Below, one piece after another: positions 1-64,000 of a stretch of 64,000 nucleotides of DNA (positions are counted from its first letter, which is position 1; every line of letters starts with the position of its first letter). This DNA comes from Patescibacteria group bacterium (GTDB lineage Bacteria; Patescibacteriota; Doudnabacteria; UBA920). Where the stretch lies: NCBI GenBank assembly GCA_023484515.1, contig JAMDAY010000010.1:5131-69130 (forward strand), given 5' to 3'. A program made the position numbers and the translations under genes. The notes beneath the pieces are model-generated. The model saw only the letters and a program-made list of their open reading frames with translations. It was not told where the DNA came from and did no database searches.

Positions 1-734
1 ACAAGCTGACGCAAAGGCTGGCTTACGTGCGCAAGCATAACATTATAAAGGGCTTGCGCCCGGACGGAAAATCGCAAGTCACCGTGGAATACAATTCGGA
101 AAAACCCAAGCGCGTCCATACGGTTTTAATTGCGGCGCAGCATAATCCGGAAGCGGACTACCAAAAACTCAAACAGGAAATAGAAAAAGAAGTTATCCGC
201 AAGGTTATTCCCAGGCAGCTTTTGGACAAGCAGACCAGGATATTGGTTAATTCCACAGGCAGGTTTGTGGTTGGCGGGCCGCAAGGGGACACCGGGCTGA
301 CCGGCCGCAAAATAATCGTGGACACTTACGGGGGTATGGGCAGGCACGGTGGCGGCTGCTTTAGCGGGAAAGACCCGTCCAAGGTGGACCGGTCCGGAAG
401 CTATATGGCCCGCTATGTGGCCAAAAACCTGGTGGCAGCGGGCGTTGCCAAGAAGATAGAAGTGCAAATAGCCTATGCCATCGGCGTCCCCGAACCGCTG
501 AGCGTGCGCGTGGACACTTACGGCACGGGCAAAATTAGCGACGACGCGATTGTGGACATAATCAATAAAGTATTTGACTTGCGCCCGGGCATGATCATTA
601 AAAATTTAAACTTGCGCCGCCCCATTTACCGGCAGGTTGCGGCCTACGGGCATTTTGGCAGGAATGATTTAAAACTTCCTTGGGAACGCCTTGATAAGGT
701 AAAGGATATCCGTAAAATAATGAAGAAGAAATAA
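1..734 (+). CDS. metK: S-adenosylmethionine synthetase, C-terminal portion (5' end lies upstream of window)
   Basis: The reading frame is open from position 3. The translation contains [49 protein letters not shown] and AAYGHFGR, which are MetK hallmark blocks. The stop is TAA at 732-734. Confidence 0.95.
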
Positions 735-832
735 CTGCCATGGCCAAAGGCCCTCCGAAGCTTTAGCGTAGGAGGGGAGAATCTGGACAAGGTTAAGGAA
801 ATAAGGAAGTTGGCGAGGATAAAAAAATAGCA

Positions 833-866
833 GTGAAAAATTTGTACAATTGTACAAATTTTTCAC
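833..866. repeat. 34-nt perfect palindrome GTGAAAAATTTGTACAATTGTACAAATTTTTCAC, about 57 nt upstream of the 923 ORF
   Basis: Read directly: the reverse complement equals the sequence itself. A near-identical twin lies at 1605-1638. Confidence 0.6.
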
Positions 867-922
867 TTGTGATAGGCTTAGCTAAAGGGAAAATTTTAAA
901 ATAAATCAAATTTAGGAGGGTT

Positions 923-1597
923 ATGCCATATGGAAACCAAATAACTTTAGGCACTGCCGTGGCGCAATCGCTGCCGGACAAAAGGATTATTAAGCTTTCG
1001 CAAAAGCAGATGCAAACGCTAAAGACTGCCACGGAAGTGACCCTGGCTGTTGTTGCCGCAGCGGGAGTAGTATCTGTTTCGGTGGTGGCTCCGAATTTGT
1101 TTTCGGCTATGGGACATTTTTTACCAAAAGGAAAGAAATACAGCGGATATAGTCATAAACAAAAGGCAAAGAAGGTAGCCGAAACTTTTTATTATTTAAA
1201 ACGGACAGGACTCGTCCGGTTCAGGCAATCGGGCACGGATTGGCTGTTGTCATTGACAGATTTGGGCAGGCGCAGGCTGCCAAAATTGGAGGTGGATTCT
1301 CTGTCGGTCACAAAGCCCAAGAAATGGGACGGATCTTGGTGGGTGGTGGCGGCTGATATTCCGACCAAAGACTGCCGTCAAGGAGCGGATTTATTGCGTA
1401 GGAAGCTAAAGCAGTTAGGTTTCTATCCGCTGCAACGGACGTTGTGGCTATATCCTTTTGACCCCCGCCGCGAGATAGAATTTATCAGCCAGGCTTTCGG
1501 GATTGCCAGATTCGTTACTGTAATGAAAATAGCCGAGCTTGATACGCAGGACCTCGCAGTCTTGAAACCTTATTTTAAAAAGCTGAATTTGCTTTAG
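923..1597 (+). CDS. hypothetical protein, possibly a PaaX-like winged-helix regulator with an N-terminal hydrophobic segment
   Basis: The ORF has an AGGAGG RBS at 913-918. The C-terminal block WWVVAADIP...LGFYPLQRTLWLYPF resembles the PaaX C-terminal domain; this is weak similarity judged by eye. Both sides are flanked by 34-nt perfect palindromes. Confidence 0.4.
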   Translation: MPYGNQITLGTAVAQSLPDKRIIKLSQKQMQTLKTATEVTLAVVAAAGVVSVSVVAPNLFSAMGHFLPKGKKYSGYSHKQKAKKVAETFYYLKRTGLVRFRQSGTDWLLSLTDLGRRRLPKLEVDSLSVTKPKKWDGSWWVVAADIPTKDCRQGADLLRRKLKQLGFYPLQRTLWLYPFDPRREIEFISQAFGIARFVTVMKIAELDTQDLAVLKPYFKKLNLL

Positions 1598-1604
1598 TCT
1601 GTTA

Positions 1605-1638
1605 GTGAAAAAATTGTACAATTGTACAATTTTTTCAC
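1605..1638. repeat. 34-nt perfect palindrome GTGAAAAAATTGTACAATTGTACAATTTTTTCAC (extends to a 40-nt palindrome TTAG...CTAA at 1602-1641)
   Basis: Read directly. It differs from the 833-866 copy at one symmetric position pair, so each copy remains individually perfect. Confidence 0.6.
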
Positions 1639-1661
1639 TAACTTAACTTTTACCGCGATTA

Positions 1662-2159
1662 TTGAGATTGCCGGGGAATGACAGGCTTCAGTTTAGGTTT
1701 AAACCTTTTGAATACTTGGCGGAAATAAGATATAATTCAAGTATGAACGAAACAAGGGAAAAATCGGAACAAATATCGCAGGACTTTAACTTGAGGGAAC
1801 GGGCTTGGAAGCTGGCCCGCGAGCGTTACAATGAGTATTTAATGAAGTGTTTTGACTTTAAAAACAAACACCCAACTTTAAAAGACAAGGTTAGGTATCA
1901 AGATTTTATTGGCAATGTATTGCAATCTTGCGTGGCTGTTCTTGGTAACCACGAAGATCCTGACAGAGATAGAAATGAGGATGATAATGGTAGCTTGCAA
2001 ACGGTAAATCAGCTATTCACCTGGCTTGGCAGGTATTTAGATCTGCTAGAAAAAAATCCTGCGGCCTTAAGACATGAACTGGATAGCAGGCAAGAAGGCG
2101 AACCATTTTTGGGTCGGGAAGACTATTTATTAATGTTGGAAAATTTAAAAGAACAATAG
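1662..2159 (+). CDS. hypothetical protein (real start may be the ATG at 1743, MNETREK...)
   Basis: ORF only; no recognisable motifs. Confidence 0.45.
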   Translation: MRLPGNDRLQFRFKPFEYLAEIRYNSSMNETREKSEQISQDFNLRERAWKLARERYNEYLMKCFDFKNKHPTLKDKVRYQDFIGNVLQSCVAVLGNHEDPDRDRNEDDNGSLQTVNQLFTWLGRYLDLLEKNPAALRHELDSRQEGEPFLGREDYLLMLENLKEQ

Positions 2160-2164
2160 AAAAT

Positions 2165-4063
2165 ATGAACAACAACCTGCCGGGCTTGGCTAAACTTATT
2201 AGGTATTATATTTTGACCTCTACCACCGAAGCGGGGAGCGGGCATCCGACTTCGTCTTTGTCTGCCGTGGAATTGATGGTTAGTTTGATGTTTGGCGGGT
2301 ATTTTAGGTTTGATTTGAATGATCCGCAAAACCCGAACAACGACCGGCTGATATTTTCCAAGGGACACGCGTCCCCGCTGTTTTATGCGCTGTATGCGGC
2401 GGCCGGGCAGGCCGAAAAATCCGTGAGCCGGAACGCCGCGCAATCACGGGTTCGCCGCGCGCTGGACCCCGCAGAACTAATGACCTTGCGCAAATTCGGC
2501 TCGCGCCTGGAAGGGCATCCTACCATGCAGTTCCCGTATACTGAAGTTCCCACCGGATCCTTGGGCCAGGGGTTGTCGGTCGGAGTGGGTATGGCAATAA
2601 ATGCCAAATATCTGGACAAATTACCCTACAAGACTTTTGTCCTGCTTGGCGACAGCGAAATGGCGGAAGGCAGCGTGTGGGAAGCCATGGCCAGCGCGGC
2701 TTTTTATAAATTGGATAATTTAATTGCCATTTTAGACGTTAACCGGTTAGGCCAGAGCAGGGAAACCATGCTGGGGCGTGACGCGGAAACTTACAAGAAG
2801 CGGGCGGAAAGTTTTGGCTGGAATACCATTGTGGTGGACGGGCATAATTTCGGCGACGTTTCCGCGGCTTACGCCTACGCGGCATCGGACAACAGCAGTA
2901 AGCCTTACATGATAATCGCCAAGACCGTAAAAGGCAAAGGCGTTTCGTTTTTGGAAGACAAGGAAGGCTGGCACGGCAAGGCTTTAACAACGGACGATCT
3001 AAAAAAGGCGTTGGAAGAATTGGGGGAAGCGGATCAAGATTTGGCGGGAGAAGTGGCAAGGCCGGAACAAGTAACAAGTAATAAGGAACAAGTAACAAGC
3101 AAGGAACAGCAGATAAAATTTACGAATTACGATAAACCGACGGCCACGCGCAAAGCTTATGGCAACGCTTTGGCAAATATTTTTGAAGCGTATCCCAATA
3201 TAGTGGCCTTGGACGGCGAAACTTCCAATTCCACCTATTCCGAGATTTTCCGCAAAGCGCATCCTGATAAATATTTTGAAATGTTCATTGCCGAGCAGAA
3301 CATGGCCGGGGTGGCCTTGGGCCTTGCGCGGCGCGGCAAAATTCCGTTCGCTTCCACTTTTGCGGCTTTTTGGTCGCGCGCTTACGACCAGATTCGCATG
3401 TCGCAATACGCGCACGCCAACGTCAAGTTTTGCGGGTCGCACGCGGGAGTATCCATAGGCGAAGACGGATCTTCACAAATGGCTTTGGAAGACATTGCCA
3501 TGTTCCGGTCCGTTTTAGGGTCAACAATTTTGTATCCGTCCGATGCCGTGTCTGCGGAAAAACTGGTTGCTGCCGCGGCCGAACATGAAGGCAACGTGTA
3601 TATTCGCACCACGCGCAAGGAAACCGCTATCCTTTACGGCCAAAATGAACAATTTCCCATTGGCGGGTCTAAAGTTTTAAGATCATCTGGAAACGATCAA
3701 ATTACCGTAGTCGGCGCGGGCATTACCTTGCACGAAGCCCTGGCCGCGCACGAGGAGCTGAAGAAAGAAGGTATTAATGTCCGCGTCATTGATTTATACA
3801 GCATTAAGCCGCTGGATGCGGAAACGCTTAAAAAAGCCGCGGCCGAAACCAAGGCAATAATCACGGTAGAGGATCACCATGCCGAAGGCGGTCTGGGCGA
3901 GGCCGTAGCTAGCGCGCTGGCAGGCGAAAAAACGGTTCAAGTAGCTATTTTAGCCGTTTCCAAAGAGCCACACAGCGCCAAGCCGGCCGAGCTGCTGGCG
4001 TATGAAGAAATAAATGCTGAGGCAATAATCAAGAAAGTTAAAGAAATCTTAAATTGCGTTTAA
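2165..4063 (+). CDS. tkt: transketolase, single-chain fusion of the N-terminal (TPP-binding) and C-terminal halves
   Basis: The N-terminal part has GHPTSSLSAVELM, DRLIFSKGHASPLFYA and FGSRLEGHP. The C-terminal part has TRKAYGNALANIF, FIAEQNMAGVA and GSHAGVSIGEDGSSQMALEDIAMFR. The halves are joined by a repeat linker EQVTSNKEQVTSKEQ, encoded by a direct nucleotide repeat at about 3061-3110. Confidence 0.9.
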   Translation: MNNNLPGLAKLIRYYILTSTTEAGSGHPTSSLSAVELMVSLMFGGYFRFDLNDPQNPNNDRLIFSKGHASPLFYALYAAAGQAEKSVSRNAAQSRVRRALDPAELMTLRKFGSRLEGHPTMQFPYTEVPTGSLGQGLSVGVGMAINAKYLDKLPYKTFVLLGDSEMAEGSVWEAMASAAFYKLDNLIAILDVNRLGQSRETMLGRDAETYKKRAESFGWNTIVVDGHNFGDVSAAYAYAASDNSSKPYMIIAKTVKGKGVSFLEDKEGWHGKALTTDDLKKALEELGEADQDLAGEVARPEQVTSNKEQVTSKEQQIKFTNYDKPTATRKAYGNALANIFEAYPNIVALDGETSNSTYSEIFRKAHPDKYFEMFIAEQNMAGVALGLARRGKIPFASTFAAFWSRAYDQIRMSQYAHANVKFCGSHAGVSIGEDGSSQMALEDIAMFRSVLGSTILYPSDAVSAEKLVAAAAEHEGNVYIRTTRKETAILYGQNEQFPIGGSKVLRSSGNDQITVVGAGITLHEALAAHEELKKEGINVRVIDLYSIKPLDAETLKKAAAETKAIITVEDHHAEGGLGEAVASALAGEKTVQVAILAVSKEPHSAKPAELLAYEEINAEAIIKKVKEILNCV

Positions 4064-4072
4064 AATACGCGT

Positions 4073-4756
4073 ATGGGTATTAAACAGCCGGACAGCTTGG
4101 CGGAAAGCTATGAAAAGCAGATTTTTCCTTTTCCGGAAGACCCTAAAAAAATCAAGGCGAGGATCCGCAATTCCGACGGCAGTGAAACAGGAAGGGAAAC
4201 CGAAAGCCAGACTGCCTCGCGGTTTTATCTGCAAAAAATCCTCCATTTGTTGCTTGCCGACAATATTCCCGACGCTTACGGATTTTCCCCCAAAGCCGGC
4301 GACGAAGGCTATCCTGAAATTATTTTGGAAAAAATGGATGTTGACAGCACTCACCGTGAAATGCAGGAGGCCAGAAACAGGCAGTTTGAGCTGGACAGGC
4401 AAAACATTTCCAGGACCGATCCGGCCAGGATGGGGCTTGTAGATTTTATTGCCGCTTTGGAAACGCGGAGAGAGCAGAATCCGCACGTGATAGAACTGAT
4501 GAACAAACTGCGGAACCTTTTCGTGGACAGGAGAGACGTCTGTTCCGGCAGGAATTACGCTTTTTACCGCAAGGGAAGCAGGGTGTGTGTTGTGTTTTTA
4601 GACAACCAGGTTGCCTGGAAATATGAAAACGGGAAGAAAAAGCCCGTGGTAAATTTTACCGCCTTAAAGCAGGCTGCGGAAGCGCTTGGCGAACCGGCCA
4701 GGAGCGAAGCATTGGGATATTACAAGCAATTATTTTCGCTTTACGAGCGGGGATAA
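4073..4756 (+). CDS. hypothetical protein
   Basis: ORF tightly following tkt (10-nt gap); no recognisable motif. Confidence 0.55.
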   Translation: MGIKQPDSLAESYEKQIFPFPEDPKKIKARIRNSDGSETGRETESQTASRFYLQKILHLLLADNIPDAYGFSPKAGDEGYPEIILEKMDVDSTHREMQEARNRQFELDRQNISRTDPARMGLVDFIAALETRREQNPHVIELMNKLRNLFVDRRDVCSGRNYAFYRKGSRVCVVFLDNQVAWKYENGKKKPVVNFTALKQAAEALGEPARSEALGYYKQLFSLYERG

Positions 4757-4786
4757 GAAAAATTTATTGGTAAAGCCGGAAATTTT

Positions 4787-5752
4787 ATGGACCGCAATTT
4801 AGCTTTGGAATTCGTGCGGGTGACTGAGGCCGCGGCGATAGCCGCGGCTAAGTGGGTTGGCAAAGGGGAAGGTAAAAAAGCGGATGGCGCGGCAGTGGAC
4901 GAAATGCGGGACCGGTTTAACCAAATTGATTTTAAAGGCACGGTGGTAATAGGCGAAGGCAGTAAGGACGAAGCGCCGGAATTGTATAACGGGGAAAAGG
5001 TGGGCAGGGGATGGGGCAAGACAGCCGATAAATCGGCTAACTACAATTTTGACTTGGCCATTGATCCTTTGGAATGCACGGACAGCGTGGCATTCGGGCG
5101 GTATAACGCCATGTCCGTTATTGCGGCGGGGGCAAAGGGCAGCTTAATGAACGCGCCGGACACGTATATGGAAAAAATCGCGGTTGGCCCGGCTGCGGCA
5201 AAGGTAATTGATTTGGATGCGCCGGTAAAAACCAATTTGTCCAAGGTTGCCAAAGTTCTGGGCAAGAAGGTTGGCGACGTGACAGTTTGCATTTTGGACC
5301 GCGAGCGGCATTTTAATTTAATCAGCCAGGTGCGCCGGGCCGGCGCGCGGGTCCGCCTTATAACTGACGGCGACGTGGCCGGGGCAGTGGCCGCCTGCCT
5401 GCCCGAAAGCGGTATAGACGTGCTAATGGGCATTGGCGGCAGCACGGAGAGCGTGCTGGCGGCAGTGCCGATAAAAATTTTTGGCGGGCAAATTTTTTGC
5501 CGGTTCAAGCCCAAGGACAAACATCATTTAAATTTGGTCAAAAGGCACGGCCTAAATACCAAGAAAATTTATTCCGCGGAAGACCTGGCCAAGGGCAGCG
5601 TATTAACTTTTACCGCCACCGGCGTCATAGACGGCCCTTTGCTCCGGGGCGTGCGCTTTGCCGACCCCGTTATTGTCACGCATTCCATGGTTGTCCGCGG
5701 CCAAAGCGGCACTGTTCGTTATATTGTTGCACATCATCAAAATATTAATTAA
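4787..5752 (+). CDS. glpX: fructose-1,6-bisphosphatase class II (GlpX family)
   Basis: The N-terminus MDRNLALEFVRVTEAAAIAAAKWVGKGEGKKADGAAVDEMR and the block VVIGEGSKDEAPELYNGEKVG align residue-by-residue with GlpX. Confidence 0.9.
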   Translation: MDRNLALEFVRVTEAAAIAAAKWVGKGEGKKADGAAVDEMRDRFNQIDFKGTVVIGEGSKDEAPELYNGEKVGRGWGKTADKSANYNFDLAIDPLECTDSVAFGRYNAMSVIAAGAKGSLMNAPDTYMEKIAVGPAAAKVIDLDAPVKTNLSKVAKVLGKKVGDVTVCILDRERHFNLISQVRRAGARVRLITDGDVAGAVAACLPESGIDVLMGIGGSTESVLAAVPIKIFGGQIFCRFKPKDKHHLNLVKRHGLNTKKIYSAEDLAKGSVLTFTATGVIDGPLLRGVRFADPVIVTHSMVVRGQSGTVRYIVAHHQNIN

Positions 5753-5760
5753 GCGCACGT

Positions 5761-6096
5761 ATGAGAAAACATTATAGCGGGTTCAACCCTAAATTGGAAA
5801 CGATAGAAAAAATTACAATTCCCGATGAAGATTTAATAGGCTGGTTGCAAAGCCTGAAAGGTTTGGACAGGCAATTTATTGATAAAATGCTAAGTTCAAA
5901 AAACGAGCGATACCGGAAAGAGTTCCTAAGGCGGGCCATGGATTTTTTTAAGTCCAGCGGCGATTTCAGCGAATTTGTAACCAGGAGGGAACAGGAATTA
6001 GGCAAAGCCATTCCAGAATCGGAAATTCCCGAATTATTTGAGGAATTCCGGCATGAAATTGAGGAGGCATTTAAACGGGCGGGATATTTTGGATAA
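5761..6096 (+). CDS. hypothetical small protein
   Basis: ORF only. Confidence 0.4.
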   Translation: MRKHYSGFNPKLETIEKITIPDEDLIGWLQSLKGLDRQFIDKMLSSKNERYRKEFLRRAMDFFKSSGDFSEFVTRREQELGKAIPESEIPELFEEFRHEIEEAFKRAGYFG

Positions 6097-6110
6097 TTAA
6101 CCAATGTTTT

Positions 6111-7133
6111 ATGATAGAACCATCAAAAATTTTAGAACTTAATAAAGTTGCCAAACAAATGGTAGCGGCGGGAAAGGGGATTCTGGCCGCGGACGAAAGC
6201 TTTAATACCATAGAAAAAAGATTTGCCAAAATCAATTTGCCTTCCACGGAAGAAAACCGCCGCGCTTACCGCGAAATGCTGTTTGCCGCGCCTGGAATTG
6301 GGGAGTATATCTCCGGCGTAATTATGTTTGACGAGACTATCCGCCAGCGCGCGACGGACGGCCATACTTTTGTTACAATTTTGGAAAAAGCCGGAGTGCT
6401 GCCTGGCATTAAGGTTGATTTGGGAACCAAGGAAATGGATGACTCGCCGAACGAAAAAGTCACCAAGGGCTTGGAAGGATTGCCTGACCGTTTGGCTCAA
6501 TATGCGCGCTTTGGCGCGAAATTCGCCAAATGGCGGGCCGTAATTGCCATTGACGAGGAATTGCCGACCGAAGCGAATATTGGGCAGAATGCCAGGGATT
6601 TGGCCAATTACGCCCTGGCCTGCCAGGAAGCGGGCTTAGTGCCTATGGTAGAACCGGAGGTGCTGATGGACGGCAGCCATACCCTGGAAAGATGCGAAGA
6701 AGTCAGTCTAAAGGTTTTGGAAGCCGTGTTTGCGGAATTAAAAAATGCGGGCGTGGCCTTTGAAGGCATGATACTTAAGACCAATATGGTGTTACCGGGC
6801 AAAGATTCGGGACAAGCTGCGGTTCCGGAAGAAATTGCCGCTGCTACGTTGGAGGTTTTTAAGAAGGCTTTGCCGAGTACCTTAGCCGGCCAGGCTTTTT
6901 TGTCCGGCGGACAAAGTGAAAAAGAAGCGACAGTTAATTTGAACGCCATAAACAAGCTGGGGCCGCATCCCTGGCCGCTGACGTTTTCCTATGGACGCGC
7001 CTTGCAGGACAGCGCCTTAAAAATTTGGGCCGGCAAGCCGGAAAACGCGCGGGCGGCGCGGGAAATTTTTCTTCATCGCGCCAAAATGAACGGCCTGGCC
7101 GCGGAAGGGAAGTATGGCGCAGAGATGGAGTAA
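6111..7133 (+). CDS. fba: fructose-bisphosphate aldolase, class I
   Basis: GKGILAADESFNTIEKRF...TEENRRAYREML...GVIMFDETIRQ matches the class I (Schiff-base) aldolase N-terminus. Confidence 0.9.
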   Translation: MIEPSKILELNKVAKQMVAAGKGILAADESFNTIEKRFAKINLPSTEENRRAYREMLFAAPGIGEYISGVIMFDETIRQRATDGHTFVTILEKAGVLPGIKVDLGTKEMDDSPNEKVTKGLEGLPDRLAQYARFGAKFAKWRAVIAIDEELPTEANIGQNARDLANYALACQEAGLVPMVEPEVLMDGSHTLERCEEVSLKVLEAVFAELKNAGVAFEGMILKTNMVLPGKDSGQAAVPEEIAAATLEVFKKALPSTLAGQAFLSGGQSEKEATVNLNAINKLGPHPWPLTFSYGRALQDSALKIWAGKPENARAAREIFLHRAKMNGLAAEGKYGAEME

Positions 7134-7287
7134 CGGGCGCCCAAAAGGGCGGCCCCTACAATGAAGTAATGCATTAATTTTTATTTTAGGGGCAGGCTTT
7201 AGCCGCCCGCCCCAAGGTTAGCGGTTAAAAAACCGCAAAAGAAAAAAATATGCTAGAATACAAATAACCTCATTAACATAAACACCA

Positions 7288-8103
7288 ATGCCAACGCCAA
7301 CAAACTTGGAAAAAACCAAACCCCGGACCGCAAAACCAAAAGCTAAAAATTTATTTCCCCATTTGCAAAATCATCTAAAAGATGACACGGTCTGCTTTGT
7401 TTCCAGCGGCCGGGAAATTTGCGTTCCCGCCGCGGAACTGGCCAAACTGTTCAGCGGCCGCACGCGCGAAGTTTCGCCGTGGACCATTTTCCGCATTATG
7501 GCGGAATTTATTAACGGGTTTGAATTTTTAAAGCGCTATAAAAAAGCCGTCAGCATTATGGGCAGCGCCCGTCCTAATTTGCAGAACGGGGTTTACCAGG
7601 AAGCCAGGGAACTGGCCTTTAAGCTGTCCAAGGCGGGTTTTGTGGTTATAACCGGCGGCGGGCCGGGAATAATGGAAGCGGCCAACAAAGGCGCATACGA
7701 AGCCGGCGGCCGCAGCGCGGGCATTAACATCAAGCTGCCGTCGGAACAGCGGACCAACGCTTACGTGAAGGAATCGGAAAGTTTTGACTTCTTTTTCACC
7801 AGGAAAGTAATGCTGGAGTTCGCTTCGCAGCTTTACGTGTTTTTCCCCGGCGGGTTCGGCACTTTGGATGAAATGTTTGAAATGGTCACCTTAATCCAGA
7901 CCAAAAAAATCGCGCCTGTTCCCATTATCTTAGTCAATAAAACTTTTTGGCAGCCGTTGTTGGACTGGATTAAGAATACAATTTACGGACAGAACAAGGC
8001 CATAGACGAAAAAGACATGGAAATTTACCACCTGGTGGACAGCGCCGAGGAAGCGTACGAGGTAATTAAGGAACTGACCAAGAAAAAACACCTATTTAAC
8101 TAA
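7288..8103 (+). CDS. LOG family protein (TIGR00730 Rossmann-fold nucleotide-binding; cytokinin riboside 5'-monophosphate phosphoribohydrolase-like) with a roughly 70-aa N-terminal extension
   Basis: SIMGSARPN...VITGGGPGIMEAANKGAYEAGG...GGFGTLDEMFE are LOG-family motifs. The start codon is uncertain. Confidence 0.8.
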   Translation: MPTPTNLEKTKPRTAKPKAKNLFPHLQNHLKDDTVCFVSSGREICVPAAELAKLFSGRTREVSPWTIFRIMAEFINGFEFLKRYKKAVSIMGSARPNLQNGVYQEARELAFKLSKAGFVVITGGGPGIMEAANKGAYEAGGRSAGINIKLPSEQRTNAYVKESESFDFFFTRKVMLEFASQLYVFFPGGFGTLDEMFEMVTLIQTKKIAPVPIILVNKTFWQPLLDWIKNTIYGQNKAIDEKDMEIYHLVDSAEEAYEVIKELTKKKHLFN

Positions 8104-8189
8104 TGACAAAAATTAAAAAAGTGACAAAAGTGACAAAATTTAATCCTTGGTAATTTTTATTATTTTTGTCATTTTTGATCATTTGATTT

Positions 8190-9059
8190 ATGAGCCCCCA
8201 AGAATTAAAAACTAAAATTTTTCTGGATTCCGGCGACCCGAAAGAGACGCGAGAAGTTTTGGACATGCTGGGTTTTTTGGACGGGCAAACCACCAACCCG
8301 TCCTTGATTGCCAAGAACCCGCAAGTCCAGGCCAGGCTGGCTAAGGGAGAAAAATTCTCCCAGGAAGAAGTTTTAAACTTTTACCGGGCCGTAGTTAAGG
8401 AAGTGTCAGGCCTGATTCCGCAAGGATCCGTATCAATAGAGGTTTATGCCGACGGCAATACTTCGGCTGGACAGATGTTAAACCAAGGCCGGGAATTTTT
8501 TAAATGGATACCGAACGCGCACATTAAATTCCCGACCACTGCGGAAGGGCTGAAAGCCGCGGAAGCGGCGGTAAAAGAAGGAATACGGGTGAACATGACC
8601 TTGGTATTCAGCCAGGAACAGGCAGCAGCGGTTTACGCGGCAACGCGCGGCGCCGGACCGGGCGGCGTATTCGTTTCGCCGTTCATTGGCCGGCTGGATG
8701 ACAGGGGAGAGAACGGCATGGATTTAATTGCCAATATCCGCAAGATGTACCAAAGCGGCGACGGCCACGTGCAGGTTTTGGCAGCCAGCGTAAGATCTTT
8801 AAGCCACTTTACGCAATCCCTGGCGCTTGGCGCGGACATAATTACCGCGCCGCTTAAGGCCATTAAAGAGTGGGCGGAGGCGGGAAAGCCAACTTCTCCC
8901 CAGCCCTCCCTTCAAGAGGGGAGGGAAGGGTTGCGCCCCATACCTTTTCAAGAAATTAATCTAGGCAAACCCTGGCAGGAATATAACATTAAACACGAAC
9001 TGACAGACAAAGGCATAGAAAAATTTGCCGCGGACTGGAACAATTTAATTCAACGGTAA
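8190..9059 (+). CDS. tal: transaldolase (short type) carrying a roughly 35-aa insertion near the C-terminus
   Basis: FLDSGDPKE...TTNPSLIAK...VSPFIGRLDD...HELTDKGIEKFAADWN. The insert EWAEAGKPTSPQPSLQEGREGL... contains the palindrome CCCTCCCTTCAAGAGGGGAGGG at 8904-8925. Confidence 0.9.
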   Translation: MSPQELKTKIFLDSGDPKETREVLDMLGFLDGQTTNPSLIAKNPQVQARLAKGEKFSQEEVLNFYRAVVKEVSGLIPQGSVSIEVYADGNTSAGQMLNQGREFFKWIPNAHIKFPTTAEGLKAAEAAVKEGIRVNMTLVFSQEQAAAVYAATRGAGPGGVFVSPFIGRLDDRGENGMDLIANIRKMYQSGDGHVQVLAASVRSLSHFTQSLALGADIITAPLKAIKEWAEAGKPTSPQPSLQEGREGLRPIPFQEINLGKPWQEYNIKHELTDKGIEKFAADWNNLIQR

Positions 9060-9072
9060 CAGGCGGCAAAAA

Positions 9073-9089
9073 CAAAGGTGCCCTTTGTT
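9073..9089. terminator. putative bidirectional hairpin terminator (CAAAGG-TGC-CCTTTG); T-run follows on the minus strand, TTGGTATTTATT follows on the plus strand
   Basis: Read directly; it lies between the tal stop and the tRNA-Pro 3' end. Confidence 0.4.
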
Positions 9090-9169
9090 GGTATTTATTC
9101 TTTAAGCCGTGCCTGCACTTCCTACTTTGCTGAAGCTTCGTAGGATAAATCGTAGCTTTAGCGAAGAAG

Positions 9170-9243
9170 TGGTCGGGCTGCTGGGAATTGAACCCAGTCT
9201 ACCTGCTCCCAAAGCAGGCGTACTACCGGTATACTACAGCCCG
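9170..9243 (-). tRNA. tRNA-Pro (anticodon TGG), CCA encoded
   Basis: The reverse complement folds manually into a cloverleaf. Acceptor CGGGCTG/CAGCCCG, anticodon stem CCTGC/GCAGG, loop TTTGGGA, T-arm CTGGG-TTCAATT-CCCAG, 74 nt. Confidence 0.9.
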
Positions 9244-9259
9244 TATATAAGTGTATTTT

Positions 9260-9359
9260 AATGAGGGCCGTCCTCTGGGATTATTATTCTTAAGATCGTT
9301 TGGTAATAATCATAGTCTAATAATCTAAAATCTGTTTATCCCAGAGGACGGCTCTCATT
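9260..9359. repeat. MITE-like element copy 1 (diverged): 22-bp terminal inverted repeats AATGAGGGCCGTCCTCTGGGAT / ATCCCAGAGGACGGCTCTCATT around a roughly 56-bp AT-rich core
   Basis: The inverted repeat has one mismatch. The core (CTGGGA..TTCTTAAG..TTTGG..TAATCTAAA..TTATCCCAGAG) is related to the copies at 18086-18179 and 62422-62515. Confidence 0.5.
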
Positions 9360-9404
9360 ACCTTTGAAATTGTTTCCTTCTAATTTTACCATTAAATTTC
9401 CTTT

Positions 9405-9433
9405 TTGACAAAAAACAGCAATTATACTATAAT
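9405..9433 (+). promoter_or_regulatory. consensus sigma70-type promoter: TTGACA, 17-nt spacer, TATAAT
   Basis: The -35 is at 9405-9410 and the -10 at 9428-9433, with a spacer of exactly 17 nt. The next ORF on this strand starts at 10081. Confidence 0.6.
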
Positions 9434-10080
9434 GCTGTTAATATGAAAACTTTTATTTGGGATATTCCCAATAAGGGTATTAAAACAAACCATAACAAAG
9501 AAAGTCAGGAAATGCCCGTAAATTGCTAAAACAGGCTTCAGTAAGCACGAAATTTCGGGAATTTCCTGGCTTTTTGCGTATCTTTTCGCTTAAAAGCCGG
9601 TAAAAGCAGGGAAGGTTGTAACAAGTTTTATAACCTTTCGTCTGCTTTGCACACAACTCTAGAAGCTTGAAACTAAACTGTAGAAATTATAATTCAGCAT
9701 TGGGGATAACCTGATTAATGGATTTAATCTTTAGCAGAAGGTTTTAGGCCTGTGTTGTGTTTTGGCTCTTTTATTGAACTTAATGCTTAGGCCAGCCAAC
9801 TGGGTACAAGCAGCGCTTCGTTTGTGTATTTTAACCTTGTTGGGGAATTTACATAACAGGAAGCAAATTCTTAGTACTGCCCGGTCGATCTTTTGGCGTA
9901 ATAGTCTGGCGTTAAGGTTTCAATAATCATTTCCGCTCCTTGGATGTTTCGGCGATCTCTAGAGCGCCGGAAAGGAAAACTTGGGGAAATGTCCCAGCCT
10001 TGAGTTGGGAAAACTTTAATTAACATTTTCCAAATTGATTGTCTCAATTGAATAATCAATTTTTGGAAAAGGAGTAAAAA

Positions 10081-13000
10081 ATGCAAAATTCTGTAGCAAA
10101 GAAACTCTTTGCTGTAGGTGTTGCGGCTTCCACCGTCCTTTTGGGCTTGGCTCCTTTCGCTGCCAGCGCTGCTGCGCACGCCGAAGGCACCAACGTCAAA
10201 AAGTCTGACGGTACCGTCGGTATGATCATCGGCGGACAGTTCCGCCCCTACACTTCTGCGGGCGCTTTCCTCTCCTACGGCTTCAATTCTTGGGCCGGCG
10301 TAGTGGACGCCAATGCAGACGACTTGGCTTTGCCGACCGGAGCGTTCATTCCTCCGCAAGACGGCAAAATCATCTGCTCTGACCGGGGAACTGACAAAGG
10401 CACCTGCTATTTAATTTCAGGCGCCCAAAAAGCCGGCTTTACCTCTGCGGCCGTTTTCACCGGCCTCGGCTTTAGCTTCTCCAGAGCGCAATATGGCGAT
10501 GTTTCCTGGATGCCCAGCACCAGCAACATTGACAACACCACCGCCTCCCACTTGCCCGGCGTGTTGGTAAACAACAGCGGCACCGTCCAATTGGTCGGTT
10601 CCAACGGATTGCTCGGCATTCCGGACATAGCCACCTTTAACGGTTGGGGCTATTCCTTTGCCGACGTTGTCCCGGCTAATTCCGCTGACAAGGCTATGAC
10701 CCAGACCGGCGTTATGGCTTCTCGCGTAGCCGGCCAACTCTCTCCGACCGCTTTGGCCAATGTGCCCAGCGTAGTTTCCGGTTCCGTCAGCGCCTCCCTG
10801 GCTTCTGACACCCCGGCTGCGGGTTCGTTAGCCGTAAGCTCTACCGCCAGCGTCAACACCGTGGCTACGCTTGCCAAATTCAACTTTTCCGGCAGCGGCA
10901 CCGTTACCCAGTTGCAGGTAAAGAGGATCGGCATTTCTGCCGATACCGATTTGTCAAACGTTTATCTGTTTGACGGTAGTACCCGCTTGACTGACGCGGC
11001 TTCCGTAGGTGCTAACAGCCTGGTAACCTTCAGCAACCCGAACGGCTTGTTTACGGTTTCCGGCAACAAGACCATCTCCGTGGTTGCTGAACTTAAAAAT
11101 AACGCTTCCGCAGGCATTACTGTAGGCGTTCAGTTGACTTCTTTCACTGTGGCCAATGGCACTCCGGCGACAGTTGCCGTTTCCGGCAATTTATTTAGCG
11201 TCACTAACGTCGGCACGGACCTGGCTTATGGCGACTTCGGTTCGGTTACTCCAACCGGCGGCAGCTATGACCCGGCCAAAGATGTGGAAGTGTTCCGCAG
11301 CAACCTGACCGTAAATACGCGCAATATGACTCTTTCCGGTCTTATTTTGCGCCAGATCGGTTCCGCCAACAACTCGGATATTAACAATTTCCGCTTGCGC
11401 ATTGACGGCACCCAGGTTGCCCAGGTCCAAAGCGTGGACAGCAATGGTTATGTTAATTTTTCCTTCGCTCCGGTGACGCTGCAAAGTGGCACCCGCGTAG
11501 TCAGCGTATTGGCTGACGTGGTTGGCGGTTCTTCCAGAACTTTCCAGTTCCAGATCCGCAACAAGGCTGATGTGGTCTTAACCGATTCCAACTATGGTAC
11601 CCAGGTGTCCACCAATGATACCTACCCTGTAGGATCGGCCGCTGCTAATGACATTAATGCCGGCAGCTTGACTATCCAAAAGGCCACCGATTCTCCTTCG
11701 GCTGATGTTACTGCCAATAGCAACGACGTAACTTTGGCCAAATACACCCTGACCGCTTATGGCGAACCCATGAAGGTTGAAACCTTGACTGTTGCCGCTA
11801 CTTCCAGCGACGTGTCCGTTACCTCTTTGCGCAACGGCCGCGTATTGGTTAACGGCGCGCAATACGGTTCCACCGCCACTTTGGCCAGGTGTACCACTTG
11901 TGCAGACAACGATGCCGGCGGTACTGCTTATACTTTGAACTATACGGTCAACCCGGGTACCCCCGTAATCGTGGAAGTTCATGCCGACTTGTATGACAAC
12001 GACGGCGCGAACAACCTGGGCAACGGCGACACAGTGACTGCCTACATTTTGGAAGGCTCTTCCAACGTGCAAAAGACCGTATCTTTGGGCTATGGCAGTT
12101 ACCCGACCAACACTGTAGTGGCCGGTAATTCGCTATCTGTTGTAACTGGCAGCATGACGCTATCTTCCAATAGCAACTATGCCAACCAGAAAATCTCTCT
12201 GCCGCAGACCAGCTATAAGTTAGGTTCTTTTAACTTGGTTGGCAGCAGTTCCGAAGATATCAACATCAGCAGTATTGGTTTGGCCATGGTTGCCTCTACT
12301 ACTTTGACGAGCTTAAATGATGTTCAGATAAAAGTTAATGGCAACATGTTTGGCACCATTAAATCTACAGTCGCTGCGGGAACCGGGCCTAATGAAACCA
12401 TTGGCGCCACTTCCACCTTCTCCGGCAACTACACTTTGCCGAAATTGACGACTGTTCCGGTAGAAGTTTACGGTACAATAAACACCCCGACCTCGGGTTA
12501 TACCAACGACCACTTCCAGGTTCGTTTGTCTGTTGACGGTACCACGGCCAGTTCCGCCACCACGGCCGAGAGCAGTAATAATGGGCAGACCATTAGCATA
12601 GGCTCGGCTTCCATTGTGGCGGCTAAAGACGCGTCTTCTCCGGTTGCTTCGTTAGTAGCAGGCAACCAGACCAAGACCGCCGCAGCCTTTAAGTTTACCA
12701 CCACTGATGATGCGTATACCGTCAAGGAAATTACGTTTACTCCGACCAACGTGACCACTATTACCAGCGTAATCTTAAAGGACGGCAACACTGTTCTTGG
12801 CACCCAGCCGGGCGGCACCGCTACCGTGACTTTCAGCGGCTTGAACATTTCCATTCCGGCCAACTCCTCCAAGGTTTTGACCGTGGACTTGCAGCTTGGC
12901 GCCGTAGGCTATGGCCAAGGCACATCTGGCGACAACGTCCAAATCCAGCTGACCTCCTACAAGAACGTCCCGTCTTCCACGGGTGTGCAGGCCACCAACA

Positions 13001-13587
13001 CGACTGACGTTCCTTCTGGCAACGCCATGTATGTAGTTAAGGCCGTTCCGACCATCACTCCGGTTACTTTGCCGACCGGCTTGTTAGGAGCTTCCGGCCA
13101 AGTCTATACCATCGCCAAGTTCCAGGTTAGCACTGGTGGTACTGGCACTATTGCCTTTACCCACCTGGTGTTTAAGTATAGCACCACGACTGGCGTGGAC
13201 ATTACCACTCCGAAGCTGTATGATGCCAATAGCGTAGAAGTTACCTCCAGCTCCAGCGTAGACAAGGTTAACAGCAGGATTGTTGTTGATCTGGCTGCGG
13301 AAAAGGAAGTTACTGACGGCACCTTCTCCTTGAAGGCTACGCTATCCGATGCTTCCGGTTTCACTACCGGTGACTCGGTTAGCACCTACATGGATGTGGC
13401 AACTAGCTCAGTGACAAAGTCTGCTGACGCGGGAACCGCAACCTCTACAATTGCTAACGCTTTTGTGTGGTCTGATGAGTCCGGCACGGCTGGCACCAGC
13501 GCGACCCACAGCCTGACTTCGGATGACTGGTTTGGCGACTACCTGATCAAGAATCTGCCGACAGACTCGCAGAACTTGGTTAAGTAA
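10081..13587 (+). CDS. large secreted cell-surface (S-layer-like) protein, 1168 aa, Thr/Ser/Gly/Val/Asn-rich
   Basis: AAGGAG RBS lies 8 nt upstream. The N-terminus is a signal peptide, MQNSVAKKLFAVGVAASTVLLGLAPFAASAAAHA. The composition is low-complexity and beta-rich. The gene is GC/C-wobble rich relative to its neighbours, the pattern expected for a highly expressed gene, and is followed by a strong terminator. Confidence 0.85.
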   Translation: MQNSVAKKLFAVGVAASTVLLGLAPFAASAAAHAEGTNVKKSDGTVGMIIGGQFRPYTSAGAFLSYGFNSWAGVVDANADDLALPTGAFIPPQDGKIICSDRGTDKGTCYLISGAQKAGFTSAAVFTGLGFSFSRAQYGDVSWMPSTSNIDNTTASHLPGVLVNNSGTVQLVGSNGLLGIPDIATFNGWGYSFADVVPANSADKAMTQTGVMASRVAGQLSPTALANVPSVVSGSVSASLASDTPAAGSLAVSSTASVNTVATLAKFNFSGSGTVTQLQVKRIGISADTDLSNVYLFDGSTRLTDAASVGANSLVTFSNPNGLFTVSGNKTISVVAELKNNASAGITVGVQLTSFTVANGTPATVAVSGNLFSVTNVGTDLAYGDFGSVTPTGGSYDPAKDVEVFRSNLTVNTRNMTLSGLILRQIGSANNSDINNFRLRIDGTQVAQVQSVDSNGYVNFSFAPVTLQSGTRVVSVLADVVGGSSRTFQFQIRNKADVVLTDSNYGTQVSTNDTYPVGSAAANDINAGSLTIQKATDSPSADVTANSNDVTLAKYTLTAYGEPMKVETLTVAATSSDVSVTSLRNGRVLVNGAQYGSTATLARCTTCADNDAGGTAYTLNYTVNPGTPVIVEVHADLYDNDGANNLGNGDTVTAYILEGSSNVQKTVSLGYGSYPTNTVVAGNSLSVVTGSMTLSSNSNYANQKISLPQTSYKLGSFNLVGSSSEDINISSIGLAMVASTTLTSLNDVQIKVNGNMFGTIKSTVAAGTGPNETIGATSTFSGNYTLPKLTTVPVEVYGTINTPTSGYTNDHFQVRLSVDGTTASSATTAESSNNGQTISIGSASIVAAKDASSPVASLVAGNQTKTAAAFKFTTTDDAYTVKEITFTPTNVTTITSVILKDGNTVLGTQPGGTATVTFSGLNISIPANSSKVLTVDLQLGAVGYGQGTSGDNVQIQLTSYKNVPSSTGVQATNTTDVPSGNAMYVVKAVPTITPVTLPTGLLGASGQVYTIAKFQVSTGGTGTIAFTHLVFKYSTTTGVDITTPKLYDANSVEVTSSSSVDKVNSRIVVDLAAEKEVTDGTFSLKATLSDASGFTTGDSVSTYMDVATSSVTKSADAGTATSTIANAFVWSDESGTAGTSATHSLTSDDWFGDYLIKNLPTDSQNLVK

Positions 13588-13641
13588 ACTTTACCTTTTA
13601 GGTATCGTTTCCTGACTACGAATAAAGTTTAGGACAAAGTT

Positions 13642-13677
13642 CCCCGCCCTTTGCAAGCAAAGGGCGGGGCTTTGTTA
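13642..13677 (+). terminator. rho-independent terminator (CCCCGCCCTTT-GCAAGC-AAAGGGCGGGG followed by CTTTGTT)
   Basis: Read directly, 55 nt after the stop of the large surface-protein gene. Confidence 0.75.
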
Positions 13678-13870
13678 TAAAAATTCCATAAAATTTTTTT
13701 GTTATTGATTCTAAAGAAAAATTTTTGTGTCATTGCGAGTGCATCCGAAGCAATCTGTTGAATCGTAAGATCGCCACGGCGCCAAAGATAAGGCCCTTTG
13801 GCGCCTCGGCACGTCGGTCGCGACCGATACGTGCCTCGAGATGGCATATGAGCAGTTACCGGATATGAAC

Positions 13871-13899
13871 TTGAAAAAGATTAAAATTTTTAGTAATAT
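13871..13899 (+). promoter_or_regulatory. putative promoter TTGAAA-17-TAATAT; the transcript would be leaderless or near-leaderless for the 13906 ORF
   Basis: Read directly; the -10 ends 6 nt before the ATG. Confidence 0.35.
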
Positions 13900-13905
13900 C
13901 ATGAT

Positions 13906-14601
13906 ATGCGTAAAAAAATTATCATAATAATAACCATAATAATCGCCATGGCGGCAGCGGCCGGCGGATACTGGTATTTCCAAAAAAACCGGCACAATAG
14001 CAAGGCGCCGGGCGCGAAATCTTTGGCCGACATCCAAAGGAATTTGACTGTTGAACAGGAAAAAGCGGTAAACGGCCGGATTCAAAAAGCCGAAGATTAC
14101 TTAAAAACCTTAAAACCGGAACAGAAAAATTACAATTACGAACAGGCCAATACTTACGAATACCTTGGCCAGCAATATTACGCGCTGGGACAGATGCAAA
14201 AATCCAAGGACATGTATGAGAAAGCGTTGGCCTTGGAGCCTGACGACGAATCAATGCAGGTTGGACTGGCCACTACTTTAACCGAAGCGGGGGACAAGGC
14301 CGGAGCGAGGCAGTTTTTGGAAAAGGCGCTGCAAAGCAATCCCAAGGATTCCGACTTGTGGCTGCGCTATATAGATTTGCGGCAGACTATGGGCGCCACG
14401 GCGCAGGACCTTGGCGATTTGTACAGCCAGGCTTTGGAAAAAACGAATAATTATATAGATGTTTTAACCAAAGACGCCGCCTTCCAGGAGCAACAGGGGA
14501 ATACTGCCGCGGCTATTTCTTTGTGGCAGCAAGCGTCCAAACAGCAGCCGGACAACCAGGCATATAAGGAAGAAATTGGCAGGCTGCAGAAACTGCAATA
14601 G
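13906..14601 (+). CDS. membrane-anchored TPR-repeat protein
   Basis: N-terminal hydrophobic helix KKIIIIITIIIAMAAAAGGYWYF, followed by tetratricopeptide-like repeats (YEYLGQQYYALGQMQKSKDMYEKALALEPDD...). Confidence 0.75.
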   Translation: MRKKIIIIITIIIAMAAAAGGYWYFQKNRHNSKAPGAKSLADIQRNLTVEQEKAVNGRIQKAEDYLKTLKPEQKNYNYEQANTYEYLGQQYYALGQMQKSKDMYEKALALEPDDESMQVGLATTLTEAGDKAGARQFLEKALQSNPKDSDLWLRYIDLRQTMGATAQDLGDLYSQALEKTNNYIDVLTKDAAFQEQQGNTAAAISLWQQASKQQPDNQAYKEEIGRLQKLQ

Positions 14602-14626
14602 TAGGGAAGGCTTGCCGTCAAAATAA

Positions 14627-14656
14627 TTGACACTGCGGCTAAGCAAGGATTATACT
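14627..14656 (+). promoter_or_regulatory. putative promoter TTGACA-18-TATACT
   Basis: Read directly. The annotated ORF track start at 14627 (TTG) is the -35 itself, so the real start of the downstream ORF is more likely the ATG at 14681. Confidence 0.45.
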
Positions 14657-14680
14657 GGAATAGCCATTAAACTGACTTTT

Positions 14681-14941
14681 ATGACTGAAGTTAATTTGGA
14701 AAATATTACCAAGCTTTTTAGGGAGGAATTAAAGCCGCTAAACAGCCGGCTGGATTCCATAGAACTTACGCTAGAGAAGCATACTAAAATTTTAGATACC
14801 CATACCGCCGCCTTGGACCGACTGCTTAAAGAAAAGAAGGACAGGGAGGAAGAAAAACAGGTAAGCGAGCATCGCTTTGAGCGCCTGGAGAATTGGGCCG
14901 CGCAGGTTGGCGAAAAACTTGGCATAAAATTGGAGCTGTAA
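14681..14941 (+). CDS. hypothetical coiled-coil protein (86 aa)
   Basis: Heptad-like charged sequence LEKHTKILDTHTAALDRLLKEKKDREEEKQ; directly upstream of the MNT/HepT pair. Confidence 0.45.
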   Translation: MTEVNLENITKLFREELKPLNSRLDSIELTLEKHTKILDTHTAALDRLLKEKKDREEEKQVSEHRFERLENWAAQVGEKLGIKLEL

Positions 14942-14953
14942 ATTTTTAATGTT

Positions 14954-15238
14954 ATGGAATTAGAAGAAGTAAAAAGAAGAATTACCCCTATTTTAAACCG
15001 TTATGGCGTCAAGCGGGCGGCTGTTTTTGGCAGTGTCGCCAGGGGAGAGGCGGGCAGGGATAGCGATGTGGATTTGCTTATTGAACTTGACGAGCCGCTC
15101 GGTTTGTTCAAACTGGCCCAGCTAAACTATGTGCTGGAGGACGTTTTGCAGAAAAAAGTTGATTTAGTGAAAACCGAAAATATTAAACCATCTTTTAAGG
15201 ATAATATTTTAAAGGATGCGGTTTACATTTATGGCTAA
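14954..15238 (+). CDS. mntA: nucleotidyltransferase-domain antitoxin (MNT, type VII TA)
   Basis: GSVARGEAGRDSDVDLLIE is the Pol-beta-superfamily NTase motif (GS...D.D). Confidence 0.85.
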   Translation: MELEEVKRRITPILNRYGVKRAAVFGSVARGEAGRDSDVDLLIELDEPLGLFKLAQLNYVLEDVLQKKVDLVKTENIKPSFKDNILKDAVYIYG

Positions 15239-15572
15239 CGCAGAAACCGCCTACTTGCAGGACATTTTAGACAATATTGGAATTTTGGAGAAATTTTTAA
15301 GCGGCGTTGGGAAAGACGCGTTTTTTTCCGATTTGGAAAAACAGTTTGCGGCGGCCCGCGCTTTGGAGATTATCGGGGAAGCTTCCGCAAAACTTTCGGA
15401 AGATTTTCGGACAAAGCATCCGGAAATAGATTGGCGCGGATTAAAGTCTATGAGGAACTTGCTGATTCATGAATATGCATACGTTGATGCGGGAGAAGTC
15501 TGGAAAGCGGGCCAAAATGATGTCCCGGATTTAAAAGCGAAAATAAAAACCATCCTCGCACAAGCATTGTAG
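15231..15572 (+). CDS. hepT: HepT-like (DUF86/HEPN) toxin
   Basis: RNLLIHEYAYVD matches the R-X4-HXY HEPN motif. There is an 8-nt ATGGCTAA overlap with the MNT stop. Confidence 0.85.
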   Translation: MANAETAYLQDILDNIGILEKFLSGVGKDAFFSDLEKQFAAARALEIIGEASAKLSEDFRTKHPEIDWRGLKSMRNLLIHEYAYVDAGEVWKAGQNDVPDLKAKIKTILAQAL

Positions 15573-15578
15573 CATATT

Positions 15579-15637
15579 AAAATTCCGCCGAAATTTTACT
15601 TTTAATCTATCCATGGTAAAATTTCGGCGGAATTTTA
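15579..15637. terminator. strong hairpin: 21-bp perfect inverted repeat AAAATTCCGCCGAAATTTTAC / GTAAAATTTCGGCGGAATTTT with an 17-nt loop
   Basis: Read directly, immediately 3' of hepT. Confidence 0.65.
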
Positions 15638-15676
15638 AATGTTTGCTATAATATATAAAACCATTAACTTTTTACC

Positions 15677-17902
15677 ATGAAAACCAAGCCAGTTCTTTAT
15701 ATTTTCTTTATTTTAATCTGCTTTAGTTTGCTCACTCCGTTTGTCGTGGACAAAAATTACCTTTTTCCCTTTATTTTGCCCCGCGCCCTGTTTTTGCGCA
15801 TAGTCCTGGACATTGCCCTGCCCTTTTATTTATACCTCATATTAGCCAAAAAGGAATACCGCCCAAATTTAAAAAATCCGTTAAACCTTTCAGTTCTGGT
15901 TTTTTTGGGAGTTTACTTTATTACTTCCTTTACCGGCGTAGACGCGTTGCGCAGCGTGTGGGGCAACATTGAACGCATGGGCGGGGCGTGGTATATGATG
16001 CATCTGGTAATGCTGTATTTTTACGTGCTGCTTTTAGCCCAGGCCAGCGGCAGGCTGCTGCTGCGGTTTTTAAAAATTTTCCTGTGGGTGGCCAATGTTA
16101 CCGTATTTTACGGGTTGTGGGTATACTTGGGCCTGCCGGGTTTTTACGCGGACCCTTCGCTGCCTTCCCGCGTGTCTTCCAGTTTCGGCAATCCCATCTT
16201 TTTTGCCAGTTTCCTGGTGCTGCCGCTGTTTCTGTCCGTGTTTTTCGCCATCCAGGAAGAATCCAGGGCCTGGAAGGCAATATACGGGGTAATGGCGTTA
16301 TTGCAACTGTTCGGCATTTACCAGAGCGCCACGCGCGGCGCGTTTGTGGGCCTGGCGGCCGGCATATTTTTGGCGGCCGTGATGTTTTTGTTCAAGGCGG
16401 AATCGCGGCGCCTGCGCAATTGGGGAGTTGCCGCGGTCGGAGGCATAGTCCTGGTAGCCGGCGCGCTGTTCCTGTTCGGCGGCAAGCTGCCGTCCGGTTC
16501 GTTTTTATACCGCATTACCCATTTAAAGGACAGCAATTCCGAAGCCCGCCTGATCCAGTGGAAGACCGCCCTTCAAGGATACAAAGACAAGCCTGTTTTG
16601 GGCGTGGGCCCGGAAAATTACTATATCATCGCCAACAAATATTACAATCCCGAACTGAACAAGTACGATCCTTCCTGGTTTGACAAGCCGCATAACTATC
16701 TTTTGGAAATTTTAGTGACCACCGGCGCGGTAGGATTTGCCGCCTATCTGGCCATGCTGGCGTTTTTTGCCTGGAGCCTGTATAAGGCCTTTAAGGCCGG
16801 GTTGCTTTCGTGGCTGGAAACCTGCGTGCTTTTAGCCGGCATGCTGGCTTACCAGATCCAGAACTTGTTCGTGTTTGATACCATTTCCGCTTCCGTGGCC
16901 TTTTTCATTTATATGGGTTTTGGCGCGTATTTGTGGCATGAGTCGGAATTGGAAAAAAAACCGGCCCACAAAAAAATTATGTCCGGCCTTAGCCCCGCTT
17001 TCGTGAACGCGGCCGCAGGCGTGTCTGCGGTTGCCGTAATTTATGCCATTTACTTGACAAGTATTGTGCCGGGCCGGGTGGCAAAGAACATTAATTACGG
17101 CTACGCTTATTCCGGCATAGACCCGGTAAAGGCGGAACAATATTTTGAAGCCGCGCGCAACCAGCCGTTCGTGTTTGATCCGGGAGAATTGGGAGTGCGC
17201 TATGCGGACTTTGCCGCTAACGTGGCCCAAAACCCGCCGCAGGGGTTGTCCAAGGAAGAGATTGGCAAGATTACCGACCATGCCATAGCTTCTTTGGAGG
17301 ACGCAAATGCGCGCGTGCCCAATTATCCCATCTTTTGGTATAAATTGGCCCAGGCTTACAATACCAAAAGCCTGCTGGACAACGGGCCCGTGGACCCAAG
17401 GGCCGACCAGGCCGCGGCCAGGGCCGTGGAACTGGCACCCAAGCGGCCGGAAACCATAAGCTACCTTATCCAGGTAAAGGCCGCAGAGGGACAGACGGAT
17501 AAAGCAGTGTCATTGTCGGAGCAGTTGGCCCAATTGTACCCGTGGAATTCCGATTACGCCTGGCGCCTGGCAGTGGTGTACGATTTTGCCAAGCAGGACG
17601 AAAAAGCGGTTGCAACTGCGCAACAGGCGCTGGCCGCAGGCTACCAAATAAAGCAAACCAGTGACATCCAGTGGCTGGTAAAATATTATTCCGATAATAA
17701 AAATTATGCCGCTGCAATCGCATTATACCAGGCAGGGTTAAAAAATGACCCGACCAATGTCCAGCTTTTGAGCGGTTTGGCCCTGGCTTATGCCGACTCG
17801 GGCGACAAACAAAAGGCCATAGAGACCGCCAGGCAAATTGTTGTAATCCAGCCGGCGGCCAAGGACGACGTGGACAAATTCATCCAGGGCTTAAGCCAGT
17901 AA
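15677..17902 (+). CDS. Wzy_C (O-antigen ligase / PglL-WsaB-like oligosaccharyltransferase family) polytopic membrane protein with a C-terminal TPR domain
   Basis: Multiple TM helices. IYQSATRGAFVGLAAG and ARLIQWKTALQGYKDKPVLGVGPENY match Wzy_C signatures. The C-terminal roughly 250 aa carry TPR-like repeats. Confidence 0.8.
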   Translation: MKTKPVLYIFFILICFSLLTPFVVDKNYLFPFILPRALFLRIVLDIALPFYLYLILAKKEYRPNLKNPLNLSVLVFLGVYFITSFTGVDALRSVWGNIERMGGAWYMMHLVMLYFYVLLLAQASGRLLLRFLKIFLWVANVTVFYGLWVYLGLPGFYADPSLPSRVSSSFGNPIFFASFLVLPLFLSVFFAIQEESRAWKAIYGVMALLQLFGIYQSATRGAFVGLAAGIFLAAVMFLFKAESRRLRNWGVAAVGGIVLVAGALFLFGGKLPSGSFLYRITHLKDSNSEARLIQWKTALQGYKDKPVLGVGPENYYIIANKYYNPELNKYDPSWFDKPHNYLLEILVTTGAVGFAAYLAMLAFFAWSLYKAFKAGLLSWLETCVLLAGMLAYQIQNLFVFDTISASVAFFIYMGFGAYLWHESELEKKPAHKKIMSGLSPAFVNAAAGVSAVAVIYAIYLTSIVPGRVAKNINYGYAYSGIDPVKAEQYFEAARNQPFVFDPGELGVRYADFAANVAQNPPQGLSKEEIGKITDHAIASLEDANARVPNYPIFWYKLAQAYNTKSLLDNGPVDPRADQAAARAVELAPKRPETISYLIQVKAAEGQTDKAVSLSEQLAQLYPWNSDYAWRLAVVYDFAKQDEKAVATAQQALAAGYQIKQTSDIQWLVKYYSDNKNYAAAIALYQAGLKNDPTNVQLLSGLALAYADSGDKQKAIETARQIVVIQPAAKDDVDKFIQGLSQ

Positions 17903-18085
17903 AGGCGCTTTTTGCGGAATTTGGCAGATTGAGTTGAATAATTTTTCTCACCAGCCAGACGTAATCCGTTTAACTTATGCCGCAAAATCAGTAGCGTAGG
18001 GGAATTGTATCGGACGCCTGTCCAGGAATTGCAGGCTCTGGCAGCGAAGACGGCCTTTAGGGGACAAACAGGCTTTAGAGGCAGT

Positions 18086-18179
18086 GATGACGCACATCTG
18101 GGACAATCTTCCTTAAGTTTGGCTGATGATGATTATTATCCGGTAATCTAAAGACCGCTTATCCCAGATGTGCGTCATC
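18086..18179. repeat. MITE-like element copy 2: 18-bp terminal inverted repeats GATGACGCACATCTGGGA / TCCCAGATGTGCGTCATC flanking a 58-bp core
   Basis: Read directly. It is about 90% identical, in reverse complement, to 62422-62515. It lies between convergent gene ends. Confidence 0.7.
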
Positions 18180-18225
18180 TCCCAAAAAATAGAAAGATTG
18201 GGAATTTGCTAATTTTTTTATTTTT

Positions 18226-19347
18226 CTATTTTTGAATCTTTAAATTGTATTTTAAGGCCGCGCAATAAACGTTTTCCGTTTCCTTAAGCATTTGCTCTTC
18301 CGTAAACAGCCTGCTCTGCTGCGACGATTTTTGCGACAAAGTTTCCGCTGCATTACGGTCCCGTATTACAGTAACCATGGCCCGGGCCAGAGCCCGGGGG
18401 TCTTGGGGCGGCACTAATATTGCGGCGCTGCCCAGGGCTTCCCGGTTGCCGCCGACATTTGCCGCAATTATTGGCAGGCCGGCCTGCATGGCTTCCAGCA
18501 GGGCATAGGGAAAGCCTTCCTTGCGCGAGGGAAGCACAAAAATATCCAGTGCCTTTAAATAGAGCCGCGCGTCCGGCACTTGCCCCAGCAGCCGGAAAGA
18601 GCTTTCCAATTTTAAATTTAAGATTTTAGATTTAAGATTTTGATATTCCGGGCCGCTGCCGAAAATTACGAATACCACTTTGTCCAAAATTTCCCGCGGC
18701 AAAGTTGCCGCGGCTTCCACCAAAATGTCCTGCCCTTTGGTTTTGTAAAAGTTGGAAGTGTTGCCCAATGTTATCACGTGCTGCGGCAGCCCCAGCCGGC
18801 TGCGGGCTTCGTCCCTGGTTAAAAACGGCAGGGGAGGGATGCCGTTATGGACCGTGCGAATTTTTTCTGGAGCAATCAGTCTTTTTTGCAGCGCGGAATT
18901 TTTATCGGAGTCGGAAACCGCAATAATATAGCTGCGGAACAAAGAGGCGAATTTTTCTAGCCAAAGGTAGAAAAACTTGGAAACAGGGGAGAGCGGCTCG
19001 CTGTAGCGGAAGCCGTGGGCGGTAAAAATAATTTTGGCTTTAACGAACGGCTTAACCAGGCTGCCCAAAAACCCCGCTTTGGTGGAATTTAAATGCACTA
19101 TGTCGGGTTTTAGGGAATTGGCCAGCCTGGCAATTTCCAAAATTGCCAGCAAGTCATGCCAGGGGCTAATGTTGCGCTTTAAGTGCCTAAGCCCGTAAGC
19201 CGGAATGCCAGCCTGCCTGGCTTTAACAAACAGCCCTTGTTCTTCCGTTCCGGCGGCAATGGCGCCTTTAAAATGCCTGGCCAAAGCCAGCACGTAATTC
19301 TGCGCGCCGCCCCCGTCGGCTTGGGTGATAATATACAGTATCTTCAT
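18226..19347 (-). CDS. glycosyltransferase family 4 (GT1-fold)
   Basis: EGFPYALLEAMQAGLPIIAANVGG is the GT4 C-terminal motif. The ORF is 373 aa. Confidence 0.85.
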   Translation of the reverse strand: MKILYIITQADGGGAQNYVLALARHFKGAIAAGTEEQGLFVKARQAGIPAYGLRHLKRNISPWHDLLAILEIARLANSLKPDIVHLNSTKAGFLGSLVKPFVKAKIIFTAHGFRYSEPLSPVSKFFYLWLEKFASLFRSYIIAVSDSDKNSALQKRLIAPEKIRTVHNGIPPLPFLTRDEARSRLGLPQHVITLGNTSNFYKTKGQDILVEAAATLPREILDKVVFVIFGSGPEYQNLKSKILNLKLESSFRLLGQVPDARLYLKALDIFVLPSRKEGFPYALLEAMQAGLPIIAANVGGNREALGSAAILVPPQDPRALARAMVTVIRDRNAAETLSQKSSQQSRLFTEEQMLKETENVYCAALKYNLKIQK

Positions 19348-19565
19348 ATGCTAATATTTAAAAAATTGGCGAATTCCTTATTTGAACCCCGCTCGAAACC
19401 TTCCGCTATATTTAATAATATGGAAAATGCCGCTCTTTTTAATTGATCTAATAGCGAGTAATCTTTTTGCAGTTTTGGACTGCTTTCTATTAATTTATAT
19501 ATTCTATTTGTTAAAATTCTGGATTCTTGCCATACCGGCACGTCCTCGAATTGGTTATAGTGCAT
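19344..19565 (-). CDS. four-helix-bundle protein (23S rRNA intervening-sequence-type, TIGR02436-like), apparently C-terminally truncated (73 aa)
   Basis: FEDVPVWQESRILTNRIYKL...LLDQLKRAAFSILLNIAEGFERGSNKEFANFL matches helices 1-2 of the family. Its stop overlaps the GT4 start (ATGA). Confidence 0.5.
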   Translation of the reverse strand: MHYNQFEDVPVWQESRILTNRIYKLIESSPKLQKDYSLLDQLKRAAFSILLNIAEGFERGSNKEFANFLNISI

Positions 19566-19670
19566 AAGTGGATTTTAATTTTTCAATTTTTAATCTTTCA
19601 ATCTTTCAATAATATCATTGTATATTAAAACCAATTGCTTTGAAAGTGAAACTATGGTAAAGTTGAATAT

Positions 19671-20693
19671 ATGAAAAACACGCCCAAAGTCGCGCTAATC
19701 ACCGGCATTACCGGGCAGGACGGGTCATACTTGGCGGAATTGCTGCTGTCCAAGGGATACGAAGTCCACGGGATAATGCGGCGCGCCAGCACTTTTAATA
19801 CCGAGAGGATAGAGCAAATTTACCAGGATCCGCACGAGTCGCATAAGAGGCTGTTTTTGCACTACGGGGATTTGGCGGACGCCTCCAATTTAAACCATCT
19901 GCTTAAAAAAGTTAAGCCTGACGAAATTTACAATTTGGGCGCGCAGAGCCACGTGCGCGTCAGCTTTGACATTCCCGAATACACGGCCAATGTGACGGCT
20001 TTGGGCACGCTGCGCCTGCTGGACGCCATCCGCGAAAACGAAATTCAAACCAGGTTTTACCAGGCCGGGTCTTCGGAAATGTTCGGCGACGTTTTGGAAA
20101 CGCCGCAAAGCGAAAGCACGCCGTTTAACCCGGCTTCGCCCTATGGCGCGGCCAAGGTATTTGCCCACCACATTTGCAAGAATTACCGCGCTGCCTACAA
20201 TATGTTTATTTGCAACGGCATATTGTTCAATCACGAATCGGAGAGGCGCGGCAAGACTTTTGTGACGCGGAAAATTACCACCGGCATTGCCGAAATTTTA
20301 GCCGGCCGGCAGGACAAAATCTATTTGGGAAATTTGGACGCCAAGCGCGACTGGGGCTATGCGCCGGAATACGTGCAGGCTATGTGGCTGATGCTGCAGC
20401 AGGACAAGCCGGACGACTACGTGATTGCCACGGGCGAAACCCACAGCATTAGGGAATTTTTGGAAGAGGCTTTCGGCTTGCTGGGCATTAAGGATTGGGA
20501 AAAATACATTGGCATAGACCCCAAATACTACCGGCCGCAGGAAGTTAATTTGCTTTTGGGCAATGCCGGCAAAGCCAAAAAAATCTTGGGCTGGGAGCCG
20601 AAAGTGAAGTTTAAGGACCTGGTGCGCATAATGCTGGAAGCGGATGTTAAGGAAGCAGGGATGCAGTTGAAAGATTTAAAGATTGAAAATTAA
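19671..20693 (+). CDS. gmd: GDP-mannose 4,6-dehydratase
   Basis: [19 protein letters not shown]...GDLAD...[14 protein letters not shown]...[13 protein letters not shown] matches GMD throughout. Confidence 0.95.
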
Positions 20694-21692
<999 letters not shown>

Positions 21693-21694
21693 GC

Positions 21695-22483
21695 ATGAAG
21701 CTGGTCAGCCTGAACACGTTTGGCGCTACCCAAGGCGAAATATTTTTCAACTATATTAAGCAGCATCGGGACAATACCGACATTTTTTGTTTGCAGGAAG
21801 TGTTTTCCGCCAGCGGCAACGCTCCGAAAATTTACGGCGGATTCCATTTGTTTGAGCTGCAGGAGTTGCGCGGGTTATTGCCTGGTTTTAAAGATTTTTA
21901 CGAAGCCAAAAGTTTTGGTTATGCGGATGCTACTGACCAAAAAATTGATGTGCCGGTCAGTTTCGGCATGTCAATATTCGTGAGGGAAAACTTTAAAACG
22001 GAAGATTACGGAGCCTGTGTTTTAGGGGACGGGGTGGCTGCGGGCGGCCCGCTGTTGGAAGGTTTGGTCAAGTCCCAAACAGCGGTCTTGGAAGCTGGCG
22101 GGCAAAAACTGCGCATAATAAACATACACGGCCTGTCGCGTCCCGGCGACAAGCTGGATACCCCGGCAAGGCTGGAGCAGTCCAGGAAAATTCTGGAAAT
22201 TTTAACCGGCCAAGCCGCGCCAACCATACTCTGCGGCGACTTTAATTTAATGCCGGAAACCGAGAGCATAAGAATGCTGGAAGGCAAAATGCGGAACCTG
22301 GTCAAAGAATTCAATATTGCCAACACCCGGAACGAGATAAGCTGGCAGCAGTATCATAACAGGCAATATTTTGCGGATTACGTTTTCGTATCCCCAGGCA
22401 TTAAAGTCCAAAACTTCCGGGTCCCGTATAATTTGGCGTCCGACCACTTGCCGATGATATTAGAATTTGAATTGAAAATTTAA
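21695..22483 (+). CDS. endonuclease/exonuclease/phosphatase (EEP) family protein
   Basis: DIFCLQEV near the N-terminus and SDHLPMILEFEL at the C-terminus, both EEP-fold hallmarks. Confidence 0.7.
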   Translation: MKLVSLNTFGATQGEIFFNYIKQHRDNTDIFCLQEVFSASGNAPKIYGGFHLFELQELRGLLPGFKDFYEAKSFGYADATDQKIDVPVSFGMSIFVRENFKTEDYGACVLGDGVAAGGPLLEGLVKSQTAVLEAGGQKLRIINIHGLSRPGDKLDTPARLEQSRKILEILTGQAAPTILCGDFNLMPETESIRMLEGKMRNLVKEFNIANTRNEISWQQYHNRQYFADYVFVSPGIKVQNFRVPYNLASDHLPMILEFELKI

Positions 22484-22504
22484 GATGAGCAATTTTTAAT
22501 TAAA

Positions 22505-23587
22505 ATGCTTCGTATTTTATTCTGTGGTTTTAAATACGAATACGGCCGGCCGGAGCTGGGCTTGTCCGCTATTGAATACCGGGCTTTTTACAAGACGTTG
22601 GAAGCCATGGAAGGGGTGGAGGCGGAGTTTTTTGCAATTGACGAGCTTATGCGCCAGGCGGGGCGGGACGAAATGAACCGGCAATTAATCCGGAAGGTTC
22701 AAGAGGAAAAACCGGACCTGCTGTTTTGTTTCTTGTTTACCGAGGAGCTGAAAAAGGAAACCATAGCTTACATTACGCGCAAGACTGGGACTAAAACTTT
22801 TAACTGGTTTGCGGACGACCACTGGCGCCTGCCGGTCTTTTCCCGCTTTTGGGCGCCGCTGTTTACCATGGCCGGGACAACGGATTCGCAAGCTTTGGCT
22901 AAATATGAATCTTACGGCATCACTAACGTCATAAAGACCCAGTGGGCGGCGAATACGGCGTTATGCAAGCCGGTAGATGATTTAAAGATTGAAAGATTGA
23001 AAGATTCAAAGATTGAGGATTGCGAAATTGCCTTTGTGGGAAAAAAATACGGGAACAGGGGAAGTTATATCGCGTATCTTAAAAGCCATAACCTTCCGGC
23101 AGAGGGGTATGGCAAAGGTTGGGAAACGGGCGTGGTAAGTTTCCGGGAGATGCTGGAAATATTTTCCCAAAGTAAGATAAATTTGAATTTTACGGAAAGC
23201 TACTTAAGTTGGCCAAAAGAGATTGTAAAATTGTTTATAAAGGAAGAACTGGGCAAATACAGTCTTAATTTCCAATTTCCAATTTCCAATCTCCAATCCT
23301 TGGCTGGGAAAAGACGCAGGCAAATTAAGGCGCGGATTTTTGAAGTGCCGGCTTGCGGCGGGTTCCTGCTGACCGGTGATGCGGACAATTTGCGCGACTA
23401 CTATGAAGACGGCAAGGAAATTGTCCTTTTTAAGGACAAAAATGATTTAGTGGAAAAATGCCGTTATTATCTTGAGCACGAAGGCGAGCGCCAAGCCATT
23501 GCCCTTGCGGGTTATCAGCGGACTATAAAGGACCACACTTACGAGCAGAGGTTTAGAGAAATATTTAAGGTAATGGAACTAGTGTAA
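22505..23587 (+). CDS. CgeB-family glycosyltransferase (DUF3880 plus GT1-like C-terminal domain)
   Basis: The C-terminal block IFEVPACGGFLLTGD...YYLEHEGERQAIALAGYQRTIKDHTYEQR is typical of CgeB-like proteins. A paralog lies at 43181-44338. Confidence 0.65.
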   Translation: MLRILFCGFKYEYGRPELGLSAIEYRAFYKTLEAMEGVEAEFFAIDELMRQAGRDEMNRQLIRKVQEEKPDLLFCFLFTEELKKETIAYITRKTGTKTFNWFADDHWRLPVFSRFWAPLFTMAGTTDSQALAKYESYGITNVIKTQWAANTALCKPVDDLKIERLKDSKIEDCEIAFVGKKYGNRGSYIAYLKSHNLPAEGYGKGWETGVVSFREMLEIFSQSKINLNFTESYLSWPKEIVKLFIKEELGKYSLNFQFPISNLQSLAGKRRRQIKARIFEVPACGGFLLTGDADNLRDYYEDGKEIVLFKDKNDLVEKCRYYLEHEGERQAIALAGYQRTIKDHTYEQRFREIFKVMELV

Positions 23588-23767
23588 AACTAAAGTAAAT
23601 ATTTAAGTAAATATTTGCTTTTGATTGGCGTAAAGGAAGCAGGCCGCCTGATTCTTATTAGCTGATGTTTTAAGGTTTTAGCCGTTAATTTATCCACAAT
23701 TGACCTATCTTGACACCCAATGACCTGTTATGATACTGTAAAAGCAGTTAAAATAAACTTTCTTTCC

Positions 23768-24013
23768 ATGGCAGAAATCAAGCCAAATGAAGTATATACT
23801 ACCGAAGAAACGCAGGAGTTGCTGAAAGTCAGCAATAGCACTATTAAACGCATGTTGAAAAACGGTTTGCTCCGGGCCAACAAAGTCGGCAAGCAGTATC
23901 GCATAATGGGGCATGAAATTTTAAGGCTGGTCAGCCCGGAAGTGGAGCAAAAAGCCGTGGAAAAGTACCAGCAAATTAAAACCAAAGTCAGGGAAGGGAC
24001 AAAAAACTGGTAA
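23768..24013 (+). CDS. excisionase-family helix-turn-helix DNA-binding protein
   Basis: YTTEETQELLKVSNSTIKRMLKNGLLRANKVGKQYRI matches the excisionase/MerR-type HTH (TIGR01764-like). The ORF track starts earlier, at 23720. Confidence 0.55.
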   Translation: MAEIKPNEVYTTEETQELLKVSNSTIKRMLKNGLLRANKVGKQYRIMGHEILRLVSPEVEQKAVEKYQQIKTKVREGTKNW

Positions 24014-24107
24014 CCCTACTAAAGTACCAAAATGTACCAAAATACGAAATCTGCTACAAATTTGGGTTAATTTAGTACTTTAGTATTATTTAGTATTTTA
24101 GTAGGGG
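24014..24107. repeat. solo inverted-repeat pair of the TACTAAAG motif family (termini CCCTACTAAA ... TTTAGTAGGGG), with about 26 nt between the arms
   Basis: Read directly. It has the same termini as the repeats flanking the GxxExxY gene at 24929-25390. Confidence 0.55.
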
Positions 24108-24108
24108 T

Positions 24109-24927
24109 ATGGAAATTATAATTCGACCAAAAAGCAAATGGTGGCATTTGGACCTGGGAGAGCTTTGGACTTTCCGCGATTTATTTTATTTTTTAACCTG
24201 GCGGGACGTTAAGGTCAAATACAAGCAGACCATTGTGGGGGTGCTGTGGGCCGTGTTCCAGCCGTTTGTGACCATGGTGGTGTTTTCGGTTTTTTTCGGC
24301 AGGCTGGCTAAAATGCCTTCGGAGGGGGTGCCTTACCCGATTTTTGTTTACACCGGCCTTATTTTTTGGACTTTGTTTTCCGCGGGACTGACCGACACCA
24401 GCGGCTCATTCGTTTCTAATTCCCAGATTGTGACCAAAGTATACTTTCCCCGCGTTATTTTGCCCACGGCCACGGTGCTGACAAACATGGTGGACTTTGC
24501 CATTGCGGCAATCATTCTGGTGGGGTTGATGTTTTATTACCACTACACCCCCACGCTTTTGGGGATTGTGCTAATTCCGGTCCTAATTTTAATGACCATT
24601 TTAAGCACGCTGGGCGTGGGTTTGCTGTTCGGGTCTTTGAACGTAAAATACCGCGACGTCAGGTTTATTTTGCCGTTTTTTATCCAGTTGCTGATTTTCA
24701 TCACGCCGGTCATTTACCCCGTTACCATTGTTTCGGAAAAATACCGCTGGATTTTGGGCCTTAACCCCATGTCCGGGGTAATAGACGTTGCGCGGGCAGG
24801 GCTTTTGGGAATTAAGTCCATAGACTGGGGGCTGCTGCTTGTTTCCATAATAAGCATGACAGTGTATTGCGTTGTCGGATACCTTTACTTCAAGGTGGTG
24901 GAGCGGTATTTCGCAGACGTTATTTAA
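24109..24927 (+). CDS. wzm: ABC-2 type polysaccharide exporter permease (Wzm/TagG-like)
   Basis: WRDVKVKYKQTIVGVLWAVFQPF and six predicted TM segments, the ABC-2 permease signature. Confidence 0.85.
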   Translation: MEIIIRPKSKWWHLDLGELWTFRDLFYFLTWRDVKVKYKQTIVGVLWAVFQPFVTMVVFSVFFGRLAKMPSEGVPYPIFVYTGLIFWTLFSAGLTDTSGSFVSNSQIVTKVYFPRVILPTATVLTNMVDFAIAAIILVGLMFYYHYTPTLLGIVLIPVLILMTILSTLGVGLLFGSLNVKYRDVRFILPFFIQLLIFITPVIYPVTIVSEKYRWILGLNPMSGVIDVARAGLLGIKSIDWGLLLVSIISMTVYCVVGYLYFKVVERYFADVI

Positions 24928-24928
24928 T

Positions 24929-25390
24929 CCCTACTAAATTACTAAAGTGTACCAAAATACTAAAACTAAAAACATTCGGGAAGATTTGGTTGAAAAGGAC
25001 CTTTGTTATAAAATAGTTGGCGTATTAATGGAAGTATATAAACAACTTGGAAGCGGCCATCGCGAACAATATTACCAGCGAGCAATTGCAGCAGAACTTA
25101 CGCGTCAAAAGTACTCATTTAAACAGTTTGTTAGAACAACCTTAAATTATAAAGATGCCCCAATAGGCGTTTATATCTTAGATTTCCTAATAGAAGGCCG
25201 TGTGGTTCTGGAGATAAAGAAGGATAACTATTTTTCCAGACAACACATTGACCAAGTTAATGGATATTTAAAGACTTTAGATCTTCGGCTGGGTATTTTA
25301 GCAAATTTCACCAAAGAAGGGGTAAAATTTAAAAGAATCGTCAATCTGTATTAATTTAGTACTTTAGTATTTTTTAGTAATTTAGTAAGG
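24929..25390. mobile_element. putative inverted-repeat-flanked cassette carrying a GxxExxY gene
   Basis: Left repeat CCCTACTAAATTACTAAAGTGTACCAAAATACTAAAA (24929-), right repeat ...TTAGTACTTTAGTATTTTTTAGTAATTTAGTAAGG (-25390). Termini are CCCTACTAAA / TTTAGTAAGG. The cassette splits the wzm-wzt pair. Confidence 0.4.
24947..25354 (+). CDS. GxxExxY protein (PD-(D/E)XK-superfamily, TIGR04256-like)
   Basis: KIVGVLMEVYKQLGSGHREQYYQRAIAAEL...DFLIEGRVVLEIK matches the family. The start is uncertain; the first annotated codon lies inside the flanking repeat. Confidence 0.8.
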   Translation: MYQNTKTKNIREDLVEKDLCYKIVGVLMEVYKQLGSGHREQYYQRAIAAELTRQKYSFKQFVRTTLNYKDAPIGVYILDFLIEGRVVLEIKKDNYFSRQHIDQVNGYLKTLDLRLGILANFTKEGVKFKRIVNLY

Positions 25391-25393
25391 AAG

Positions 25394-26665
25394 ATGGCTA
25401 TTATAGAGGTCACCAATTTAGGGAAAAAATACAATATTGGCGAACGCCAGAATTATTTGGCGTTGCGGGATACTTTGACGTATATTATCAAGTCGCCTTT
25501 AAAATGGTTTGGCGGAAAAGTTAAAAGTTTGCAGAGCCGCCCTGACAATGAATTTTGGGCGCTTCGGGACGTAAATTTTACCGTAAAAAAAGGCGAGGTT
25601 TTGGGCATTATTGGCCGCAACGGAGCGGGCAAGTCCACATTGCTGAAAATCCTTTCGCAAATTACCCCGCCCACAACGGGGGAAATTCGCCTGGGCGGCC
25701 GGGTGGGTAGCCTTTTGGAAGTGGGAACGGGTTTCCACCCGGAACTTACCGGCCGCGAGAATATTTTTCTTAACGGCGCAATTTTGGGAATGAGGAAAAA
25801 GGAAATAGAAAAGAAGTTTGACGAGATTGTGGAATTTTCCGGGGTGGAAAAATTCATTGACACGCCGGTCAAGCGCTATTCTTCCGGAATGTATGTGCGC
25901 CTGGCGTTTTCCGTTGCCGCGCACTTGGAACCGGACATTTTGATAATTGACGAAGTCCTGGCCGTGGGCGACTCGGAATTCCAAAAGAAATGCCTGGGCA
26001 AAATGGAAGAAGTTACCAAAAAAGAAGGCCGCACCGTGCTGTTCGTAAGCCATAACCTGGCCGCGGTAAAAAAATTGTGCGACCGCTGCGTTGTACTGAA
26101 TAATGGCAGCAAGGTTTTTGAAGGGGGAACGGAAAAAGCGCTTTTGGCATACGATAATTTGCAAAGCAGCAGGGAACTGAAAATGAATAAAGGCGAATAT
26201 AATAATAACCGCAGGGGCTCGGGGACTTTAAGTTTTACTGAAATTGAAATGTTTGACACAAACGACAAAAAGAGGAATATGTTCAACATAGGCGAAACCG
26301 TAAGGTTTAAAATGTCTTATGCGGTCCTTAACGAAATGGAAGGGCTTTATGTGCTTATTTCCCTGTATAAGGACAGGCTTAACGGTGTGTTAACAACCGT
26401 AAAACATGAGTTGCGGAACAATGTTATAAAAAAAGGCGAAAATGGTTCTGCCATAGTGGATGTTGAACTGTCCCATATTTGCCCGGGCGAATACAGTCTG
26501 CATTTTTGGCTAGGCGATAAAATGGCGCTGCATCAAGGCACCCCGCTTAATTACGACGTAGTGGACAACGTAGTGGGACCCTTGGTAATTAAGGCATCCA
26601 GCGAAGAAGAAAAGGAGATGGCCGGCTATTTTACTTTGCCATCAAATATGAATATACTTAAATAA
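25394..26665 (+). CDS. wzt: ABC polysaccharide exporter ATP-binding protein (Wzt/TagH-like) with a C-terminal glycan-binding domain
   Basis: Walker A GRNGAGKST, signature YSSGMYVRLAF, Walker B ILIIDEVLAVGD. The extra roughly 170-aa C-terminal domain is markedly lower in GC than the NBD. Confidence 0.9.
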   Translation: MAIIEVTNLGKKYNIGERQNYLALRDTLTYIIKSPLKWFGGKVKSLQSRPDNEFWALRDVNFTVKKGEVLGIIGRNGAGKSTLLKILSQITPPTTGEIRLGGRVGSLLEVGTGFHPELTGRENIFLNGAILGMRKKEIEKKFDEIVEFSGVEKFIDTPVKRYSSGMYVRLAFSVAAHLEPDILIIDEVLAVGDSEFQKKCLGKMEEVTKKEGRTVLFVSHNLAAVKKLCDRCVVLNNGSKVFEGGTEKALLAYDNLQSSRELKMNKGEYNNNRRGSGTLSFTEIEMFDTNDKKRNMFNIGETVRFKMSYAVLNEMEGLYVLISLYKDRLNGVLTTVKHELRNNVIKKGENGSAIVDVELSHICPGEYSLHFWLGDKMALHQGTPLNYDVVDNVVGPLVIKASSEEEKEMAGYFTLPSNMNILK

Positions 26666-26796
26666 CAGGTTGTAATAGGGGTTTAATTGTTAATTTTTAT
26701 CCATTTTTTAGTTTTAAGTCCTTAAATTTAATGTTTCCCTTTTTTATTTTACTGGGAATCGTCAGTTTAAGGTTTCAAGTATTAACAAAAATTAAT

Positions 26797-27423
26797 ATGA
26801 ATTATTTACAAAAAGTAGAAAGAGCGAAGCGCCTTATAAGGGAATCAATAAAAAAATATCCAAAGATTGTTTTAGGATCTTCTTTCGGCAAGGATTCAAT
26901 GGTTACCTTGCACCTCACTTTGTCGGTAAAACCTGATATTCCGGTGTTTTCCATACTCGCGGATACGGAATTTCCGGAGACTTACAATTTTGCCGAAGAA
27001 ATGGCTAAAAGGTACAGCCTTGCTTATACCCCTTATGTATTTGAGCAGGCGAAAGGGGAAAAATGCTGCGGCAAACCCAAAGTTGAAAAAACAAAGGAAG
27101 CCTTGAAAGACTATGACGCTTGGATATCCGGAGTAAGGAAGACAGAAGGGATAACCAGGGCGAATTTTAATCCGGTAGAGACAAAAAACGGATTGACAAA
27201 AATAAACCCAATTCTTGAGTTTACGGAATTGGACATATGGAGGTATCTTGCCCTGAATGAGATCCCAGTGAACCCGAAATATAAGGAAGGCTATCGGAGC
27301 CTGGGTTGCAGCCTGTGCTCTTTTCCCGAAGAGAATGAATGTGAAACGGAGCGTGCCGGCAGGTGGAAAGGAACTCCGGATGCCTGCGGCGAGTGCGGAA
27401 TACACACGCAGCCTTTAAGATAG
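26797..27423 (+). CDS. cysH: adenylyl-/phosphoadenylyl-sulfate reductase (CysH family, Fe-S cluster type)
   Basis: It aligns along the whole length with Bacillus-type CysH: SSFGKDSMV, ETYNFAEE, KCCGKPKV (CC motif), SLGCSLCSF (CxxC) and C-terminal ECGIH. The ORF track begins earlier, at 26731. Confidence 0.8.
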   Translation: MNYLQKVERAKRLIRESIKKYPKIVLGSSFGKDSMVTLHLTLSVKPDIPVFSILADTEFPETYNFAEEMAKRYSLAYTPYVFEQAKGEKCCGKPKVEKTKEALKDYDAWISGVRKTEGITRANFNPVETKNGLTKINPILEFTELDIWRYLALNEIPVNPKYKEGYRSLGCSLCSFPEENECETERAGRWKGTPDACGECGIHTQPLR

Positions 27424-27516
27424 GCTTAAAGGCATTAAATTAATTGTACAAATTGTTTTAGAGACCGCCATTAGCAAAGCCAATCGGGCAGAAATGTTAT
27501 CTAAAAAATCAGCGTT

Positions 27517-28578
27517 ATGATAAACAATACTAAAGTCAGGGAAATTCTAGAGGGAAAGACCGTTTTAATAACCGGGGGAACCGGTTACCTCGGCCAGGCT
27601 TTGACTGCGGAAATTCTGAAATATGATCCTAAAAGCGTAAGAATTTTCAGCAGAGACGAGGTTAAGCACCATAAGTTTCAGGAAAAATTTGCATATAATA
27701 GCAAAATAAGAAATTTTATCGGCGATATCCGTGACTACCAAAGGCTCCTTAAAGCCGTAAGGCAGGCGGATGTGGTTATCCATGCGGCTGCGCTGAAGAG
27801 GCTGGACCTTTTGGAGTATAATGTGGACGAAGCCGTCAAGACCAATATTTTGGGAACGCTGAATGTAGTCAACGCTTGCCTTGCGAATAATGTTGAGAAG
27901 GCGATATTGGTTTCGACCGACAAGGCCTGCTCGCCGGTAAATACTTACGGGGCGTGCAAATTCGTAAGCGAAAGGATATTCAGCGAAAGTAATTTCAGCA
28001 AAGGCGACATAAGGACGGTTTTTACGACGGTGAGGTATGGAAATGTTTTGGAAAGTACGGGGTCAGTCATACCTTTTTTTAGCGAGAAGATAAAAAATGG
28101 CGAAGAAATCCCGTTGACCGACCCAAGGATGACCCGTTTTATAATAAGTCCACAGCAGGCGGTGGGCTTGATATTTGATGCAATGCTCTATGGAATAGGC
28201 GGGGAAGTTTTTGTTCCAAAGCTGCCGTCTTTCAGGATTATTGACCTTATTGAAATCCTTAAGGAAAAATTGGGGAAAAACAACGGAACAAAAACAATCG
28301 GCTTGCGGCCGGGAGAGAAAATCCACGAACTTATGATAAATTATGCGGAAATCCCCAGGACTTATGATTTTAGGGATCTTTATGTCATAAGTTCGTGTAT
28401 TGAAAAATACCAGCATGGCAGCGAAGCGGAATATGTAAAACACGGCAAACTGCTTAATGAATCGGAAATGAAAGAATACAGTTCGGAAGATATGGTGGTG
28501 TCAAAAAATGAGGCGACAGAAATATTCAAACGGTTTAATCTTTTAAGAGATGATCCCATACGGCAAACAATTTATTGA
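27517..28578 (+). CDS. pseB: UDP-N-acetylglucosamine 4,6-dehydratase (inverting), PseB/FlaA1/CapD family
   Basis: LITGGTGYLGQAL...IFSRDE.KHH...IGDIRD...VIHAAALKRLDLLEYN...KTNILGT. Confidence 0.85.
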   Translation: MINNTKVREILEGKTVLITGGTGYLGQALTAEILKYDPKSVRIFSRDEVKHHKFQEKFAYNSKIRNFIGDIRDYQRLLKAVRQADVVIHAAALKRLDLLEYNVDEAVKTNILGTLNVVNACLANNVEKAILVSTDKACSPVNTYGACKFVSERIFSESNFSKGDIRTVFTTVRYGNVLESTGSVIPFFSEKIKNGEEIPLTDPRMTRFIISPQQAVGLIFDAMLYGIGGEVFVPKLPSFRIIDLIEILKEKLGKNNGTKTIGLRPGEKIHELMINYAEIPRTYDFRDLYVISSCIEKYQHGSEAEYVKHGKLLNESEMKEYSSEDMVVSKNEATEIFKRFNLLRDDPIRQTIY

Positions 28579-29686
28579 CGAGGCTGATTCCGAAGCGGTA
28601 ATCCAGGCGCTCAAATCCGATTGGTTGACTACTGGACCCAAGGTGGCCGAATTTGAGCAAAATTTTGCGTCCTATGTCGGCGCGAAATACGCAGTAGCGG
28701 TTTCCTCGGGAACGGCGGCCTTGCATTTGGCGTGCTTGGCAGGCGGCTTGGCAAAAGGCGATGAGCTAATAACCAGTCCCATGACGTTTGCCGCTTCCGC
28801 CAATTGTGCGTTTTATTGCGGAGCGAAACCGGTATTCGCGGACATACATAAAGAAAACGGCCTTATAGACGAAAATTTGATTGAGGAAAAAATCAATTCC
28901 AAAACAAGAATAATTATTCCCGTTCATTATGCCGGCCTTCCATGCAATTTGGAAAAAATAAAGGAAATTGCCGATAAGCACAACTTAACTGTAGTTGAAG
29001 ACGCCTGCCACGCACTGGGGGCGGAATATAAAAATACCAAGATCGGCGACTGCGCCTATTCCGACATGGCTGTTTTCAGCTTTCATCCCGTTAAGCACAT
29101 TACCACCGGCGAAGGGGGAATGGTCACGACGAACTCCGAACGGCTATATGAAAAGCTTCTTGCTTTAAGGAGTCATGGAATTACCAAGGATCGGAACAAG
29201 CTGCTGAATAAGGAAGAAGGGCCGTGGTTTTACGAAATGCAGGAACTGGGTTTTAATTATAGGATTACCGACATCCAATGCGCACTGGGAATAAGCCAGT
29301 TGGCCAAAGTCGATGAATTTATTGAAAAAAGAAGGGAGATTGCCAGAAAGTATGATGAAGCGTTTTCGGGGATAAATAAGATAGAAATTATAAAAGAAAT
29401 GGCAAACAGGAAGAACGCTTACCATCTTTATGTAATTAAATTGAAAGATAACGAAGATCGGCTAAAGCTGTTTAATCACCTGAAAAAGAACGGAATTTCC
29501 TGCCAAGTCCACTACATTCCCGTCCATTGGCATCCTTATTACCAAAATCTTGGGTATAAAAAGCAGCAATGCCCGAATGCAGGGCTATTTTACCAAAGGA
29601 TAATAAGTTTGCCAATTTATCCGGGGCTAAAAAATGAGGAACAGGAGAAGATTATAAGCTCTATCAAAAATTTTTATGCCGGATAA
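28550..29686 (+). CDS. pseC: DegT/DnrJ/EryC1/StrS aminotransferase, PseC-like (UDP-4-amino-4,6-dideoxy sugar transaminase)
   Basis: MIPYGKQFIDEADSEAVIQALKSDWLTTGPKVAEFE...SSGTAALHLA, with a PLP-lysine region SFHPVKHITTGEGG. Confidence 0.8.
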   Translation: MIPYGKQFIDEADSEAVIQALKSDWLTTGPKVAEFEQNFASYVGAKYAVAVSSGTAALHLACLAGGLAKGDELITSPMTFAASANCAFYCGAKPVFADIHKENGLIDENLIEEKINSKTRIIIPVHYAGLPCNLEKIKEIADKHNLTVVEDACHALGAEYKNTKIGDCAYSDMAVFSFHPVKHITTGEGGMVTTNSERLYEKLLALRSHGITKDRNKLLNKEEGPWFYEMQELGFNYRITDIQCALGISQLAKVDEFIEKRREIARKYDEAFSGINKIEIIKEMANRKNAYHLYVIKLKDNEDRLKLFNHLKKNGISCQVHYIPVHWHPYYQNLGYKKQQCPNAGLFYQRIISLPIYPGLKNEEQEKIISSIKNFYAG

Positions 29687-30422
29687 AAAAATCGGAATTA
29701 TATTACAAGCCCGCATGGGTTCAACCCGCCTACCCGGCAAAGTAATGATGAAGATACAGGACAAGACAGTTATCAGCTTGATTGTGGAAAGGCTGAGGCG
29801 GGTAAAAAATGCGGATGAGATTATCCTGGCAACAAGCATTGACCCAAGAAACGAAGGAGTGGTCGAGGAGGCCAGGCGATTGGGAATTGGTTATTTTAGG
29901 GGAAGCGAAGAAAATGTATTGGATAGGCTTTATCAGGCCTCTAAAAAATTCAGCTTAGACGCGGTGGTGAGGATAACAGGAGACTGCCCCTTAATTGATC
30001 CGGAAGTTGTTGGAAAAGGAATAGATTTATTTATAGGAAGCAAAGTTGACATAGTAAGCAATACGATTAAAAGGACCTTTCCCCATGGTTTGGATTTTGA
30101 AGTTTTCACGAAAGATTCGTTGGAAAAAGCTTGGCTGAGTGAAAAAGATAGGTTGGGCGATGGCTTTTTGGCTTCGTTTGTTAACCCTACCGCCTACATT
30201 AAAGAGTCGGGCGAGTTCAAGCATTTAGATATTCTAAACGGAACTGATTTATCTAAAATTAGGATAACTCTGGATTATCTCGAAGATTTGAAACTAATTG
30301 AAAAAATATACCAGGAACTTTATCCAGTAAATCCTTGTTTTGGATTGAAAGAGGTGTTGGAGTTACTCGATAAAAAACCTCAATTATTAATGATAAATAA
30401 AAAATATGTCGAACCAAATTAA
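29676..30422 (+). CDS. CMP-nonulosonate cytidylyltransferase-like (SpsF/PseF/NeuA family)
   Basis: IGIILQARMGSTRLPGKVMMKI...EIILATSIDPRNEGV...RITGDCPLIDPE. Confidence 0.7.
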   Translation: MPDKKIGIILQARMGSTRLPGKVMMKIQDKTVISLIVERLRRVKNADEIILATSIDPRNEGVVEEARRLGIGYFRGSEENVLDRLYQASKKFSLDAVVRITGDCPLIDPEVVGKGIDLFIGSKVDIVSNTIKRTFPHGLDFEVFTKDSLEKAWLSEKDRLGDGFLASFVNPTAYIKESGEFKHLDILNGTDLSKIRITLDYLEDLKLIEKIYQELYPVNPCFGLKEVLELLDKKPQLLMINKKYVEPN

Positions 30423-31467
30423 GGATATTAAAATTGCCGGCAAAACGGTTGGATTGAATCGTCCTATTTTCATCAGCGCCGAAGTGGGAACAACATGCAA
30501 CGGCGATTTAAGAACTGCCAAAAAATTGGTAGACGCCGCAAAAGAAGCGGGAATGGACGCGGTCAAATTCCAGATTTTAAATCCGGAAGACAAGTTTAGC
30601 GATAAAAAAAATGTGACGTTTTCCTATAAGCGGCATGACGGGAAAGTCATTACGGAGAATTTATACGGGATGCTGAAGCAATATGTAATGCCGAGGGAAA
30701 ATTGGAAGGATCTAAAAAAATATGCTGACAAGGCCGGTATTATTATGTTTGCAACGCCTGACTACTTGGAGGGGGTTGATTTGATGGAGGAATTGGGTAT
30801 GCCTGCGTATAAGATTGCGACTTGGGACGTGACGTTTTGGCCGATGCTCGAAAAAATAGCCAAGTTAAAAAAGCCGACTGTTATAGATTTGGGAGCTTCT
30901 GATAAAGAGGAAGTTGCCCAAATATTGAAGGTATTCGAAAAATATAAGAATGACAAGCTCATATTGCTCCACTGCTTCCATACGCAAAAATTTGAGGAAA
31001 TGAACTTGAGAACTGTTGAATATTTAAGGCAAGCTTTCGGTTATTTGAGCGGATTTTCGGCCCCGGGGACGGATAGCGAGCTTGATTATTTATCATTACC
31101 CTATGGCCCGGTATATGTCGAAAAGAGATTGACATTAAACAGAAAAGACCCCCATCATCATCATGCGCAGGCATTGGAACCGGAAGAAATGAAAGAGTAC
31201 GTTGCAATAATCCATAATTTGGAGAAAGCCAGGGGGTGGTTTGATCTTAAGCCCACGGAGAGCGATTTAAAAATGAGGAGCGTTCATTTCAGGGGCCTGG
31301 TTGCCAGAGTTCCCATAAAAAAAGGACAGAAACTGACTTCCAAAAACGTTGCCTGCCGGCGCCCATATTACCGGGGTATAGACGCTAAATATTATCATTT
31401 AGTACTTAATCGCACAAGCAAAGTTGATTTAAAAGAGAATGATCCTATAAATTGGGATGCCATATAA
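30406..31467 (+). CDS. NeuB-family nonulosonic acid synthase (PseI/NeuB/SpsE-like) with a C-terminal SAF domain, paralog 1
   Basis: PIFISAEVGTTCNGDLRTAKKLVDAAKEAGMDAVKFQ and a C-terminal antifreeze-like (SAF) segment. Confidence 0.8.
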   Translation: MSNQIKDIKIAGKTVGLNRPIFISAEVGTTCNGDLRTAKKLVDAAKEAGMDAVKFQILNPEDKFSDKKNVTFSYKRHDGKVITENLYGMLKQYVMPRENWKDLKKYADKAGIIMFATPDYLEGVDLMEELGMPAYKIATWDVTFWPMLEKIAKLKKPTVIDLGASDKEEVAQILKVFEKYKNDKLILLHCFHTQKFEEMNLRTVEYLRQAFGYLSGFSAPGTDSELDYLSLPYGPVYVEKRLTLNRKDPHHHHAQALEPEEMKEYVAIIHNLEKARGWFDLKPTESDLKMRSVHFRGLVARVPIKKGQKLTSKNVACRRPYYRGIDAKYYHLVLNRTSKVDLKENDPINWDAI

Positions 31468-31469
31468 AC

Positions 31470-32543
31470 ATGCAGCCGATCACTGTACAAACTTCCAAAG
31501 GAAGGAAGAAAATAGGAGAAAAGCACTCTGTTTTTATTATTGCAGAAATGTCAGGTAATCACAATCAGAATATTAATAAGGCTTATAAGATTATTGACGC
31601 GGCGGCAAAAGCCGGCGCGGACGCTATAAAGCTCCAAACCTATACAGCCGACACGATCACTCTAAATAGCGATAAGGAATATTTTCAAGTCAGGGTTAAC
31701 GATGCTTGGAAAGGGCAGACTTTATATAGTTTGTACAAAAAGGCTTACACGCCATGGGAGTGGCAACCAAAGCTGAAAAAGTACGCGGAACGGAAAGGTT
31801 TGGTATTTTTTTCCACACCCTTTGATGTCACAGCGGTTGATTTTTTGGAAAAGTTACGGGTGCCATTATATAAAGTTGCGTCTTTTGAGGTAGTGGATAT
31901 ACCTTTATTGGAGCGAATCGGACAGACAAAGAAGCCGGTTATAATTTCGAGGGGAATGTCTTCGCTTTCGGAGTTAAAGCTGGCGATAAAAACTCTCATT
32001 AGCAAAGGCTGCCCTCAAGTGGCGGTTTTACACTGCGTGAGCTCTTATCCGGCCAAACCGGAACAAATGAATCTGGCGACTATTCCCGACATTAAAAAGA
32101 AAATGGGGGTAATACCCGGACTATCAGACCATACTTTGGGGCAAGCGGTGTCAGTTGCGTCGGTCGCTTTGGGGGCATGCATAATTGAAAAACATATTAC
32201 CTTATCGCGGGCGGATGGGGGGCCTGATGCGGATTTTTCCCTGGAACCCAGGGAGTTTGCAAAATTGGTCGCTTCAATCAGAGAGGTTGAGCAATCGATA
32301 GGGCAACCGTTTTACGGGGTAGAAAGCAAGGAGGCGGAAAATGTCGCGTTTCGGAAATCCCTATTCGTAGTCGCTGATATTAAAAAAGGCGAGAAATTTA
32401 GCGAAAAGAACGTTCGTTCCATCAGGCCCGGGTACGGGCTGGAACCGAAATATTACCATAATATTCTTGGTCGGACAGCCGCTTTAGACATTGACAAGGG
32501 AGAACCCTTGCGTTGGCCTATGGTACGAAAAAGGGCGAGATAA
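31470..32543 (+). CDS. NeuB-family nonulosonic acid synthase, paralog 2 (PseI-like)
   Basis: FIIAEMSGNHNQNINKAYKIIDAAAKAGADAIKLQTY...SDHTLG and a C-terminal SAF domain. Confidence 0.8.
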   Translation: MQPITVQTSKGRKKIGEKHSVFIIAEMSGNHNQNINKAYKIIDAAAKAGADAIKLQTYTADTITLNSDKEYFQVRVNDAWKGQTLYSLYKKAYTPWEWQPKLKKYAERKGLVFFSTPFDVTAVDFLEKLRVPLYKVASFEVVDIPLLERIGQTKKPVIISRGMSSLSELKLAIKTLISKGCPQVAVLHCVSSYPAKPEQMNLATIPDIKKKMGVIPGLSDHTLGQAVSVASVALGACIIEKHITLSRADGGPDADFSLEPREFAKLVASIREVEQSIGQPFYGVESKEAENVAFRKSLFVVADIKKGEKFSEKNVRSIRPGYGLEPKYYHNILGRTAALDIDKGEPLRWPMVRKRAR

Positions 32544-32574
32544 AAGTAATTAATCACATGACCGTTTTTCATTC

Positions 32575-33423
32575 ATGGTGCCGAAATTCACGCAGAGTTG
32601 CGGCATGGTTGGACGGAAAAGTGGAGAATATAATATGGACAAAAAAAAGGTAAAAAAATTTTGGGATGAACAAGCGACAGTTTTCGGCGAATCCCAGCTG
32701 GCAACCGCGCCGGATACTTATTACCGTGGCTTGGAAATAGAACAAATTGCCGCATATTTGCAAGAAGGAAAGAGTATTTTAGATGTCGGATGCGGAAACG
32801 GGTACTCAACATTTATATTTGCCAAAAAGTTTCCCAAATCAAATTTTGTCGGGTTGGACTATTCTCAAAACATGATCAACTTCGCCCGTTCCGCCCAAAA
32901 AAGACAGGTAAAGCTAAAGAACAGGCTGGATTTCCATGTCGGCGATGTTTTAAGTTTAAGCGAACATGAGGAGATTTTGAATAAAAAATTCGATCTCATC
33001 ATTTCGGAAAGATGCTTGATTAATCTTTATAATTGGGATGAGCAAAAAAAGGCTATTTTAGAAATGAAAAAAATGCTCAAACCGGGAGGGCGGATAATTC
33101 TGTGTGAAAATACGCAAGAAGGGCTCAAAAGATTGAATCGCTTAAGGAAGCCGCTTGGCTTGCCGGAGATTAAGATACGCTGGCATAATTATTATATGCC
33201 CGAAGAGAAGTTTTTAGAATTTGCCAAAAAGCAGTTCCGAATTCTTGATATTAATAACATCGGCAGTTTATATTACATCATTTCCCGAGTGGTTTATGCC
33301 AAATTAAGCGCTATGGAAAATAAAGATCCGGATTATCAAAATCCCATCAACATGATTGCCGCAAAGCTGCCTTTATTGGGAAATTTTTCGCCTAACTTTA
33401 TTTTTGTCCTGCAGAAAAAGTAA
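32575..33423 (+). CDS. class I SAM-dependent methyltransferase
   Basis: ILDVGCGNGYSTFIFAKKF (motif I). The likely start is the ATG at 32635. Confidence 0.75.
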   Translation: MVPKFTQSCGMVGRKSGEYNMDKKKVKKFWDEQATVFGESQLATAPDTYYRGLEIEQIAAYLQEGKSILDVGCGNGYSTFIFAKKFPKSNFVGLDYSQNMINFARSAQKRQVKLKNRLDFHVGDVLSLSEHEEILNKKFDLIISERCLINLYNWDEQKKAILEMKKMLKPGGRIILCENTQEGLKRLNRLRKPLGLPEIKIRWHNYYMPEEKFLEFAKKQFRILDINNIGSLYYIISRVVYAKLSAMENKDPDYQNPINMIAAKLPLLGNFSPNFIFVLQKK

Positions 33424-33464
33424 CCTCTATCCAAAGTTGCCCGTAAGGCGTTTTGAATTTCTAA

Positions 33465-34754
33465 TTGCCAACAATCATTAAGTATAATAGTATGGAATAT
33501 TGTAAAAGGTGTTGTTATCCTGCAAATACCAAACCCATGATCTTGCTTGATGAGCAAGGTATTTGCAGCGGCTGCCGGTTTATGGAGCAGAGACCGAAAG
33601 TAGATTATGCCAAAAGAGAGGAAATTTTGCAAAAAATGGTAGAAGAATATAAAGCCAAAGCTAAGGCAAATGGCAGCCCTTATGATTGCATTATACCGGT
33701 GAGCGGAGGGAAGGATAGCCATTACCAGACATACTTTATTAAGAAAGTATGTGGCATGAATCCTCTTTTGGTTACATATAATCACGCGCTCAATACGGCA
33801 ACCGGGATAAGAAACCTTAATAATCTTGTGGAAAAGTTAGGTTGCGACCTGGTCAGGTTTACTTCAAACCCGGAATCCGTACGACGGATTTCCCGTTATA
33901 TGTTGAAAAAAGTGGGTGATGTTACCTGGCACTATCATGCCGGCATTAAGACGTTTCCGATCCAGATTGCCGTGAAATACAGAATTCCCCTGATCGTCTG
34001 GGGAGAGTTGGGTTTTGCCGATATGATGGGGATGTACCGTCATGAGGATATGCTGGAATTCTCCAAAAAAATCAGGCAGGAGCACGACATGCGGGGTTTT
34101 GAACCTGATGATATTTTGAACGATCCGGACAACCGCGAGATCACCCGCCAAGATCTTTCCCCGTTTTATTATCCGTCTGAGGAAGAAATGGAGGAGGTTG
34201 GGGTCAGGGGTATTTATTTGAGTAATTTTTTCGAGTGGAATTCAAAGAAACAGACCGAACGGATGATAAAAGAGTATGATTTTGAAACGGCAGAAAAAAA
34301 AGAAAGGACTTTCAACCTTTATGACAAGAATGATGACGCGGCAAATGAGGTCCACGATTATCTGAAATATTTAAAATTCGGATATGGCCGGGCGACGGAC
34401 GATGCGAGCTATGAAATCCGCATGGGGAGAATGACCAGGGAAGAAGGGGTGGAAATGGTGGCCAAGTATGACAGCGTAAAGCCGTCTTCGTTGAAAACTT
34501 ACCTGGAATTTATGGATATGACTGAGGAAGAATTTTTTCAAGCCGTAGAACCGATGCGAGACCCGAAGATTTGGGAAAAAACCGGCAGCGGAGAATGGGT
34601 TGTAAAAGATTCTATCATGAATCATAAATTGGAGCCTGGAGTGGATGAGGCCCGGCTTCCCCAGCAGAAGGATAGAACCGGTTTTATAAAAAACTCCCAT
34701 GCGGAATCATTTGTTCGCAGAAATAGCGGGGAAAGCGGATATATAGTTTTGTAA
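33465..34754 (+). CDS. N-acetyl sugar amidotransferase (PP-loop ATPase; WbuX/PseA-like)
   Basis: MEYCKRCCYPANTKP...CSGC zinc ribbon, followed by a PP-loop IIPVSGGKDSHYQTYF. Confidence 0.85.
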   Translation: MPTIIKYNSMEYCKRCCYPANTKPMILLDEQGICSGCRFMEQRPKVDYAKREEILQKMVEEYKAKAKANGSPYDCIIPVSGGKDSHYQTYFIKKVCGMNPLLVTYNHALNTATGIRNLNNLVEKLGCDLVRFTSNPESVRRISRYMLKKVGDVTWHYHAGIKTFPIQIAVKYRIPLIVWGELGFADMMGMYRHEDMLEFSKKIRQEHDMRGFEPDDILNDPDNREITRQDLSPFYYPSEEEMEEVGVRGIYLSNFFEWNSKKQTERMIKEYDFETAEKKERTFNLYDKNDDAANEVHDYLKYLKFGYGRATDDASYEIRMGRMTREEGVEMVAKYDSVKPSSLKTYLEFMDMTEEEFFQAVEPMRDPKIWEKTGSGEWVVKDSIMNHKLEPGVDEARLPQQKDRTGFIKNSHAESFVRRNSGESGYIVL

Positions 34755-34760
34755 AAAACC

Positions 34761-35399
34761 ATGATTGCAATTATTGATTACAAAATGGGGAATTTGCGCT
34801 CTATTGCCAACGCGTTCGGATTGCTCGGGGCCGAGACAGTAATTGCCCAAACGCCTGAAATTTTATCTAAAGCGGAAGCAATTGTTATTCCGGGAGTTGG
34901 GGCGTTCCGGGACGGGATGAAGAATCTTCAAGAGCTTGGATTTACAAACGCCTTGCAGGAAGAAGTGGCGGAAAACAAGAAACCGTTCCTGGGCGTTTGC
35001 CTGGGGTTGCAGCTTATAGCTAAAAGGAGTTTTGAAAACGGTGAATACGAAGGCTTAGATTGGATAGATTTTGACGTCAAAAAAATAACTCCCCAAAGCG
35101 GGAATTTCCGGATCCCGCATATGGGATGGAACGAACTTGAAATTAAAGGCGAGGGGGGTGTATTGTTGCAGGGCATTCCGAAACCGGCGGTGGTATATTT
35201 CGTTCATAGTTATTTTCTTCAGCCTAACAGTAAAGCGTCTGAAAAGTTGGTTACTTCCACTTGCTTCCATGGCGAAACCATCACGGCGAGCGTTGAACAG
35301 GAAAATATTTTCGGGTGCCAGTTCCATCCTGAAAAAAGCCAGAATACCGGTTTGGCCGTATTAAGGAATTTTATTGAATTTGCAAAAAAACATGCTTAA
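34761..35399 (+). CDS. hisH: glutamine amidotransferase, HisH-like (WbuY-type)
   Basis: IAIIDYKMGNLRS...PFLGVCLGLQL (catalytic Cys)...FHPEKS. Confidence 0.85.
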   Translation: MIAIIDYKMGNLRSIANAFGLLGAETVIAQTPEILSKAEAIVIPGVGAFRDGMKNLQELGFTNALQEEVAENKKPFLGVCLGLQLIAKRSFENGEYEGLDWIDFDVKKITPQSGNFRIPHMGWNELEIKGEGGVLLQGIPKPAVVYFVHSYFLQPNSKASEKLVTSTCFHGETITASVEQENIFGCQFHPEKSQNTGLAVLRNFIEFAKKHA

Positions 35400-36195
35400 G
35401 AATAGATTAATTGCCTGCTTGCTGTGGAGGGACGGCCTGATAGTGCAATCGGTAAATTTTAACCATACGAATTTTGTCGGTGACGCGCTGACGGCTGTTG
35501 ATTTTTTTAATACCTGGGCCATTGATGAAATAGTCATTTTGGACGTCAGCCGGAATGCCGAAAAGCGGGACTTGTTTTTTCGCATCATAGACGAACTCTC
35601 CGCCCGGAGCTTTGTTCCTTTGACCGTCGGCGGAAAAATTAGGACAATTGAAGACATTAGGAAGCTGCTGCAAATAGGGGCTGACAAGGTTTGCGTTAAT
35701 TCGGAAGCCTTTAAGAATTCGCAGTTCGTTATGCAAGCAGCGGAAATGTTCGGGAGCCAATGCATTGTGGTTTCAATTGATGTTAAAAAAATTAATGATC
35801 AATACAGGGTGTTTATAAATAATGGCCAAACCGATACCGGAACAGACCCGGTGGGATGGGCAAAACAAGCTGAAGCATTAGGGGCTGGAGAGATATTTTT
35901 GACTTCTATTGACCGGGACGGTTCGCGGGAAGGATACGACCTGGAGTTGATTGCTAAAGTTTCTGGAAACGTCCGTATACCTGTAATTGCTTCCGGCGGA
36001 GTGGGAGACTGGCAACATTTTATTGACGGAATTGCCAAAGGGAAAGCCGATGCGGTGTCTGCAGCCAACATTTTCCATTATTCGGAGCAAAGCACCAAGA
36101 AGGCTAAAAATTTTATGAGGGCGAGCGGCCTGAATATTAGAGAACCCGAATTTTATTTTATTAATACGCCGCGAAAGCCAAAGTATCGGATATAG
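35392..36195 (+). CDS. hisF: imidazole-glycerol-phosphate synthase cyclase-subunit-like, HisF-like (WbuZ-type)
   Basis: RLIACLLWRDGLIVQSVNF...DEIVILDVS...PLTVGGKIR. Confidence 0.85.
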   Translation: MLKNRLIACLLWRDGLIVQSVNFNHTNFVGDALTAVDFFNTWAIDEIVILDVSRNAEKRDLFFRIIDELSARSFVPLTVGGKIRTIEDIRKLLQIGADKVCVNSEAFKNSQFVMQAAEMFGSQCIVVSIDVKKINDQYRVFINNGQTDTGTDPVGWAKQAEALGAGEIFLTSIDRDGSREGYDLELIAKVSGNVRIPVIASGGVGDWQHFIDGIAKGKADAVSAANIFHYSEQSTKKAKNFMRASGLNIREPEFYFINTPRKPKYRI

Positions 36196-36201
36196 GCAGC
36201 T

Positions 36202-36951
36202 ATGATTAAATACGGTTTAAAATTATGGAGCAATAACTACGGCTATTTTGCGCAAGCCGTGTCTTTGTTCGCGGAAAAGGAGTTTGATTTTATTGAATTA
36301 TCACACAATGCCCGCATGGAGCTGGATTTAGGCAAGCTGGGATTGCTCAAAAATTTGCCTGTGACAATCCATAACACCAACGATCTTGGCTTTCACGAGT
36401 TTGAGATTGGCGTGCAGCAGCTTGAAATATGGGCAAAGACGAAGCAATTGGCCGATTACTTTAACAGTCCTTATATAATTGTTCATCCGGGAAGGGCAAA
36501 AGATTTTGATTCATTTATCCGTAATTTACAATATATTGACGACAGCAGAATCCTAATTGAAAATATGGCCGGTTTGGATTTGGACAAAAAATTAACATTC
36601 GGTTTTAACCTGTCAGAATTAAAATTGGTGAACAAAACGAAAAAAATTTGTTTTGATTTGGAGAAGGCTATCAAATCGGCGTGCTACCAGGAAATGGATT
36701 ACAAGGAATTTATATGCAGATGTATTAGCGAATTAAAGCCGTTTTACTTTCATATTTCGGGAGGGGATATGAACAGTGTTTTGGACGAGCATTTAAACTT
36801 ACAGGAAGCAAATTTCGATTTGAAATGGATAAAAAGAGAGCTTGAAAAAATTTCCGAAAGGCAAGACATTTTTTTGGTTTTTGAAACGCCTAAAAACAGC
36901 AATTTGGAGAATGACGTTGCCAATATGCGTTTTTTCAGGGAAGGAAAATAA
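36202..36951 (+). CDS. hypothetical protein, possibly a TIM-barrel sugar-phosphate isomerase/epimerase-like protein
   Basis: Weak resemblance only (FIELSHN...IIVHPGR...ILIENMAG). Confidence 0.35.
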   Translation: MIKYGLKLWSNNYGYFAQAVSLFAEKEFDFIELSHNARMELDLGKLGLLKNLPVTIHNTNDLGFHEFEIGVQQLEIWAKTKQLADYFNSPYIIVHPGRAKDFDSFIRNLQYIDDSRILIENMAGLDLDKKLTFGFNLSELKLVNKTKKICFDLEKAIKSACYQEMDYKEFICRCISELKPFYFHISGGDMNSVLDEHLNLQEANFDLKWIKRELEKISERQDIFLVFETPKNSNLENDVANMRFFREGK

Positions 36952-36954
36952 AAT

Positions 36955-38940
36955 ATGAGTAATGTTAACAATCCGGACAGGCCTGTTGTCCTTTTTATCC
37001 CCGAAGCCGGCATATACCCTTATTTGCGGGGATTGGCCGTATTGGGCGATGCCATACAAAAACGCGGTGGCAGGGTTTTGGTGACGCGCGATTCCGGGCA
37101 GATGATACGCACTCCCATGGCCGCAGGCTTACGCGGGCCGGTATATCCTAGCGAGGGGCAAAAAACGGCCGTTGCCAGAAGCATTGACAGGCGTTTGGCA
37201 GATGTCCGGCAGAAATACAATTTTTCCATAATTGAACTTTCGGAACTTGTGAGTGCAAATCTTATGTCCGAGATTGAAAAGCTAATCCAAGTGCCGGATG
37301 AAAATTTGGAGGGGCTGGTTTACCAGGGGTGCCAGGTTGGGAAAATCGCTTTGCATGATTTTATCTTAGAAACCAAAACTTTTCCCGTAGTTTCTAAACT
37401 TTCAGCGGCGCATAAGGAATTATATAAGGCGTATATAAAAAATACAGCTTTGGCTGTTTCCATTTCGGACGAGATTTGCAAAATTTACCACCCATCTTTA
37501 TTTATTACTTTTAACGAATATTCCCAATGCCAGGCTGTGCGTTATAGCGCGGAAAAAAATTTCGTTTTACGGCTTGGACTGACATATCCGGTGCATTTCG
37601 GGACTGATACGTCAAAATTTTGTATTGGCAAGTCAGTGCTTATTTACCCTTCTTTTTCCTATTTCCAAAAATGGGAAGCGGTTAAAGACATGCCAATACC
37701 GCCGCAATATGTAAAGGAATGCTGGGAAGACGTTGTTTTTCGCGCTTTTACTTCGGGATCGCATATATTTTCCAACAAAAAGACCGGAGATCCAGTTACT
37801 ATTTTCAATAGACTAAAACTAAATCCACAGAAGAAAACCATTGTTGCCTACACGAGCAGCAGCGATGAACGCCAAGGAATGGATGTTGTCATAAAAATAT
37901 GGAAGGATGAAGGCCGGATAATTGACGCTTTTTCGGATCAGATAGAATGGCTGTCCTGGCTGCGAGACCAAGCTTCCCGGCGGAACGACATACAAATTGT
38001 AGTTCGCGTTCATCCGCGCGAAGGCTCAAGGCAGTTTGGGTTTGAATCGCAGCACCTTAAGGATCTCAAGGCCAAATTCTTAAAAAATTCCCCAAATTTC
38101 ACCATGGTTTGGCCGGATGACCCCATATCCAGTTATGATCTGATGGAACTGGCGGACGTTTGCCTTATTTCCTGGTCAACCATAGGGCAGGAGGCAGCCA
38201 GGCTGGGAATGCCAGTGCTAGCGTATGCGGGCAACATGAATTATCCTGACGACGATTTTATCCAAGTCGCCACAAGCCCGGAGGAATACGAAAAGAAATT
38301 AAACGCCATGCTGGAGATGGATTACACCTGGCGCCATTTGGTTAAAGCGGTAAGATTTTACCATTGGCGCACTTTTATTCCTTCCCTGGATTTGGGAGAA
38401 ACGGTCCCGCGGGGTTTTGAGGACGAGTCAATTTGGCCCGAAGCCCCAGCTTCCAAAATCGGAATAATTAACGAAATTTTATCCGGAAAAAAAGATATTA
38501 TTTCCTATAATGCAGAACAATGGAAAGCGTCCTTAACCGAAAAATCCGCCGCCTTGGAATCCGAAGCCATGCGGCAGGGGACTCGCTTGTTCCTGGACAA
38601 GATTTTTTATCCGCCAGTATCGTTGGAACAAAAATTCGGCGTCTTTTTCCGGCTTTACCGCAAAGGACTAAAGGCTTTAAGCCTGGTGTTTGGAAGAAAA
38701 TTTTATTTAAAACTTTTCAGACAAAGCTGGGAACGGCCGTTTAAGGATTATTGCCTGGAATTTTCTCCGGATACTGCAAATTTGCAGGTTTTGCGCGACA
38801 AAACCAGAAAAGACAAGAATTTGCGGATAATTGCGGCCGACGGCCCGTATGCCATTTTAATCCATAAAGGCAAGCTGCTCCGCCGGATGTCTCCGATGAT
38901 TGTCAGGCTGGCAAGGTTATACGTTTCCAGTCTGCAATAG
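36955..38940 (+). CDS. hypothetical 661-aa protein with a KpsC/KpsS-like (Capsule_synth) segment; putative CMP-ulosonic-acid transferase
   Basis: IVVRVHPRE...CLISWSTIGQEAARLGMPVLAYAGN resembles the conserved core of KpsC/KpsS beta-Kdo transferases. Judged by eye only. Confidence 0.35.
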   Translation: MSNVNNPDRPVVLFIPEAGIYPYLRGLAVLGDAIQKRGGRVLVTRDSGQMIRTPMAAGLRGPVYPSEGQKTAVARSIDRRLADVRQKYNFSIIELSELVSANLMSEIEKLIQVPDENLEGLVYQGCQVGKIALHDFILETKTFPVVSKLSAAHKELYKAYIKNTALAVSISDEICKIYHPSLFITFNEYSQCQAVRYSAEKNFVLRLGLTYPVHFGTDTSKFCIGKSVLIYPSFSYFQKWEAVKDMPIPPQYVKECWEDVVFRAFTSGSHIFSNKKTGDPVTIFNRLKLNPQKKTIVAYTSSSDERQGMDVVIKIWKDEGRIIDAFSDQIEWLSWLRDQASRRNDIQIVVRVHPREGSRQFGFESQHLKDLKAKFLKNSPNFTMVWPDDPISSYDLMELADVCLISWSTIGQEAARLGMPVLAYAGNMNYPDDDFIQVATSPEEYEKKLNAMLEMDYTWRHLVKAVRFYHWRTFIPSLDLGETVPRGFEDESIWPEAPASKIGIINEILSGKKDIISYNAEQWKASLTEKSAALESEAMRQGTRLFLDKIFYPPVSLEQKFGVFFRLYRKGLKALSLVFGRKFYLKLFRQSWERPFKDYCLEFSPDTANLQVLRDKTRKDKNLRIIAADGPYAILIHKGKLLRRMSPMIVRLARLYVSSLQ

Positions 38941-38951
38941 GAAGTGATCTT

Positions 38952-39653
38952 ATGGTAAATTTGTTAAAAAAAATAATACAATCGGCAGAGGTAAGGTATG
39001 CGGAAAAGATAGCATTGCAGGAAGACGCCCCTGTCCTTGCATTGCTGGGAAAGCAGTATCAAAATATGCAGGTTTTTTCATTGTTAGAAGCTGGTTCAGG
39101 CAGGGGCAGGTTTGCCGACCTTCTAAAAAAGGAATTTCCCAACATGCGCCTGACATGCTTGGAAATAAACGAGGATCTGGCAAGGCAAACCATGGAGCGG
39201 GGCATAGAAACCGCGACAGGGGATATCCTGGAGGCCAATTTGCCTCTTGCGAGTTTTGACGTAATCCATGCTTCCCATATTATTGAACATTTTAGCTATC
39301 CGGCCATTGCCCGCTTATTGGATAAACTGGCTTCGCTTTTAAAGCCCGGAGGGTTCTTAATAATCAGGAGCCCTCTCTGGCATCCGGGTTTTTATGGAGA
39401 TATTGACCACGTCAGGCCTTATCCGCCCGGGACAATATTGCACTATTTTAACGAAACCCAGCAACAGCATAAAGGGCAGGCAAACATTGTTGAAATATCA
39501 AGGTGGTATCGCCGCCATGCTTGGCAGATGCAGAATACGGAAAAATCTCAGTTTGGCAAAGTTTTAAATGGTTTGTTTAAGGGGTTATGGTTGCTATTCC
39601 GTTTTCCCCGCTCTTCCCCCAACGGGTATGTGAGCGTATTTCAAAAAAATTAG
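38952..39653 (+). CDS. class I SAM-dependent methyltransferase
   Basis: LLEAGSGRGRFADLL and DVIHASHIIEHF. Confidence 0.75.
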   Translation: MVNLLKKIIQSAEVRYAEKIALQEDAPVLALLGKQYQNMQVFSLLEAGSGRGRFADLLKKEFPNMRLTCLEINEDLARQTMERGIETATGDILEANLPLASFDVIHASHIIEHFSYPAIARLLDKLASLLKPGGFLIIRSPLWHPGFYGDIDHVRPYPPGTILHYFNETQQQHKGQANIVEISRWYRRHAWQMQNTEKSQFGKVLNGLFKGLWLLFRFPRSSPNGYVSVFQKN

Positions 39654-39668
39654 CGAAACGGAGTCATA

Positions 39669-40691
39669 ATGGCTGGACAAATAATTAAAATATTTTCCGA
39701 AAAGATATTTCTTGCGTCCGTGCAGAAACACGAAATAATAATGTATCCTTTTTGGGGGGACAATGGCGAAGATTTGCGAGAACCCACGACCGGGCGGTTT
39801 GAAGAATATGTCAATCGGACTAAAGAAATATTTAAGTTGGTTAGCCTTAAGGAATGCGATTTTGCCGTGTTACCGGGCCAGTGGAATGCGCAAAGCAGCG
39901 AGGCGCGGGATTTTCTTTTCCAAGCGGAACAGGCCGGCAAACCGACAGTGGTATTTTTTAATTCCGACTCAACGGAGGACATTCCGGTAAAAAACGGTTT
40001 TATTTTTAGGACTTCGTTTTACCAAAGTTCCAAAAAATCCAACGAATATGCCATGCCGGGGTGGAGCGAGGATTTTGTGGAAAGATATTATGGCAACCAA
40101 CTACCCCTTCGGCAAAAATCGGAGAAACCGGTTGTCAGTTATTGCGGTTACGGCAGGAACTGGAAGTATTACCTGAAAGAAATTTTGGGACGGCCCATTC
40201 ATCCGGGCGAAAGAATCCGCGGGCAGGCAATGGCTCTTTTGCGGAAGTGCGCGAAGGTTGAAACCAATTTTAAGCTGCGCCGCGGGTACTGGGCTGACGC
40301 TTTTATTTACAATAATCCCGCGCATATGATGCAGGTCAGGAAAGAATTTGTGGAAAATTTGGCTGCGGGAGACTATGCTTTGTGCGCGCGCGGGGGCGGC
40401 AATTTTTCTTACCGCTTATACGAAGCCTTAAGCCTGGGCCGCATTCCCGTATTTATAAACACGGACTGCGTTTTGCCATATGAGCAATTTATAGACTGGA
40501 AGAAGATTTGCGTGTGGGTGGAAGAATCCGAAATTGGTAAAATCGGGGAAAAAATTATTGCTTACCATAACCGGTTGTCGCCCGAAGATTTCGCCAAACG
40601 CCAGCAGGAGATCCGCAAAATCTGGGAGGAATGGATTTCCCCTTATGGTTTTTTTAAGAATTTGCACAAAATTATATTGCAGAAAAAATAA
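39669..40691 (+). CDS. hypothetical protein, possibly an exostosin-like (GT47) glycosyltransferase
   Basis: ALCARGGGNFSYRLYEALSLGRIPVFIN resembles the GT47 C-terminal motif. Confidence 0.4.
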   Translation: MAGQIIKIFSEKIFLASVQKHEIIMYPFWGDNGEDLREPTTGRFEEYVNRTKEIFKLVSLKECDFAVLPGQWNAQSSEARDFLFQAEQAGKPTVVFFNSDSTEDIPVKNGFIFRTSFYQSSKKSNEYAMPGWSEDFVERYYGNQLPLRQKSEKPVVSYCGYGRNWKYYLKEILGRPIHPGERIRGQAMALLRKCAKVETNFKLRRGYWADAFIYNNPAHMMQVRKEFVENLAAGDYALCARGGGNFSYRLYEALSLGRIPVFINTDCVLPYEQFIDWKKICVWVEESEIGKIGEKIIAYHNRLSPEDFAKRQQEIRKIWEEWISPYGFFKNLHKIILQKK

Positions 40692-40701
40692 CCAGTTTTA
40701 T

Positions 40702-41490
40702 ATGTCCCTACCAGCATCCATAAAAAAAATTATCAAGCCTGCCGTAATGCGCCTAAAGCCTGTTTTGGAATCTATCTTTCAGCTTGAATCGAAAATTTCA
40801 CGGTTTTGGGCTGGCAGCGCCCACAAAAGGTTGATGTTTGTCCAATGGGCGCTGCCTCCGCAGCCTGAGTGTTTTGACCATCACATTGACCTTTACTATT
40901 ACTGGCTGGCCAGCCGCAATCCTTTGTGGGTGGAGCGGGGAGTGTTCGGCAGCCTGGCCCTGAAAGGAGGGGACGTACTGGAGCTTGCCTGCGGCGACGG
41001 GTTTAATGCAAGAAATTTTTACAGCCTCCGTTCCAAAGAAGTCATTGCCTGCGACTTTGACCCGAAAGCGATAAAAACCGCCCGGAAGAAAAATTCCGCC
41101 CCTAATGTCAAATTCCTGCTGGCTGACATCCGTAAAGATATGCCCCGGGGAAAATTTGAAAATATAGTCTGGGATGCGGCCATTGAACACTTTACCCCTG
41201 GAGAAATAAATAAACTAATGGCCGAAATTAAAAACCGCCTTGTTGCCGGCGGGATCCTTAGCGGTTATACCATTGTTGAGCGCAAAGAAGGAAAATCCCT
41301 TTCCCACCATGAATACGAGTTTAAGGACAAACAGGATTTGTTAAGGTTTTTAACTCCTTACTTTAAGCACGTTACGGTATTTGAAACAATTTATCCTTCC
41401 AGGCACAATCTCTATTTTTGGGCTTCCGACGGAACCCTGCCTTTTAGGGATGGCTGGAGCTTTATGGCAACAGAACATATAAATGGATAA
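40702..41490 (+). CDS. class I SAM-dependent methyltransferase
   Basis: VLELACGDGFNARNF and NIVWDAAIEHF. The ORF track starts at 40534, overlapping the previous gene; the ATG at 40702 is more likely. Confidence 0.7.
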   Translation: MSLPASIKKIIKPAVMRLKPVLESIFQLESKISRFWAGSAHKRLMFVQWALPPQPECFDHHIDLYYYWLASRNPLWVERGVFGSLALKGGDVLELACGDGFNARNFYSLRSKEVIACDFDPKAIKTARKKNSAPNVKFLLADIRKDMPRGKFENIVWDAAIEHFTPGEINKLMAEIKNRLVAGGILSGYTIVERKEGKSLSHHEYEFKDKQDLLRFLTPYFKHVTVFETIYPSRHNLYFWASDGTLPFRDGWSFMATEHING

Positions 41491-42250
41491 TACTGCAAAC
41501 CAACAATTGGCAATAGTGGTATCTTCCTGCGACGCTTACAGCGACGTCTGGCCGGCGTTTTTTACCTTGTTTTTCCGCTACTGGCCGGACTGCCCGTATC
41601 AGGTTTATCTAATAGGCAATAAACAGTCCTGGCCGGACACAAGAATAAAGACCATATTGATTAATCCTGACCGCCGCTGGTCAGACAACTTAAGGGCCGC
41701 TTTGGATCAGGTAAGGGAAAAATATATATTATACATGCAGGAAGATTATTTGCTGCAAGCCAAAGTTGATGCCAATAAGATCAGTCAATTGTTTAACTTT
41801 GTAATTCAGGAAAAGGCAGCGTGTTTGCGTTTGCAGCCCACGCCCGGGCCGGACCTGCCGTATCAAAATAATCCGGAAATTGGGGAAATTAGCAAAACAG
41901 AGGATTACCGCGTATCCCTGCAAGCGGCCATTTGGGATAAGCAGGCCATGCTGTCTTTGCTGGCGGACGGGGAAGACGGCTGGCAGATGGAATTTGAAGG
42001 CACTAAAAGATCAAGGCAGGTGCCAATGAAGTTTTTAAGCGTTAAGAGAGATGTGCCGCGGCCTTTGCCTTATTTTTGCACGGCCGTGCTAAAGGGAAAA
42101 TGGATGAGGCAGGCGGTGGAGTTTTGCCGGAAAGAAAATATTGCAATTGATACGGGCAAAAGGCCGGTTCGGTCGTTTGCGGACGACTTCAAGGACAAAG
42201 CCAAAGGTTTGGCCGTAAAAATTTATTTTGCCTTAAAGCCAAAGAAATGA
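41483..42250 (+). CDS. hypothetical protein (possible glycosyltransferase-like)
   Basis: ORF in operon context; no firm motif. Confidence 0.45.
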   Translation: MDNTANQQLAIVVSSCDAYSDVWPAFFTLFFRYWPDCPYQVYLIGNKQSWPDTRIKTILINPDRRWSDNLRAALDQVREKYILYMQEDYLLQAKVDANKISQLFNFVIQEKAACLRLQPTPGPDLPYQNNPEIGEISKTEDYRVSLQAAIWDKQAMLSLLADGEDGWQMEFEGTKRSRQVPMKFLSVKRDVPRPLPYFCTAVLKGKWMRQAVEFCRKENIAIDTGKRPVRSFADDFKDKAKGLAVKIYFALKPKK

Positions 42251-43179
42251 ATTACCAATTCTGCACGCTATTTGATAAAAATTATTTATACAATGGCCTG
42301 GCTTTGCATGCTTCCTTGCTTCGGCATTGCAGCAATTTTACCCTTTGGATTTTATGTTTGGACGAGACTGCTTACCGGATTTTGTCAAAACTGGATCTAA
42401 AAAAGGCCAAGTTAGTCAGCCTGGCGGAATTTGAAAATGAAGATCTTTTGCGGGTAAAACAAAACCGCACGGCAGGGGAATACGCCTGGACTTGCGCCGC
42501 CAATTTCTGCAAATACGTCTTAGAAAAATATCAACCGGACAGCATTACTTATTTGGACAGCGACGTATATTTTTTTAGCGGCCCGGACGAAATTTTTAAA
42601 GAAATAGGTTCTGCCGATATTGCCATAATTGAACACCGTTACAGCAAAGAATATAGCCATTTGGAAAAGCAGAGCGGCACGTTCTGCGTGGAGTGGGTAA
42701 CTTTTAAAAATTCGGAAGAAGGAGCAAAGGCGGTAAACTGGTGGAGCAAGAAGGTGCTGGAGTGGTGCTATGCCAGATACGAAGACGGCAAATTCGGCGA
42801 CCAGTTATATTTAAACGACTGGCCGCGGCGTTTTCAGGGGGTGCATATTATTGAGCATAAAGGCGCCGGCCTGGCTCCTTGGAATTTGAGAAATTATGCT
42901 TTGCAAATCCAAGGCAGCCAAATTTTAACAGGAGGCCAAAATTTAATTTTTTATCATTTTCATACTTTCCATCCCATAAGCTATAATTTATACGTCCGCG
43001 CCATTGGTTACGGGTTACCCAGGCAGGCAGCCCGGTTAATTTACCGCCCATATATAATAGCTATAAAACAGTCCATAGACGCGGTAAAAAATACAGACAG
43101 GAATTTTAATTTTGGCTTCCGGAAATTCAATATTAAAGAATTTTTTGGGGAAAAGATAAAAACTTTTTTAAATCACTGA
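42247..43179 (+). CDS. hypothetical protein (possible nucleotide-diphospho-sugar transferase fold)
   Basis: ITYLDSDVYFF resembles a DxD-containing region. Confidence 0.45.
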   Translation: MNYQFCTLFDKNYLYNGLALHASLLRHCSNFTLWILCLDETAYRILSKLDLKKAKLVSLAEFENEDLLRVKQNRTAGEYAWTCAANFCKYVLEKYQPDSITYLDSDVYFFSGPDEIFKEIGSADIAIIEHRYSKEYSHLEKQSGTFCVEWVTFKNSEEGAKAVNWWSKKVLEWCYARYEDGKFGDQLYLNDWPRRFQGVHIIEHKGAGLAPWNLRNYALQIQGSQILTGGQNLIFYHFHTFHPISYNLYVRAIGYGLPRQAARLIYRPYIIAIKQSIDAVKNTDRNFNFGFRKFNIKEFFGEKIKTFLNH

Positions 43180-43180
43180 A

Positions 43181-44338
43181 ATGTCCACTGGAAAAATTTT
43201 AATTTTAGACAGCTATTACGGAGCAGTGCTTAAGGATTTTTACCGGAAACATCCGGAAGTTTTGAGCTTGCCTTTTAAGGAACTGCGTGAAAAACTTATG
43301 GAATTAAAATTCGGCACTTCGGATTTCTATTCCAAGAACCTTAACAAACTCGGCTGGGACGCCCAGGAATTCGTGGTCAACGATCCCGTTTCCCAGGGGG
43401 CGTGGCTTAAGGAGTATGGCTTAAAGGAAAATCTTTTTCCCCGGCTAGTCTCCGTCTTGTCGCGAGTGCCGAAAGCGGGAGTGGTTTTTCAGCGGCTGGA
43501 TAATATTCTTAACTGGGGCTCTTTATACCAAATTGTCAAAAAACAGATTGACATGCTGCGGCCTGACGTGGTATACATACAGAATATTTCTGCTTTCAGT
43601 CCCTTGTTTTTACAAACCATTAAGCCTAAGATAAAATTGTTGGCCGGACAAATTGCGTATGCCAAGCCGCCGGCCAAATATTTCCGTCCATACGATTTAA
43701 TCCTGACTTCTTTGCCTAATTACGTCAAGGATTTTCGGGACCAAGGCTTAAGCGCGGAGTATTTGAAGCTGGGTTTTGAGGGCGGCTTGGTCAAAGAATT
43801 GCAGAAAAATCCTTCGTTGTCGCACAATGCAGTGCATATCGGGGGATACGGCAAAATTCACAATGAAAGGAATGAAGTTTTGGAAGCGGTGGCAAAGGAC
43901 AAGGGCATAGACATTAAGTTTTGGGGTTACGGAACATCCAATTTGCCGGAAAGCAGTTTGATTAAGAAAAATTACCAAGGACAAGCGTGGGGGCTGGATC
44001 GTCTGCGGATTTTTTATAACAGCAAAATCACCCTGACCAAGCACATAACCGCAGTGGCTGGCGGTTATGCCAATAATATGACGCTTTATGAGGCTACGGG
44101 CAGCGGCATTTTTTTGATTACCGACTGGAAGCAAAACTTGCCGGAACTTTTTACGCCGGGAGAGGAAGTGGAGACCTATAGATCCGTTCCGGAATTGATT
44201 GACAAACTCAAATACTATCTAAGCCACGACAAGGAAAGGGAAAAAATTGCCCAAGCCGGGCAAGCCAGAACTTTAAGGGAACATACTTATGAAAAAAGAA
44301 TGGAAGAATTAACGCAAATTATTAATAAATACTTATGA
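43181..44338 (+). CDS. CgeB-family glycosyltransferase (paralog of 22505-23587)
   Basis: GSGIFLITD...YYLSHDKEREKIAQAGQARTLREHTYEKR. Confidence 0.65.
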   Translation: MSTGKILILDSYYGAVLKDFYRKHPEVLSLPFKELREKLMELKFGTSDFYSKNLNKLGWDAQEFVVNDPVSQGAWLKEYGLKENLFPRLVSVLSRVPKAGVVFQRLDNILNWGSLYQIVKKQIDMLRPDVVYIQNISAFSPLFLQTIKPKIKLLAGQIAYAKPPAKYFRPYDLILTSLPNYVKDFRDQGLSAEYLKLGFEGGLVKELQKNPSLSHNAVHIGGYGKIHNERNEVLEAVAKDKGIDIKFWGYGTSNLPESSLIKKNYQGQAWGLDRLRIFYNSKITLTKHITAVAGGYANNMTLYEATGSGIFLITDWKQNLPELFTPGEEVETYRSVPELIDKLKYYLSHDKEREKIAQAGQARTLREHTYEKRMEELTQIINKYL

Positions 44339-45096
44339 AACCTATGGGCAAAAGAACAAACAAGCAGGGGGAGAAGGCGGGAATTTTGGGTTACGGAGAA
44401 GTGGGCAAGGCAATCGCGCGTTTTTACAGGCAGCCATACATAAAAGATTTGGAATTTGACCGTTTCCCGGAAAAGCTGGATGTTTTGAATGTTTGTACTC
44501 CGCCAAGCAAGCAGTTTATTAAATTCGTATCGGAGTTGATCATAAAACATAAGCCAGAGCTTGTAATAATCCATTCCACCGTGCCGGCCGGCACGACAAA
44601 GCAGCTTTATAAGAAATTTAAAAACGTGGTCCATTCCCCGATCCGCGGCGTTCATCCATTCTTGTTTGAAGGGGTAAAAACTTTTGTAAAATATGTGGGG
44701 GCAGACAACCAGGACTTGGGCGAGCGGGCGGCAAAGCATCTTAAGCGGATAGGCATTAAGAAAGTAAAAATTTTTACCCCGTCTGAAACCACGGAACTGG
44801 GAAAACTTTTGGATACGACCTATTATGGTTTGTGCATTGCTTTCCATTCTTATGCGGAAAAAATTTGCAAAAAAACGGGAACGGATTTTGAAAAAGTGAT
44901 GAAAGATTTTAACGAAAGTTATAACCGGGGATATCTTAGGCTTGGCAAAAGCAATGTGGTGCGGCCGGTCCTGTTTGCGCCGAAAGACGGCCATATAGGC
45001 GGGCATTGCATAATGCCGAACGCGGAAATTTTAAAAGAGCAGTTTGGCGGCGATTTAATTCTAGACAGCTTGTTGAGGCATAAAAATAACAAATAA
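44335..45096 (+). CDS. short NAD-binding UDP-glucose/GDP-mannose-dehydrogenase-like protein lacking the C-terminal UDP-binding domain
   Basis: GILGYGEVGKAIA Rossmann motif and IGGHC near the C-terminus. Paralogous architecture to 48199-49044. Confidence 0.4.
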   Translation: MKPMGKRTNKQGEKAGILGYGEVGKAIARFYRQPYIKDLEFDRFPEKLDVLNVCTPPSKQFIKFVSELIIKHKPELVIIHSTVPAGTTKQLYKKFKNVVHSPIRGVHPFLFEGVKTFVKYVGADNQDLGERAAKHLKRIGIKKVKIFTPSETTELGKLLDTTYYGLCIAFHSYAEKICKKTGTDFEKVMKDFNESYNRGYLRLGKSNVVRPVLFAPKDGHIGGHCIMPNAEILKEQFGGDLILDSLLRHKNNK

Positions 45097-45098
45097 AA

Positions 45099-45839
45099 TT
45101 GATGCGGAAAAACTTAAGGCATAAATTATTCCAGTGGCGCGCGCGGCATAGTTTCCGGCCTTCGTGGTATTCGGTTTTGGTAAACCCTTATTTTATTGCG
45201 CGCTGGTATTTGTACCGCAGCATAAGCAAGTTCGCGGGAACCGTTTCCAATAAAAAAATTTTAGATATCGGCTGCGGCATCAAGCCTTATCAGCCTTTGT
45301 TTAAAGACTGCGAATACTTGGGCATTGAAGTCGGCAACGACCGCCAAATTTCCCCGTTTGCCGACAAAATTTACGACGGCGAACATGTGCCTTACCAAGA
45401 CGCTAGCTTTGACGCTGTTTTATGCACCCAGGTCTTGGAGCACGCCAATCATCCAGACCAGCTCGTCAAAGAAATCCGCCGCGTCCTCAAGCCGGGCGGC
45501 CTGGCTTACATTACCATGCCGTTCGTCTGGAACGAGCACGAAAAGCCGTATGACTTCCGCCGCTTTACCAGTTTTGAGCATAACCGTCTGCTAAATAGCC
45601 AAAACCTGGACATCCGGTCAATTTCTCCCACCTGCGGAGTGTTCGGCGTGTGCGGCCAGCTTATATCCGCTTATATTGTGGAAACTTTCGGCACCCGGTA
45701 TAATATAGTGTATCAGCTTGTAACGCTTTTGCTGTGCGCGCCAATGCAAATTATTTTTTTAGCGTTGGACGGAATTTTTAAGAACAATTGGATAACTTTA
45801 GACTACGTAATTATTGCGGAAAAAAATGCCCAAGAATAA
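45099..45839 (+). CDS. class I SAM-dependent methyltransferase
   Basis: ILDIGCGIKPY and LKPGGLAYITMP. Confidence 0.75.
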   Translation: MMRKNLRHKLFQWRARHSFRPSWYSVLVNPYFIARWYLYRSISKFAGTVSNKKILDIGCGIKPYQPLFKDCEYLGIEVGNDRQISPFADKIYDGEHVPYQDASFDAVLCTQVLEHANHPDQLVKEIRRVLKPGGLAYITMPFVWNEHEKPYDFRRFTSFEHNRLLNSQNLDIRSISPTCGVFGVCGQLISAYIVETFGTRYNIVYQLVTLLLCAPMQIIFLALDGIFKNNWITLDYVIIAEKNAQE

Positions 45840-46260
45840 TTTAAAAATTAAAGTAAAAAATTCCGGCCTGGTGAAAATGCAGTTTTTTAACGACTTTCCG
45901 GACGGCAACCTGGTAATCGGCGAGGCCAACAAGAATGTGCCGTTTGCCATTAAGCGGGTATACTTTATTAACAACCTGCTCAACAAGAAATCGGTGCGCG
46001 GCAAGCATGCGCACAAAAAGCTGGAGCAGGTAATTTTTTGCGTGAACGGGAAATTTACCTTAAGTTTGGACGACGGGAAAAACCGGCAAAAAATTACGCT
46101 GGACAGCCCGTATTTCGGCGTCCGGCTTGGCCCGCGTCTGTGGCACACTATGAGCAGCTTTTCTTCCGACTGCGTAATTTTGGTACTGGCCGACAATTAT
46201 TATAAGGAAAGCGACTACATTAGGGATTACGGCAAATTTTTAAAATACGTTAGGCAATAA
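45814..46260 (+). CDS. FdtA/QdtA/WxcM-like dTDP-sugar 3,4-ketoisomerase (cupin)
   Basis: NVPFAIKRVYFI...GKHAHKKLEQVIFCVNG. The start is probably the ATG at 45826. Confidence 0.75.
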   Translation: MRKKMPKNNLKIKVKNSGLVKMQFFNDFPDGNLVIGEANKNVPFAIKRVYFINNLLNKKSVRGKHAHKKLEQVIFCVNGKFTLSLDDGKNRQKITLDSPYFGVRLGPRLWHTMSSFSSDCVILVLADNYYKESDYIRDYGKFLKYVRQ

Positions 46261-46263
46261 ACC

Positions 46264-47361
46264 ATGGTCCCATTTTTAGATTTAACCAGGGAGTGGAATT
46301 TTTTTGAAGCTGAATTCCTGCGGGCCTTTGAAAATTTCGGGCGCGGCGGGCATTATGTTTTGGGCCCGCTGGCGGAAAAATTTGAACAGGATTTTGCCGC
46401 CTTTACAGGTTACAAATACGCGGTTGGTGTTTCTTCGGGCCTGGCCGCTTTGGAAGCGGCGCTTAAAGCTTATGGCATTGGCGCGGGCGACGAAGTCATC
46501 ACAGTCCCCAATAGCGCAGTGGCCACGGCTTTGGCCGTTACCAATATCGGAGCCAAGCCTGTGTTTTGCGACGTGGGCGAAGATTTCTTAATTGACCCCG
46601 GGGAAATAGAAAAATATATCACAGACAAGACCAAGGCGATTTTGCCGGTCCACCTTTTTGGCAAGGTCTGCGATATGGCAAGTATCAACAAAATTGCGAA
46701 ACAACATAACCTGGCTGTCATTGAAGACTCCTGCCAGGCCCATGGCGCGGAATTCAAGGGAGAGGGCGCAACTAACACCAAGGCCTTCAGCTTCTATCCG
46801 ACCAAAAATCTCGGCGCTTTGGGCGAGGCGGGGGTGGTGGTGACCAACGACGAAAAGGTAAAAAATTTTACCGCTTCTTTCCGCGATTACGGCCAGAAAG
46901 GCCGGTATAACCACGTGATTTTGGGGAACAACTACCGGATAGACGCATTGCAGTGCGCATTTATGGAAATTAAGTTGCGGCATTTGCGGGAGTTTACCGG
47001 GAAGCGGAGGGGAATTGCGAAAAAATATATCCGCGCGCTGGCAAAAATTGCCGGCCTGGCCATTTTGCCGTTTGACGAAACCGCTTGCTATCATTTGTTC
47101 GTGGTGCGGGTGCTTAACGGCCGGCGCAACGAATTAAAATTGTTTTTGGAACACAAAGGCATAACCGCCTTGGTGCACTATCCGGCTTTAATTTACCGGC
47201 AGCCTTGCTATTGCGGCGTTTACCCCCATACCAGCCTGGCCAAGGCCGAAGCCTTGCAGGAAGAAATTTTGTCCTTGCCCTGCTACCCGTTTTTAACCGA
47301 AGCCGAACAGGACGAAGTAATAAATAACCTCCAAACTTTTTTTAATGGACCAGTTGCCTAA
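46264..47361 (+). CDS. DegT/DnrJ/EryC1/StrS sugar aminotransferase (FdtB/QdtB-like)
   Basis: VPFLDLTREW...VGVSSGLAALEAAL...SFYPTKNLGALGEAG. Confidence 0.85.
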   Translation: MVPFLDLTREWNFFEAEFLRAFENFGRGGHYVLGPLAEKFEQDFAAFTGYKYAVGVSSGLAALEAALKAYGIGAGDEVITVPNSAVATALAVTNIGAKPVFCDVGEDFLIDPGEIEKYITDKTKAILPVHLFGKVCDMASINKIAKQHNLAVIEDSCQAHGAEFKGEGATNTKAFSFYPTKNLGALGEAGVVVTNDEKVKNFTASFRDYGQKGRYNHVILGNNYRIDALQCAFMEIKLRHLREFTGKRRGIAKKYIRALAKIAGLAILPFDETACYHLFVVRVLNGRRNELKLFLEHKGITALVHYPALIYRQPCYCGVYPHTSLAKAEALQEEILSLPCYPFLTEAEQDEVINNLQTFFNGPVA

Positions 47362-48166
47362 AATTACGGTGGTGACCGCCAGCTTTAATTCGCAAGATTA
47401 CATTCGGCGGGCCATAGACAGCGTGCAGAGCCAGGCTTACCCCAACGTAGAGCATATAATAATGGACGGCGGGTCAACGGACGGCACTTTGGAAATTTTA
47501 AAGTCGTATGGCAATAAGATCAAGTGGTTTTCCGGGCCGGACCGGGGCATTTACGATGCGCTAAACAAAGGCTTTAAACAGGCGGCGGGCAGCGTTTTTA
47601 CCTGGCTTGACAGCGACAATTTTTATCTTTCGGAAAATGTCCTGTCAGCCGTTGCCCGGGCCTTTTCGCAGGACTCAAATTTAGATCTCGTGGTCACGAA
47701 CGGGAAAGTGGTTTATCCTGACCTTGATTTGGAGGAAAAAGTCAGGCCCAAAATTCCCGGTTATTTGGAATTGCTAAACCGCGGCAACCGGTTTATGCCG
47801 GAATGCATGTTTTATAAAAAGGAGCTTTATTTCCGCTCCGGCGGCTTAAACTTAAACTTGCGCCTGCTTTCCGATTACGAACTTTGGTTAAAGTTCTTCA
47901 GGCTCCGCCCTAAGGTCCAAAAGTTGGAAATGGAAAGCGCCGCCTATGTTGTGAGGCCGGACGCGCTGCTCCGCAAATCTCCGGTTCGGGCATGGCGGGA
48001 AACCTTTATAATTGGTAAAATGTATAAGCGGAGTCCGGCAGTAAGGCTTAAATTCAGGTTTGCTTTCCTTTGGGCCTTAGCCAGGTTTTATTTGGGAAGA
48101 GCGGTTAAAAAAAATTCGGTTTTAACGGGCATTTATAAAAGATACCGCAACTGGCGGCATAATTAA
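47345..48166 (+). CDS. glycosyltransferase family 2
   Basis: ITVVTASFNSQDYIRRAIDSVQSQAY...IIMDGGSTDGT. Confidence 0.8.
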   Translation: MDQLPKITVVTASFNSQDYIRRAIDSVQSQAYPNVEHIIMDGGSTDGTLEILKSYGNKIKWFSGPDRGIYDALNKGFKQAAGSVFTWLDSDNFYLSENVLSAVARAFSQDSNLDLVVTNGKVVYPDLDLEEKVRPKIPGYLELLNRGNRFMPECMFYKKELYFRSGGLNLNLRLLSDYELWLKFFRLRPKVQKLEMESAAYVVRPDALLRKSPVRAWRETFIIGKMYKRSPAVRLKFRFAFLWALARFYLGRAVKKNSVLTGIYKRYRNWRHN

Positions 48167-48198
48167 CTTTATTTACAGACGGAAAGGATGCAAAAAAC

Positions 48199-49044
48199 AT
48201 GGAAACTAAAAAAATAGGAATTATGGGTTTGGGTTTTGTGGGAGGGGCGTTAATGCGATACTTCAAAACCCGGCCGGTATCGCTTTTTTTGTATGATAAA
48301 TATAAAAAGATAGGGTCTGTGGAAGAGGTAAATAAGGCTGATATAGTTTTTATTTGCGTGCCCACCCCTTTTTTAGATGGAAAAGGTTTTGACTTGTCAG
48401 CGGTGAAAGACGCCATTGGCGAACTGCAGGGCGCGAAAATTGTGGTTATCAAGTCCACCATTCTCCCGGGCACCACTGAAAATTTGCAAAAAACTTTCCC
48501 AAGGCACAAATTTTTATTCAATCCCGAATTTTTGCGCGAGGTTTCGCCTTATGAAGACCTTATACGGCCCGACCGGCAGATTTTAGGGAGCACCAAAGAA
48601 AGCCAGGCTGCGGCAAAGGAAGTTATGGGACTTTTGCCCAAAGCCCCGTTTGAAAAAATTATGCCCGCCACCGAAGCGGAAACGGTCAAATACATGGCAA
48701 ACTCCTTTTTGGCGCTAAAAGTGGTTTTTGCGAACGAGTTTTACGATATCTGCAAAGAAATAGGAATTGATTACGCGCTGGTCAAAGAGGCCGTAGTCAA
48801 AGACCCGCGCATTGGGGATTCGCATTTTGACGTAGGCCACGGCGGCTACCGCGGTTACGGCGGCTCCTGCTTCCCTAAAGACGTAAATGCAATTTTGCAA
48901 CTGGCCGAAGACAAAAAGGTCAGGGTGTCCTTGCTGAATGCCATGAGGAAGGCCAACAAGGAGCTGTTGGAAGAAAGCGGGCTTAACGAGGACTTTTTCC
49001 TGCAGGAATTGCATAAGAAAAAAAAGGAGGAGCAAAGGGCATGA
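48199..49044 (+). CDS. UDP-glucose/GDP-mannose dehydrogenase-family protein, short form (NAD-binding and central domains only)
   Basis: IGIMGLGFVGG Rossmann motif and the catalytic-Cys motif GGSCFPKD. The protein ends about 100 aa before the usual UDP-binding domain. Confidence 0.6.
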   Translation: METKKIGIMGLGFVGGALMRYFKTRPVSLFLYDKYKKIGSVEEVNKADIVFICVPTPFLDGKGFDLSAVKDAIGELQGAKIVVIKSTILPGTTENLQKTFPRHKFLFNPEFLREVSPYEDLIRPDRQILGSTKESQAAAKEVMGLLPKAPFEKIMPATEAETVKYMANSFLALKVVFANEFYDICKEIGIDYALVKEAVVKDPRIGDSHFDVGHGGYRGYGGSCFPKDVNAILQLAEDKKVRVSLLNAMRKANKELLEESGLNEDFFLQELHKKKKEEQRA

Positions 49045-49973
49045 AGAAAAAGAATATCCTCGTAGCCGGCGGGGCGGGATTTGTAGGTTCAAACCTCTGC
49101 GAATTTTTAGTGGAAAAAGGGCATAGGGTGGTCTGCCTGGACAATCTGTCCACCGGAAGAATGCAAAACATAAAAAATCTGCGCCTGAAGAAAAATTTTG
49201 AATTCATGCGCCATGATATTACAAAACCCCGCAACTTTCCGGCAGACGAAATTTACCATTTGGCTTCCCCGGCTTCGCCCGTGCATTACCAAAAAGATCC
49301 CGTTGGCACGTGGAAAGCCAATACATTGGGGACTTTAAACCTTTTAGAACTGGCCCGGAAACAAAAAACCAAATTTTTATTTGCCTCAACTTCGGAAGTT
49401 TACGGCGACCCAAAGGTGCATCCCCAGGGCGAAAAATACCGGGGCAACGTGAATCCCGTCGGTATCCGCAGCTGCTACGACGAAAGCAAGCGCGCGGGGG
49501 AGTCGCTATGCGCCGACTATTACAGGCTGTATAAATTTCCCGTAAAAATTGTCCGCATTTTCAATACTTACGGCCCCAATATGGAAATAAACGACGGCCG
49601 CGTGGTTTCAAATTTTATAGTGCAGGCGCTAAAAAATGAGCCTATTACCGTATACGGGCAAGGCCGGCAAACCCGGAGCTTCCAGTATATTGACGACTTA
49701 ATCCAGGGCCTGGTAAAAATGATGGAAGGCAGCTTTTTAGGGCCGGTCAATTTGGGCAATCCAGGAGAATTTACAATTTTACATCTGGCAAAGCTGGCAA
49801 CACAACTGACAGGCTCCAAATCCCGGATAATTTACCAGCCTTTGCCCGCAGACGACCCGAAACGCAGAAGGCCTGATATTTCGCTTGCGGAAAAAAAATT
49901 AAACTGGCGTCCGAAAGTGGAGCTTAAGGCGGGGCTTTTAAGGACAATTGAATATTTCCAAAGTATCCTATGA
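49041..49973 (+). CDS. uxs: UDP-glucuronate decarboxylase (UDP-xylose synthase)
   Basis: ILVAGGAGFVGSNL...IYHLASPASPVHYQKDPV...FASTSEVYGDP...YDESKRAGE. Confidence 0.9.
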   Translation: MKKKNILVAGGAGFVGSNLCEFLVEKGHRVVCLDNLSTGRMQNIKNLRLKKNFEFMRHDITKPRNFPADEIYHLASPASPVHYQKDPVGTWKANTLGTLNLLELARKQKTKFLFASTSEVYGDPKVHPQGEKYRGNVNPVGIRSCYDESKRAGESLCADYYRLYKFPVKIVRIFNTYGPNMEINDGRVVSNFIVQALKNEPITVYGQGRQTRSFQYIDDLIQGLVKMMEGSFLGPVNLGNPGEFTILHLAKLATQLTGSKSRIIYQPLPADDPKRRRPDISLAEKKLNWRPKVELKAGLLRTIEYFQSIL

Positions 49974-50881
49974 GCGAGCCGTTATCCATTTATACTGAAA
50001 ATTTATTTTTAAGCAACAAAATAAAAAGCAAGGTTAAAAAACTTGCCGGCCTTTATTTGCGGGGGCCGCAGGCCGTGGAGCAAAACCTGTTTTCCGGTTT
50101 AAAGGAGCTTGGGGCAAGCTTTGAAGTAAACCGGCCTTTAAAGGAAGGTATTGATACGGCGTTTGTTTTAAGCGGCGTTAAAACTTTGCAATGGGCAATA
50201 AATAAACAAAACCTAGGGCTGGTCAGGCGCATTGTTGCAGGCCCTAATATTGCGGTTTCGCCTAACAGCAGTGGCGGCATACTCAAAGACCAAGCCGTGG
50301 ACCAAATAGTCGTCCCCAGCGAATGGGTAAGGGAATTTTACATTAAGGAAGCCCCAACAATAAGTTCCAAGATTAAGGTTTGGGCTGCCGGAGTTGCCTT
50401 GCCGGATTTAAAACCAGAGCCGAAAATTTTTGACTTTCTCATTTACAACAAAATAGGCAAAAACCCCTTGGCAGAAAATATTTGCCAATATGTGAACGGT
50501 AAAGGTTACTCCAGCAATGTGCTGACTTACGGCAAGTTCGCGCGGCAAAATTATTTCCAAATGCTGCAACAGGCCAGGTATGCCATATACCTTTCCGATT
50601 CCGAAAGCCAGGGTTTGGCCTTATTTGAAGCTTGGGCTTTTAATGTGCCGGTTTTTGCGTGGGACAAAGGCTATTTTGAATACGCGGGCAAAAGGTTCCC
50701 CGCCAAAGTCGGAGTCCCGTATCTGAGCGAAAAAACAGGGATAGCCTTTAAGGATTTTCCGGAGTTTGAAAAAAAATTGGATAGTTTTTTAAAGGCGGAA
50801 TTTGCCCCGAGGGAGTGGATAAAAAGTAACGCCGGATTGAAAATGGCGGCGGAAAAATTTTTAAACTTGCAGGATGCTTAA
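49970..50881 (+). CDS. hypothetical protein (possible glycosyltransferase)
   Basis: ORF in operon context. Confidence 0.45.
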   Translation: MSEPLSIYTENLFLSNKIKSKVKKLAGLYLRGPQAVEQNLFSGLKELGASFEVNRPLKEGIDTAFVLSGVKTLQWAINKQNLGLVRRIVAGPNIAVSPNSSGGILKDQAVDQIVVPSEWVREFYIKEAPTISSKIKVWAAGVALPDLKPEPKIFDFLIYNKIGKNPLAENICQYVNGKGYSSNVLTYGKFARQNYFQMLQQARYAIYLSDSESQGLALFEAWAFNVPVFAWDKGYFEYAGKRFPAKVGVPYLSEKTGIAFKDFPEFEKKLDSFLKAEFAPREWIKSNAGLKMAAEKFLNLQDA

Positions 50882-51620
50882 GAAAATCTTAAAAAAAATT
50901 TTAAGGAAAACCGGAAAGCTCGTAAGCGGGATATTTTGGTATCCCCGCGACCTTTTCCAATATCTGCGGCTGGGCCGCAAATGCGGCGCCTTGCAAAACC
51001 AAAATTTTAAAATTTTTCCCCAGGTTTTTGACAAAGGTCCGGGCTCGCATACTTTTGACAAGCATTACGTGTACATGGACAGGTGGGCGTTTAAGCACCT
51101 TTTGGAAAGCCGCCCGCCCGAACACGTGGACATAGGCTCGTCAATCAGGTTTTTGTCCATGGCTAGCACGATAACCAAAGTAAAGTTTTTGGACATCCGC
51201 CCTTTAAGGCTGGATTTTGAAAATTTTGAATGCGTGGAGGGCAGCCTCTTGGATCTTCCGTTCGCGGACAATTCCGTCAGTTCCGTATCTTGCCTGCATG
51301 TTGCCGAGCATGTGGGCTTGGGCAGGTACGGCGACCCGCTGGATCCGCAAGGAAGCGAGAAAGCGTGCCAAGAACTAAAGCGCGTGCTTTCAGCCGGGGG
51401 TGCGCTTTACTTTGCCGTGCCTGTGGGGCGGCAAGCCATTTATTTCAATGCGCATCGCGTGTTTGACCCGCATGCCGTGCTAAACTATTTTTCCGGTTTA
51501 AAGCTTGAAGAGTTTTCCGCAGTCAATGACAGCGGGCATTTTGTAAAAAACGCGGATATGCGGGATTTTTCCCAGGCGAAATATTCCTGCGGCCTGTTTA
51601 AGTTCACTAAGAACCCCTAA
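50874..51620 (+). CDS. SAM-dependent methyltransferase-like protein (DUF268-type)
   Basis: LDLPFADNSVSSVSCLHVAEHVGLGRYGD...LKRVLSAGGALYFAVP. Confidence 0.55.
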   Translation: MLKKILKKILRKTGKLVSGIFWYPRDLFQYLRLGRKCGALQNQNFKIFPQVFDKGPGSHTFDKHYVYMDRWAFKHLLESRPPEHVDIGSSIRFLSMASTITKVKFLDIRPLRLDFENFECVEGSLLDLPFADNSVSSVSCLHVAEHVGLGRYGDPLDPQGSEKACQELKRVLSAGGALYFAVPVGRQAIYFNAHRVFDPHAVLNYFSGLKLEEFSAVNDSGHFVKNADMRDFSQAKYSCGLFKFTKNP

Positions 51621-51625
51621 CATTT

Positions 51626-52159
51626 ATGAAGATAACAAAAACCCGAATACCCGAAGTTTTGCTTATAGAAACGCCCAAGTTTAAGGACGAGCGGGGGTAT
51701 TTTATGGAAATTTCTAAGGATTCGGACGCGAAGGATTTGGGCGTCCGTTTTGTGCAGGATAATTTATCCTGTTCCAAACAAGGGGTTTTAAGGGGCCTAC
51801 ATTATCAATTGCCGCCTTTTGCCCAGGGCAAGCTGGTGAGGGTGTTAAAGGGCGCGGTCTGGGACGTGGCCGTTGACATTAGGAAGTCTTCGCCAACTTT
51901 CGGCAAGTGGGCGGGGGCGGAACTGAGCGAGGAGAACAACCTGGCTCTCTACTTGCCCGAAGGGTTTGCGCACGGCTTTGTAGTCTTGTCCAAGGAAGCC
52001 TTGGTATTGTACAAGGCGACAAACGAATACCATCCCGAAAGCGAAAGGGGAATAAGGTGGAACGACCCCGCATTGTCCATAAACTGGCCTGTTAAAAATA
52101 TTTTTACATCCGACAAAGACAGCGCCCTTCCCTTATTAAAGGACGCGCAAGCCGTTTAA
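51626..52159 (+). CDS. rfbC: dTDP-4-dehydrorhamnose 3,5-epimerase
   Basis: FKDERGYFMEI...RGLHYQ...GKLVRVLKGAVWDVAVDIR...YLPEGFAHGF. Confidence 0.9.
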   Translation: MKITKTRIPEVLLIETPKFKDERGYFMEISKDSDAKDLGVRFVQDNLSCSKQGVLRGLHYQLPPFAQGKLVRVLKGAVWDVAVDIRKSSPTFGKWAGAELSEENNLALYLPEGFAHGFVVLSKEALVLYKATNEYHPESERGIRWNDPALSINWPVKNIFTSDKDSALPLLKDAQAV

Positions 52160-52175
52160 AGTAAATATTTATTTT

Positions 52176-52338
52176 GAGGTGGTCTAAAAACTCCATTTGG
52201 GCTGCAATTGCAAAATTTCGGCCATTTGGGCCAAAAAATTTCTCCGCTTAGCCTACGGCTAAACATCAAAATTTATTTGCCCCAACTGCCTCGAAATTTT
52301 GCAATTTCGCCTACAAAGCGAGTTTTTAGACCACCTCC
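52176..52338. repeat. 163-nt imperfect palindrome with perfect 18-bp outer arms GAGGTGGTCTAAAAACTC / GAGTTTTTAGACCACCTC and nested inner inverted repeats (GCAATTGCAAAATTTCG...)
   Basis: Read directly; it occupies the whole rfbC-GT2 intergenic space. Confidence 0.65.
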
Positions 52339-52358
52339 TTAATATTTAAGTAAATTTT

Positions 52359-53099
52359 ATGCCTTTAGTTTCCGTAAATATCCTGACTAAAAATCGCGCT
52401 GGGCTGCTAAGGCGCGCGTTGCTGTCCGTGGCAGCGCAAAGTTTTAAGGATTTTGAGGTAGTGGTCGTCAACGACGGGTCGTCCGATGAAACTCAAGAGG
52501 TAATTGAAAGATTGAAAATTGAAAATTTAAAGATTATAACGCATCAGGAATCAAAAGGGATTACAGCCGGCAGGCAGGAAGCTTTGCAGGCGAGCGCGGG
52601 GAAATATATAGCTGTTCTGGATGATGACGACGAATGGATAGATGCGGATAAATTGAAAAAACAGGTGGGATATTTAAATGAGCACCGCGATTGCGTACTA
52701 TTAGGCGGTGGAATCCAAATTTCCAATATCCAATTTCCAATATCCAAAACAAGGCCGGAGACGGATGGGGAAATAAGGCGGGCGATGCTGTTAAAAAATC
52801 CGTTTTTTACTTCCACGGTAATGTTCCGGCGGGAAGCGGCCTTAAAGGCGGGCGGGTTTGTAAAAGACAGCGACGATCTTGCCGAAGACTACGACTTATG
52901 GCTAAGGCTGGGCCTGCTTGGGGGAATGCATAATTTCCAGGAGCCATTTGTGCGCTATAGCCGGTCAAGCTATAATAAAGGCAGGTTTCGCGCATTTTTA
53001 GCCAAGCAATTGCGGTTAATTTCGCGGCATAAGCGGAATTATCCCAAATATTTTTTGGCAAAGCTAATTTTAAAAGCAAGGCTGGTTTTGGGAGCGTAG
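52359..53099 (+). CDS. glycosyltransferase family 2
   Basis: VSVNILTKNRAGLLRRALLSVAAQSF...VVVNDGSSDET...VLDDDDEW. Confidence 0.8.
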   Translation: MPLVSVNILTKNRAGLLRRALLSVAAQSFKDFEVVVVNDGSSDETQEVIERLKIENLKIITHQESKGITAGRQEALQASAGKYIAVLDDDDEWIDADKLKKQVGYLNEHRDCVLLGGGIQISNIQFPISKTRPETDGEIRRAMLLKNPFFTSTVMFRREAALKAGGFVKDSDDLAEDYDLWLRLGLLGGMHNFQEPFVRYSRSSYNKGRFRAFLAKQLRLISRHKRNYPKYFLAKLILKARLVLGA

Positions 53100-53172
53100 G
53101 CGTAGGGCAGCTCATGACTGGGACGGATTGAAGATTAAAAATTGAAGATTGAAGATTTAAAAAAGCAATATT

Positions 53173-54477
53173 ATGCTTAACAACAAATTAGTAAATTTTT
53201 GGCTGCTTACGGTCCCGGACCTGGCATTGTTTTATGCGGGGTTATGGATGGCCATTCTGCTGCGCTACGGCGGGGGGTTAAAAGGCGTGGACGCGACCGC
53301 GCATTTTAAGGCCTTTACCGTGCTGTTCGCTTTTTGGCTGGTGGTATTCTTTATCCACGGGCTTTTGGACATCCGTTCCCTAAAGCGCTATACCGGCATA
53401 GTCTTCGGCTTGCTTTCCGCAACCGTAACCAACCTGGTCATTGCCATTGTTTATTTTTATTTCCAGCCGGACCTGATTTTAACGCCCAGGCGCTTTTTAC
53501 TTTTGGATTTAACCATAACTTTCGTCTTAATCCTGGCCTGGCATCTGCTGTTAAAATTCAACCTGAAGCGCCTGGCCACGGAAGACGTATATTTGTTTTC
53601 CTTTAACAACGAATTGGCAGAATTGGAACGGGAAATTAAAAAGCATGGCTACCTGGGTTTTAAGGTGCTGGGGCATTTATGCGAACAGGATTTAAGGCAG
53701 CCGGCGCTGGCAATAAACAGCGCCATTATATTGCCGGACAATTTGCAGGCCAAGCCGGAAGTGCTTGCCAAATTTTACGAATGGCGGAAGTCCGGGGTGG
53801 ATTTTTTTAACCATCGCGAATTTTACGAAAACCTGCTGCGGCGCGTGTATATTTCCGACTTAAGCGAGCTGTGGTTCTTGGAAAACATCAGTTATAAGGA
53901 AAAGCGCTTTTACAACCTGCTCAAGCGGGCCATAGATTTAATTTTCGGCGTTTTAGGGCTGGCTGCGTTTTTGTTAAGCTGGCCGTTTTGCTCCCTGCTG
54001 ATTAAGCTGACTTCCCCGGGCCCGGTTTTGTTCATCCAGGAGCGGGTAGGCAGGGGGGGTAAAATTTTCAAGGTTTACAAATACCGCACCATGAGCGGCG
54101 GCCCGACCAATACCTGGACTTCGGTCAACGACCCGCGCATCACCAAAGTGGGCAAATTTTTGCGCAAGAGCCGCATAGACGAATGGCCGCAGTTCTTAAA
54201 CCTGCTGGCCGGCAACTTAAGCCTGGTCGGCCCGCGGCCGGAACAACCGCACATTGTGGAAGAATTAAAAAGGCAAATCCCGTTTTACGACGAGCGGCAT
54301 TTGGTCAAACCCGGCCTGACCGGCTGGGCGCAGCTAAACGTTTATGCCGGTTCCCTGGAAGAGACCAAAGCCAAACTGCAATACGACCTGTATTACATTA
54401 AGCACCGCAGCCTGGCTTTTGACCTGGAGATTATTTTGAAGACTTTGTATTACATCTTTACCTGGCAGGGGAGGTAA
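53173..54477 (+). CDS. undecaprenyl-phosphate sugar phosphotransferase (WbaP/WsaP-like initiating enzyme)
   Basis: N-terminal TM region. C-terminal KRAIDLIFG...SPGPVLFIQERVGRGGKIFKVYKYRTM...PQFLNLLAGNLSLVGPRP is the bacterial sugar-transferase domain. Confidence 0.9.
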   Translation: MLNNKLVNFWLLTVPDLALFYAGLWMAILLRYGGGLKGVDATAHFKAFTVLFAFWLVVFFIHGLLDIRSLKRYTGIVFGLLSATVTNLVIAIVYFYFQPDLILTPRRFLLLDLTITFVLILAWHLLLKFNLKRLATEDVYLFSFNNELAELEREIKKHGYLGFKVLGHLCEQDLRQPALAINSAIILPDNLQAKPEVLAKFYEWRKSGVDFFNHREFYENLLRRVYISDLSELWFLENISYKEKRFYNLLKRAIDLIFGVLGLAAFLLSWPFCSLLIKLTSPGPVLFIQERVGRGGKIFKVYKYRTMSGGPTNTWTSVNDPRITKVGKFLRKSRIDEWPQFLNLLAGNLSLVGPRPEQPHIVEELKRQIPFYDERHLVKPGLTGWAQLNVYAGSLEETKAKLQYDLYYIKHRSLAFDLEIILKTLYYIFTWQGR

Positions 54478-54596
54478 AATTTAAAGATTTAAAAATAGAA
54501 AAATAGAAAGATTGAAAGATTAAACGGCTCAAATAATTTTGCCAGTTGGCGGATGGCGGGTTGGGCTGTTTTTTATTTTACTCAATAAAAATTTTA

Positions 54597-54605
54597 TGTT
54601 ATAAT
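54597..54605 (+). promoter_or_regulatory. putative extended -10 promoter TGTTATAAT upstream of pilB
   Basis: Read directly; it is about 125 nt upstream of the pilB start. Confidence 0.35.
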
Positions 54606-54730
54606 TTAATGGCGAATTTAACCAAGGCAAGAAACAAAATCCCTAACAACCGCAGATTTCAACAATAAAAATCCGGATTATTTTTCCGTAGTTACCTGCA
54701 ACACCTTTATATCTGCGGTTCTGTAGCCTT

Positions 54731-56485
54731 ATGGACAAATTACAGCTTAATCAAGCTTTAAAGCAAAAACGGCTTGCCAACGAATCAAGGCTTTCCCTGC
54801 TGGAAAAGGATTTGCTGCAGCTAAAATCCCCTCCGCCCTGGGAAGATTTTCTGGTGGAAAAAAAAGTGGTGACCGAAGACCAATTGCTCGGAATTAAGAG
54901 CGATATCTTGGGCGTGCCGGCGGTGGATTTGCGCAACCAGCAAATTTCCCAGGAAATTTTAAACTTAGTGCCCGAACCTATTGCCCACCGGCACCAGGTA
55001 ATCAGCTTCGCCAGAACCAACGACTCCTTAAGCCTGGCCATGGTTGACCCTTCGGACCTGCAGACCAAGGAATTTATTCAAAAGAAAACCGGCCTGAACA
55101 TTAAAGTGTTCCTGATTGGCAAGGCCAGCCTGGATTTCGGCCTGTCCAAATACCACTCTTCCCTGGAAAAGGAAATGAGGCACCTGTTTACGCCTTCGTC
55201 CCAGCCGCTGTCCGCGGCTGCGGAAGGCGAGAGCGCGGAGGATGACGGCCTAAAAAAAATGGCCGAGGAAATTCCGGTTATCCGCGTGGTGGATACCTTG
55301 CTGGAATACGCCATTTTTGAAAAAGCTTCGGACATCCACATAGAGCCGCAGGAAAATTCCGTCATAGTCCGCTACCGCATTGACGGCGTGCTGCACGACG
55401 TCATGACCTTGCCAAAAGTGATCCAGGCGGCCATAGTCGCCCGCATAAAGGTTTTGTCCAATTTAAAGATAGACGAGCACCGCCTGCCCCAGGACGGCAG
55501 GTTCAAGGTGGAAAAGGACGGCTATAAGTATTCTTTGCGCGTGTCCACTATTCCCATTTTTGACGGCGAAAAAGCGGTTATCCGCCTGCTGGACGAATCG
55601 GCCAAGGCCGCTTCCCTGGAAGATTTGGGTTTTGAAAAATCCAGCCTGGAAATTATAACCCGCAACATAAAAAAACCCCACGGCATGCTGCTGGTTACCG
55701 GGCCTACGGGCAGCGGAAAATCCACCACGCTTTACACGGTTTTGTCCATGCTGAACACCAAGAGCGTGAACATTTCCACCATAGAAGACCCGGTGGAATA
55801 CCGCATTGCCGGAGCCAACCAGATGCAGGTTAATCCCAAAATCGGCCTGACTTTTGCCATGGGCTTGCGCGCGTTGCTGAGGCAGGACCCCAACATTATC
55901 ATGATCGGCGAAATCCGCGACAAGGAAACCGCCGAGGAAGCCGTGCATGCGGCCATGACCGGCCATATTGTATTTTCAACTTTGCATACCAACAGCGCTT
56001 CCGCGGCCTTGCCCCGCCTGTTGGACATTGGCGTAGAGCCTTACCTGATCGCCTCCACCGTTAACGCCGTGCTGGCCCAGCGTTTGGTCCGGGTTGTCTG
56101 CAAGGACTGCATTAAGGAAATTAAATTGGACGGGGCGACCATAGAAAGCCTGTCCAAGCAATTCCACATGGAGAAACTGCTGCCGGCATTAATCCGCGCC
56201 GGCGCGGCGCCTGCCAAGGCGAAGAACCTTGAGGATTTGAAATTTTACAAGGGAGCGGGGTGCGACAAGTGCGGTCATACGGGTTACAAAGGCCGGATGG
56301 GTCTGCATGAAATTTTGGAAGTCAGCCCCCAAATTGCGGAAATGATCATGGCTCACAAGAGCGCGCAGGAAATCCAGGACCAGGCGGAAAAAGAAGGGAT
56401 GGTCTTAATGTGGGAAGACGGCTTTATAAAGGCCGGCAAGGGCGTTACCACCATAGATGAAATACTAAGGGTCTCAAAAGAGTAA
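54731..56485 (+). CDS. pilB: type IV pilus assembly ATPase PilB (GspE family)
   Basis: Walker A LLVTGPTGSGKSTT, Asp box, His box GHIVFSTLHTN, and a C-terminal tetra-Cys motif CDKCGHTGYKGR. Confidence 0.9.
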   Translation: MDKLQLNQALKQKRLANESRLSLLEKDLLQLKSPPPWEDFLVEKKVVTEDQLLGIKSDILGVPAVDLRNQQISQEILNLVPEPIAHRHQVISFARTNDSLSLAMVDPSDLQTKEFIQKKTGLNIKVFLIGKASLDFGLSKYHSSLEKEMRHLFTPSSQPLSAAAEGESAEDDGLKKMAEEIPVIRVVDTLLEYAIFEKASDIHIEPQENSVIVRYRIDGVLHDVMTLPKVIQAAIVARIKVLSNLKIDEHRLPQDGRFKVEKDGYKYSLRVSTIPIFDGEKAVIRLLDESAKAASLEDLGFEKSSLEIITRNIKKPHGMLLVTGPTGSGKSTTLYTVLSMLNTKSVNISTIEDPVEYRIAGANQMQVNPKIGLTFAMGLRALLRQDPNIIMIGEIRDKETAEEAVHAAMTGHIVFSTLHTNSASAALPRLLDIGVEPYLIASTVNAVLAQRLVRVVCKDCIKEIKLDGATIESLSKQFHMEKLLPALIRAGAAPAKAKNLEDLKFYKGAGCDKCGHTGYKGRMGLHEILEVSPQIAEMIMAHKSAQEIQDQAEKEGMVLMWEDGFIKAGKGVTTIDEILRVSKE

Positions 56486-56517
56486 AGGTTATAAAAATTA
56501 CAAATATCAAATATCAA

Positions 56518-57726
56518 ATGGATTTTTCTTACAGCGCCATAACCAAAAACGGGCAGAGGGAGTCGGGAACTATTCAGGCCGCTTCGGCTGCCGCAGCCGG
56601 CCACTTGCTTAAGGAGCAAGGGCTTTTGCCTACGCGCGTGGAAGAATCCCGCAAAAGTTCTGTCGTAAGTTTTTTCAAAAACGTTTCCACCATTTCATTG
56701 GATGAAAAAATCAATTTCGTGGAAAACTTGAGCGTAATGCTTAAGGCCGGCATATCCATTAGCCGCGGATTGCAAATTTTAGTCAAGCAAACCAAGAATG
56801 CGCGCTACAAGGGGATACTGGCGGATATTGCAAACCAGGTGGAATCGGGTAAAAGCCTGGGCGAGGCCATGGCCAAATACCCGGCCGTGTTTTCCAATAT
56901 TTTCGTCAGCATGGTCAAGGTCGGCGAACTTTCCGGCAATTTGGACAAAAGCCTGGAATACTTGAGCGTCCAGTTGCAGCGGGACGCTGATTTGCGTTCC
57001 AAGACCAAAGGGGCCATGATCTACCCTTCGGTCATTGTGGCGGCAATTATTATTGTAGGGGTATTAATGTCAATTTTCGTGCTGCCCAGCCTCATTTCCG
57101 TGTTTAAGGACTTTTCTGCAAACCTGCCGCTGTCCACCAGAATTGTCATTAGTGCCGTGGATTTTATGAGCAATAACGCCTTTTTGGTTATTGGGGGGCT
57201 GCTTGCCTTGGTCGGAGCGGCTGTTGCCGCGCTGCGGACGCCTGGAGGCAAGCGGGCTTTTGACATTTTCCTGCTGCATTTTATGGTAATTAATAGTATA
57301 ATAAAAAAGATAAATTTGGCGCGCTTCGCCAGAATTTTAAGTTCGCTGCTCAAAAGCGGCGTTCCCATAGTCCAAAGCCTGGAAGTGGCCGGCAATTCCC
57401 TGGGTAACATTCCTTACCGCGAGCTGGTGGCGGAAACGGCCGTATCGGTCAAGCTGGGAAAGCCTTTGACCGAGGCGCTAAATAAGCGTCCGGACTTGTT
57501 TCCCATACTGGTGGTGCAGATGATCCAGGTGGGGGAGGAAAGCGGGACCATGGAGAACATTTTGGAGCAACTTGCCGGACATTACGAAGAAGAGGTGGAC
57601 GACGTCCTGAAAAATTTGTCTTCCGTAATTGAGCCGCTTTTGCTGTTATTTATCGGCGGCGTAGTCGGCTTGCTGGCAGTGGCGCTAATCAGCCCCATTT
57701 ACAGCATTAGCCAGACAATTTCGTAA
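56518..57726 (+). CDS. pilC: type IV pilus platform protein PilC (GspF family)
   Basis: Two GspF repeats and three TM segments. The C-terminus EPLLLLFIGGVVGLLAVALISPIY is typical. Confidence 0.9.
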   Translation: MDFSYSAITKNGQRESGTIQAASAAAAGHLLKEQGLLPTRVEESRKSSVVSFFKNVSTISLDEKINFVENLSVMLKAGISISRGLQILVKQTKNARYKGILADIANQVESGKSLGEAMAKYPAVFSNIFVSMVKVGELSGNLDKSLEYLSVQLQRDADLRSKTKGAMIYPSVIVAAIIIVGVLMSIFVLPSLISVFKDFSANLPLSTRIVISAVDFMSNNAFLVIGGLLALVGAAVAALRTPGGKRAFDIFLLHFMVINSIIKKINLARFARILSSLLKSGVPIVQSLEVAGNSLGNIPYRELVAETAVSVKLGKPLTEALNKRPDLFPILVVQMIQVGEESGTMENILEQLAGHYEEEVDDVLKNLSSVIEPLLLLFIGGVVGLLAVALISPIYSISQTIS

Positions 57727-57812
57727 AATTTCAAATTTCAAATAACAAATTACAAATAAGATCCAAATTTTAAAATCCTAATGCAATCTGAAGAAAGCTT
57801 GAGTATAGGGTA

Positions 57813-58883
57813 TTGAAATTTAAACTCATGTTCAACTTATTCCTAAAACCCCAAAAAGCGTTTGGCCTGGACATTAGCGGCAGCTCGCTGAAAGTGATGC
57901 AGTTGGAAAATAAAAAATCGGAAGTGTCGGTAGACGGCTACACGGACACCCCTTTGCCCAAGGGGTTAATGACTAACGATGTCATTTTGGACGGCAAGAC
58001 TTTCGGTTACCTGGTCAGGCAAAGCCTGCAGAAGCCGCTTTTCGGGAAAATAGACAGGCATTACGTGGTGGCCAGCCTGCCGGAGTCCAAGTCTTTCGTG
58101 CGCGTCATCCAGATCCCGAAAATGAGCGACGGCGAGGCGGAAAATGCCATTCCAGTGGAGGCGGAAAGCTTTATCCCGCTGCCCATTGACCAGGTTTATC
58201 TGGATTGGCAAAAATTGGGGGAGACGGAAGGCAAAATGAACATTTTAATTATTGCCTCGCCCAAGGAATTCGTGGACAAATACCTGGAAATTTTGGACCA
58301 GGCCGGTTTGAAACCCATAGCCCTGGAGGTGGAGTCGCAAAGCTGCCGGCGCGCCCTGCTGGAGCCGGCAAGCAAGGAAACATTGCTGATGATTGACTTA
58401 GACGCTTACCGGACCAGCATGGCAATGGTGGAGGAAGGGAATTTGCAGTTTACTTCCACGGTGCCCATTGCCGGCGACTCTTTTACGGAAAGCATTGCCA
58501 AGTCTTTGGGGGTTTCTTCGGCCAAAGCCGAAGAGATAAAAAAGAAAGTCGGAATAGCCAATACCGTCCAGTATCCCAATATTAAAACCGCGTTATTGCC
58601 CACCCTGAACAATTTAAGCGCGGAAATAAAAAGCATATTAAAATTCCATGGCGAGCACTCGGGCCGCAAAGTGGACAAAATTTTATTGTCCGGCGGCAGC
58701 GCCAAACTGAAAAATTTGGCGGAGTTTTTAGCCCCGCAGCTTAACGATTTTTCCGGCATCCCCGTGGAAACGGGCAATCCCTGGCTGAATTTGAAAACCT
58801 TGCGCTCAAAGCCTTTGGAAGCCTATGACAGCCTGGGATACGTAACCGCCATCGGGCTGGCAATTAGGGGGATGGACGCATGA
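57813..58883 (+). CDS. pilM: type IV pilus assembly protein PilM (actin-like ATPase fold)
   Basis: FGLDISGSSLKVMQLE and the overall length and position match PilM. Confidence 0.8.
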   Translation: MKFKLMFNLFLKPQKAFGLDISGSSLKVMQLENKKSEVSVDGYTDTPLPKGLMTNDVILDGKTFGYLVRQSLQKPLFGKIDRHYVVASLPESKSFVRVIQIPKMSDGEAENAIPVEAESFIPLPIDQVYLDWQKLGETEGKMNILIIASPKEFVDKYLEILDQAGLKPIALEVESQSCRRALLEPASKETLLMIDLDAYRTSMAMVEEGNLQFTSTVPIAGDSFTESIAKSLGVSSAKAEEIKKKVGIANTVQYPNIKTALLPTLNNLSAEIKSILKFHGEHSGRKVDKILLSGGSAKLKNLAEFLAPQLNDFSGIPVETGNPWLNLKTLRSKPLEAYDSLGYVTAIGLAIRGMDA

Positions 58884-59437
58884 ACAAAACCATCAATTTG
58901 CTGCCGAAGTCCAGGCAGCAGGAATTAAAATACGAGTTGGTCCTGCACGGCCTGGTTATGGCCATATATTTGTCCATTGCCAGTTTTGCCCTGGTATTTT
59001 TGGTGCAAGGCGCAGCCAGGCTTTACCTGTTGCAGCAGGACAAGGTGGTGCAGGCGGAAATTGAACAGTTAAAGAAAGAAGAGAACAAAGGCGCTTACGC
59101 GGGGGTCAAGGCGCAAATCCAAACCCTCAACAATGTCATCACCGACTACAAAAATTTGGCGGAAAATTCCCCCAAATGGTCCCAAGTGCTTAAGGCGTTC
59201 GCGCCCCTGCCGCCGCCCGGGATCAAAATAAACACCATGGTCATAAACGTGTCCAAGAAAACCATAACCATTACCGGCACCAGCCTCACCCGCGAACTGG
59301 TCATTAGGCTTTATGACATTATCAGGCAGCACGACGGGGAATTTTACAATATAGATTATCCGCTGGAAAACGTGGTCAAGCCGGCCAATATTACCTTCCA
59401 TTTTACTTTTAATATCAGGGACAGCTTAATTAAATAA
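58880..59437 (+). CDS. pilN: PilN-like bitopic pilus assembly protein
   Basis: NLLPKSRQQE then a single TM; translationally coupled to pilM (ATGA overlap). Confidence 0.65.
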   Translation: MNKTINLLPKSRQQELKYELVLHGLVMAIYLSIASFALVFLVQGAARLYLLQQDKVVQAEIEQLKKEENKGAYAGVKAQIQTLNNVITDYKNLAENSPKWSQVLKAFAPLPPPGIKINTMVINVSKKTITITGTSLTRELVIRLYDIIRQHDGEFYNIDYPLENVVKPANITFHFTFNIRDSLIK

Positions 59438-59442
59438 TTCCC

Positions 59443-59997
59443 ATGGGGACGATTTCCACAAAAAATAAAATTTTCATAGCCTTGGCCGTCTGGCTGATAG
59501 CCTGCGCCAGCATGTTCGGGTATTTTTTCAATATTTTAAGCCATTCCAACGGCATCCTCCTGAGTGATATTAAAAGCAAGAACAAGGAAAAAGAAGTGCT
59601 GGCAAACGAACAAGACAGTTATTTGACGGCAAAGAAAGACGTGGAAACTTTGAGGGGAAAGGCAGTCCAGCCTGAAGATTTTTTCAGCAAAGATGTCGCC
59701 CTGGTTGAGGAAATTAGGACTTTGGAAAATTTGGGCGAGCGGCTGGGGGTAAAGTTTTCCCTGTCAGGCATTAGCGGCACGGTGGGGAGCGCCCCCAAGG
59801 CGCCCACGGTTTCCAGCATTGCCTCCGTCCCTTACAGCCTTAGCATAAGCGGGGACTTTACCTCGGCTACGGCATTTATTGAATCACTGGAGCATTTAAG
59901 CTTTGTCACTTATCCCCGGGACCTTTCCGTGACTTCCGGGGGGTCCGGCACGGTTAACGTTTCCTTAACCGCAAATTTTTATTTGCAGAAACCTTAA
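59443..59997 (+). CDS. pilO: PilO-like bitopic pilus assembly protein
   Basis: N-terminal TM and a coiled-coil segment; called from position in the operon. Confidence 0.55.
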   Translation: MGTISTKNKIFIALAVWLIACASMFGYFFNILSHSNGILLSDIKSKNKEKEVLANEQDSYLTAKKDVETLRGKAVQPEDFFSKDVALVEEIRTLENLGERLGVKFSLSGISGTVGSAPKAPTVSSIASVPYSLSISGDFTSATAFIESLEHLSFVTYPRDLSVTSGGSGTVNVSLTANFYLQKP

Positions 59998-60002
59998 GGC
60001 TT

Positions 60003-60320
60003 ATGGAACTTTTGGAAAAATTAAAAAGTTTGCGGGTTAGGCCGTCGGGTATGACCCAAAATTACGCCGGTTTTTTGCTGGGCGCGCTGCTGCTGGTTTT
60101 ACTGGCGGCGGAAGGGATGGTAATAAAGCGCAGCATTGTTGACATAATGTCCATTGGCCAGATAGAAGGGCAAGTTAACAGGATCCAGGTGGTCAGGGTA
60201 AATTTTGACGGTTACAATTACGACCTGCAGAGGATCAAGGGCTCGGAAACCTACAGCCCGTCCCTAAAACCTTTACCTGACCCCTTTAACGCGGCGGCGG
60301 ACGTTACGGGCGGGGAATAG
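60003..60320 (+). CDS. hypothetical small membrane protein (possibly PilP-like)
   Basis: Single TM LLGALLLVLLAA; last gene before the terminator. Confidence 0.45.
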   Translation: MELLEKLKSLRVRPSGMTQNYAGFLLGALLLVLLAAEGMVIKRSIVDIMSIGQIEGQVNRIQVVRVNFDGYNYDLQRIKGSETYSPSLKPLPDPFNAAADVTGGE

Positions 60321-60345
60321 CTTTTCCGCCAGCATGAGCGCTTAT

Positions 60346-60384
60346 GGGCGCCTTCCCGTTGCGGGAAGGCGCTTGCCTTTTTGC
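60346..60384 (+). terminator. rho-independent terminator (GGGCGCCTTCCCG-TTG-CGGGAAGGCGC followed by TTGCCTTTTTG)
   Basis: Read directly, at the end of the pil operon. Confidence 0.65.
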
Positions 60385-60570
60385 CTCCCATTGGGGTCTG
60401 CTCGGAATTCTTAAATTTCGCCTTAAAAGCGCATTCGGCAACAGACCCATTGGAAAAATTCAGGCCGGTTGGATATAATATAGGTAGTTTTACATCCAGC
60501 TTAATCGGATATAGCCCTGCCGCCGGCCCCGGACCGCAGGGCTGCGGGGATTCTTCCCGCCACATTTTTT

Positions 60571-60647
60571 GACCTCGTAGCTCATTTGGATAGAGCGCTT
60601 GGCTTCGAACCAAGAGGCAGCAGGTTCAAATCCTGCCGAGGTCACCA
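60571..60647 (+). tRNA. tRNA-Arg (anticodon TCG), CCA encoded
   Basis: Manual cloverleaf: acceptor GACCTCG/CGAGGTC, D-arm GCTC-ATTTGGATA-GAGC, anticodon stem CTTGG/CCAAG with loop CTTCGAA, T-arm GCAGG-TTCAAAT-CCTGC. 77 nt. Confidence 0.9.
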
Positions 60648-60739
60648 AATGCGGCGGGGTGAAGCCTTGCCGGGCGCACTGCGAATCGCTTCCCGTCTTC
60701 ATCGGGCCGGATATGTGCCGCGGCAATAATTTCTAAAAT

Positions 60740-61186
60740 TTGGCTAATATGGTTTATATTATTATCCCGTTCCTCGTTTGCCTCTTGACTCATTTGGTCA
60801 AATTTTTAATCAGGCTTTATCGTGGCTGCGGCTTTTCCAAGCAAAGTTTTGCCTGGTCGTTCTTTTGGGCTGGCGGCCCGCCGAGCGTGCATTTGGCAAC
60901 CTTAAGCTCCATCGCCTATTTGTTTTATCTAAAGCTGGGGGTGGGCCCCTTATTCGCCCTAACGATCATTTTGGCCGCGTTTGTTATTTATGGGTTTGTG
61001 GAAGACAGAAAGCGCCAGTTGCTTTTTGAAGGATATTTAAAAAAAAGCCAAGATCCGGCAATCCGGGCAATAGCCAGGGACGGAAAGCTGCTGGATTTTA
61101 GCGGCCACAGCATTGTTGATGTATTATTAGGCGCGGCTTTTGGTTTAGTATTTACGATTTTAATGACGCAGGTTATGCGGCTGTAA
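60740..61186 (+). CDS. divergent PAP2-family membrane protein (DUF212-like)
   Basis: GGPPSVHLATLSSIAY and DFSGHSIVDVLLGAAFG match the divergent-PAP2 His-containing motifs. Confidence 0.65.
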   Translation: MANMVYIIIPFLVCLLTHLVKFLIRLYRGCGFSKQSFAWSFFWAGGPPSVHLATLSSIAYLFYLKLGVGPLFALTIILAAFVIYGFVEDRKRQLLFEGYLKKSQDPAIRAIARDGKLLDFSGHSIVDVLLGAAFGLVFTILMTQVMRL

Positions 61187-61257
61187 TTCAACAGGAAATT
61201 TAGTTGTAAATACACAAAAGAGAAAAAGGCACCAGACAAGCTGATACCTTTTTCCCT

Positions 61258-61333
61258 TGGTGGGTCGGGTGGGGATCGAACCCACGACCGTTTGCTTAAG
61301 AGGCAACTGCTCTACCAACTGAGCTACCGACCC
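61258..61333 (-). tRNA. tRNA-Lys (anticodon CTT), CCA encoded
   Basis: The reverse complement GGGTCGGTAGCTCAGTTGGTAGAGCAGTTGCCTCTTAAGCAAACGGTCGTGGGTTCGATCCCCACCCGACCCACCA gives a clean cloverleaf. The anticodon loop is CTCTTAA. Confidence 0.9.
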
Positions 61334-61396
61334 GTTTATTCAAATTTTTTCATTACATCTGATATTTTACAATAAATTGAAAATTTTATCAAGCGC

Positions 61397-62374
61397 ATGA
61401 TTTCAATTTTTCTCGGGCCTGACGATTTTACCAAGAAGGAATATATAAAATCCCTGGCTGAAAAGCAGGGGGCGGTTTTGGAGGTTTTTAGGGACGCGGA
61501 AAACGCGCCCAGGGCGGACAAGCTGGCAGAGCGGGATTTGTTCGCCAAAAAAAAGATCCTGGTGCTGGAAAATTTGCTGTCCAAATACGCGGCGGACGAA
61601 AAAATGGCGGAAAAGCTGGCTGGCTGCCCGAATGACATTATTTTCTTGGAAGAAAAATTGGACAAGCGCAGCAGCGCCAACAAAAAAATTCTCGCAAATA
61701 AATTTGTCACAACTAAAGAATTTGCCTTGCCCCACGGCAAGAATCTGGACAAATGGATAATGGAAAAGGTTAAATTTTACCAAGGTAAAATTAATCCCAA
61801 GGCTGCGGACCTGCTGGCGCGAAAACTTGGCCGCGACGAGGCGCTGGAAACCAAATTTGGCGGCAAGGTGGCGGACGTTAAAGAAGTTTACAACCTCTGG
61901 CAGGCGGACAATGAGGTTAAAAAATTACTGGCTTTAAGCGGAGGTGGGGAAATTTTGGAAAATGATATAGAAGAATTGGTGGTGGAAAACGGGGAAGTGG
62001 ATGTATTTAAGATTATCAACGCCTTGGCTGACAACAAAAAAAACTTGGCTTTGGGCCTGGTGCAGGATTTTTTGGATTCGGGCAGCGGCGACGAAAAGGC
62101 CAAAATTATCCAGCTTAACGCCCTCATTTCCGAACAGTTCCGCAACATTTTGGCAGTGCAAGATTTATTGTCCAGGAAAGTCATGGACGAAGAGATTCTA
62201 AGCCGGACTTCCTGGAAAAGCGGCAGGCTTTATGTTATGAAAAAGAACGCGGTTAAGTTTAGCCAGGTTAAGGCAAAAGAGCTGCTTGCGAAATTGGAAC
62301 ATCTGGACGAAGAGTTAAAAACCTCGGCCACGCCGCCGCGGGTGCTGCTGGACCTGATACTGGCACAGATGTGA
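61397..62374 (+). CDS. holA: DNA polymerase III subunit delta
   Basis: N-terminal IFLGPDDFTKKEYIKSL. The C-terminal region LNALISEQFRNILAVQDL...VKFSQVKAKELLAKLEHLDEELKT parallels the Bacillus HolA C-terminal domain. Confidence 0.7.
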   Translation: MISIFLGPDDFTKKEYIKSLAEKQGAVLEVFRDAENAPRADKLAERDLFAKKKILVLENLLSKYAADEKMAEKLAGCPNDIIFLEEKLDKRSSANKKILANKFVTTKEFALPHGKNLDKWIMEKVKFYQGKINPKAADLLARKLGRDEALETKFGGKVADVKEVYNLWQADNEVKKLLALSGGGEILENDIEELVVENGEVDVFKIINALADNKKNLALGLVQDFLDSGSGDEKAKIIQLNALISEQFRNILAVQDLLSRKVMDEEILSRTSWKSGRLYVMKKNAVKFSQVKAKELLAKLEHLDEELKTSATPPRVLLDLILAQM

Positions 62375-62421
62375 TTGACGTTATAAAACATGAAGGGTGC
62401 TTTCCGGGAATATATGACAGT

Positions 62422-62515
62422 GATGACGCACATCTGGGATAAGCGGTCTTTAGATTGCCGGATAAGAATTATCATCAACCAAACTTAAGGAAAATTGTTC
62501 CAGATGTGCGTTATC
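62422..62515. repeat. MITE-like element copy 3 (inverted relative to copy 2)
   Basis: Terminal repeats GATGACGCACATCTGGGA / TTCCAGATGTGCGTTATC. The core is about 90% identical to the reverse complement of 18086-18179. It lies between the convergent holA and typA ends. Confidence 0.7.
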
Positions 62516-62580
62516 TCCCAAGGGAAACTTTAAGTCCCTATCCAATAAAAAACCAGCCATTGGCTGGTTTTTACTTAAAA

Positions 62581-64000
62581 TTATGCGTTGGTTTTTTCCC
62601 CGCGCCGGATTTTTTTGCGCTCAATGGAGGAAAGAATTTTCTTGCGGATGCGTACGGACAAAGGGGTAACTTCCACCAGTTCGTCGGGGCCAATGTATTC
62701 CAGAGCAAGATCCAAACCCATTTCCCGGGGAGGGGTTAAAATAAGGGCTTCGTCAGCGCCTTTTGAGCGCATGTTGGAAAGCTTTTTGGTTTTGCAGACA
62801 TTTATTTCCAAATCGGTATCCAAGGCGTTTTTACCAACCACCATGCCCTCGTACACTTCCACAGCCGGGCCGATAAATAAGGCGCCCCGTTCCTGGGCGT
62901 TGTTAAGCCCGTAAGCGTTGGAAACGCCGCTTTCCGCGGAAATTAAGGAGCCATGCTCGTTGCCCCGCAAGTCTATATCGTGCACCGGCTTATAAGAATT
63001 GAAGATATTATTTATAATTACCGTGCCCCTGGTGCGGGTTAAGAGCAGGTTTTTCAGGCCAATCAGCCCGCGGGTGGGGATTAAATATTCCGCATGGATT
63101 TCCCCGGAGGCGTCGGAATCCATGTGCAATAATTGCCCGCCCCGTTTTCCCAATTCCTCGATAATTACTCCCTGGTGTTCGCTGGGGACGTCAATGGTTA
63201 CGTCTTCGTAAGGCTCAAGTTTTTTTCCGTTTTCCTCGTGGTAGATTACCTCAGGCTGGCTCACTTGCAGTTCAAACCCTTCGCGCCTCATCGTTTCAAC
63301 TAAAACCGCCAAATGCAGTTCGCCGCGTCCGGAAACCAAAAACGAATCACTGCCTTGTTCCAGGCCTTCCACTTTCAAGGCCACGTTGGTTTCCAGTTCC
63401 TTAATAAGGCGGTCACGCAAATTGCGGGAAGTGACGAATTTTCCTTCGCGCCCGGCAAACGGGGAAGTGTTGACGCCAAAAGTCATCTTAATGGTCGGCG
63501 GCTCAATTTCCACGGGCGGCAAAGTTTGGGGATTTTGCGGATCGGTTAAAACGTCGCCAATATGGATGTCGTCAAAGCCGCCGATTGCTACGATATCACC
63601 AGCCACGGCTTCCGGCACATCAACTTGCTTTAAACCTTCGTACATCTGTAAAGAGGTAACGCGGGAAACGGTTCCTGTAGGGGAGGGTCTTGACCCTCCC
63701 TTATCAACGGGCGACTCAAGAGCCGTCCCTGCATTAGCCTTAATTAGCATGGCGTTTTGCGCCTGGCTGATTTTTCCGGCCTGGATTTTGCCAATTCCCA
63801 ACCGGCCTTTGTAATTGTCGTAAGCCAAAGCCAAAACCTGTAAGGCAAAAGGGTCGTCCGGCTGCACTTCGGGAGCGGGAATGTGTTGGATAATGGCTTC
63901 AAACAGGGGAGAGACGTCGGGGGATTTAAGATTTAAGATTGAAGATTTAAGATTTTCCAAATCATCATCAGCCAAACCGCGCACACCGCTGGCGTAAATA
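62581..64000 (-). CDS. typA: translational GTPase TypA/BipA, C-terminal two-thirds (5' end beyond window)
   Basis: Collinear with BipA from PLFEAIIQHIPAP through VNTSPFAGREGKFVTSRNLRDRL and SGRGELHLAVLVETMRREGFEL to the C-terminal ELVEVTP. The frame is open to the window edge. It contains two in-frame inserts, described in findings. Confidence 0.9.
   Translation of the reverse strand, partial: IYASGVRGLADDDLENLKSSILNLKSPDVSPLFEAIIQHIPAPEVQPDDPFALQVLALAYDNYKGRLGIGKIQAGKISQAQNAMLIKANAGTALESPVDKGGSRPSPTGTVSRVTSLQMYEGLKQVDVPEAVAGDIVAIGGFDDIHIGDVLTDPQNPQTLPPVEIEPPTIKMTFGVNTSPFAGREGKFVTSRNLRDRLIKELETNVALKVEGLEQGSDSFLVSGRGELHLAVLVETMRREGFELQVSQPEVIYHEENGKKLEPYEDVTIDVPSEHQGVIIEELGKRGGQLLHMDSDASGEIHAEYLIPTRGLIGLKNLLLTRTRGTVIINNIFNSYKPVHDIDLRGNEHGSLISAESGVSNAYGLNNAQERGALFIGPAVEVYEGMVVGKNALDTDLEINVCKTKKLSNMRSKGADEALILTPPREMGLDLALEYIGPDELVEVTPLSVRIRKKILSSIERKKIRRGEKTNA

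Follow-up and report, generated by a model that had tools for sequence, protein, structure and literature searches.

The window (the whole stretch of DNA analyzed, 64 kb) contains at 10081-13587 (+ strand) a gene for a secreted, surface-layer-like protein of 1168 aa. All elements named in a first-pass annotation of this DNA were found at the coordinates given there, and the gene calls were reproduced with Pfam and NCBIfam. The small-genome, uncultivated lineage suspected there was also recovered: proteins were 100% identical to a Patescibacteria (CPR) MAG, and the relatives are Candidatus Doudnabacteria. The 1168-aa protein begins with a signal peptide (residues 1-34, MQNSVAKKLFAVGVAASTVLLGLAPFAASAAAHA) with an AXA cleavage site, followed by a triple-repeat, anchor-like module (35-232), about seven beta-sandwich domains (233-1108), and a C-terminal tail. 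It is net acidic, has 4 Cys, and contains 12.9% Thr, 12.0% Ser (Ser plus Thr, 25%), and 9.6% Gly. Pfam, NCBIfam, and PDB sequence searches with this protein gave no match. An AF2 model (pLDDT 82) showed the triple repeat and then the beta-sandwich array of ∼7 tandem domains, and Foldseek with this model returned generic Ig-like arrays only, with no known S-layer fold among them. We found 561 homologs, nearly all of 1130-1230 aa, spread over Doudna-, Nomura-, Paceibacterota, Yanofsky-, Jackson-, and Wildermuthbacteria.

The gene is monocistronic. The wobble base is C in 0.42 of its codons, T in 0.28, G in 0.20, and A in 0.10, whereas C and G are about equal in the neighboring genes; C/T-ending codons are preferred and GGG, GGA, NCG, and ATA avoided. 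The skewed wobble and the description as a highly expressed-looking, Ser/Thr/Gly-rich secreted protein were thus borne out, as were the ribosome-binding site AAGGAG (10069-10074, 7 nt before the ATG) and the strong intrinsic terminator (13642-13669, +), whose 12-bp stem includes 9 G-C pairs and is followed by a T-rich tail. The consensus promoter of the first-pass annotation is a perfect 12/12 match to the sigma-70-type sequence TTGACA-17-TATAAT (9405-9433, +) and the sole match with at most one mismatch in the whole 64 kb. Of 36 relatives, 24 have a perfect copy 470-840 nt ahead of the homologous gene, and most others have an 11/12 copy. Whether this promoter serves the 1168-aa gene is doubtful, because 647 nt and a conserved, terminator-like hairpin separate it from the ATG. 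The hairpin element (9497-9575, +), about 60 nt past the predicted transcription start, consists of an A-tract, a hairpin of ∼30 bp, and a U-tract. A simple pattern matched it in 15 of 34 leaders; the stem sequences of these 15 differ, and their folding energies are about -26 to -34 kcal/mol. A more general fold scan detected in all 34 leaders, within the first ∼320 nt, a strong hairpin with a T-run at its end. The RNA from 9440 to 9585 had a folding z-score of -4.9; an Rfam search with the element gave no match. The element is either an intrinsic terminator, in which case the promoter would belong to a small RNA gene, or a leader attenuator. Alignment of the 34 leaders revealed a further conserved block before the 1168-aa gene (10018-10080, +), with the inverted repeat ATTGATT-N13-AATCAAT, a weak promoter-like site (10027-10056; 9/12 in the promoter scan), and the AAGGAG site.

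The putative cell-wall anchor module (10183-10776, +) consists of three ∼60-aa repeats, each beta-beta-alpha, and recurs in other proteins. At E ≤ 1e-3 the 190-aa triple repeat matched 1026 cluster representatives, of which 277 reached E ≤ 1e-30; for the best 150 of the 1026, identity to the query is 42-84%. The module is a mobile unit common to more than 1000 clusters of extracellular proteins. These proteins have 177-2584 aa, carry the module either at the very C-terminus or directly behind the signal peptide, and include fusions to subtilase plus TIG, fn3, and He_PIG domains. In two homologs of the 1168-aa protein, an SLH domain (P0119) or PG_binding_1 (P0103) occupies the same N-terminal region, so that surface-layer homologs, on which the earlier reading had been made to depend, exist. 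Anchor swapping is a known pattern among S-layer proteins, and both this replacement and the mobility of the module, N- or C-terminal, fit it. In several properties the 1168-aa protein resembles a surface-layer protein that is wall-anchored and highly expressed. It looks like the main surface-coat protein of an uncultivated, ultra-small member of the Patescibacteria (probably Doudnabacteria), and it may form a lattice.

Four features follow this gene: a membrane-anchored 231-aa TPR protein with an N-terminal hydrophobic helix (13906-14601, +; TPR_14, TPR_19, and TPR_2 matches), an MNT/HepT toxin-antitoxin pair (14954-15572, +; NTP_transf_2 and HepT-like), a 741-aa Wzy_C-family ligase or O-oligosaccharyltransferase candidate (15677-17902, +), and, divergent and right after it, a GT4 glycosyltransferase (18226-19347, -; Pfam). 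In many lineages, some of them without Wzy_C, the surface-protein gene is followed by one for a TPR protein of ∼220-260 aa. The MNT/HepT pair is missing from this position in most relatives and is an insertion outside the glycosylation system. The GT4 gene keeps its position and strand in L004, L007, L008, L012, L014, L015, L017-L019, L045, L048, L083, L084, and L086.

The 741-aa protein has 12 TM helices, an external loop (267-340), a 13th TM helix, and a TPR superhelix (483-739). It matched Wzy_C with 83.8 bits (cut-off 31.7) as well as C-terminal TPR repeats, in agreement with the earlier description of a Wzy_C membrane protein fused to TPR near the surface-protein gene. The profile searches proposed in the first-pass annotation had a mixed outcome, since the PglL-specific model PglL_A (PF15864) gave no Pfam match to this protein and the 1168-aa protein matched no Pfam family. 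The AF2 model had a pLDDT of 91.5 and a pTM of 0.88, and the only membrane protein among its 50 best PDB structure matches was WaaL (7tpg_B, TM-score 0.66). R220, R291, and H339 are invariant in 31 homologs and align with R215, R288, and H338 of E. coli WaaL, which are functionally important and common to PglL (PMC3643930); the hhalign comparison with E. coli WaaL (E = 0.39) is by itself not significant. The protein also showed weak NCBIfam similarity to IctB (40.9 bits) and TuaE (26.4 bits). Its loops obey the positive-inside rule and the 13th helix comes after a KK-rich linker; this helix should place the ∼260-aa TPR domain outside the cell. Both the fold and the catalytic triad of the protein are those of a ligase that transfers Und-PP-linked glycans en bloc. 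Grouping with WaaL in a genome with a full LPS pathway would have pointed elsewhere, but the gene does not lie in an LPS locus: of the genes scanned in the 64 kb, none belongs to lipid A or core synthesis and none encodes Wzx or an LCP ligase.

The 36-kb glycan locus includes Gmd, an Fcl-like GDP-6-deoxyhexose reductase/epimerase, an EEP-family protein, and a Glyco_trans_1_2 transferase (19671-23587, +). For the GDP-Fuc proposed earlier, Gmd has 538 bits against an NCBIfam cut-off of 415, and the Fcl-like protein stays below its equivalog cut-off (266 vs 500). The Wzm permease (24109-24927) and the Wzt ATPase with its glycan-binding Wzt_C domain (25394-26665) were confirmed with Pfam (both +), with a PD-(D/E)XK_3 gene between them (24947-25354, +). 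The nonulosonic-acid block (26731-36195, +; Pfam/NCBIfam) encodes a PAPS-reductase-like protein, a PseB-like protein, PseC, a cytidylyltransferase, two NeuB/PseI paralogs, a methyltransferase, a WbuX/PseA-type amidotransferase, and a HisH/HisF-like pair. PseC (533 vs 424), PseI (475 vs 340), and WbuX (353 vs 203) exceed their NCBIfam cut-offs, and the amidino-nonulosonic acid named in the first-pass annotation is specifically of the pseudaminic-acid type. The variable part of the island (36202-53099, +; Pfam/NCBIfam) has a GC content of 0.40-0.46 and a GC3 of ∼0.47-0.49, compared with 0.56-0.67 in the flanks. It encodes an unknown 661-aa protein, at least five methyltransferases (six or more in the glycan locus, matching the many that had been noted), GT47-like, GT8-like, GT2, and Glyco_trans_1_2 transferases, FdtA with a DegT aminotransferase, two NDP-sugar dehydrogenase fragments, an SDR, and RmlC. 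FdtA and the DegT-type enzyme agree with the assigned dTDP-3-amino-dideoxyhexose. The case for UDP-Xyl is weak: the product at 49041 matches generic SDR dehydratases only, and UDP-Glc dehydrogenase is present as two short fragments (44335-45096 and 48199-49044). The locus ends, as annotated, with an initiating polyprenyl-phosphate hexose-1-phosphate transferase of the WbaP/WsaP/WcaJ type (53173-54477, +; Bac_transf 197.6 bits; TIGR03025 310.9 bits vs cut-off 295.6), which adjoins PilB in L020 too. PilB, PilC, and PilM follow (54731-58883). The suggestion that the pilus is a second glycosylation target lacks a pilin gene to rest on, as neither such a gene nor a prepilin motif occurs within the window.

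We compared the gene order across relatives. Among the 17 loci with a surface protein of at least 48% identity, 16 have a Wzy_C-TPR gene, or two of them, 0.02-5 kb downstream of the surface-protein gene; L011 (59% identity) has no Wzy_C. The same arrangement is found in L027, L039, L045, L048, L063, L066, and L080, and a divergent Wzy_C+TPR gene lies on the opposite strand directly after the surface-protein gene in L073 and L075. Three of three independently chosen Wzy_C-TPR homologs lie downstream of a surface-protein homolog. Wzy_C is absent from 32 other, more distant loci, each with at least 6 kb of downstream sequence, which carry TPR, PG_binding_1, HlyD/MacB-type, and pilus genes instead. 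The linkage holds in one Doudnabacteria clade and two divergent loci. In the closest clade the whole neighborhood is syntenic (FBA, LOG, TAL, surface protein), so that common descent, and not function, may account for part of the linkage. The gene order proposed by the first-pass annotation is conserved for the surface protein and Wzy_C-TPR, but the glycan genes and the export route vary, with a Wzx-type flippase in place of Wzm/Wzt in L084. Between loci that differ in their glycan genes, the enzyme keeps an identity of 42-46%, which is the behavior of a ligase and not of a polymerase. Many relatives have two old tandem paralogs of the enzyme. Ser/Thr richness is a trait of the whole surface-protein family, and Ser/Thr content does not track the presence of Wzy_C (27.5% vs 26.3%).

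The layout is that of the S-layer glycosylation clusters of Geobacillus and Paenibacillus. Such slg clusters hold sgsE, the TPR protein WsaA, WsaB, Wzm/Wzt, and WsaP (PMC2943079). In G. stearothermophilus the small TPR protein WsaA is separate and precedes WsaB, whereas WsfB of P. alvei bears a C-terminal TPR motif (PMC2943079). The present locus has both, a WsaA counterpart (the 231-aa protein) and a TPR fusion, a closer parallel than the first-pass annotation had claimed. O-oligosaccharyltransferase genes also often adjoin their target genes (21 of 31 cases; PMC3643930). We consider the chances about even that the locus comprises the main wall-anchored S-layer-type protein and the machinery coating the cell of this Doudnabacteria-like CPR bacterium with a long, capped heteropolysaccharide. 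The Bac_transf enzyme (53173-54477) would prime undecaprenyl phosphate with hexose-1-phosphate, and the conserved GT4, other transferases, methyltransferases, and nucleotide-sugar enzymes would build the whole chain on the cytoplasmic face, supplied with GDP-6-deoxyhexose, dTDP-3-amino-3,6-dideoxyhexose, and amidino-modified pseudaminic acid. Wzm/Wzt would export the finished chain, its terminal cap probably recognized by the Wzt_C domain. With the external loop that carries R220, R291, and H339, the Wzy_C-TPR enzyme would take the glycan en bloc off Und-PP and attach it to an acceptor outside the membrane. The 1168-aa protein emerging from Sec would be the most likely acceptor, perhaps recruited with the help of the external TPR superhelix and possibly of the 231-aa TPR protein, and would then be fixed to the wall by its N-terminal triple-repeat module. 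Its glycosylation is a prediction, and its role as the acceptor one that we hold to be about evenly balanced.

A less probable reading, but one to be taken seriously, is that the glycan is a polysaccharide linked to the wall or the membrane, such as a secondary cell-wall polymer, a lipoglycan, or a capsule-like coat, which the Wzy_C-TPR enzyme ligates to a glycolipid anchor or wall component, and that the surface protein is unglycosylated. The genes would then adjoin because both build the envelope, and the polymer might even be the ligand of the anchor module. S-layer genes commonly adjoin the genes that make their anchoring wall polymer. Such clustering would explain the neighborhood and is touched on in bioRxiv 10.1101/2025.04.02.646754. 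This reading also fits the fold match to WaaL, a ligase with a lipid acceptor, the missing PglL_A match, the weak similarity to TuaE and IctB, and the Ser/Thr richness independent of Wzy_C; moreover, the highly conserved anchor module must bind something on the wall. However, the glycan island is hypervariable in genes and export route, whereas the anchor module is conserved among the best 150 representatives, which makes it unlikely that the module binds the island's polymer. Known polymer-to-peptidoglycan ligases belong to the LCP family and not to Wzy_C, and the genes scanned in the window include none for an LCP protein; CPR bacteria are reported to be without LPS. Extracytoplasmic TPR domains fused to or beside the transferase have been described for the protein O-oligosaccharyltransferases WsfB/WsaA and PglL (PMC2943079), which favors a protein acceptor.

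If the acceptor is a protein, the enzyme could also be a general O-oligosaccharyltransferase for many exported proteins, including type IV pilins and other anchor-module proteins, with the 1168-aa protein just one substrate of many or a secondary one. Relaxed specificity is described for PglL-type enzymes from Neisseria, Burkholderia, and Acinetobacter (PMC3643930), and the two tandem paralogs in many relatives fit two acceptor classes. The surface-protein gene and the PilB/PilC/PilM operon flank the glycan island, and they stay paired even where no glycan genes intervene. We regard this general role as unlikely, as the window is without a pilin gene or prepilin motif and the enzyme's tightest and most reproducible neighbor is the surface-protein gene. 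Least probable of all, the protein could polymerize chains as Wzy does, or be an IctB-like membrane protein that has nothing to do with the ABC-transporter glycan, and its place here would be inherited synteny without functional meaning. The Wzy_C family includes polymerases, the weak IctB and TuaE matches exist, and the FBA, LOG, and TAL flanks are equally syntenic in the clade. Against this reading, an ABC-transporter pathway without Wzx in the window needs no polymerase, and Wzy polymerases co-vary with the repeat unit, whereas this enzyme is kept at loci whose glycan genes differ. Moreover, the Arg/Arg/His triad of ligases and oligosaccharyltransferases is invariant, and the linkage to the surface-protein gene recurs in opposite orientation in L073 and L075.

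A six-frame listing of open reading frames, combined with Pfam and NCBIfam scans of approximately 60 genes in the 64-kb window, reproduced the gene map of the first-pass annotation and confirmed the elements it had named, an S-layer-like protein, a Wzy_C-TPR protein, Wzm/Wzt and a WbaP-like initiating transferase. The left flank encodes MetK, transketolase, GlpX, class I FBA, a LOG-family protein and transaldolase, all on the plus strand. A 1-kb intergenic region lies between tRNA-Pro (9170-9243, minus strand) and the ORF of the 1168-aa surface protein (10081-13587, plus strand), which is followed by a strong hairpin terminator (13642-13669). Next come a 231-aa TPR protein with an N-terminal hydrophobic helix (13906-14601), an MNT (NTP_transf_2)/HepT toxin-antitoxin pair (14954-15572), the 741-aa Wzy_C-TPR protein (15677-17902, plus strand) and a GT4 gene in divergent orientation (18226-19347). 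A co-directional glycan locus of 34 kb (19671-54477) ends with a Bac_transf initiating transferase, and beyond it lie genes for PilB, PilC, PilM and two membrane proteins resembling PilN and PilO. The toxin-antitoxin pair is missing from the equivalent site in most relatives; a HepT-like match also occurs within the glycan locus of L012, one of the loci compared. Both the 1168-aa and the 741-aa protein match proteins of a Patescibacteria MAG at 100% identity, and samples SRR10252151 and SRR10267473 contain the locus in identical form. The named relatives are mostly Candidatus Doudnabacteria. The earlier guess of a small-genome uncultivated lineage was right.

The surface protein had no sequence match in Pfam, NCBIfam or the PDB, a search of the PDB with a profile of its family found none either, and the Pfam and NCBIfam scans detected no known anchoring domain (SLH, CWB2 or similar). 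Its signal peptide ends in AHA. Acidic residues outnumber basic ones in the mature protein (80 vs 57), which contains 4 Cys and is 25% Ser+Thr. The gene shuns GGG, GGA, NCG and ATA codons and its third codon positions hold 0.42 C, 0.28 T, 0.20 G and 0.10 A; in 23 other genes examined, C and G are about equal at this position. This pattern, which also causes a local reversal of the GC skew, is that expected of a very highly expressed gene; with a ribosome-binding site and the terminator, it gives an indirect indication of expression. A word-seeded search identified 561 homologs (E≤1e-3), nearly all of 1130-1230 aa, and every named source among them belongs to the CPR. Scanning one genome per species yielded 150 loci with the gene. 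Residues ∼232-1168 are conserved well outside Doudnabacteria, in Nomura-, Yanofsky-, Jackson- and Wildermuthbacteria and in Paceibacterota. Ser/Thr content was tried as a marker of glycosylation and dropped, being the same in homologs with and without a Wzy_C gene (27.5% vs 26.3%). An AlphaFold2 (AF2) model built with 30 homologs (mean pLDDT 82) has three repeats of ∼60 aa, each of two strands and a helix, at residues 36-230, and behind them about seven beta-sandwich domains and a short tail. Comparing this model with the PDB by Foldseek returned generic Ig-like arrays only (PrgB, mastigoneme, complement, integrins). The predicted fold is thus compatible with a surface array and an adhesin alike, and the result is uninformative as to S-layer identity.

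For the triple repeat, we used residues 35-232 (window positions 10183-10776) as a HMMER query against 1.84 billion cluster representatives and found 1026 proteins at E≤1e-3, 277 of them at E≤1e-30, with 42-84% identity to the query module among the best 150 of the 1026. The proteins among the matches listed are 177-2584 aa long and carry the module either straight after the signal peptide (residues ∼30-230) or at the very C-terminal end (257-444 of 445 in one case, 2397-2582 of 2584 in another). Its fusion partners include subtilase plus TIG domains, fn3 arrays and He_PIG. Two homologs of the surface protein have a different domain in the equivalent region, SLH at residues 92-130 in P0119 and PG_binding_1 at residues 73-110 in P0103. 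A conserved triple repeat that sits at either end of unrelated exported proteins and swaps with wall-binding domains acts like the SLH and CWB2 anchors of Firmicutes S-layer and S-layer-associated proteins. Those anchors likewise consist of three tandem repeats of ∼60 aa, occur at either end of otherwise unrelated exported proteins, the main surface protein included, and are interchangeable with other anchors among homologs. Unlike them, the module matched nothing in Pfam, NCBIfam or the PDB, SLH and CWB2 included, and so suggests an anchor family not covered by Pfam. It is a candidate for a CPR-wide cell-wall anchor domain, and we consider its behavior the strongest new argument for wall anchoring of the surface protein. 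The 1168-aa product is probably the major wall-anchored surface protein.

Parts of the region upstream of the gene are conserved as well. A perfect TTGACA-17-TATAAT consensus lies at 9405-9433, and no other site in the window comes within one mismatch of it. Of 36 relatives, 24 have a perfect copy, placed 470-840 nt 5' of the homologous start codon, and most of the remaining relatives have a copy matching at 11 of 12 positions. Since the proteins of these relatives are only 40-65% identical, the promoter is real and under selection. About 60-90 nt past the predicted start there is an A-tract, a near-perfect hairpin of ∼30 bp and a U-tract, and about 33 of 34 relatives have this promoter-hairpin unit ahead of their homologous gene. 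The hairpins of the relatives fold at −26 to −34 kcal/mol, and their stems vary in sequence yet remain paired through compensatory changes. In the window, the element occupies 9497-9575 and RNA 9440-9585 has a z-score of −4.9. The unit looks like a small RNA gene of ∼135 nt or a transcription attenuator in a long leader. Searching Rfam at the gathering threshold found only tRNAs in the window, and at E≤5 only chance-level matches, with no family for the unit, in 9244-10090. The gene had been credited with a consensus promoter; the perfect site is present in the sequence, but with the hairpin in between it is uncertain that it drives the 1168-aa gene directly. We considered and rejected a leaderless small ORF (28 codons in the window, starting ∼10 nt after the −10 box) as an attenuation leader peptide; it is not conserved and is missing in ∼40% of relatives. 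More conserved islands follow between hairpin and gene, and the last 65 nt before the ATG (10018-10080) are nearly invariant in 34 relatives. This block contains the inverted repeat ATTGATT-N13-AATCAAT, a weak promoter-like site and an AAGGAG site. The repeat does not covary and hence resembles a protein-binding operator or a sequence-specific RNA site more than a plain helix. Between tRNA-Pro and the consensus promoter, at 9259-9360, lies another, long and near-perfect inverted repeat with arms of ∼20 bp (GAGGGCCGTCCTCTGGGAT ... ATCCCAGAGGACGGCTCTC), which gave spurious miRNA-precursor matches in Rfam.

The gene at 15677-17902 encodes the Wzy_C-TPR enzyme. Pfam Wzy_C (PF04932) matched residues 206-358 with 83.8 bits (cut-off, 31.7), and PglL_A (PF15864), which separates PglL from WaaL, did not match in the Pfam scan at E≤0.01. 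We accordingly assign the enzyme to the Wzy_C ligase superfamily and do not assign it to the PglL subfamily. A phmmer search of the PDB found only TPR proteins, and WaaL was found by fold comparison alone. The AF2 model (31 homologs; pLDDT 91.5, pTM 0.88) has twelve transmembrane helices with a large external loop (residues 267-340) between TM9 and TM10, followed by a short, Lys-rich disordered linker (425-440), a thirteenth long helix (440-477) and a TPR superhelix (483-739). WaaL (7tpg_B) was the sole membrane protein among the best 50 Foldseek matches in the PDB (TM-score 0.66 normalised on WaaL, 456 aligned columns, 18% identity), and the enzyme's TPR part is similar to the superhelices with which OGT and SPY bind their substrates. 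R220, R291 and H339 are invariant across the 31 homologs. A profile alignment with E. coli K-12 WaaL, colinear but by itself not significant (E=0.39), pairs them with R215, R288 and H338 (motifs TQTR215, GAR288 and HLH338). These WaaL residues are functionally important and conserved in PglL, where they correspond to R224, R298 and H349 (Schulz et al., PMC3643930). Lys and Arg are concentrated in the loops predicted to be cytoplasmic, and the extra helix in the model would put the TPR domain on the outside, along with the catalytic loop. Very probably the protein transfers Und-PP-linked glycan en bloc outside the membrane. Many relatives have two tandem paralogs (L003-L018, L048, L080 and L083), and the window has one. 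In a poorly resolved neighbor-joining tree, the copies form about two old paralog groups, proximal and distal, and the single copy of the window groups loosely with the proximal ones.

The glycan that such an enzyme would transfer appears to be complex. Gmd, PseC and PseI scored above their NCBIfam equivalog cut-offs, a WbuX/PseA-type amidotransferase scored above its subfamily cut-off, and PseB was near its cut-off. A HisH/HisF-like pair lies downstream of the amidotransferase, a combination known from acetamidino-sugar synthesis. FdtA and a DegT aminotransferase indicate dTDP-3-amino-3,6-dideoxyhexose as a predicted precursor; RmlC is encoded in the window, which lacks RmlA and RmlB. An ABC-transporter pathway is rounded out by at least six methyltransferases, the Bac_transf initiating enzyme and a Wzt that includes a Wzt_C domain; no Wzx was found in the window. 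The center of the island (26000-46000) has a GC content of 0.40-0.46 and a GC3 of ∼0.48, compared with a GC3 of 0.56-0.67 in the flanks. Together with the variability of the island, this suggests exchange by recombination or transfer, in keeping with acquisition or swapping of the Pse and methyltransferase block. A PD-(D/E)XK_3 nuclease-family gene (24947-25354) lies between wzm and wzt, and a small excisionase-like HTH ORF (∼23770-24010) lies just 5' of wzm, with an HTH_17 gene at the comparable site of L084, a locus reached through its Wzy_C-TPR homolog; these genes hint at mobile-element traffic in the island. Two short NDP-sugar dehydrogenase-like ORFs (44335-45096, 253 aa; 48199-49044, 281 aa) each cover part of the UDP-Glc/GDP-Man dehydrogenase architecture and may be fragments or pseudogenes. 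A similar ORF of 258 aa is present in L084.

We compared the locus with known systems. The slg cluster of Geobacillus stearothermophilus NRS 2004/3a comprises the S-layer gene sgsE, a 168-aa TPR protein (WsaA) right upstream of the Wzy_C protein WsaB, WsaC-F, Wzm/Wzt and WsaP (PMC2943079). The window has counterparts of sgsE, WsaA, WsaB, Wzm/Wzt and WsaP, namely the S-layer-like gene, TPR protein, Wzy_C transferase, Wzm/Wzt and Bac_transf initiator. In both, an S-layer-type gene adjoins the cluster, a small separate TPR protein comes just before the Wzy_C transferase, methyltransferase activity is encoded, a Bac_transf-type initiating enzyme stands at the cluster end and the glycan takes an ABC-transporter route, in which Wzt is thought to recognise the methylated chain end (PMC2943079). 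Several differences are evident. Homology between the surface protein and SgsE is not detectable, and in place of an SLH domain the surface protein has the putative anchor module absent from Pfam; unlike WsaB, the transferase itself has a TPR domain of 260 aa, so that both separate and fused TPR are present; the predicted glycan, with a pseudaminic acid-type sugar, a 3-amino sugar and a 6-deoxyhexose, is far more complex than the poly-rhamnose of slg; and the host is a CPR bacterium. On present evidence, the locus would work like an slg cluster.

A Wzy_C protein with a C-terminal TPR motif is also encoded in the slg cluster of Paenibacillus alvei. This protein, WsfB, is the predicted tyrosine O-oligosaccharyltransferase for the glycan of the S-layer protein SpaA; PglL has such a motif too, and for the glycan of P. 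alvei the review describes another assembly route (PMC2943079). The PglL enzymes, such as Neisseria PglL and Acinetobacter PglL with its substrate ComP, share the superfamily and the Arg/Arg/His triad with the enzyme described here, but act in diderm periplasms, mostly on pilins, and do not have a TPR superhelix of this length. WaaL of Cupriavidus metallidurans (7TPG) and E. coli K-12 has the same 12-TM core, large external loop and aligned triad at a sequence similarity below significance; unlike WaaL, the enzyme has a thirteenth TM helix and a presumably external TPR domain, and no LPS core locus around it.

We next asked how tightly the enzyme is linked to the surface protein, using tblastn and a membrane-domain HMM over 80 loci centered on surface-protein homologs. 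Where the surface protein is at least 48% identical, its gene is followed on its own strand, at a distance of 0.02-5 kb, by one or two Wzy_C-TPR genes in 16 of 17 loci (all except L011). Seven further, more distant Doudnabacteria loci also have a downstream copy, and in L073 and L075 (35% identity) a divergent Wzy_C-TPR gene on the opposite strand directly follows the surface-protein gene. Conversely, all three Wzy_C-TPR homologs picked regardless of context lie 0.9-2.9 kb downstream of a surface-protein homolog. The enzyme is 42-46% identical across loci that differ in glycan genes and export route. It and the divergent GT4 hold their position while the remaining glycan locus changes: L084 has a Wzx-type flippase in place of Wzm/Wzt, and L083, likewise reached through the enzyme, has GT11 and other methyltransferases. 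Moderate conservation and a fixed place next to a variable glycan island are expected of a ligase or oligosaccharyltransferase rather than a repeat-unit polymerase. Wzy O-antigen polymerases work with a Wzx flippase and vary along with the repeat unit.

Schulz et al. (PMC3643930) predicted O-oligosaccharyltransferases by their adjacency to the gene of the target (21 of 31 cases). The first-pass interpretation, an O-glycosylation system for the surface protein, is the best available and has gained partial support. Three observations count against a simple functional reading of the linkage. The whole neighborhood of FBA, LOG, TAL and surface protein is syntenic in this clade; Wzy_C is absent from 32 other loci, each with at least 6 kb of downstream sequence; and Ser+Thr content does not differ with the presence of the enzyme. 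These 32 loci instead encode a TPR protein of ∼230 aa, PG_binding_1 proteins, HlyD/MacB-type transporters, PilB, PilC and pilins, and the 25 most frequent families beside the gene include no substitute glycosylation enzyme of the GT-C or PMT type. We give about an even chance that the surface protein is the main acceptor of the Wzy_C-TPR enzyme. The chief rival, ligation of the glycan to a lipid or wall acceptor, is the less likely of the two. The scan of ∼60 genes in the 64 kb found no lpx, waa or kds genes. CPR bacteria are reported to have no LPS, and if so lipid A-core is not a possible acceptor. The pilus operon had been proposed to supply a second target, and this fell away, as the window contained neither an N_methyl domain nor a prepilin motif.

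The core conserved across CPR is the surface protein plus the small TPR protein, often with a pilus operon nearby, and in one clade the glycan island and ligase are inserted between that core and the pilus operon. L020 has a minimal glycan version (GT2, GT4 and an initiating transferase), in which the initiating transferase again adjoins PilB. A broader reading, which we put forward tentatively and think rather unlikely to hold in all its parts, is that the 1168-aa family provides much of the CPR with its S-layer protein, one that had long escaped identification, and that the 190-aa triple repeat is the CPR-wide equivalent of SLH and CWB2, with more than 1000 clusters and no Pfam entry. In one Doudnabacteria clade, a Wzy_C enzyme whose TPR domain lies outside the membrane would O-glycosylate this coat by way of a hypervariable island between coat gene and pilus operon. 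Expression of the coat would be governed by the promoter-hairpin unit, a small RNA or attenuator without an Rfam family.

A large part of bacterial diversity falls within CPR/Patescibacteria, which are mostly episymbionts whose surface mediates host attachment and phage contact. S-layers and pili have been reported on them by cryo-EM, and we know of no characterization of their coat proteins or of the modifications these carry. Our literature searches found no paper linking O-antigen-ligase-type enzymes to CPR, nothing specific on CPR surface glycosylation and only passing computational mention of S-layer proteins in the phylum. The system belongs to a known class, now in a phylum where none is known to have been characterized. 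If the broader reading is true, the locus supplies a specific family of candidate coat proteins, a wall-anchor module that may be universal and could help to trace the remaining CPR surface proteome, and a candidate glycosylation enzyme open to testing in E. coli glyco-engineering systems. As the CPR counterpart of an O-antigen locus, the hypervariable island would then be a likely determinant of host and phage specificity. Two by-products may also find wider use, the anchor module and the promoter-hairpin unit conserved ahead of the coat gene.

Other genes lie near the surface-protein gene in some loci. An HlyD-like membrane-fusion protein follows the surface-protein/TPR pair in L020 (14383-15912), L022 (14724-19497) and L084 (8341-9864), in L022 alongside MacB/FtsX-type permeases; these genes possibly form a dedicated export or assembly system in ligase-less lineages. 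L011 (13657-21810), L031 (15308-21874) and L043 (15387-22394) have giant ORFs of 2200-2700 aa immediately after the surface-protein gene, at the site of the Wzy_C genes in other loci.

What the first reader, a model, noticed from the sequence alone, without database searches (positions are those of the whole stretch)
23768..25390. GxxExxY (PD-(D/E)XK) gene inserted between wzm and wzt as an inverted-repeat-flanked cassette, with a solo repeat site next to an excisionase-like HTH gene
wzm and wzt are normally adjacent. Here a 135-aa GxxExxY protein sits between them, flanked by about 40-bp inverted repeats of a TACTAAAG-type motif with termini CCCTACTAAA / TTTAGTAAGG. A third and fourth copy of the same repeat form an 'empty' inverted-repeat pair at 24014-24107, immediately downstream of an excisionase-family HTH gene. 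Together these look like a small site-specific mobile cassette with an empty/solo site nearby. GxxExxY and four-helix-bundle genes are classically found inside rRNA intervening sequences, so a homing-like element is conceivable. A truncated four-helix-bundle gene is also present at 19344-19565.
Basis: seen in the sequence. Interest (0 to 1): 0.65.

Follow-up and report, generated by a model that had tools for sequence, protein, structure and literature searches.

The report
Palindromic nuclease-gene cassette splitting wzm–wzt
Two copies of a palindromic insertion element found in several other Patescibacteria contigs, one carrying a small nuclease gene and one without a gene, sit exactly in the stop/start junctions of a sugar-export operon, built like the unexplained intervening sequences of bacterial ribosomal RNA genes.

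Summary
Four 36-nt arms, each CCC plus four TAC-N-AAA words at spacing 8/10/8, form a 93-bp ORF-less hairpin (24014-24106) and a 462-bp cassette (24929-25390) enclosing a GxxExxY / PD-(D/E)XK gene.

Three relatives have the HTH_17, wzm and wzt genes 1-4 nt apart, and a fourth has wzm and wzt overlapping. Both elements are therefore insertions. The HTH gene is a conserved operon member, not an excisionase.

The same arms flank GxxExxY homologues (52-86% identity) in unrelated operons of other Patescibacteria. They also occur there as ORF-less hairpins at gene junctions. All 7 GxxExxY genes examined have inverted word-repeat flanks, against 2 of 160 control genes. More distant paralogues carry other words (TACGAA, GCGAA).

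Synonymous sites are saturated, yet the arms stay 31-32/36 identical. The ORFs are 10-18 GC points below their hosts.

Four-helix-bundle genes, including the truncated one here, sit in parallel GATTGAAA-word cassettes.

Best reading: an ancient mobile element family built like rRNA intervening sequences but living in mRNA operons, with ORF-less derivatives. Whether the Cas4/RecB-like nuclease mobilises it is inferred, not shown. I found no description of this in the literature searched.

The parts
23710..23737 (+). Promoter-like site (TTGACA-16-GATACT) upstream of the HTH_17 gene. Context only: it probably drives the HTH-wzm-(GxxExxY)-wzt transcript.
   Evidence: 10 of 12 consensus positions. 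No promoter-like or terminator-like site falls in the arms.
23768..24013 (+). HTH_17 gene (81 aa). It is a conserved first gene of the operon, not part of the element.
   Evidence: Orthologues lie 1-3 nt upstream of wzm in L027, L028 and L029, where no arm was found.
24014..24049 (+). Left arm of the ORF-less element: CCC plus 4 TAC-N-AAA words. It starts directly after the HTH stop codon TAA.
24050..24070 (+). Loop of the ORF-less element. Its 3' part, AATTTGGGTTAA, resembles the 3' end of the GxxExxY ORF (AATCTGTATTAA), which suggests an internal-deletion derivative.
   Evidence: repeat D1, 48 nt, 88% identity, extends 12 nt inside the arm
24071..24106 (-). Right arm of the ORF-less element. 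It ends in GGG, 2 nt before the wzm ATG.
24109..24927 (+). wzm (ABC-2 permease). Host gene lying between the two insertions.
24929..24964 (+). Left arm of the ORF-bearing cassette. It starts 1 nt after the wzm stop codon (TAA T|CCC).
24947..25354 (+). GxxExxY / PDDEXK_3 ORF (135 aa from a GTG inside the arm). The conserved coding part is 24968-25351. The canonical ATG is replaced by ACT at 24965-24967. The stop codon TAA abuts the right arm.
25355..25390 (-). Right arm of the cassette (terminus CCTTAC..., one mismatch). Its outer end, AAGGAAG, lies just before the wzt ATG and looks like a Shine-Dalgarno site.
25394..26665 (+). wzt (ABC ATPase with Wzt_C domain). Host gene downstream of the cassette.
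19344..19565 (-). Truncated four-helix-bundle (23S_rRNA_IVP) gene. It is the remnant of a sister cassette of the GATTGAAA-word family.
19573..19610 (-). GATTGAAA-word arm directly upstream of the four-helix-bundle remnant. Full-length homologues in L030 and L032 have this arm plus an inverted partner after the stop codon.
20667..20745 (+). ORF-less GATTGAAA-word hairpin at the gmd|fcl junction. Its left arm encodes the last residues of Gmd (LKDLKIEN).

Best explanation
**Shown.**
- The window holds two copies of a palindromic element also found at other loci on contigs from other Patescibacteria.
- Each arm is 36 nt: a CCC clamp plus four TAC-N-AAA words that start at positions 0, 8, 18 and 26.
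- One copy (24014-24106) has only a 21-nt loop. The other (24929-25390) carries in its loop a gene for a minimal Cas4/RecB-type PD-(D/E)XK nuclease (GxxExxY).
- Both copies lie exactly in the 1-4-nt stop/start junctions of a conserved, tightly packed HTH_17-wzm-wzt operon.
- Protein and arms are inherited together. Both are under purifying selection, and their composition is foreign to the host.

**Inferred.**
- The element is co-transcribed with the operon. It has no promoter of its own, and all ORF-bearing copies point the same way as the downstream gene.
- It folds into a long interrupted stem that brings the upstream stop codon and the downstream start codon together. In some copies the outer end also supplies a Shine-Dalgarno-like sequence. 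That would make an insertion between coupled genes tolerable. This is the same architecture as ORF-bearing intervening sequences of 23S rRNA.
- The nuclease recognises the iterated words of its own arms and cuts at or near the CCC/GGG termini, or at unoccupied junctions, to copy the element.
- ORF-less hairpins are internal-deletion derivatives moved in trans.

**My confidence by step.** Inserted mobile element family, 0.9. Functional coupling of protein and arms, 0.75. The nuclease is the mobilising enzyme acting on DNA, about 0.4.
For: - **Sites without the element.** L027, L028 and L029 have HTH|wzm separated by 1-3 nt and wzm|wzt by 3-4 nt. In L032 wzm and wzt overlap.
- **Same arms elsewhere.** 12 real elements were found among 15 metagenome contigs, mostly ORF-less hairpins at junctions such as rpmI|rplT and purN|purF.
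- **GxxExxY homologues in unrelated contexts are flanked by the same architecture.**
  - After pilB (86% identity).
  - ComM-like | NTP-transferase (70%).
  - After smpB (71%).
  - pilT | pilC (59%, TACGAAT words).
  - Upstream of Bac_transf (62%, TACGAA words).
  - MraY-like | amidohydrolase (52%).
  - A 32%-identical paralogue with GCGAA words.

- **Inverted-repeat flank score.** 7 of 7 GxxExxY genes score at least 16. For 160 other genes the mean is 8.6 (sd 2.7), and only 2 reach 16; both lie between two hairpins.
- **Selection.** pS is 0.8-0.96 (saturated) and pN is 0.08-0.34, yet arms are 31-32/36 identical between those same elements. Word and CCC positions carry about 2 bits of information, spacers 0.2-1.0 bits.
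- **Composition.** ORF GC is 0.27-0.39 against 0.37-0.51 for the host in all 7 loci. In the window, ORF GC3 is 0.31 against 0.52-0.62 for the neighbours.
- **Stem.** Word and clamp positions are complementary in 271/280 cases. Variable positions match in only 20/80, fewer than chance (P = 0.001). RNA folding closes both elements with the terminal stem.
- **Protein.** AlphaFold2 pLDDT is 94. D79, E89, K91, Q103 and Y107 are invariant and E40 nearly so. The best structural neighbours are Cas4 SSO0001, lambda exonuclease, MGME1 and AdnAB. There is a weak Cas4b profile match.
- **Termini.** T lies left of CCC in 12/17 elements and A right of GGG in 14/17. A stop codon lies 0-1 nt from a terminus in 8 of the 17 elements.
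Against: - No target-site duplication is visible.
- No two near-identical copies in one genome were found, so recent movement is not shown. Synonymous saturation means the sampled copies are old.
- One homologue (P0064) sits at the same locus in all 10 samples looked at.
- The sister family carries a four-helix-bundle protein that is not a nuclease. The ORF may therefore not be the mobilising enzyme in either family.
- The window's own copy has lost its canonical ATG.
- The consensus stem has 0 compensatory pairs among 22. Structure is not independently supported, and DNA-level versus RNA-level action cannot be told apart.
- In three plasmid records from other phyla the flanking repeats are weaker, and in two of them they are direct rather than inverted.
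Confidence: 0.55

Rival explanations
1. RNA-level module only. The palindromes are intervening-sequence-type processing or stability elements of polycistronic mRNA, cut or bound by host factors such as RNase III. GxxExxY and four-helix-bundle genes are passengers with another job (defence, addiction, RNA metabolism). The element spreads by recombination or gene transfer, not through its own protein.
For: - The architecture is identical to ORF-bearing rRNA intervening sequences, which RNase III excises (PMC4990558).
- Two unrelated proteins occupy the same kind of cassette.
- All ORF-bearing copies are co-oriented with the host operon and lack their own promoter.
- The start codon lies 0-9 nt after the left arm with no Shine-Dalgarno sequence.
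- Folding closes the terminal stem.
Against: - The stem shows no compensatory changes (0 of 22 pairs).
- The exact word sequence is conserved while synonymous sites are saturated.
- Spacers are mismatched more often than chance, so helices are only 7 bp long. That is a poor RNase III substrate (my own knowledge).
- The nuclease's catalytic residues are invariant and of the DNA-end-processing Cas4/RecB type.
- Mismatch types give no consistent G-U pattern on either strand.
Confidence: 0.2
2. A domesticated REPIN/RAYT-like system. The hairpins serve the host (mRNA stability, termination, nucleoid structure). They are maintained in trans by a resident GxxExxY gene that is itself flanked by the repeat, and neither is a parasite.
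For: - ORF-less hairpins outnumber ORF-bearing copies.
- The gene is flanked by inverted copies of the same repeat, and different protein lineages have different repeats. This is the pattern known for RAYT genes and their REPs (PMC3733652 abstract, plus my own knowledge).
- P0064 sits at a fixed locus across 10 samples.
- There is long-term purifying selection.
Against: - GxxExxY copies sit at different loci in different genomes, inside operons where relatives have no such gene.
- ORF composition is foreign to the host in all 7 loci.
- The protein is PD-(D/E)XK, not a HUH/Y1 enzyme.
- Two paralogues with different arms lie 1 kb apart in L023.
Confidence: 0.12
3. One reading: a site-specific recombination cassette in which the HTH_17 protein acts as excisionase and 24014-24106 is an empty attachment site.
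For: - The HTH gene matches the 'excise' domain family (TIGR01764, E 6e-10).
- It abuts the ORF-less repeat pair.
Against: - 81-aa HTH_17 orthologues are present in four relatives (directly upstream of wzm in three). No arm was found in the fetched stretch of any of them.
- Those three relatives have only 1-3 nt where the 93-bp pair sits, so the pair is an insertion and not a target site.
- No recombinase was identified near the element among the window proteins I scanned, but the window was not scanned systematically for one.
Confidence: 0.03
4. Generic low-complexity intergenic repeats produced by replication slippage, with no relation to the GxxExxY gene.
For: - The window is full of other 7-8-nt word arrays (GATTGAAA, TGACAAAAG, AACAAGT and others), some solo and some inside coding regions.
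- The number of words per arm varies in the GATTGAAA family.
Against: - The TACTAAA arm has a fixed 36-nt architecture with conserved termini in many genomes.
- It occurs only at these four places in the window.
- It is absent from the orthologous junctions in relatives.
- It is tied to GxxExxY genes in 7 of 7 cases.
Confidence: 0.02

Closest known systems
Intervening sequences (IVS) of bacterial 23S rRNA genes, such as those of Coxiella burnetii and Leptospira
   Same: - Terminal inverted repeats form a long stem around a loop.
- The loop may be short or may hold a gene of about 120-130 codons from the four-helix-bundle (S23p) or GxxExxY family.
- There is a poor or absent Shine-Dalgarno sequence.
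- Distribution is sporadic.
- The AT-rich composition differs from the host.
- Origin and mobility are unknown (PMC4990558).
   Different: - Here the elements lie in protein-coding operons at stop/start junctions, not in rRNA helices 9, 25 or 45. None of the 18 loci scanned held rRNA.
- The arms are built from iterated 7-nt words with deliberately mismatched spacers, rather than a nearly perfect 28-bp stem.
- RNase III excision is untested here.
REPIN / RAYT systems (REP doublets and their Y1 transposase-like gene)
   Same: - Many ORF-less hairpin doublets sit in intergenic DNA.
- A single protein gene is flanked by inverted copies of the same repeat.
- Each protein lineage has its own repeat sequence.
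- A GTAG tetranucleotide lies at the termini (TAGTAGGG).
   Different: - The protein is a PD-(D/E)XK nuclease, not a HUH/Y1 enzyme.
- GTAG lies at the 3' outer end of each strand and is paired within the stem. In REPs it is a 5' unpaired head (my own knowledge).
- The gene-bearing copies are at different loci in different genomes.
Non-autonomous palindromic insertion elements: MITEs, Neisseria Correia elements, Rickettsia palindromic elements
   Same: - Short elements flanked by terminal inverted repeats, co-transcribed with neighbouring genes.
- Presence/absence polymorphism between relatives.
- Some word arrays here also lie in frame inside genes, as Rickettsia palindromic elements do.
   Different: - No target-site duplication.
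- The candidate autonomous partner encodes no known transposase.
- The arms consist of four phased words.
PD-(D/E)XK homing endonucleases such as I-Ssp6803I (recalled from memory, not tested here)
   Same: A small PD-(D/E)XK nuclease encoded inside a selfish insertion that is harmless to host gene expression.
   Different: - There is no self-splicing intron or intein.
- Copies occupy many different loci rather than one cognate site.
- The conserved inverted word arrays have no role in classical homing.
Integron gene cassettes with attC hairpins
   Same: An ORF followed by an imperfect palindrome whose unpaired positions are conserved as unpaired.
   Different: - The arm sequence itself is conserved, whereas attC sites conserve structure only.
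- Arms lie on both sides of the ORF.
- No integrase was identified among the window proteins scanned; the window was not searched for one.
- Insertions are scattered through housekeeping operons.

Membership tests
GxxExxY protein family (TIGR04256 / Pfam PF13366 PDDEXK_3) | Profile score above the curated cut-off | tested here: met
   TIGR04256: 101.8 bits against a cut-off of 35. PF13366: 98.3 bits against 22.
GxxExxY protein family (TIGR04256 / Pfam PF13366 PDDEXK_3) | GxxExxY motif and a PD-(D/E)XK catalytic core | tested here: met
   G37-H-R-E40-Q-Y-Y43 is present. D79, E89 and K91 are invariant, as are Q103 and Y107, in 62 homologues. The fold matches Cas4 and lambda exonuclease.
23S rRNA intervening sequence | Located inside a 23S rRNA helix | tested here: not met
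   The elements lie between protein genes. No rRNA was found in the window or in the 18 loci scanned.
23S rRNA intervening sequence | Terminal inverted repeats forming a stem around an optional S23p-type or GxxExxY-type ORF | tested here: met
23S rRNA intervening sequence | Excised from the transcript by RNase III | not testable with these tools
   Needs transcript end-mapping or an in-vitro RNase III assay.
TIR transposon / MITE pair | Terminal inverted repeats with conserved tips | tested here: met
   (T)CCCTAC...GTAGGG(A) is conserved in 17 elements.
TIR transposon / MITE pair | Target-site duplication | tested here: not met
   No duplication is seen at the two window junctions when compared with the same junctions in relatives that lack the element, nor in 15 other elements.
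TIR transposon / MITE pair | Presence/absence polymorphism at orthologous sites | tested here: met
   Both elements are absent from the HTH|wzm and wzm|wzt junctions of L027 and L028/L029 and from the wzm|wzt junction of L032.
TIR transposon / MITE pair | The autonomous copy encodes a recognised transposase | tested here: inconclusive
   The only ORF is a PD-(D/E)XK nuclease, with no match to transposase families. TnsA of Tn7 is a PD-(D/E)XK precedent (my own knowledge).
REPIN / RAYT | The associated gene is a HUH/Y1 (RAYT) enzyme | tested here: not met
   The gene is PF13366, a PD-(D/E)XK nuclease.
   The HTH_17 orthologue is present in four relatives in whose fetched stretches no arm was found. 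No recombinase was identified among the window proteins I scanned; the window was not searched for one.

The most novel reading that the evidence does not exclude
These cassettes are the autonomous, free-living form of the elements known for 35 years as rRNA intervening sequences. They would be a previously unrecognised class of bacterial mobile element whose ends are phased arrays of 7-nt words. The element's own small protein reads those words: a Cas4/RecB-like GxxExxY nuclease in one family and a pentameric four-helix-bundle protein in the sister family. The elements survive by landing exactly between a stop codon and the next start codon, or in expendable rRNA helices. That would give a function to two very large families of unknown proteins and explain the origin and spread of intervening sequences.
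Probability: 0.3. Interest if true: 0.85.

Novelty: new variant of a known kind. Interest (0 to 1): 0.7.

Why it matters
**Large protein families with no known function.** GxxExxY proteins form a large family: 20,556 cluster representatives at 50% identity with E ≤ 0.001, and 6,534 with E ≤ 1e-10. In the papers I found, no function is assigned to them (Steczkiewicz 2012 lists PF13366 as 'Unknown') or to the four-helix-bundle IVS proteins.

**An open question about intervening sequences.** How rRNA intervening sequences arise and move has been unresolved since 1990 (PMC4990558).

**What this locus offers.** It provides a clean, testable system:
- Insertion sites are defined to the nucleotide, with the same junctions lacking the element in relatives.
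- ORF-bearing and ORF-less copies lie side by side.
- There is a conserved 36-nt candidate recognition site.
- The candidate enzyme is only 130 residues long.

**If the nuclease reads the word arrays,** it would be a new kind of element/enzyme pair. It could also be a compact sequence-programmed DNA-binding nuclease.

**Annotation.** Patescibacteria operons are interrupted at stop/start junctions by elements that gene callers report as ordinary genes or ignore.

Tried and rejected
- **Arm pattern in 185,579 reference genomes.** Only one hit, an unrelated cyanobacterial tandem repeat. Copy number per complete genome could therefore not be measured.
- **Viral contigs.** No GxxExxY relatives and no arms, so there is no sign of a phage vector.
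- **Known RNA families.** Only sub-threshold hits to plant microRNA hairpins.
- **Solved structures by sequence.** None.
- **G-U versus A-C mismatch asymmetry,** used to decide which strand, if any, folds as RNA. The result is mixed (17 A-C, 15 G-T) and uninformative.
- **Compensatory base changes.** None; the stems are invariant.
- **Target-site duplications.** None.
- **Identical protein at several loci, as a sign of recent jumps.** P0064 is at one locus in all 10 places shown.
- **Promoter or terminator in the arms.** None.
- **Three of 15 metagenome pattern hits** (L014, L021) and the genome hit (L007) turned out to be chance or unrelated.
- **HTH as excisionase** and **'generic intergenic motif'.** Both rejected on comparative data.
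- **Defence-system and phage-family libraries.** Only weak Cas4b similarity.
Full report
**1. What is in the sequence**

Four copies of one 36-nt unit occur in the window, and nowhere else in its 64 kb. They lie at 24014-24049(+), 24071-24106(-), 24929-24964(+) and 25355-25390(-). A pattern describing the unit hits 4 times with up to 2 mismatches, and 0 times in 100 shuffles.

Each unit is CCC followed by four TAC-N-AAA words whose starts are 8, 10 and 8 nt apart.
- The first two units form a hairpin with a 21-nt loop.
- The last two enclose an ORF, 24947-25354.

- HTH_17 (23768-24013).
- An ABC-2 permease, Wzm (24109-24927).
- A GxxExxY / PDDEXK_3 protein (PF13366 E 5e-28; TIGR04256 E 2.9e-29).
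- Wzt, with ABC_tran plus Wzt_C domains (25394-26665).
- A four-helix-bundle gene truncated at 73 of about 126 codons (19344-19565, minus strand).

The source is a Patescibacteria (CPR) metagenome-assembled genome.

**2. Both repeat pairs are insertions**

The closest available Wzm relatives are 72-76% identical. Their operon is HTH_17 (81 aa), wzm, wzt with almost no intergenic DNA:
- L027: TGGTAG-TAT-ATG and TTTAG-TGAT-ATG.
- L028/L029: TGGTAG-T-ATG and TATAA-TTT-ATG.
- L032 (a 1.2-Mb contig): wzm and wzt overlap.

In the window:
- The 93-bp hairpin lies exactly between the HTH stop codon TAA and 'GT ATG' of wzm.
- The 462-bp cassette lies between 'TAA T' of wzm and 'AAG ATG' of wzt.

No target-site duplication is visible.

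No arm was found in the fetched stretches of these relatives, yet they keep the HTH_17 gene. That gene is therefore a resident of the operon, not an excisionase of the element. The 24014-24106 pair is a second, ORF-less copy, not an empty site.

**3. The same element exists elsewhere**

An exact-pattern scan of metagenome contigs returned 15 loci. Twelve are real elements and three are chance hits.
- Most are ORF-less hairpins with loops of 4-45 nt.
- They sit at junctions of unrelated genes, such as rpmI|rplT, purN|purF and next to guaB.
- Across 29 arms, the CCC and TAC-AAA positions carry about 2 bits of information each. The single-nt and 3-nt spacers and the fourth base of each word are free (0.2-1.1 bits).
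- The base outside the element is T on the left in 12 of 17 elements and A on the right in 14 of 17.
- In 8 of the 17 elements a stop codon of an ORF of at least 60 codons ends 0-1 nt from a terminus. A start codon often follows within 2-13 nt.

**4. The gene and the arms travel together**

GxxExxY homologues sit in quite different operons, and each is flanked by inverted word arrays of the same design.

| Locus | Identity to window protein | Context | Words |
|---|---|---|---|
| L003 | 86% | after pilB | TACTAAA |
| L006 | 71% | after smpB, with whole hairpins on both sides | TACTAAA |
| L023 | 70% | ComM-like \| NTP-transferase | TACTAAA |
| L024 | 62% | upstream of Bac_transf | TACGAA, spacing 8/10/8 |
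| L025 | 59% | pilT \| pilC | TACGAAT, CCCTAC termini |
| L034 | 52% | MraY-like \| amidohydrolase | TACTAAA, spacing 7/10/9 |
| L023, second gene | 32% | 1 kb downstream of the first | GCGAA |

I scored the best inverted match between the flanks of every gene in all loci held at that point:
- The 7 GxxExxY genes score 16-29.
- The 160 other genes have mean 8.6, sd 2.7 and 95th percentile 12.
- The only two other genes that reach 16 lie between two hairpins.

All ORF-bearing copies point the same way as the downstream host gene.

**5. Age and selection**

- Between GxxExxY genes the synonymous difference is saturated (pS 0.75-0.98). The non-synonymous difference is 0.08-0.34. The protein is therefore under purifying selection and the sampled copies are old.
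- The non-coding arms of those same elements are still 31-32/36 identical. The word sequence itself is constrained.
- The ORFs are 10-18 GC points below their host loci in all seven cases. In the window, ORF GC3 is 0.31 against 0.52-0.62 for HTH, wzm, wzt and the neighbouring glycosyltransferase.

**6. The stem**

- RNA folding closes both window elements with the terminal stem (z = -2.3 and -2.8).
- Across ten elements the word and clamp positions of the two arms are complementary in 271 of 280 cases. The variable positions match in only 20 of 80, fewer than when arms are re-paired at random (P = 0.001).
- The folded form is therefore a CCC/GGG clamp plus four 7-bp helices, separated by 1x1 and 3x3 internal loops that are kept unpaired. 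The two arms of one element are of two different types.
- RNAalifold finds 22 pairs and no compensatory change. The helices are conserved as sequence, which says nothing for or against structure.
- Mismatch types (17 A-C, 15 G-T) do not single out a strand.
- There is no promoter-like or terminator-like site in the arms. A good promoter-like site lies upstream of the HTH gene.

**7. The protein**

- The AlphaFold2 model is confident (pLDDT 94).
- D79, E89, K91, Q103 and Y107 are invariant, and G35, E40, Y43 and Q44 nearly so, in 62 homologues. This is E...D...ExK...QxxxY, the motif set of RecB/Cas4/lambda-exonuclease-type nucleases (established knowledge).
- The best structural neighbours are Cas4 SSO0001, lambda exonuclease, MGME1 and AdnAB. 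Hjc and tRNA-splicing endonucleases follow further down, and all have modest TM-scores of about 0.5.
- The defence library gives only a weak Cas4b match.
- No solved structure matches by sequence.
- In homologues the ATG follows the left arm by 0-9 nt without a Shine-Dalgarno sequence, and the stop codon abuts or overlaps the right arm.
- In the window the ATG has become ACT (24965-24967). The frame remains open from a GTG inside the arm.

**8. The sister family, and the 'generic motif' objection**

The window contains many other 7-8-nt word arrays. The commonest family is GATTGAAA.
- Full-length homologues of the truncated four-helix-bundle gene (82-86% identical, in the same gmd | 4HB | GT4 synteny) are flanked by inverted GATTGAAA arrays.
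- ORF-less GATTGAAA hairpins fill other junctions of the same cluster.
- In the window, 19573-19610 is the surviving arm and 20667-20745 is an ORF-less hairpin.

So there are at least two parallel systems: TACTAAA with GxxExxY, and GATTGAAA with the four-helix bundle. These are the two protein families recorded inside rRNA intervening sequences.

The TACTAAA unit is not a generic intergenic motif. TACTAAAG occurs at the four arms plus one chance site.

**9. Mechanism**

*Shown:* insertion at stop/start junctions, co-inheritance of gene and arms, constraint on both, and foreign composition.

*Inferred:*
- The element is transcribed with the operon.
- The stem brings the stop and start codons together. 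The outer end sometimes offers a Shine-Dalgarno-like sequence: AAGGAAG before wzt, TAGGGA before pilC in L025. It does not always do so.
- The nuclease reads the words and cuts at the termini or at unoccupied junctions.
- ORF-less copies are internal deletions. The loop of the window hairpin keeps 8 of 12 nt of the ORF's last codons.

*Against a simple 'nuclease = transposase' reading:*
- There is no target duplication.
- The sister family's protein is not a nuclease.
- There is no evidence of recent jumps.
- P0064 sits at a fixed locus in 10 samples.

*Rivals:* an RNA-only module of the intervening-sequence type, and a REPIN/RAYT-like domesticated system.

**10. Comparison with what is known**

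- **Closest in form:** ORF-bearing rRNA intervening sequences, which have a 28-bp terminal stem, are excised by RNase III and have a poor Shine-Dalgarno sequence. Their origin is 'unclear', with a 1993 proposal that the ORF serves mobility (PMC4990558).
- **Closest in population structure:** REPIN/RAYT systems and MITE/autonomous-element pairs.
- **Membership fails for each on a defining feature:** the elements are not in rRNA, the protein is not a Y1 enzyme, and there is no target duplication or known transposase.
- **Literature:** full-text searches for GxxExxY, PF13366, PF05635 and Patescibacteria palindromic elements found no description of these cassettes.
- **Family size:** 20,556 representatives at 50% identity with E ≤ 0.001.

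**11. Verdict**

- The mobile-cassette reading is supported. The excisionase and empty-site details are refuted.
- This is a new variant of known kinds of element.
- The enzymology is undecided. The system is well defined for experiment.

Noticed in passing
window 22979-23016 and 23267-23297; 52502-52531 and 52713-52747: Two unrelated glycosyltransferase genes (GT1-like 22505-23587 and GT2 52359-53099) each contain, in frame, a GATTGAAA array followed about 200-250 nt later by a TTCCAAT/ATCCAAT array. They encode peptides like KIERLKDSKIED and NFQFPISNLQS. Against the L032 orthologue, the first array corresponds to a linker that is 7 aa longer. The second has the same length as the orthologue's sequence.
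   Followed up: partly
window 20667-20699: The last eight residues of Gmd (LKDLKIEN) and its stop codon are encoded by the left arm of a GATTGAAA hairpin. The element has replaced the native 3' end of the gene.
   Followed up: partly
window 53126-53157, 54479-54521, 63923-63955, 18189-18245: Further GATTGAAA/GATTTAA word arrays, mostly solo and in direct orientation around the Bac_transf gene (53173-54477). They are not arranged as hairpins.
   Followed up: no
window 8102-8173: An inverted pair of TGACAAAAG-type words with an 18-nt loop fills the junction between a LOG/lysine-decarboxylase-like gene and a transaldolase gene. This is a third word family with the same hairpin habit.
   Followed up: no
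window 832-867 and 1604-1639: Two 94%-matching copies of a 36-nt perfect-type palindrome (AGTGAAAAATTTGTACAATTGTACAAATTTTTCACT) flank a PaaX-like regulator gene (923-1597). They look like operator sites rather than word-array elements.
   Followed up: partly
window 9259-9360 and 18086-18179: Two long hairpins (38-nt and 45-nt arms) share the inner motif TAATCTAAA...TTATCCCAGA. One lies next to tRNA-Pro, the other after gene 15677-17902. They match no Rfam family at gathering threshold.
   Followed up: no
window 52176-52337: A 24-nt inverted repeat, 92% complementary, encloses 114 nt in a 199-nt intergenic gap upstream of the GT2 gene (GAGGTGGTCTAAAAACTC...GAGTTTTTAGACCACCTC). Unexplained.
   Followed up: no
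window 24965-24967: The canonical start codon of the GxxExxY gene is ACT here, where homologues have ATG (MKNIREDL...). The copy may be poorly translated, or may start at GTG 24947 inside the arm.
   Followed up: yes
L024 985-1101 (within the RNase P RNA gene at 615-1133): The bacterial RNase P RNA gene of this Patescibacteria contig is 519 nt against a 367-nt model. It carries an unaligned insert of about 117 nt near its 3' end that contains inverted CAAATC/GATTTG-type words. This may be an intervening-sequence-like insertion in a structural RNA.
   Followed up: no
L010 3255-3375: A hairpin made of TTCCAAA/TTTGGAA words fills the infC|rpmI junction, 200 nt from a TACTAAA hairpin at rpmI|rplT. 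Several word families therefore coexist in one operon.
   Followed up: no
L045 (Fusobacteria plasmid CP102406.1) and L046 (Treponema plasmid NZ_AP025289.1): GxxExxY genes from two other phyla are flanked by repeats that share the motif AATCCGTGT. In Treponema the repeats are inverted (ACACGGATTCG / CGAATCCGTGT). In the Fusobacteria plasmid they are direct repeats of about 55 bp. A Persicobacter copy (L044) has TAATCC-word arrays on both sides in direct orientation.
   Followed up: partly
one search hit list: Many family representatives are about 260-270 aa long with two matched stretches. These are tandem double GxxExxY proteins or fused calls of adjacent cassettes.
   Followed up: no
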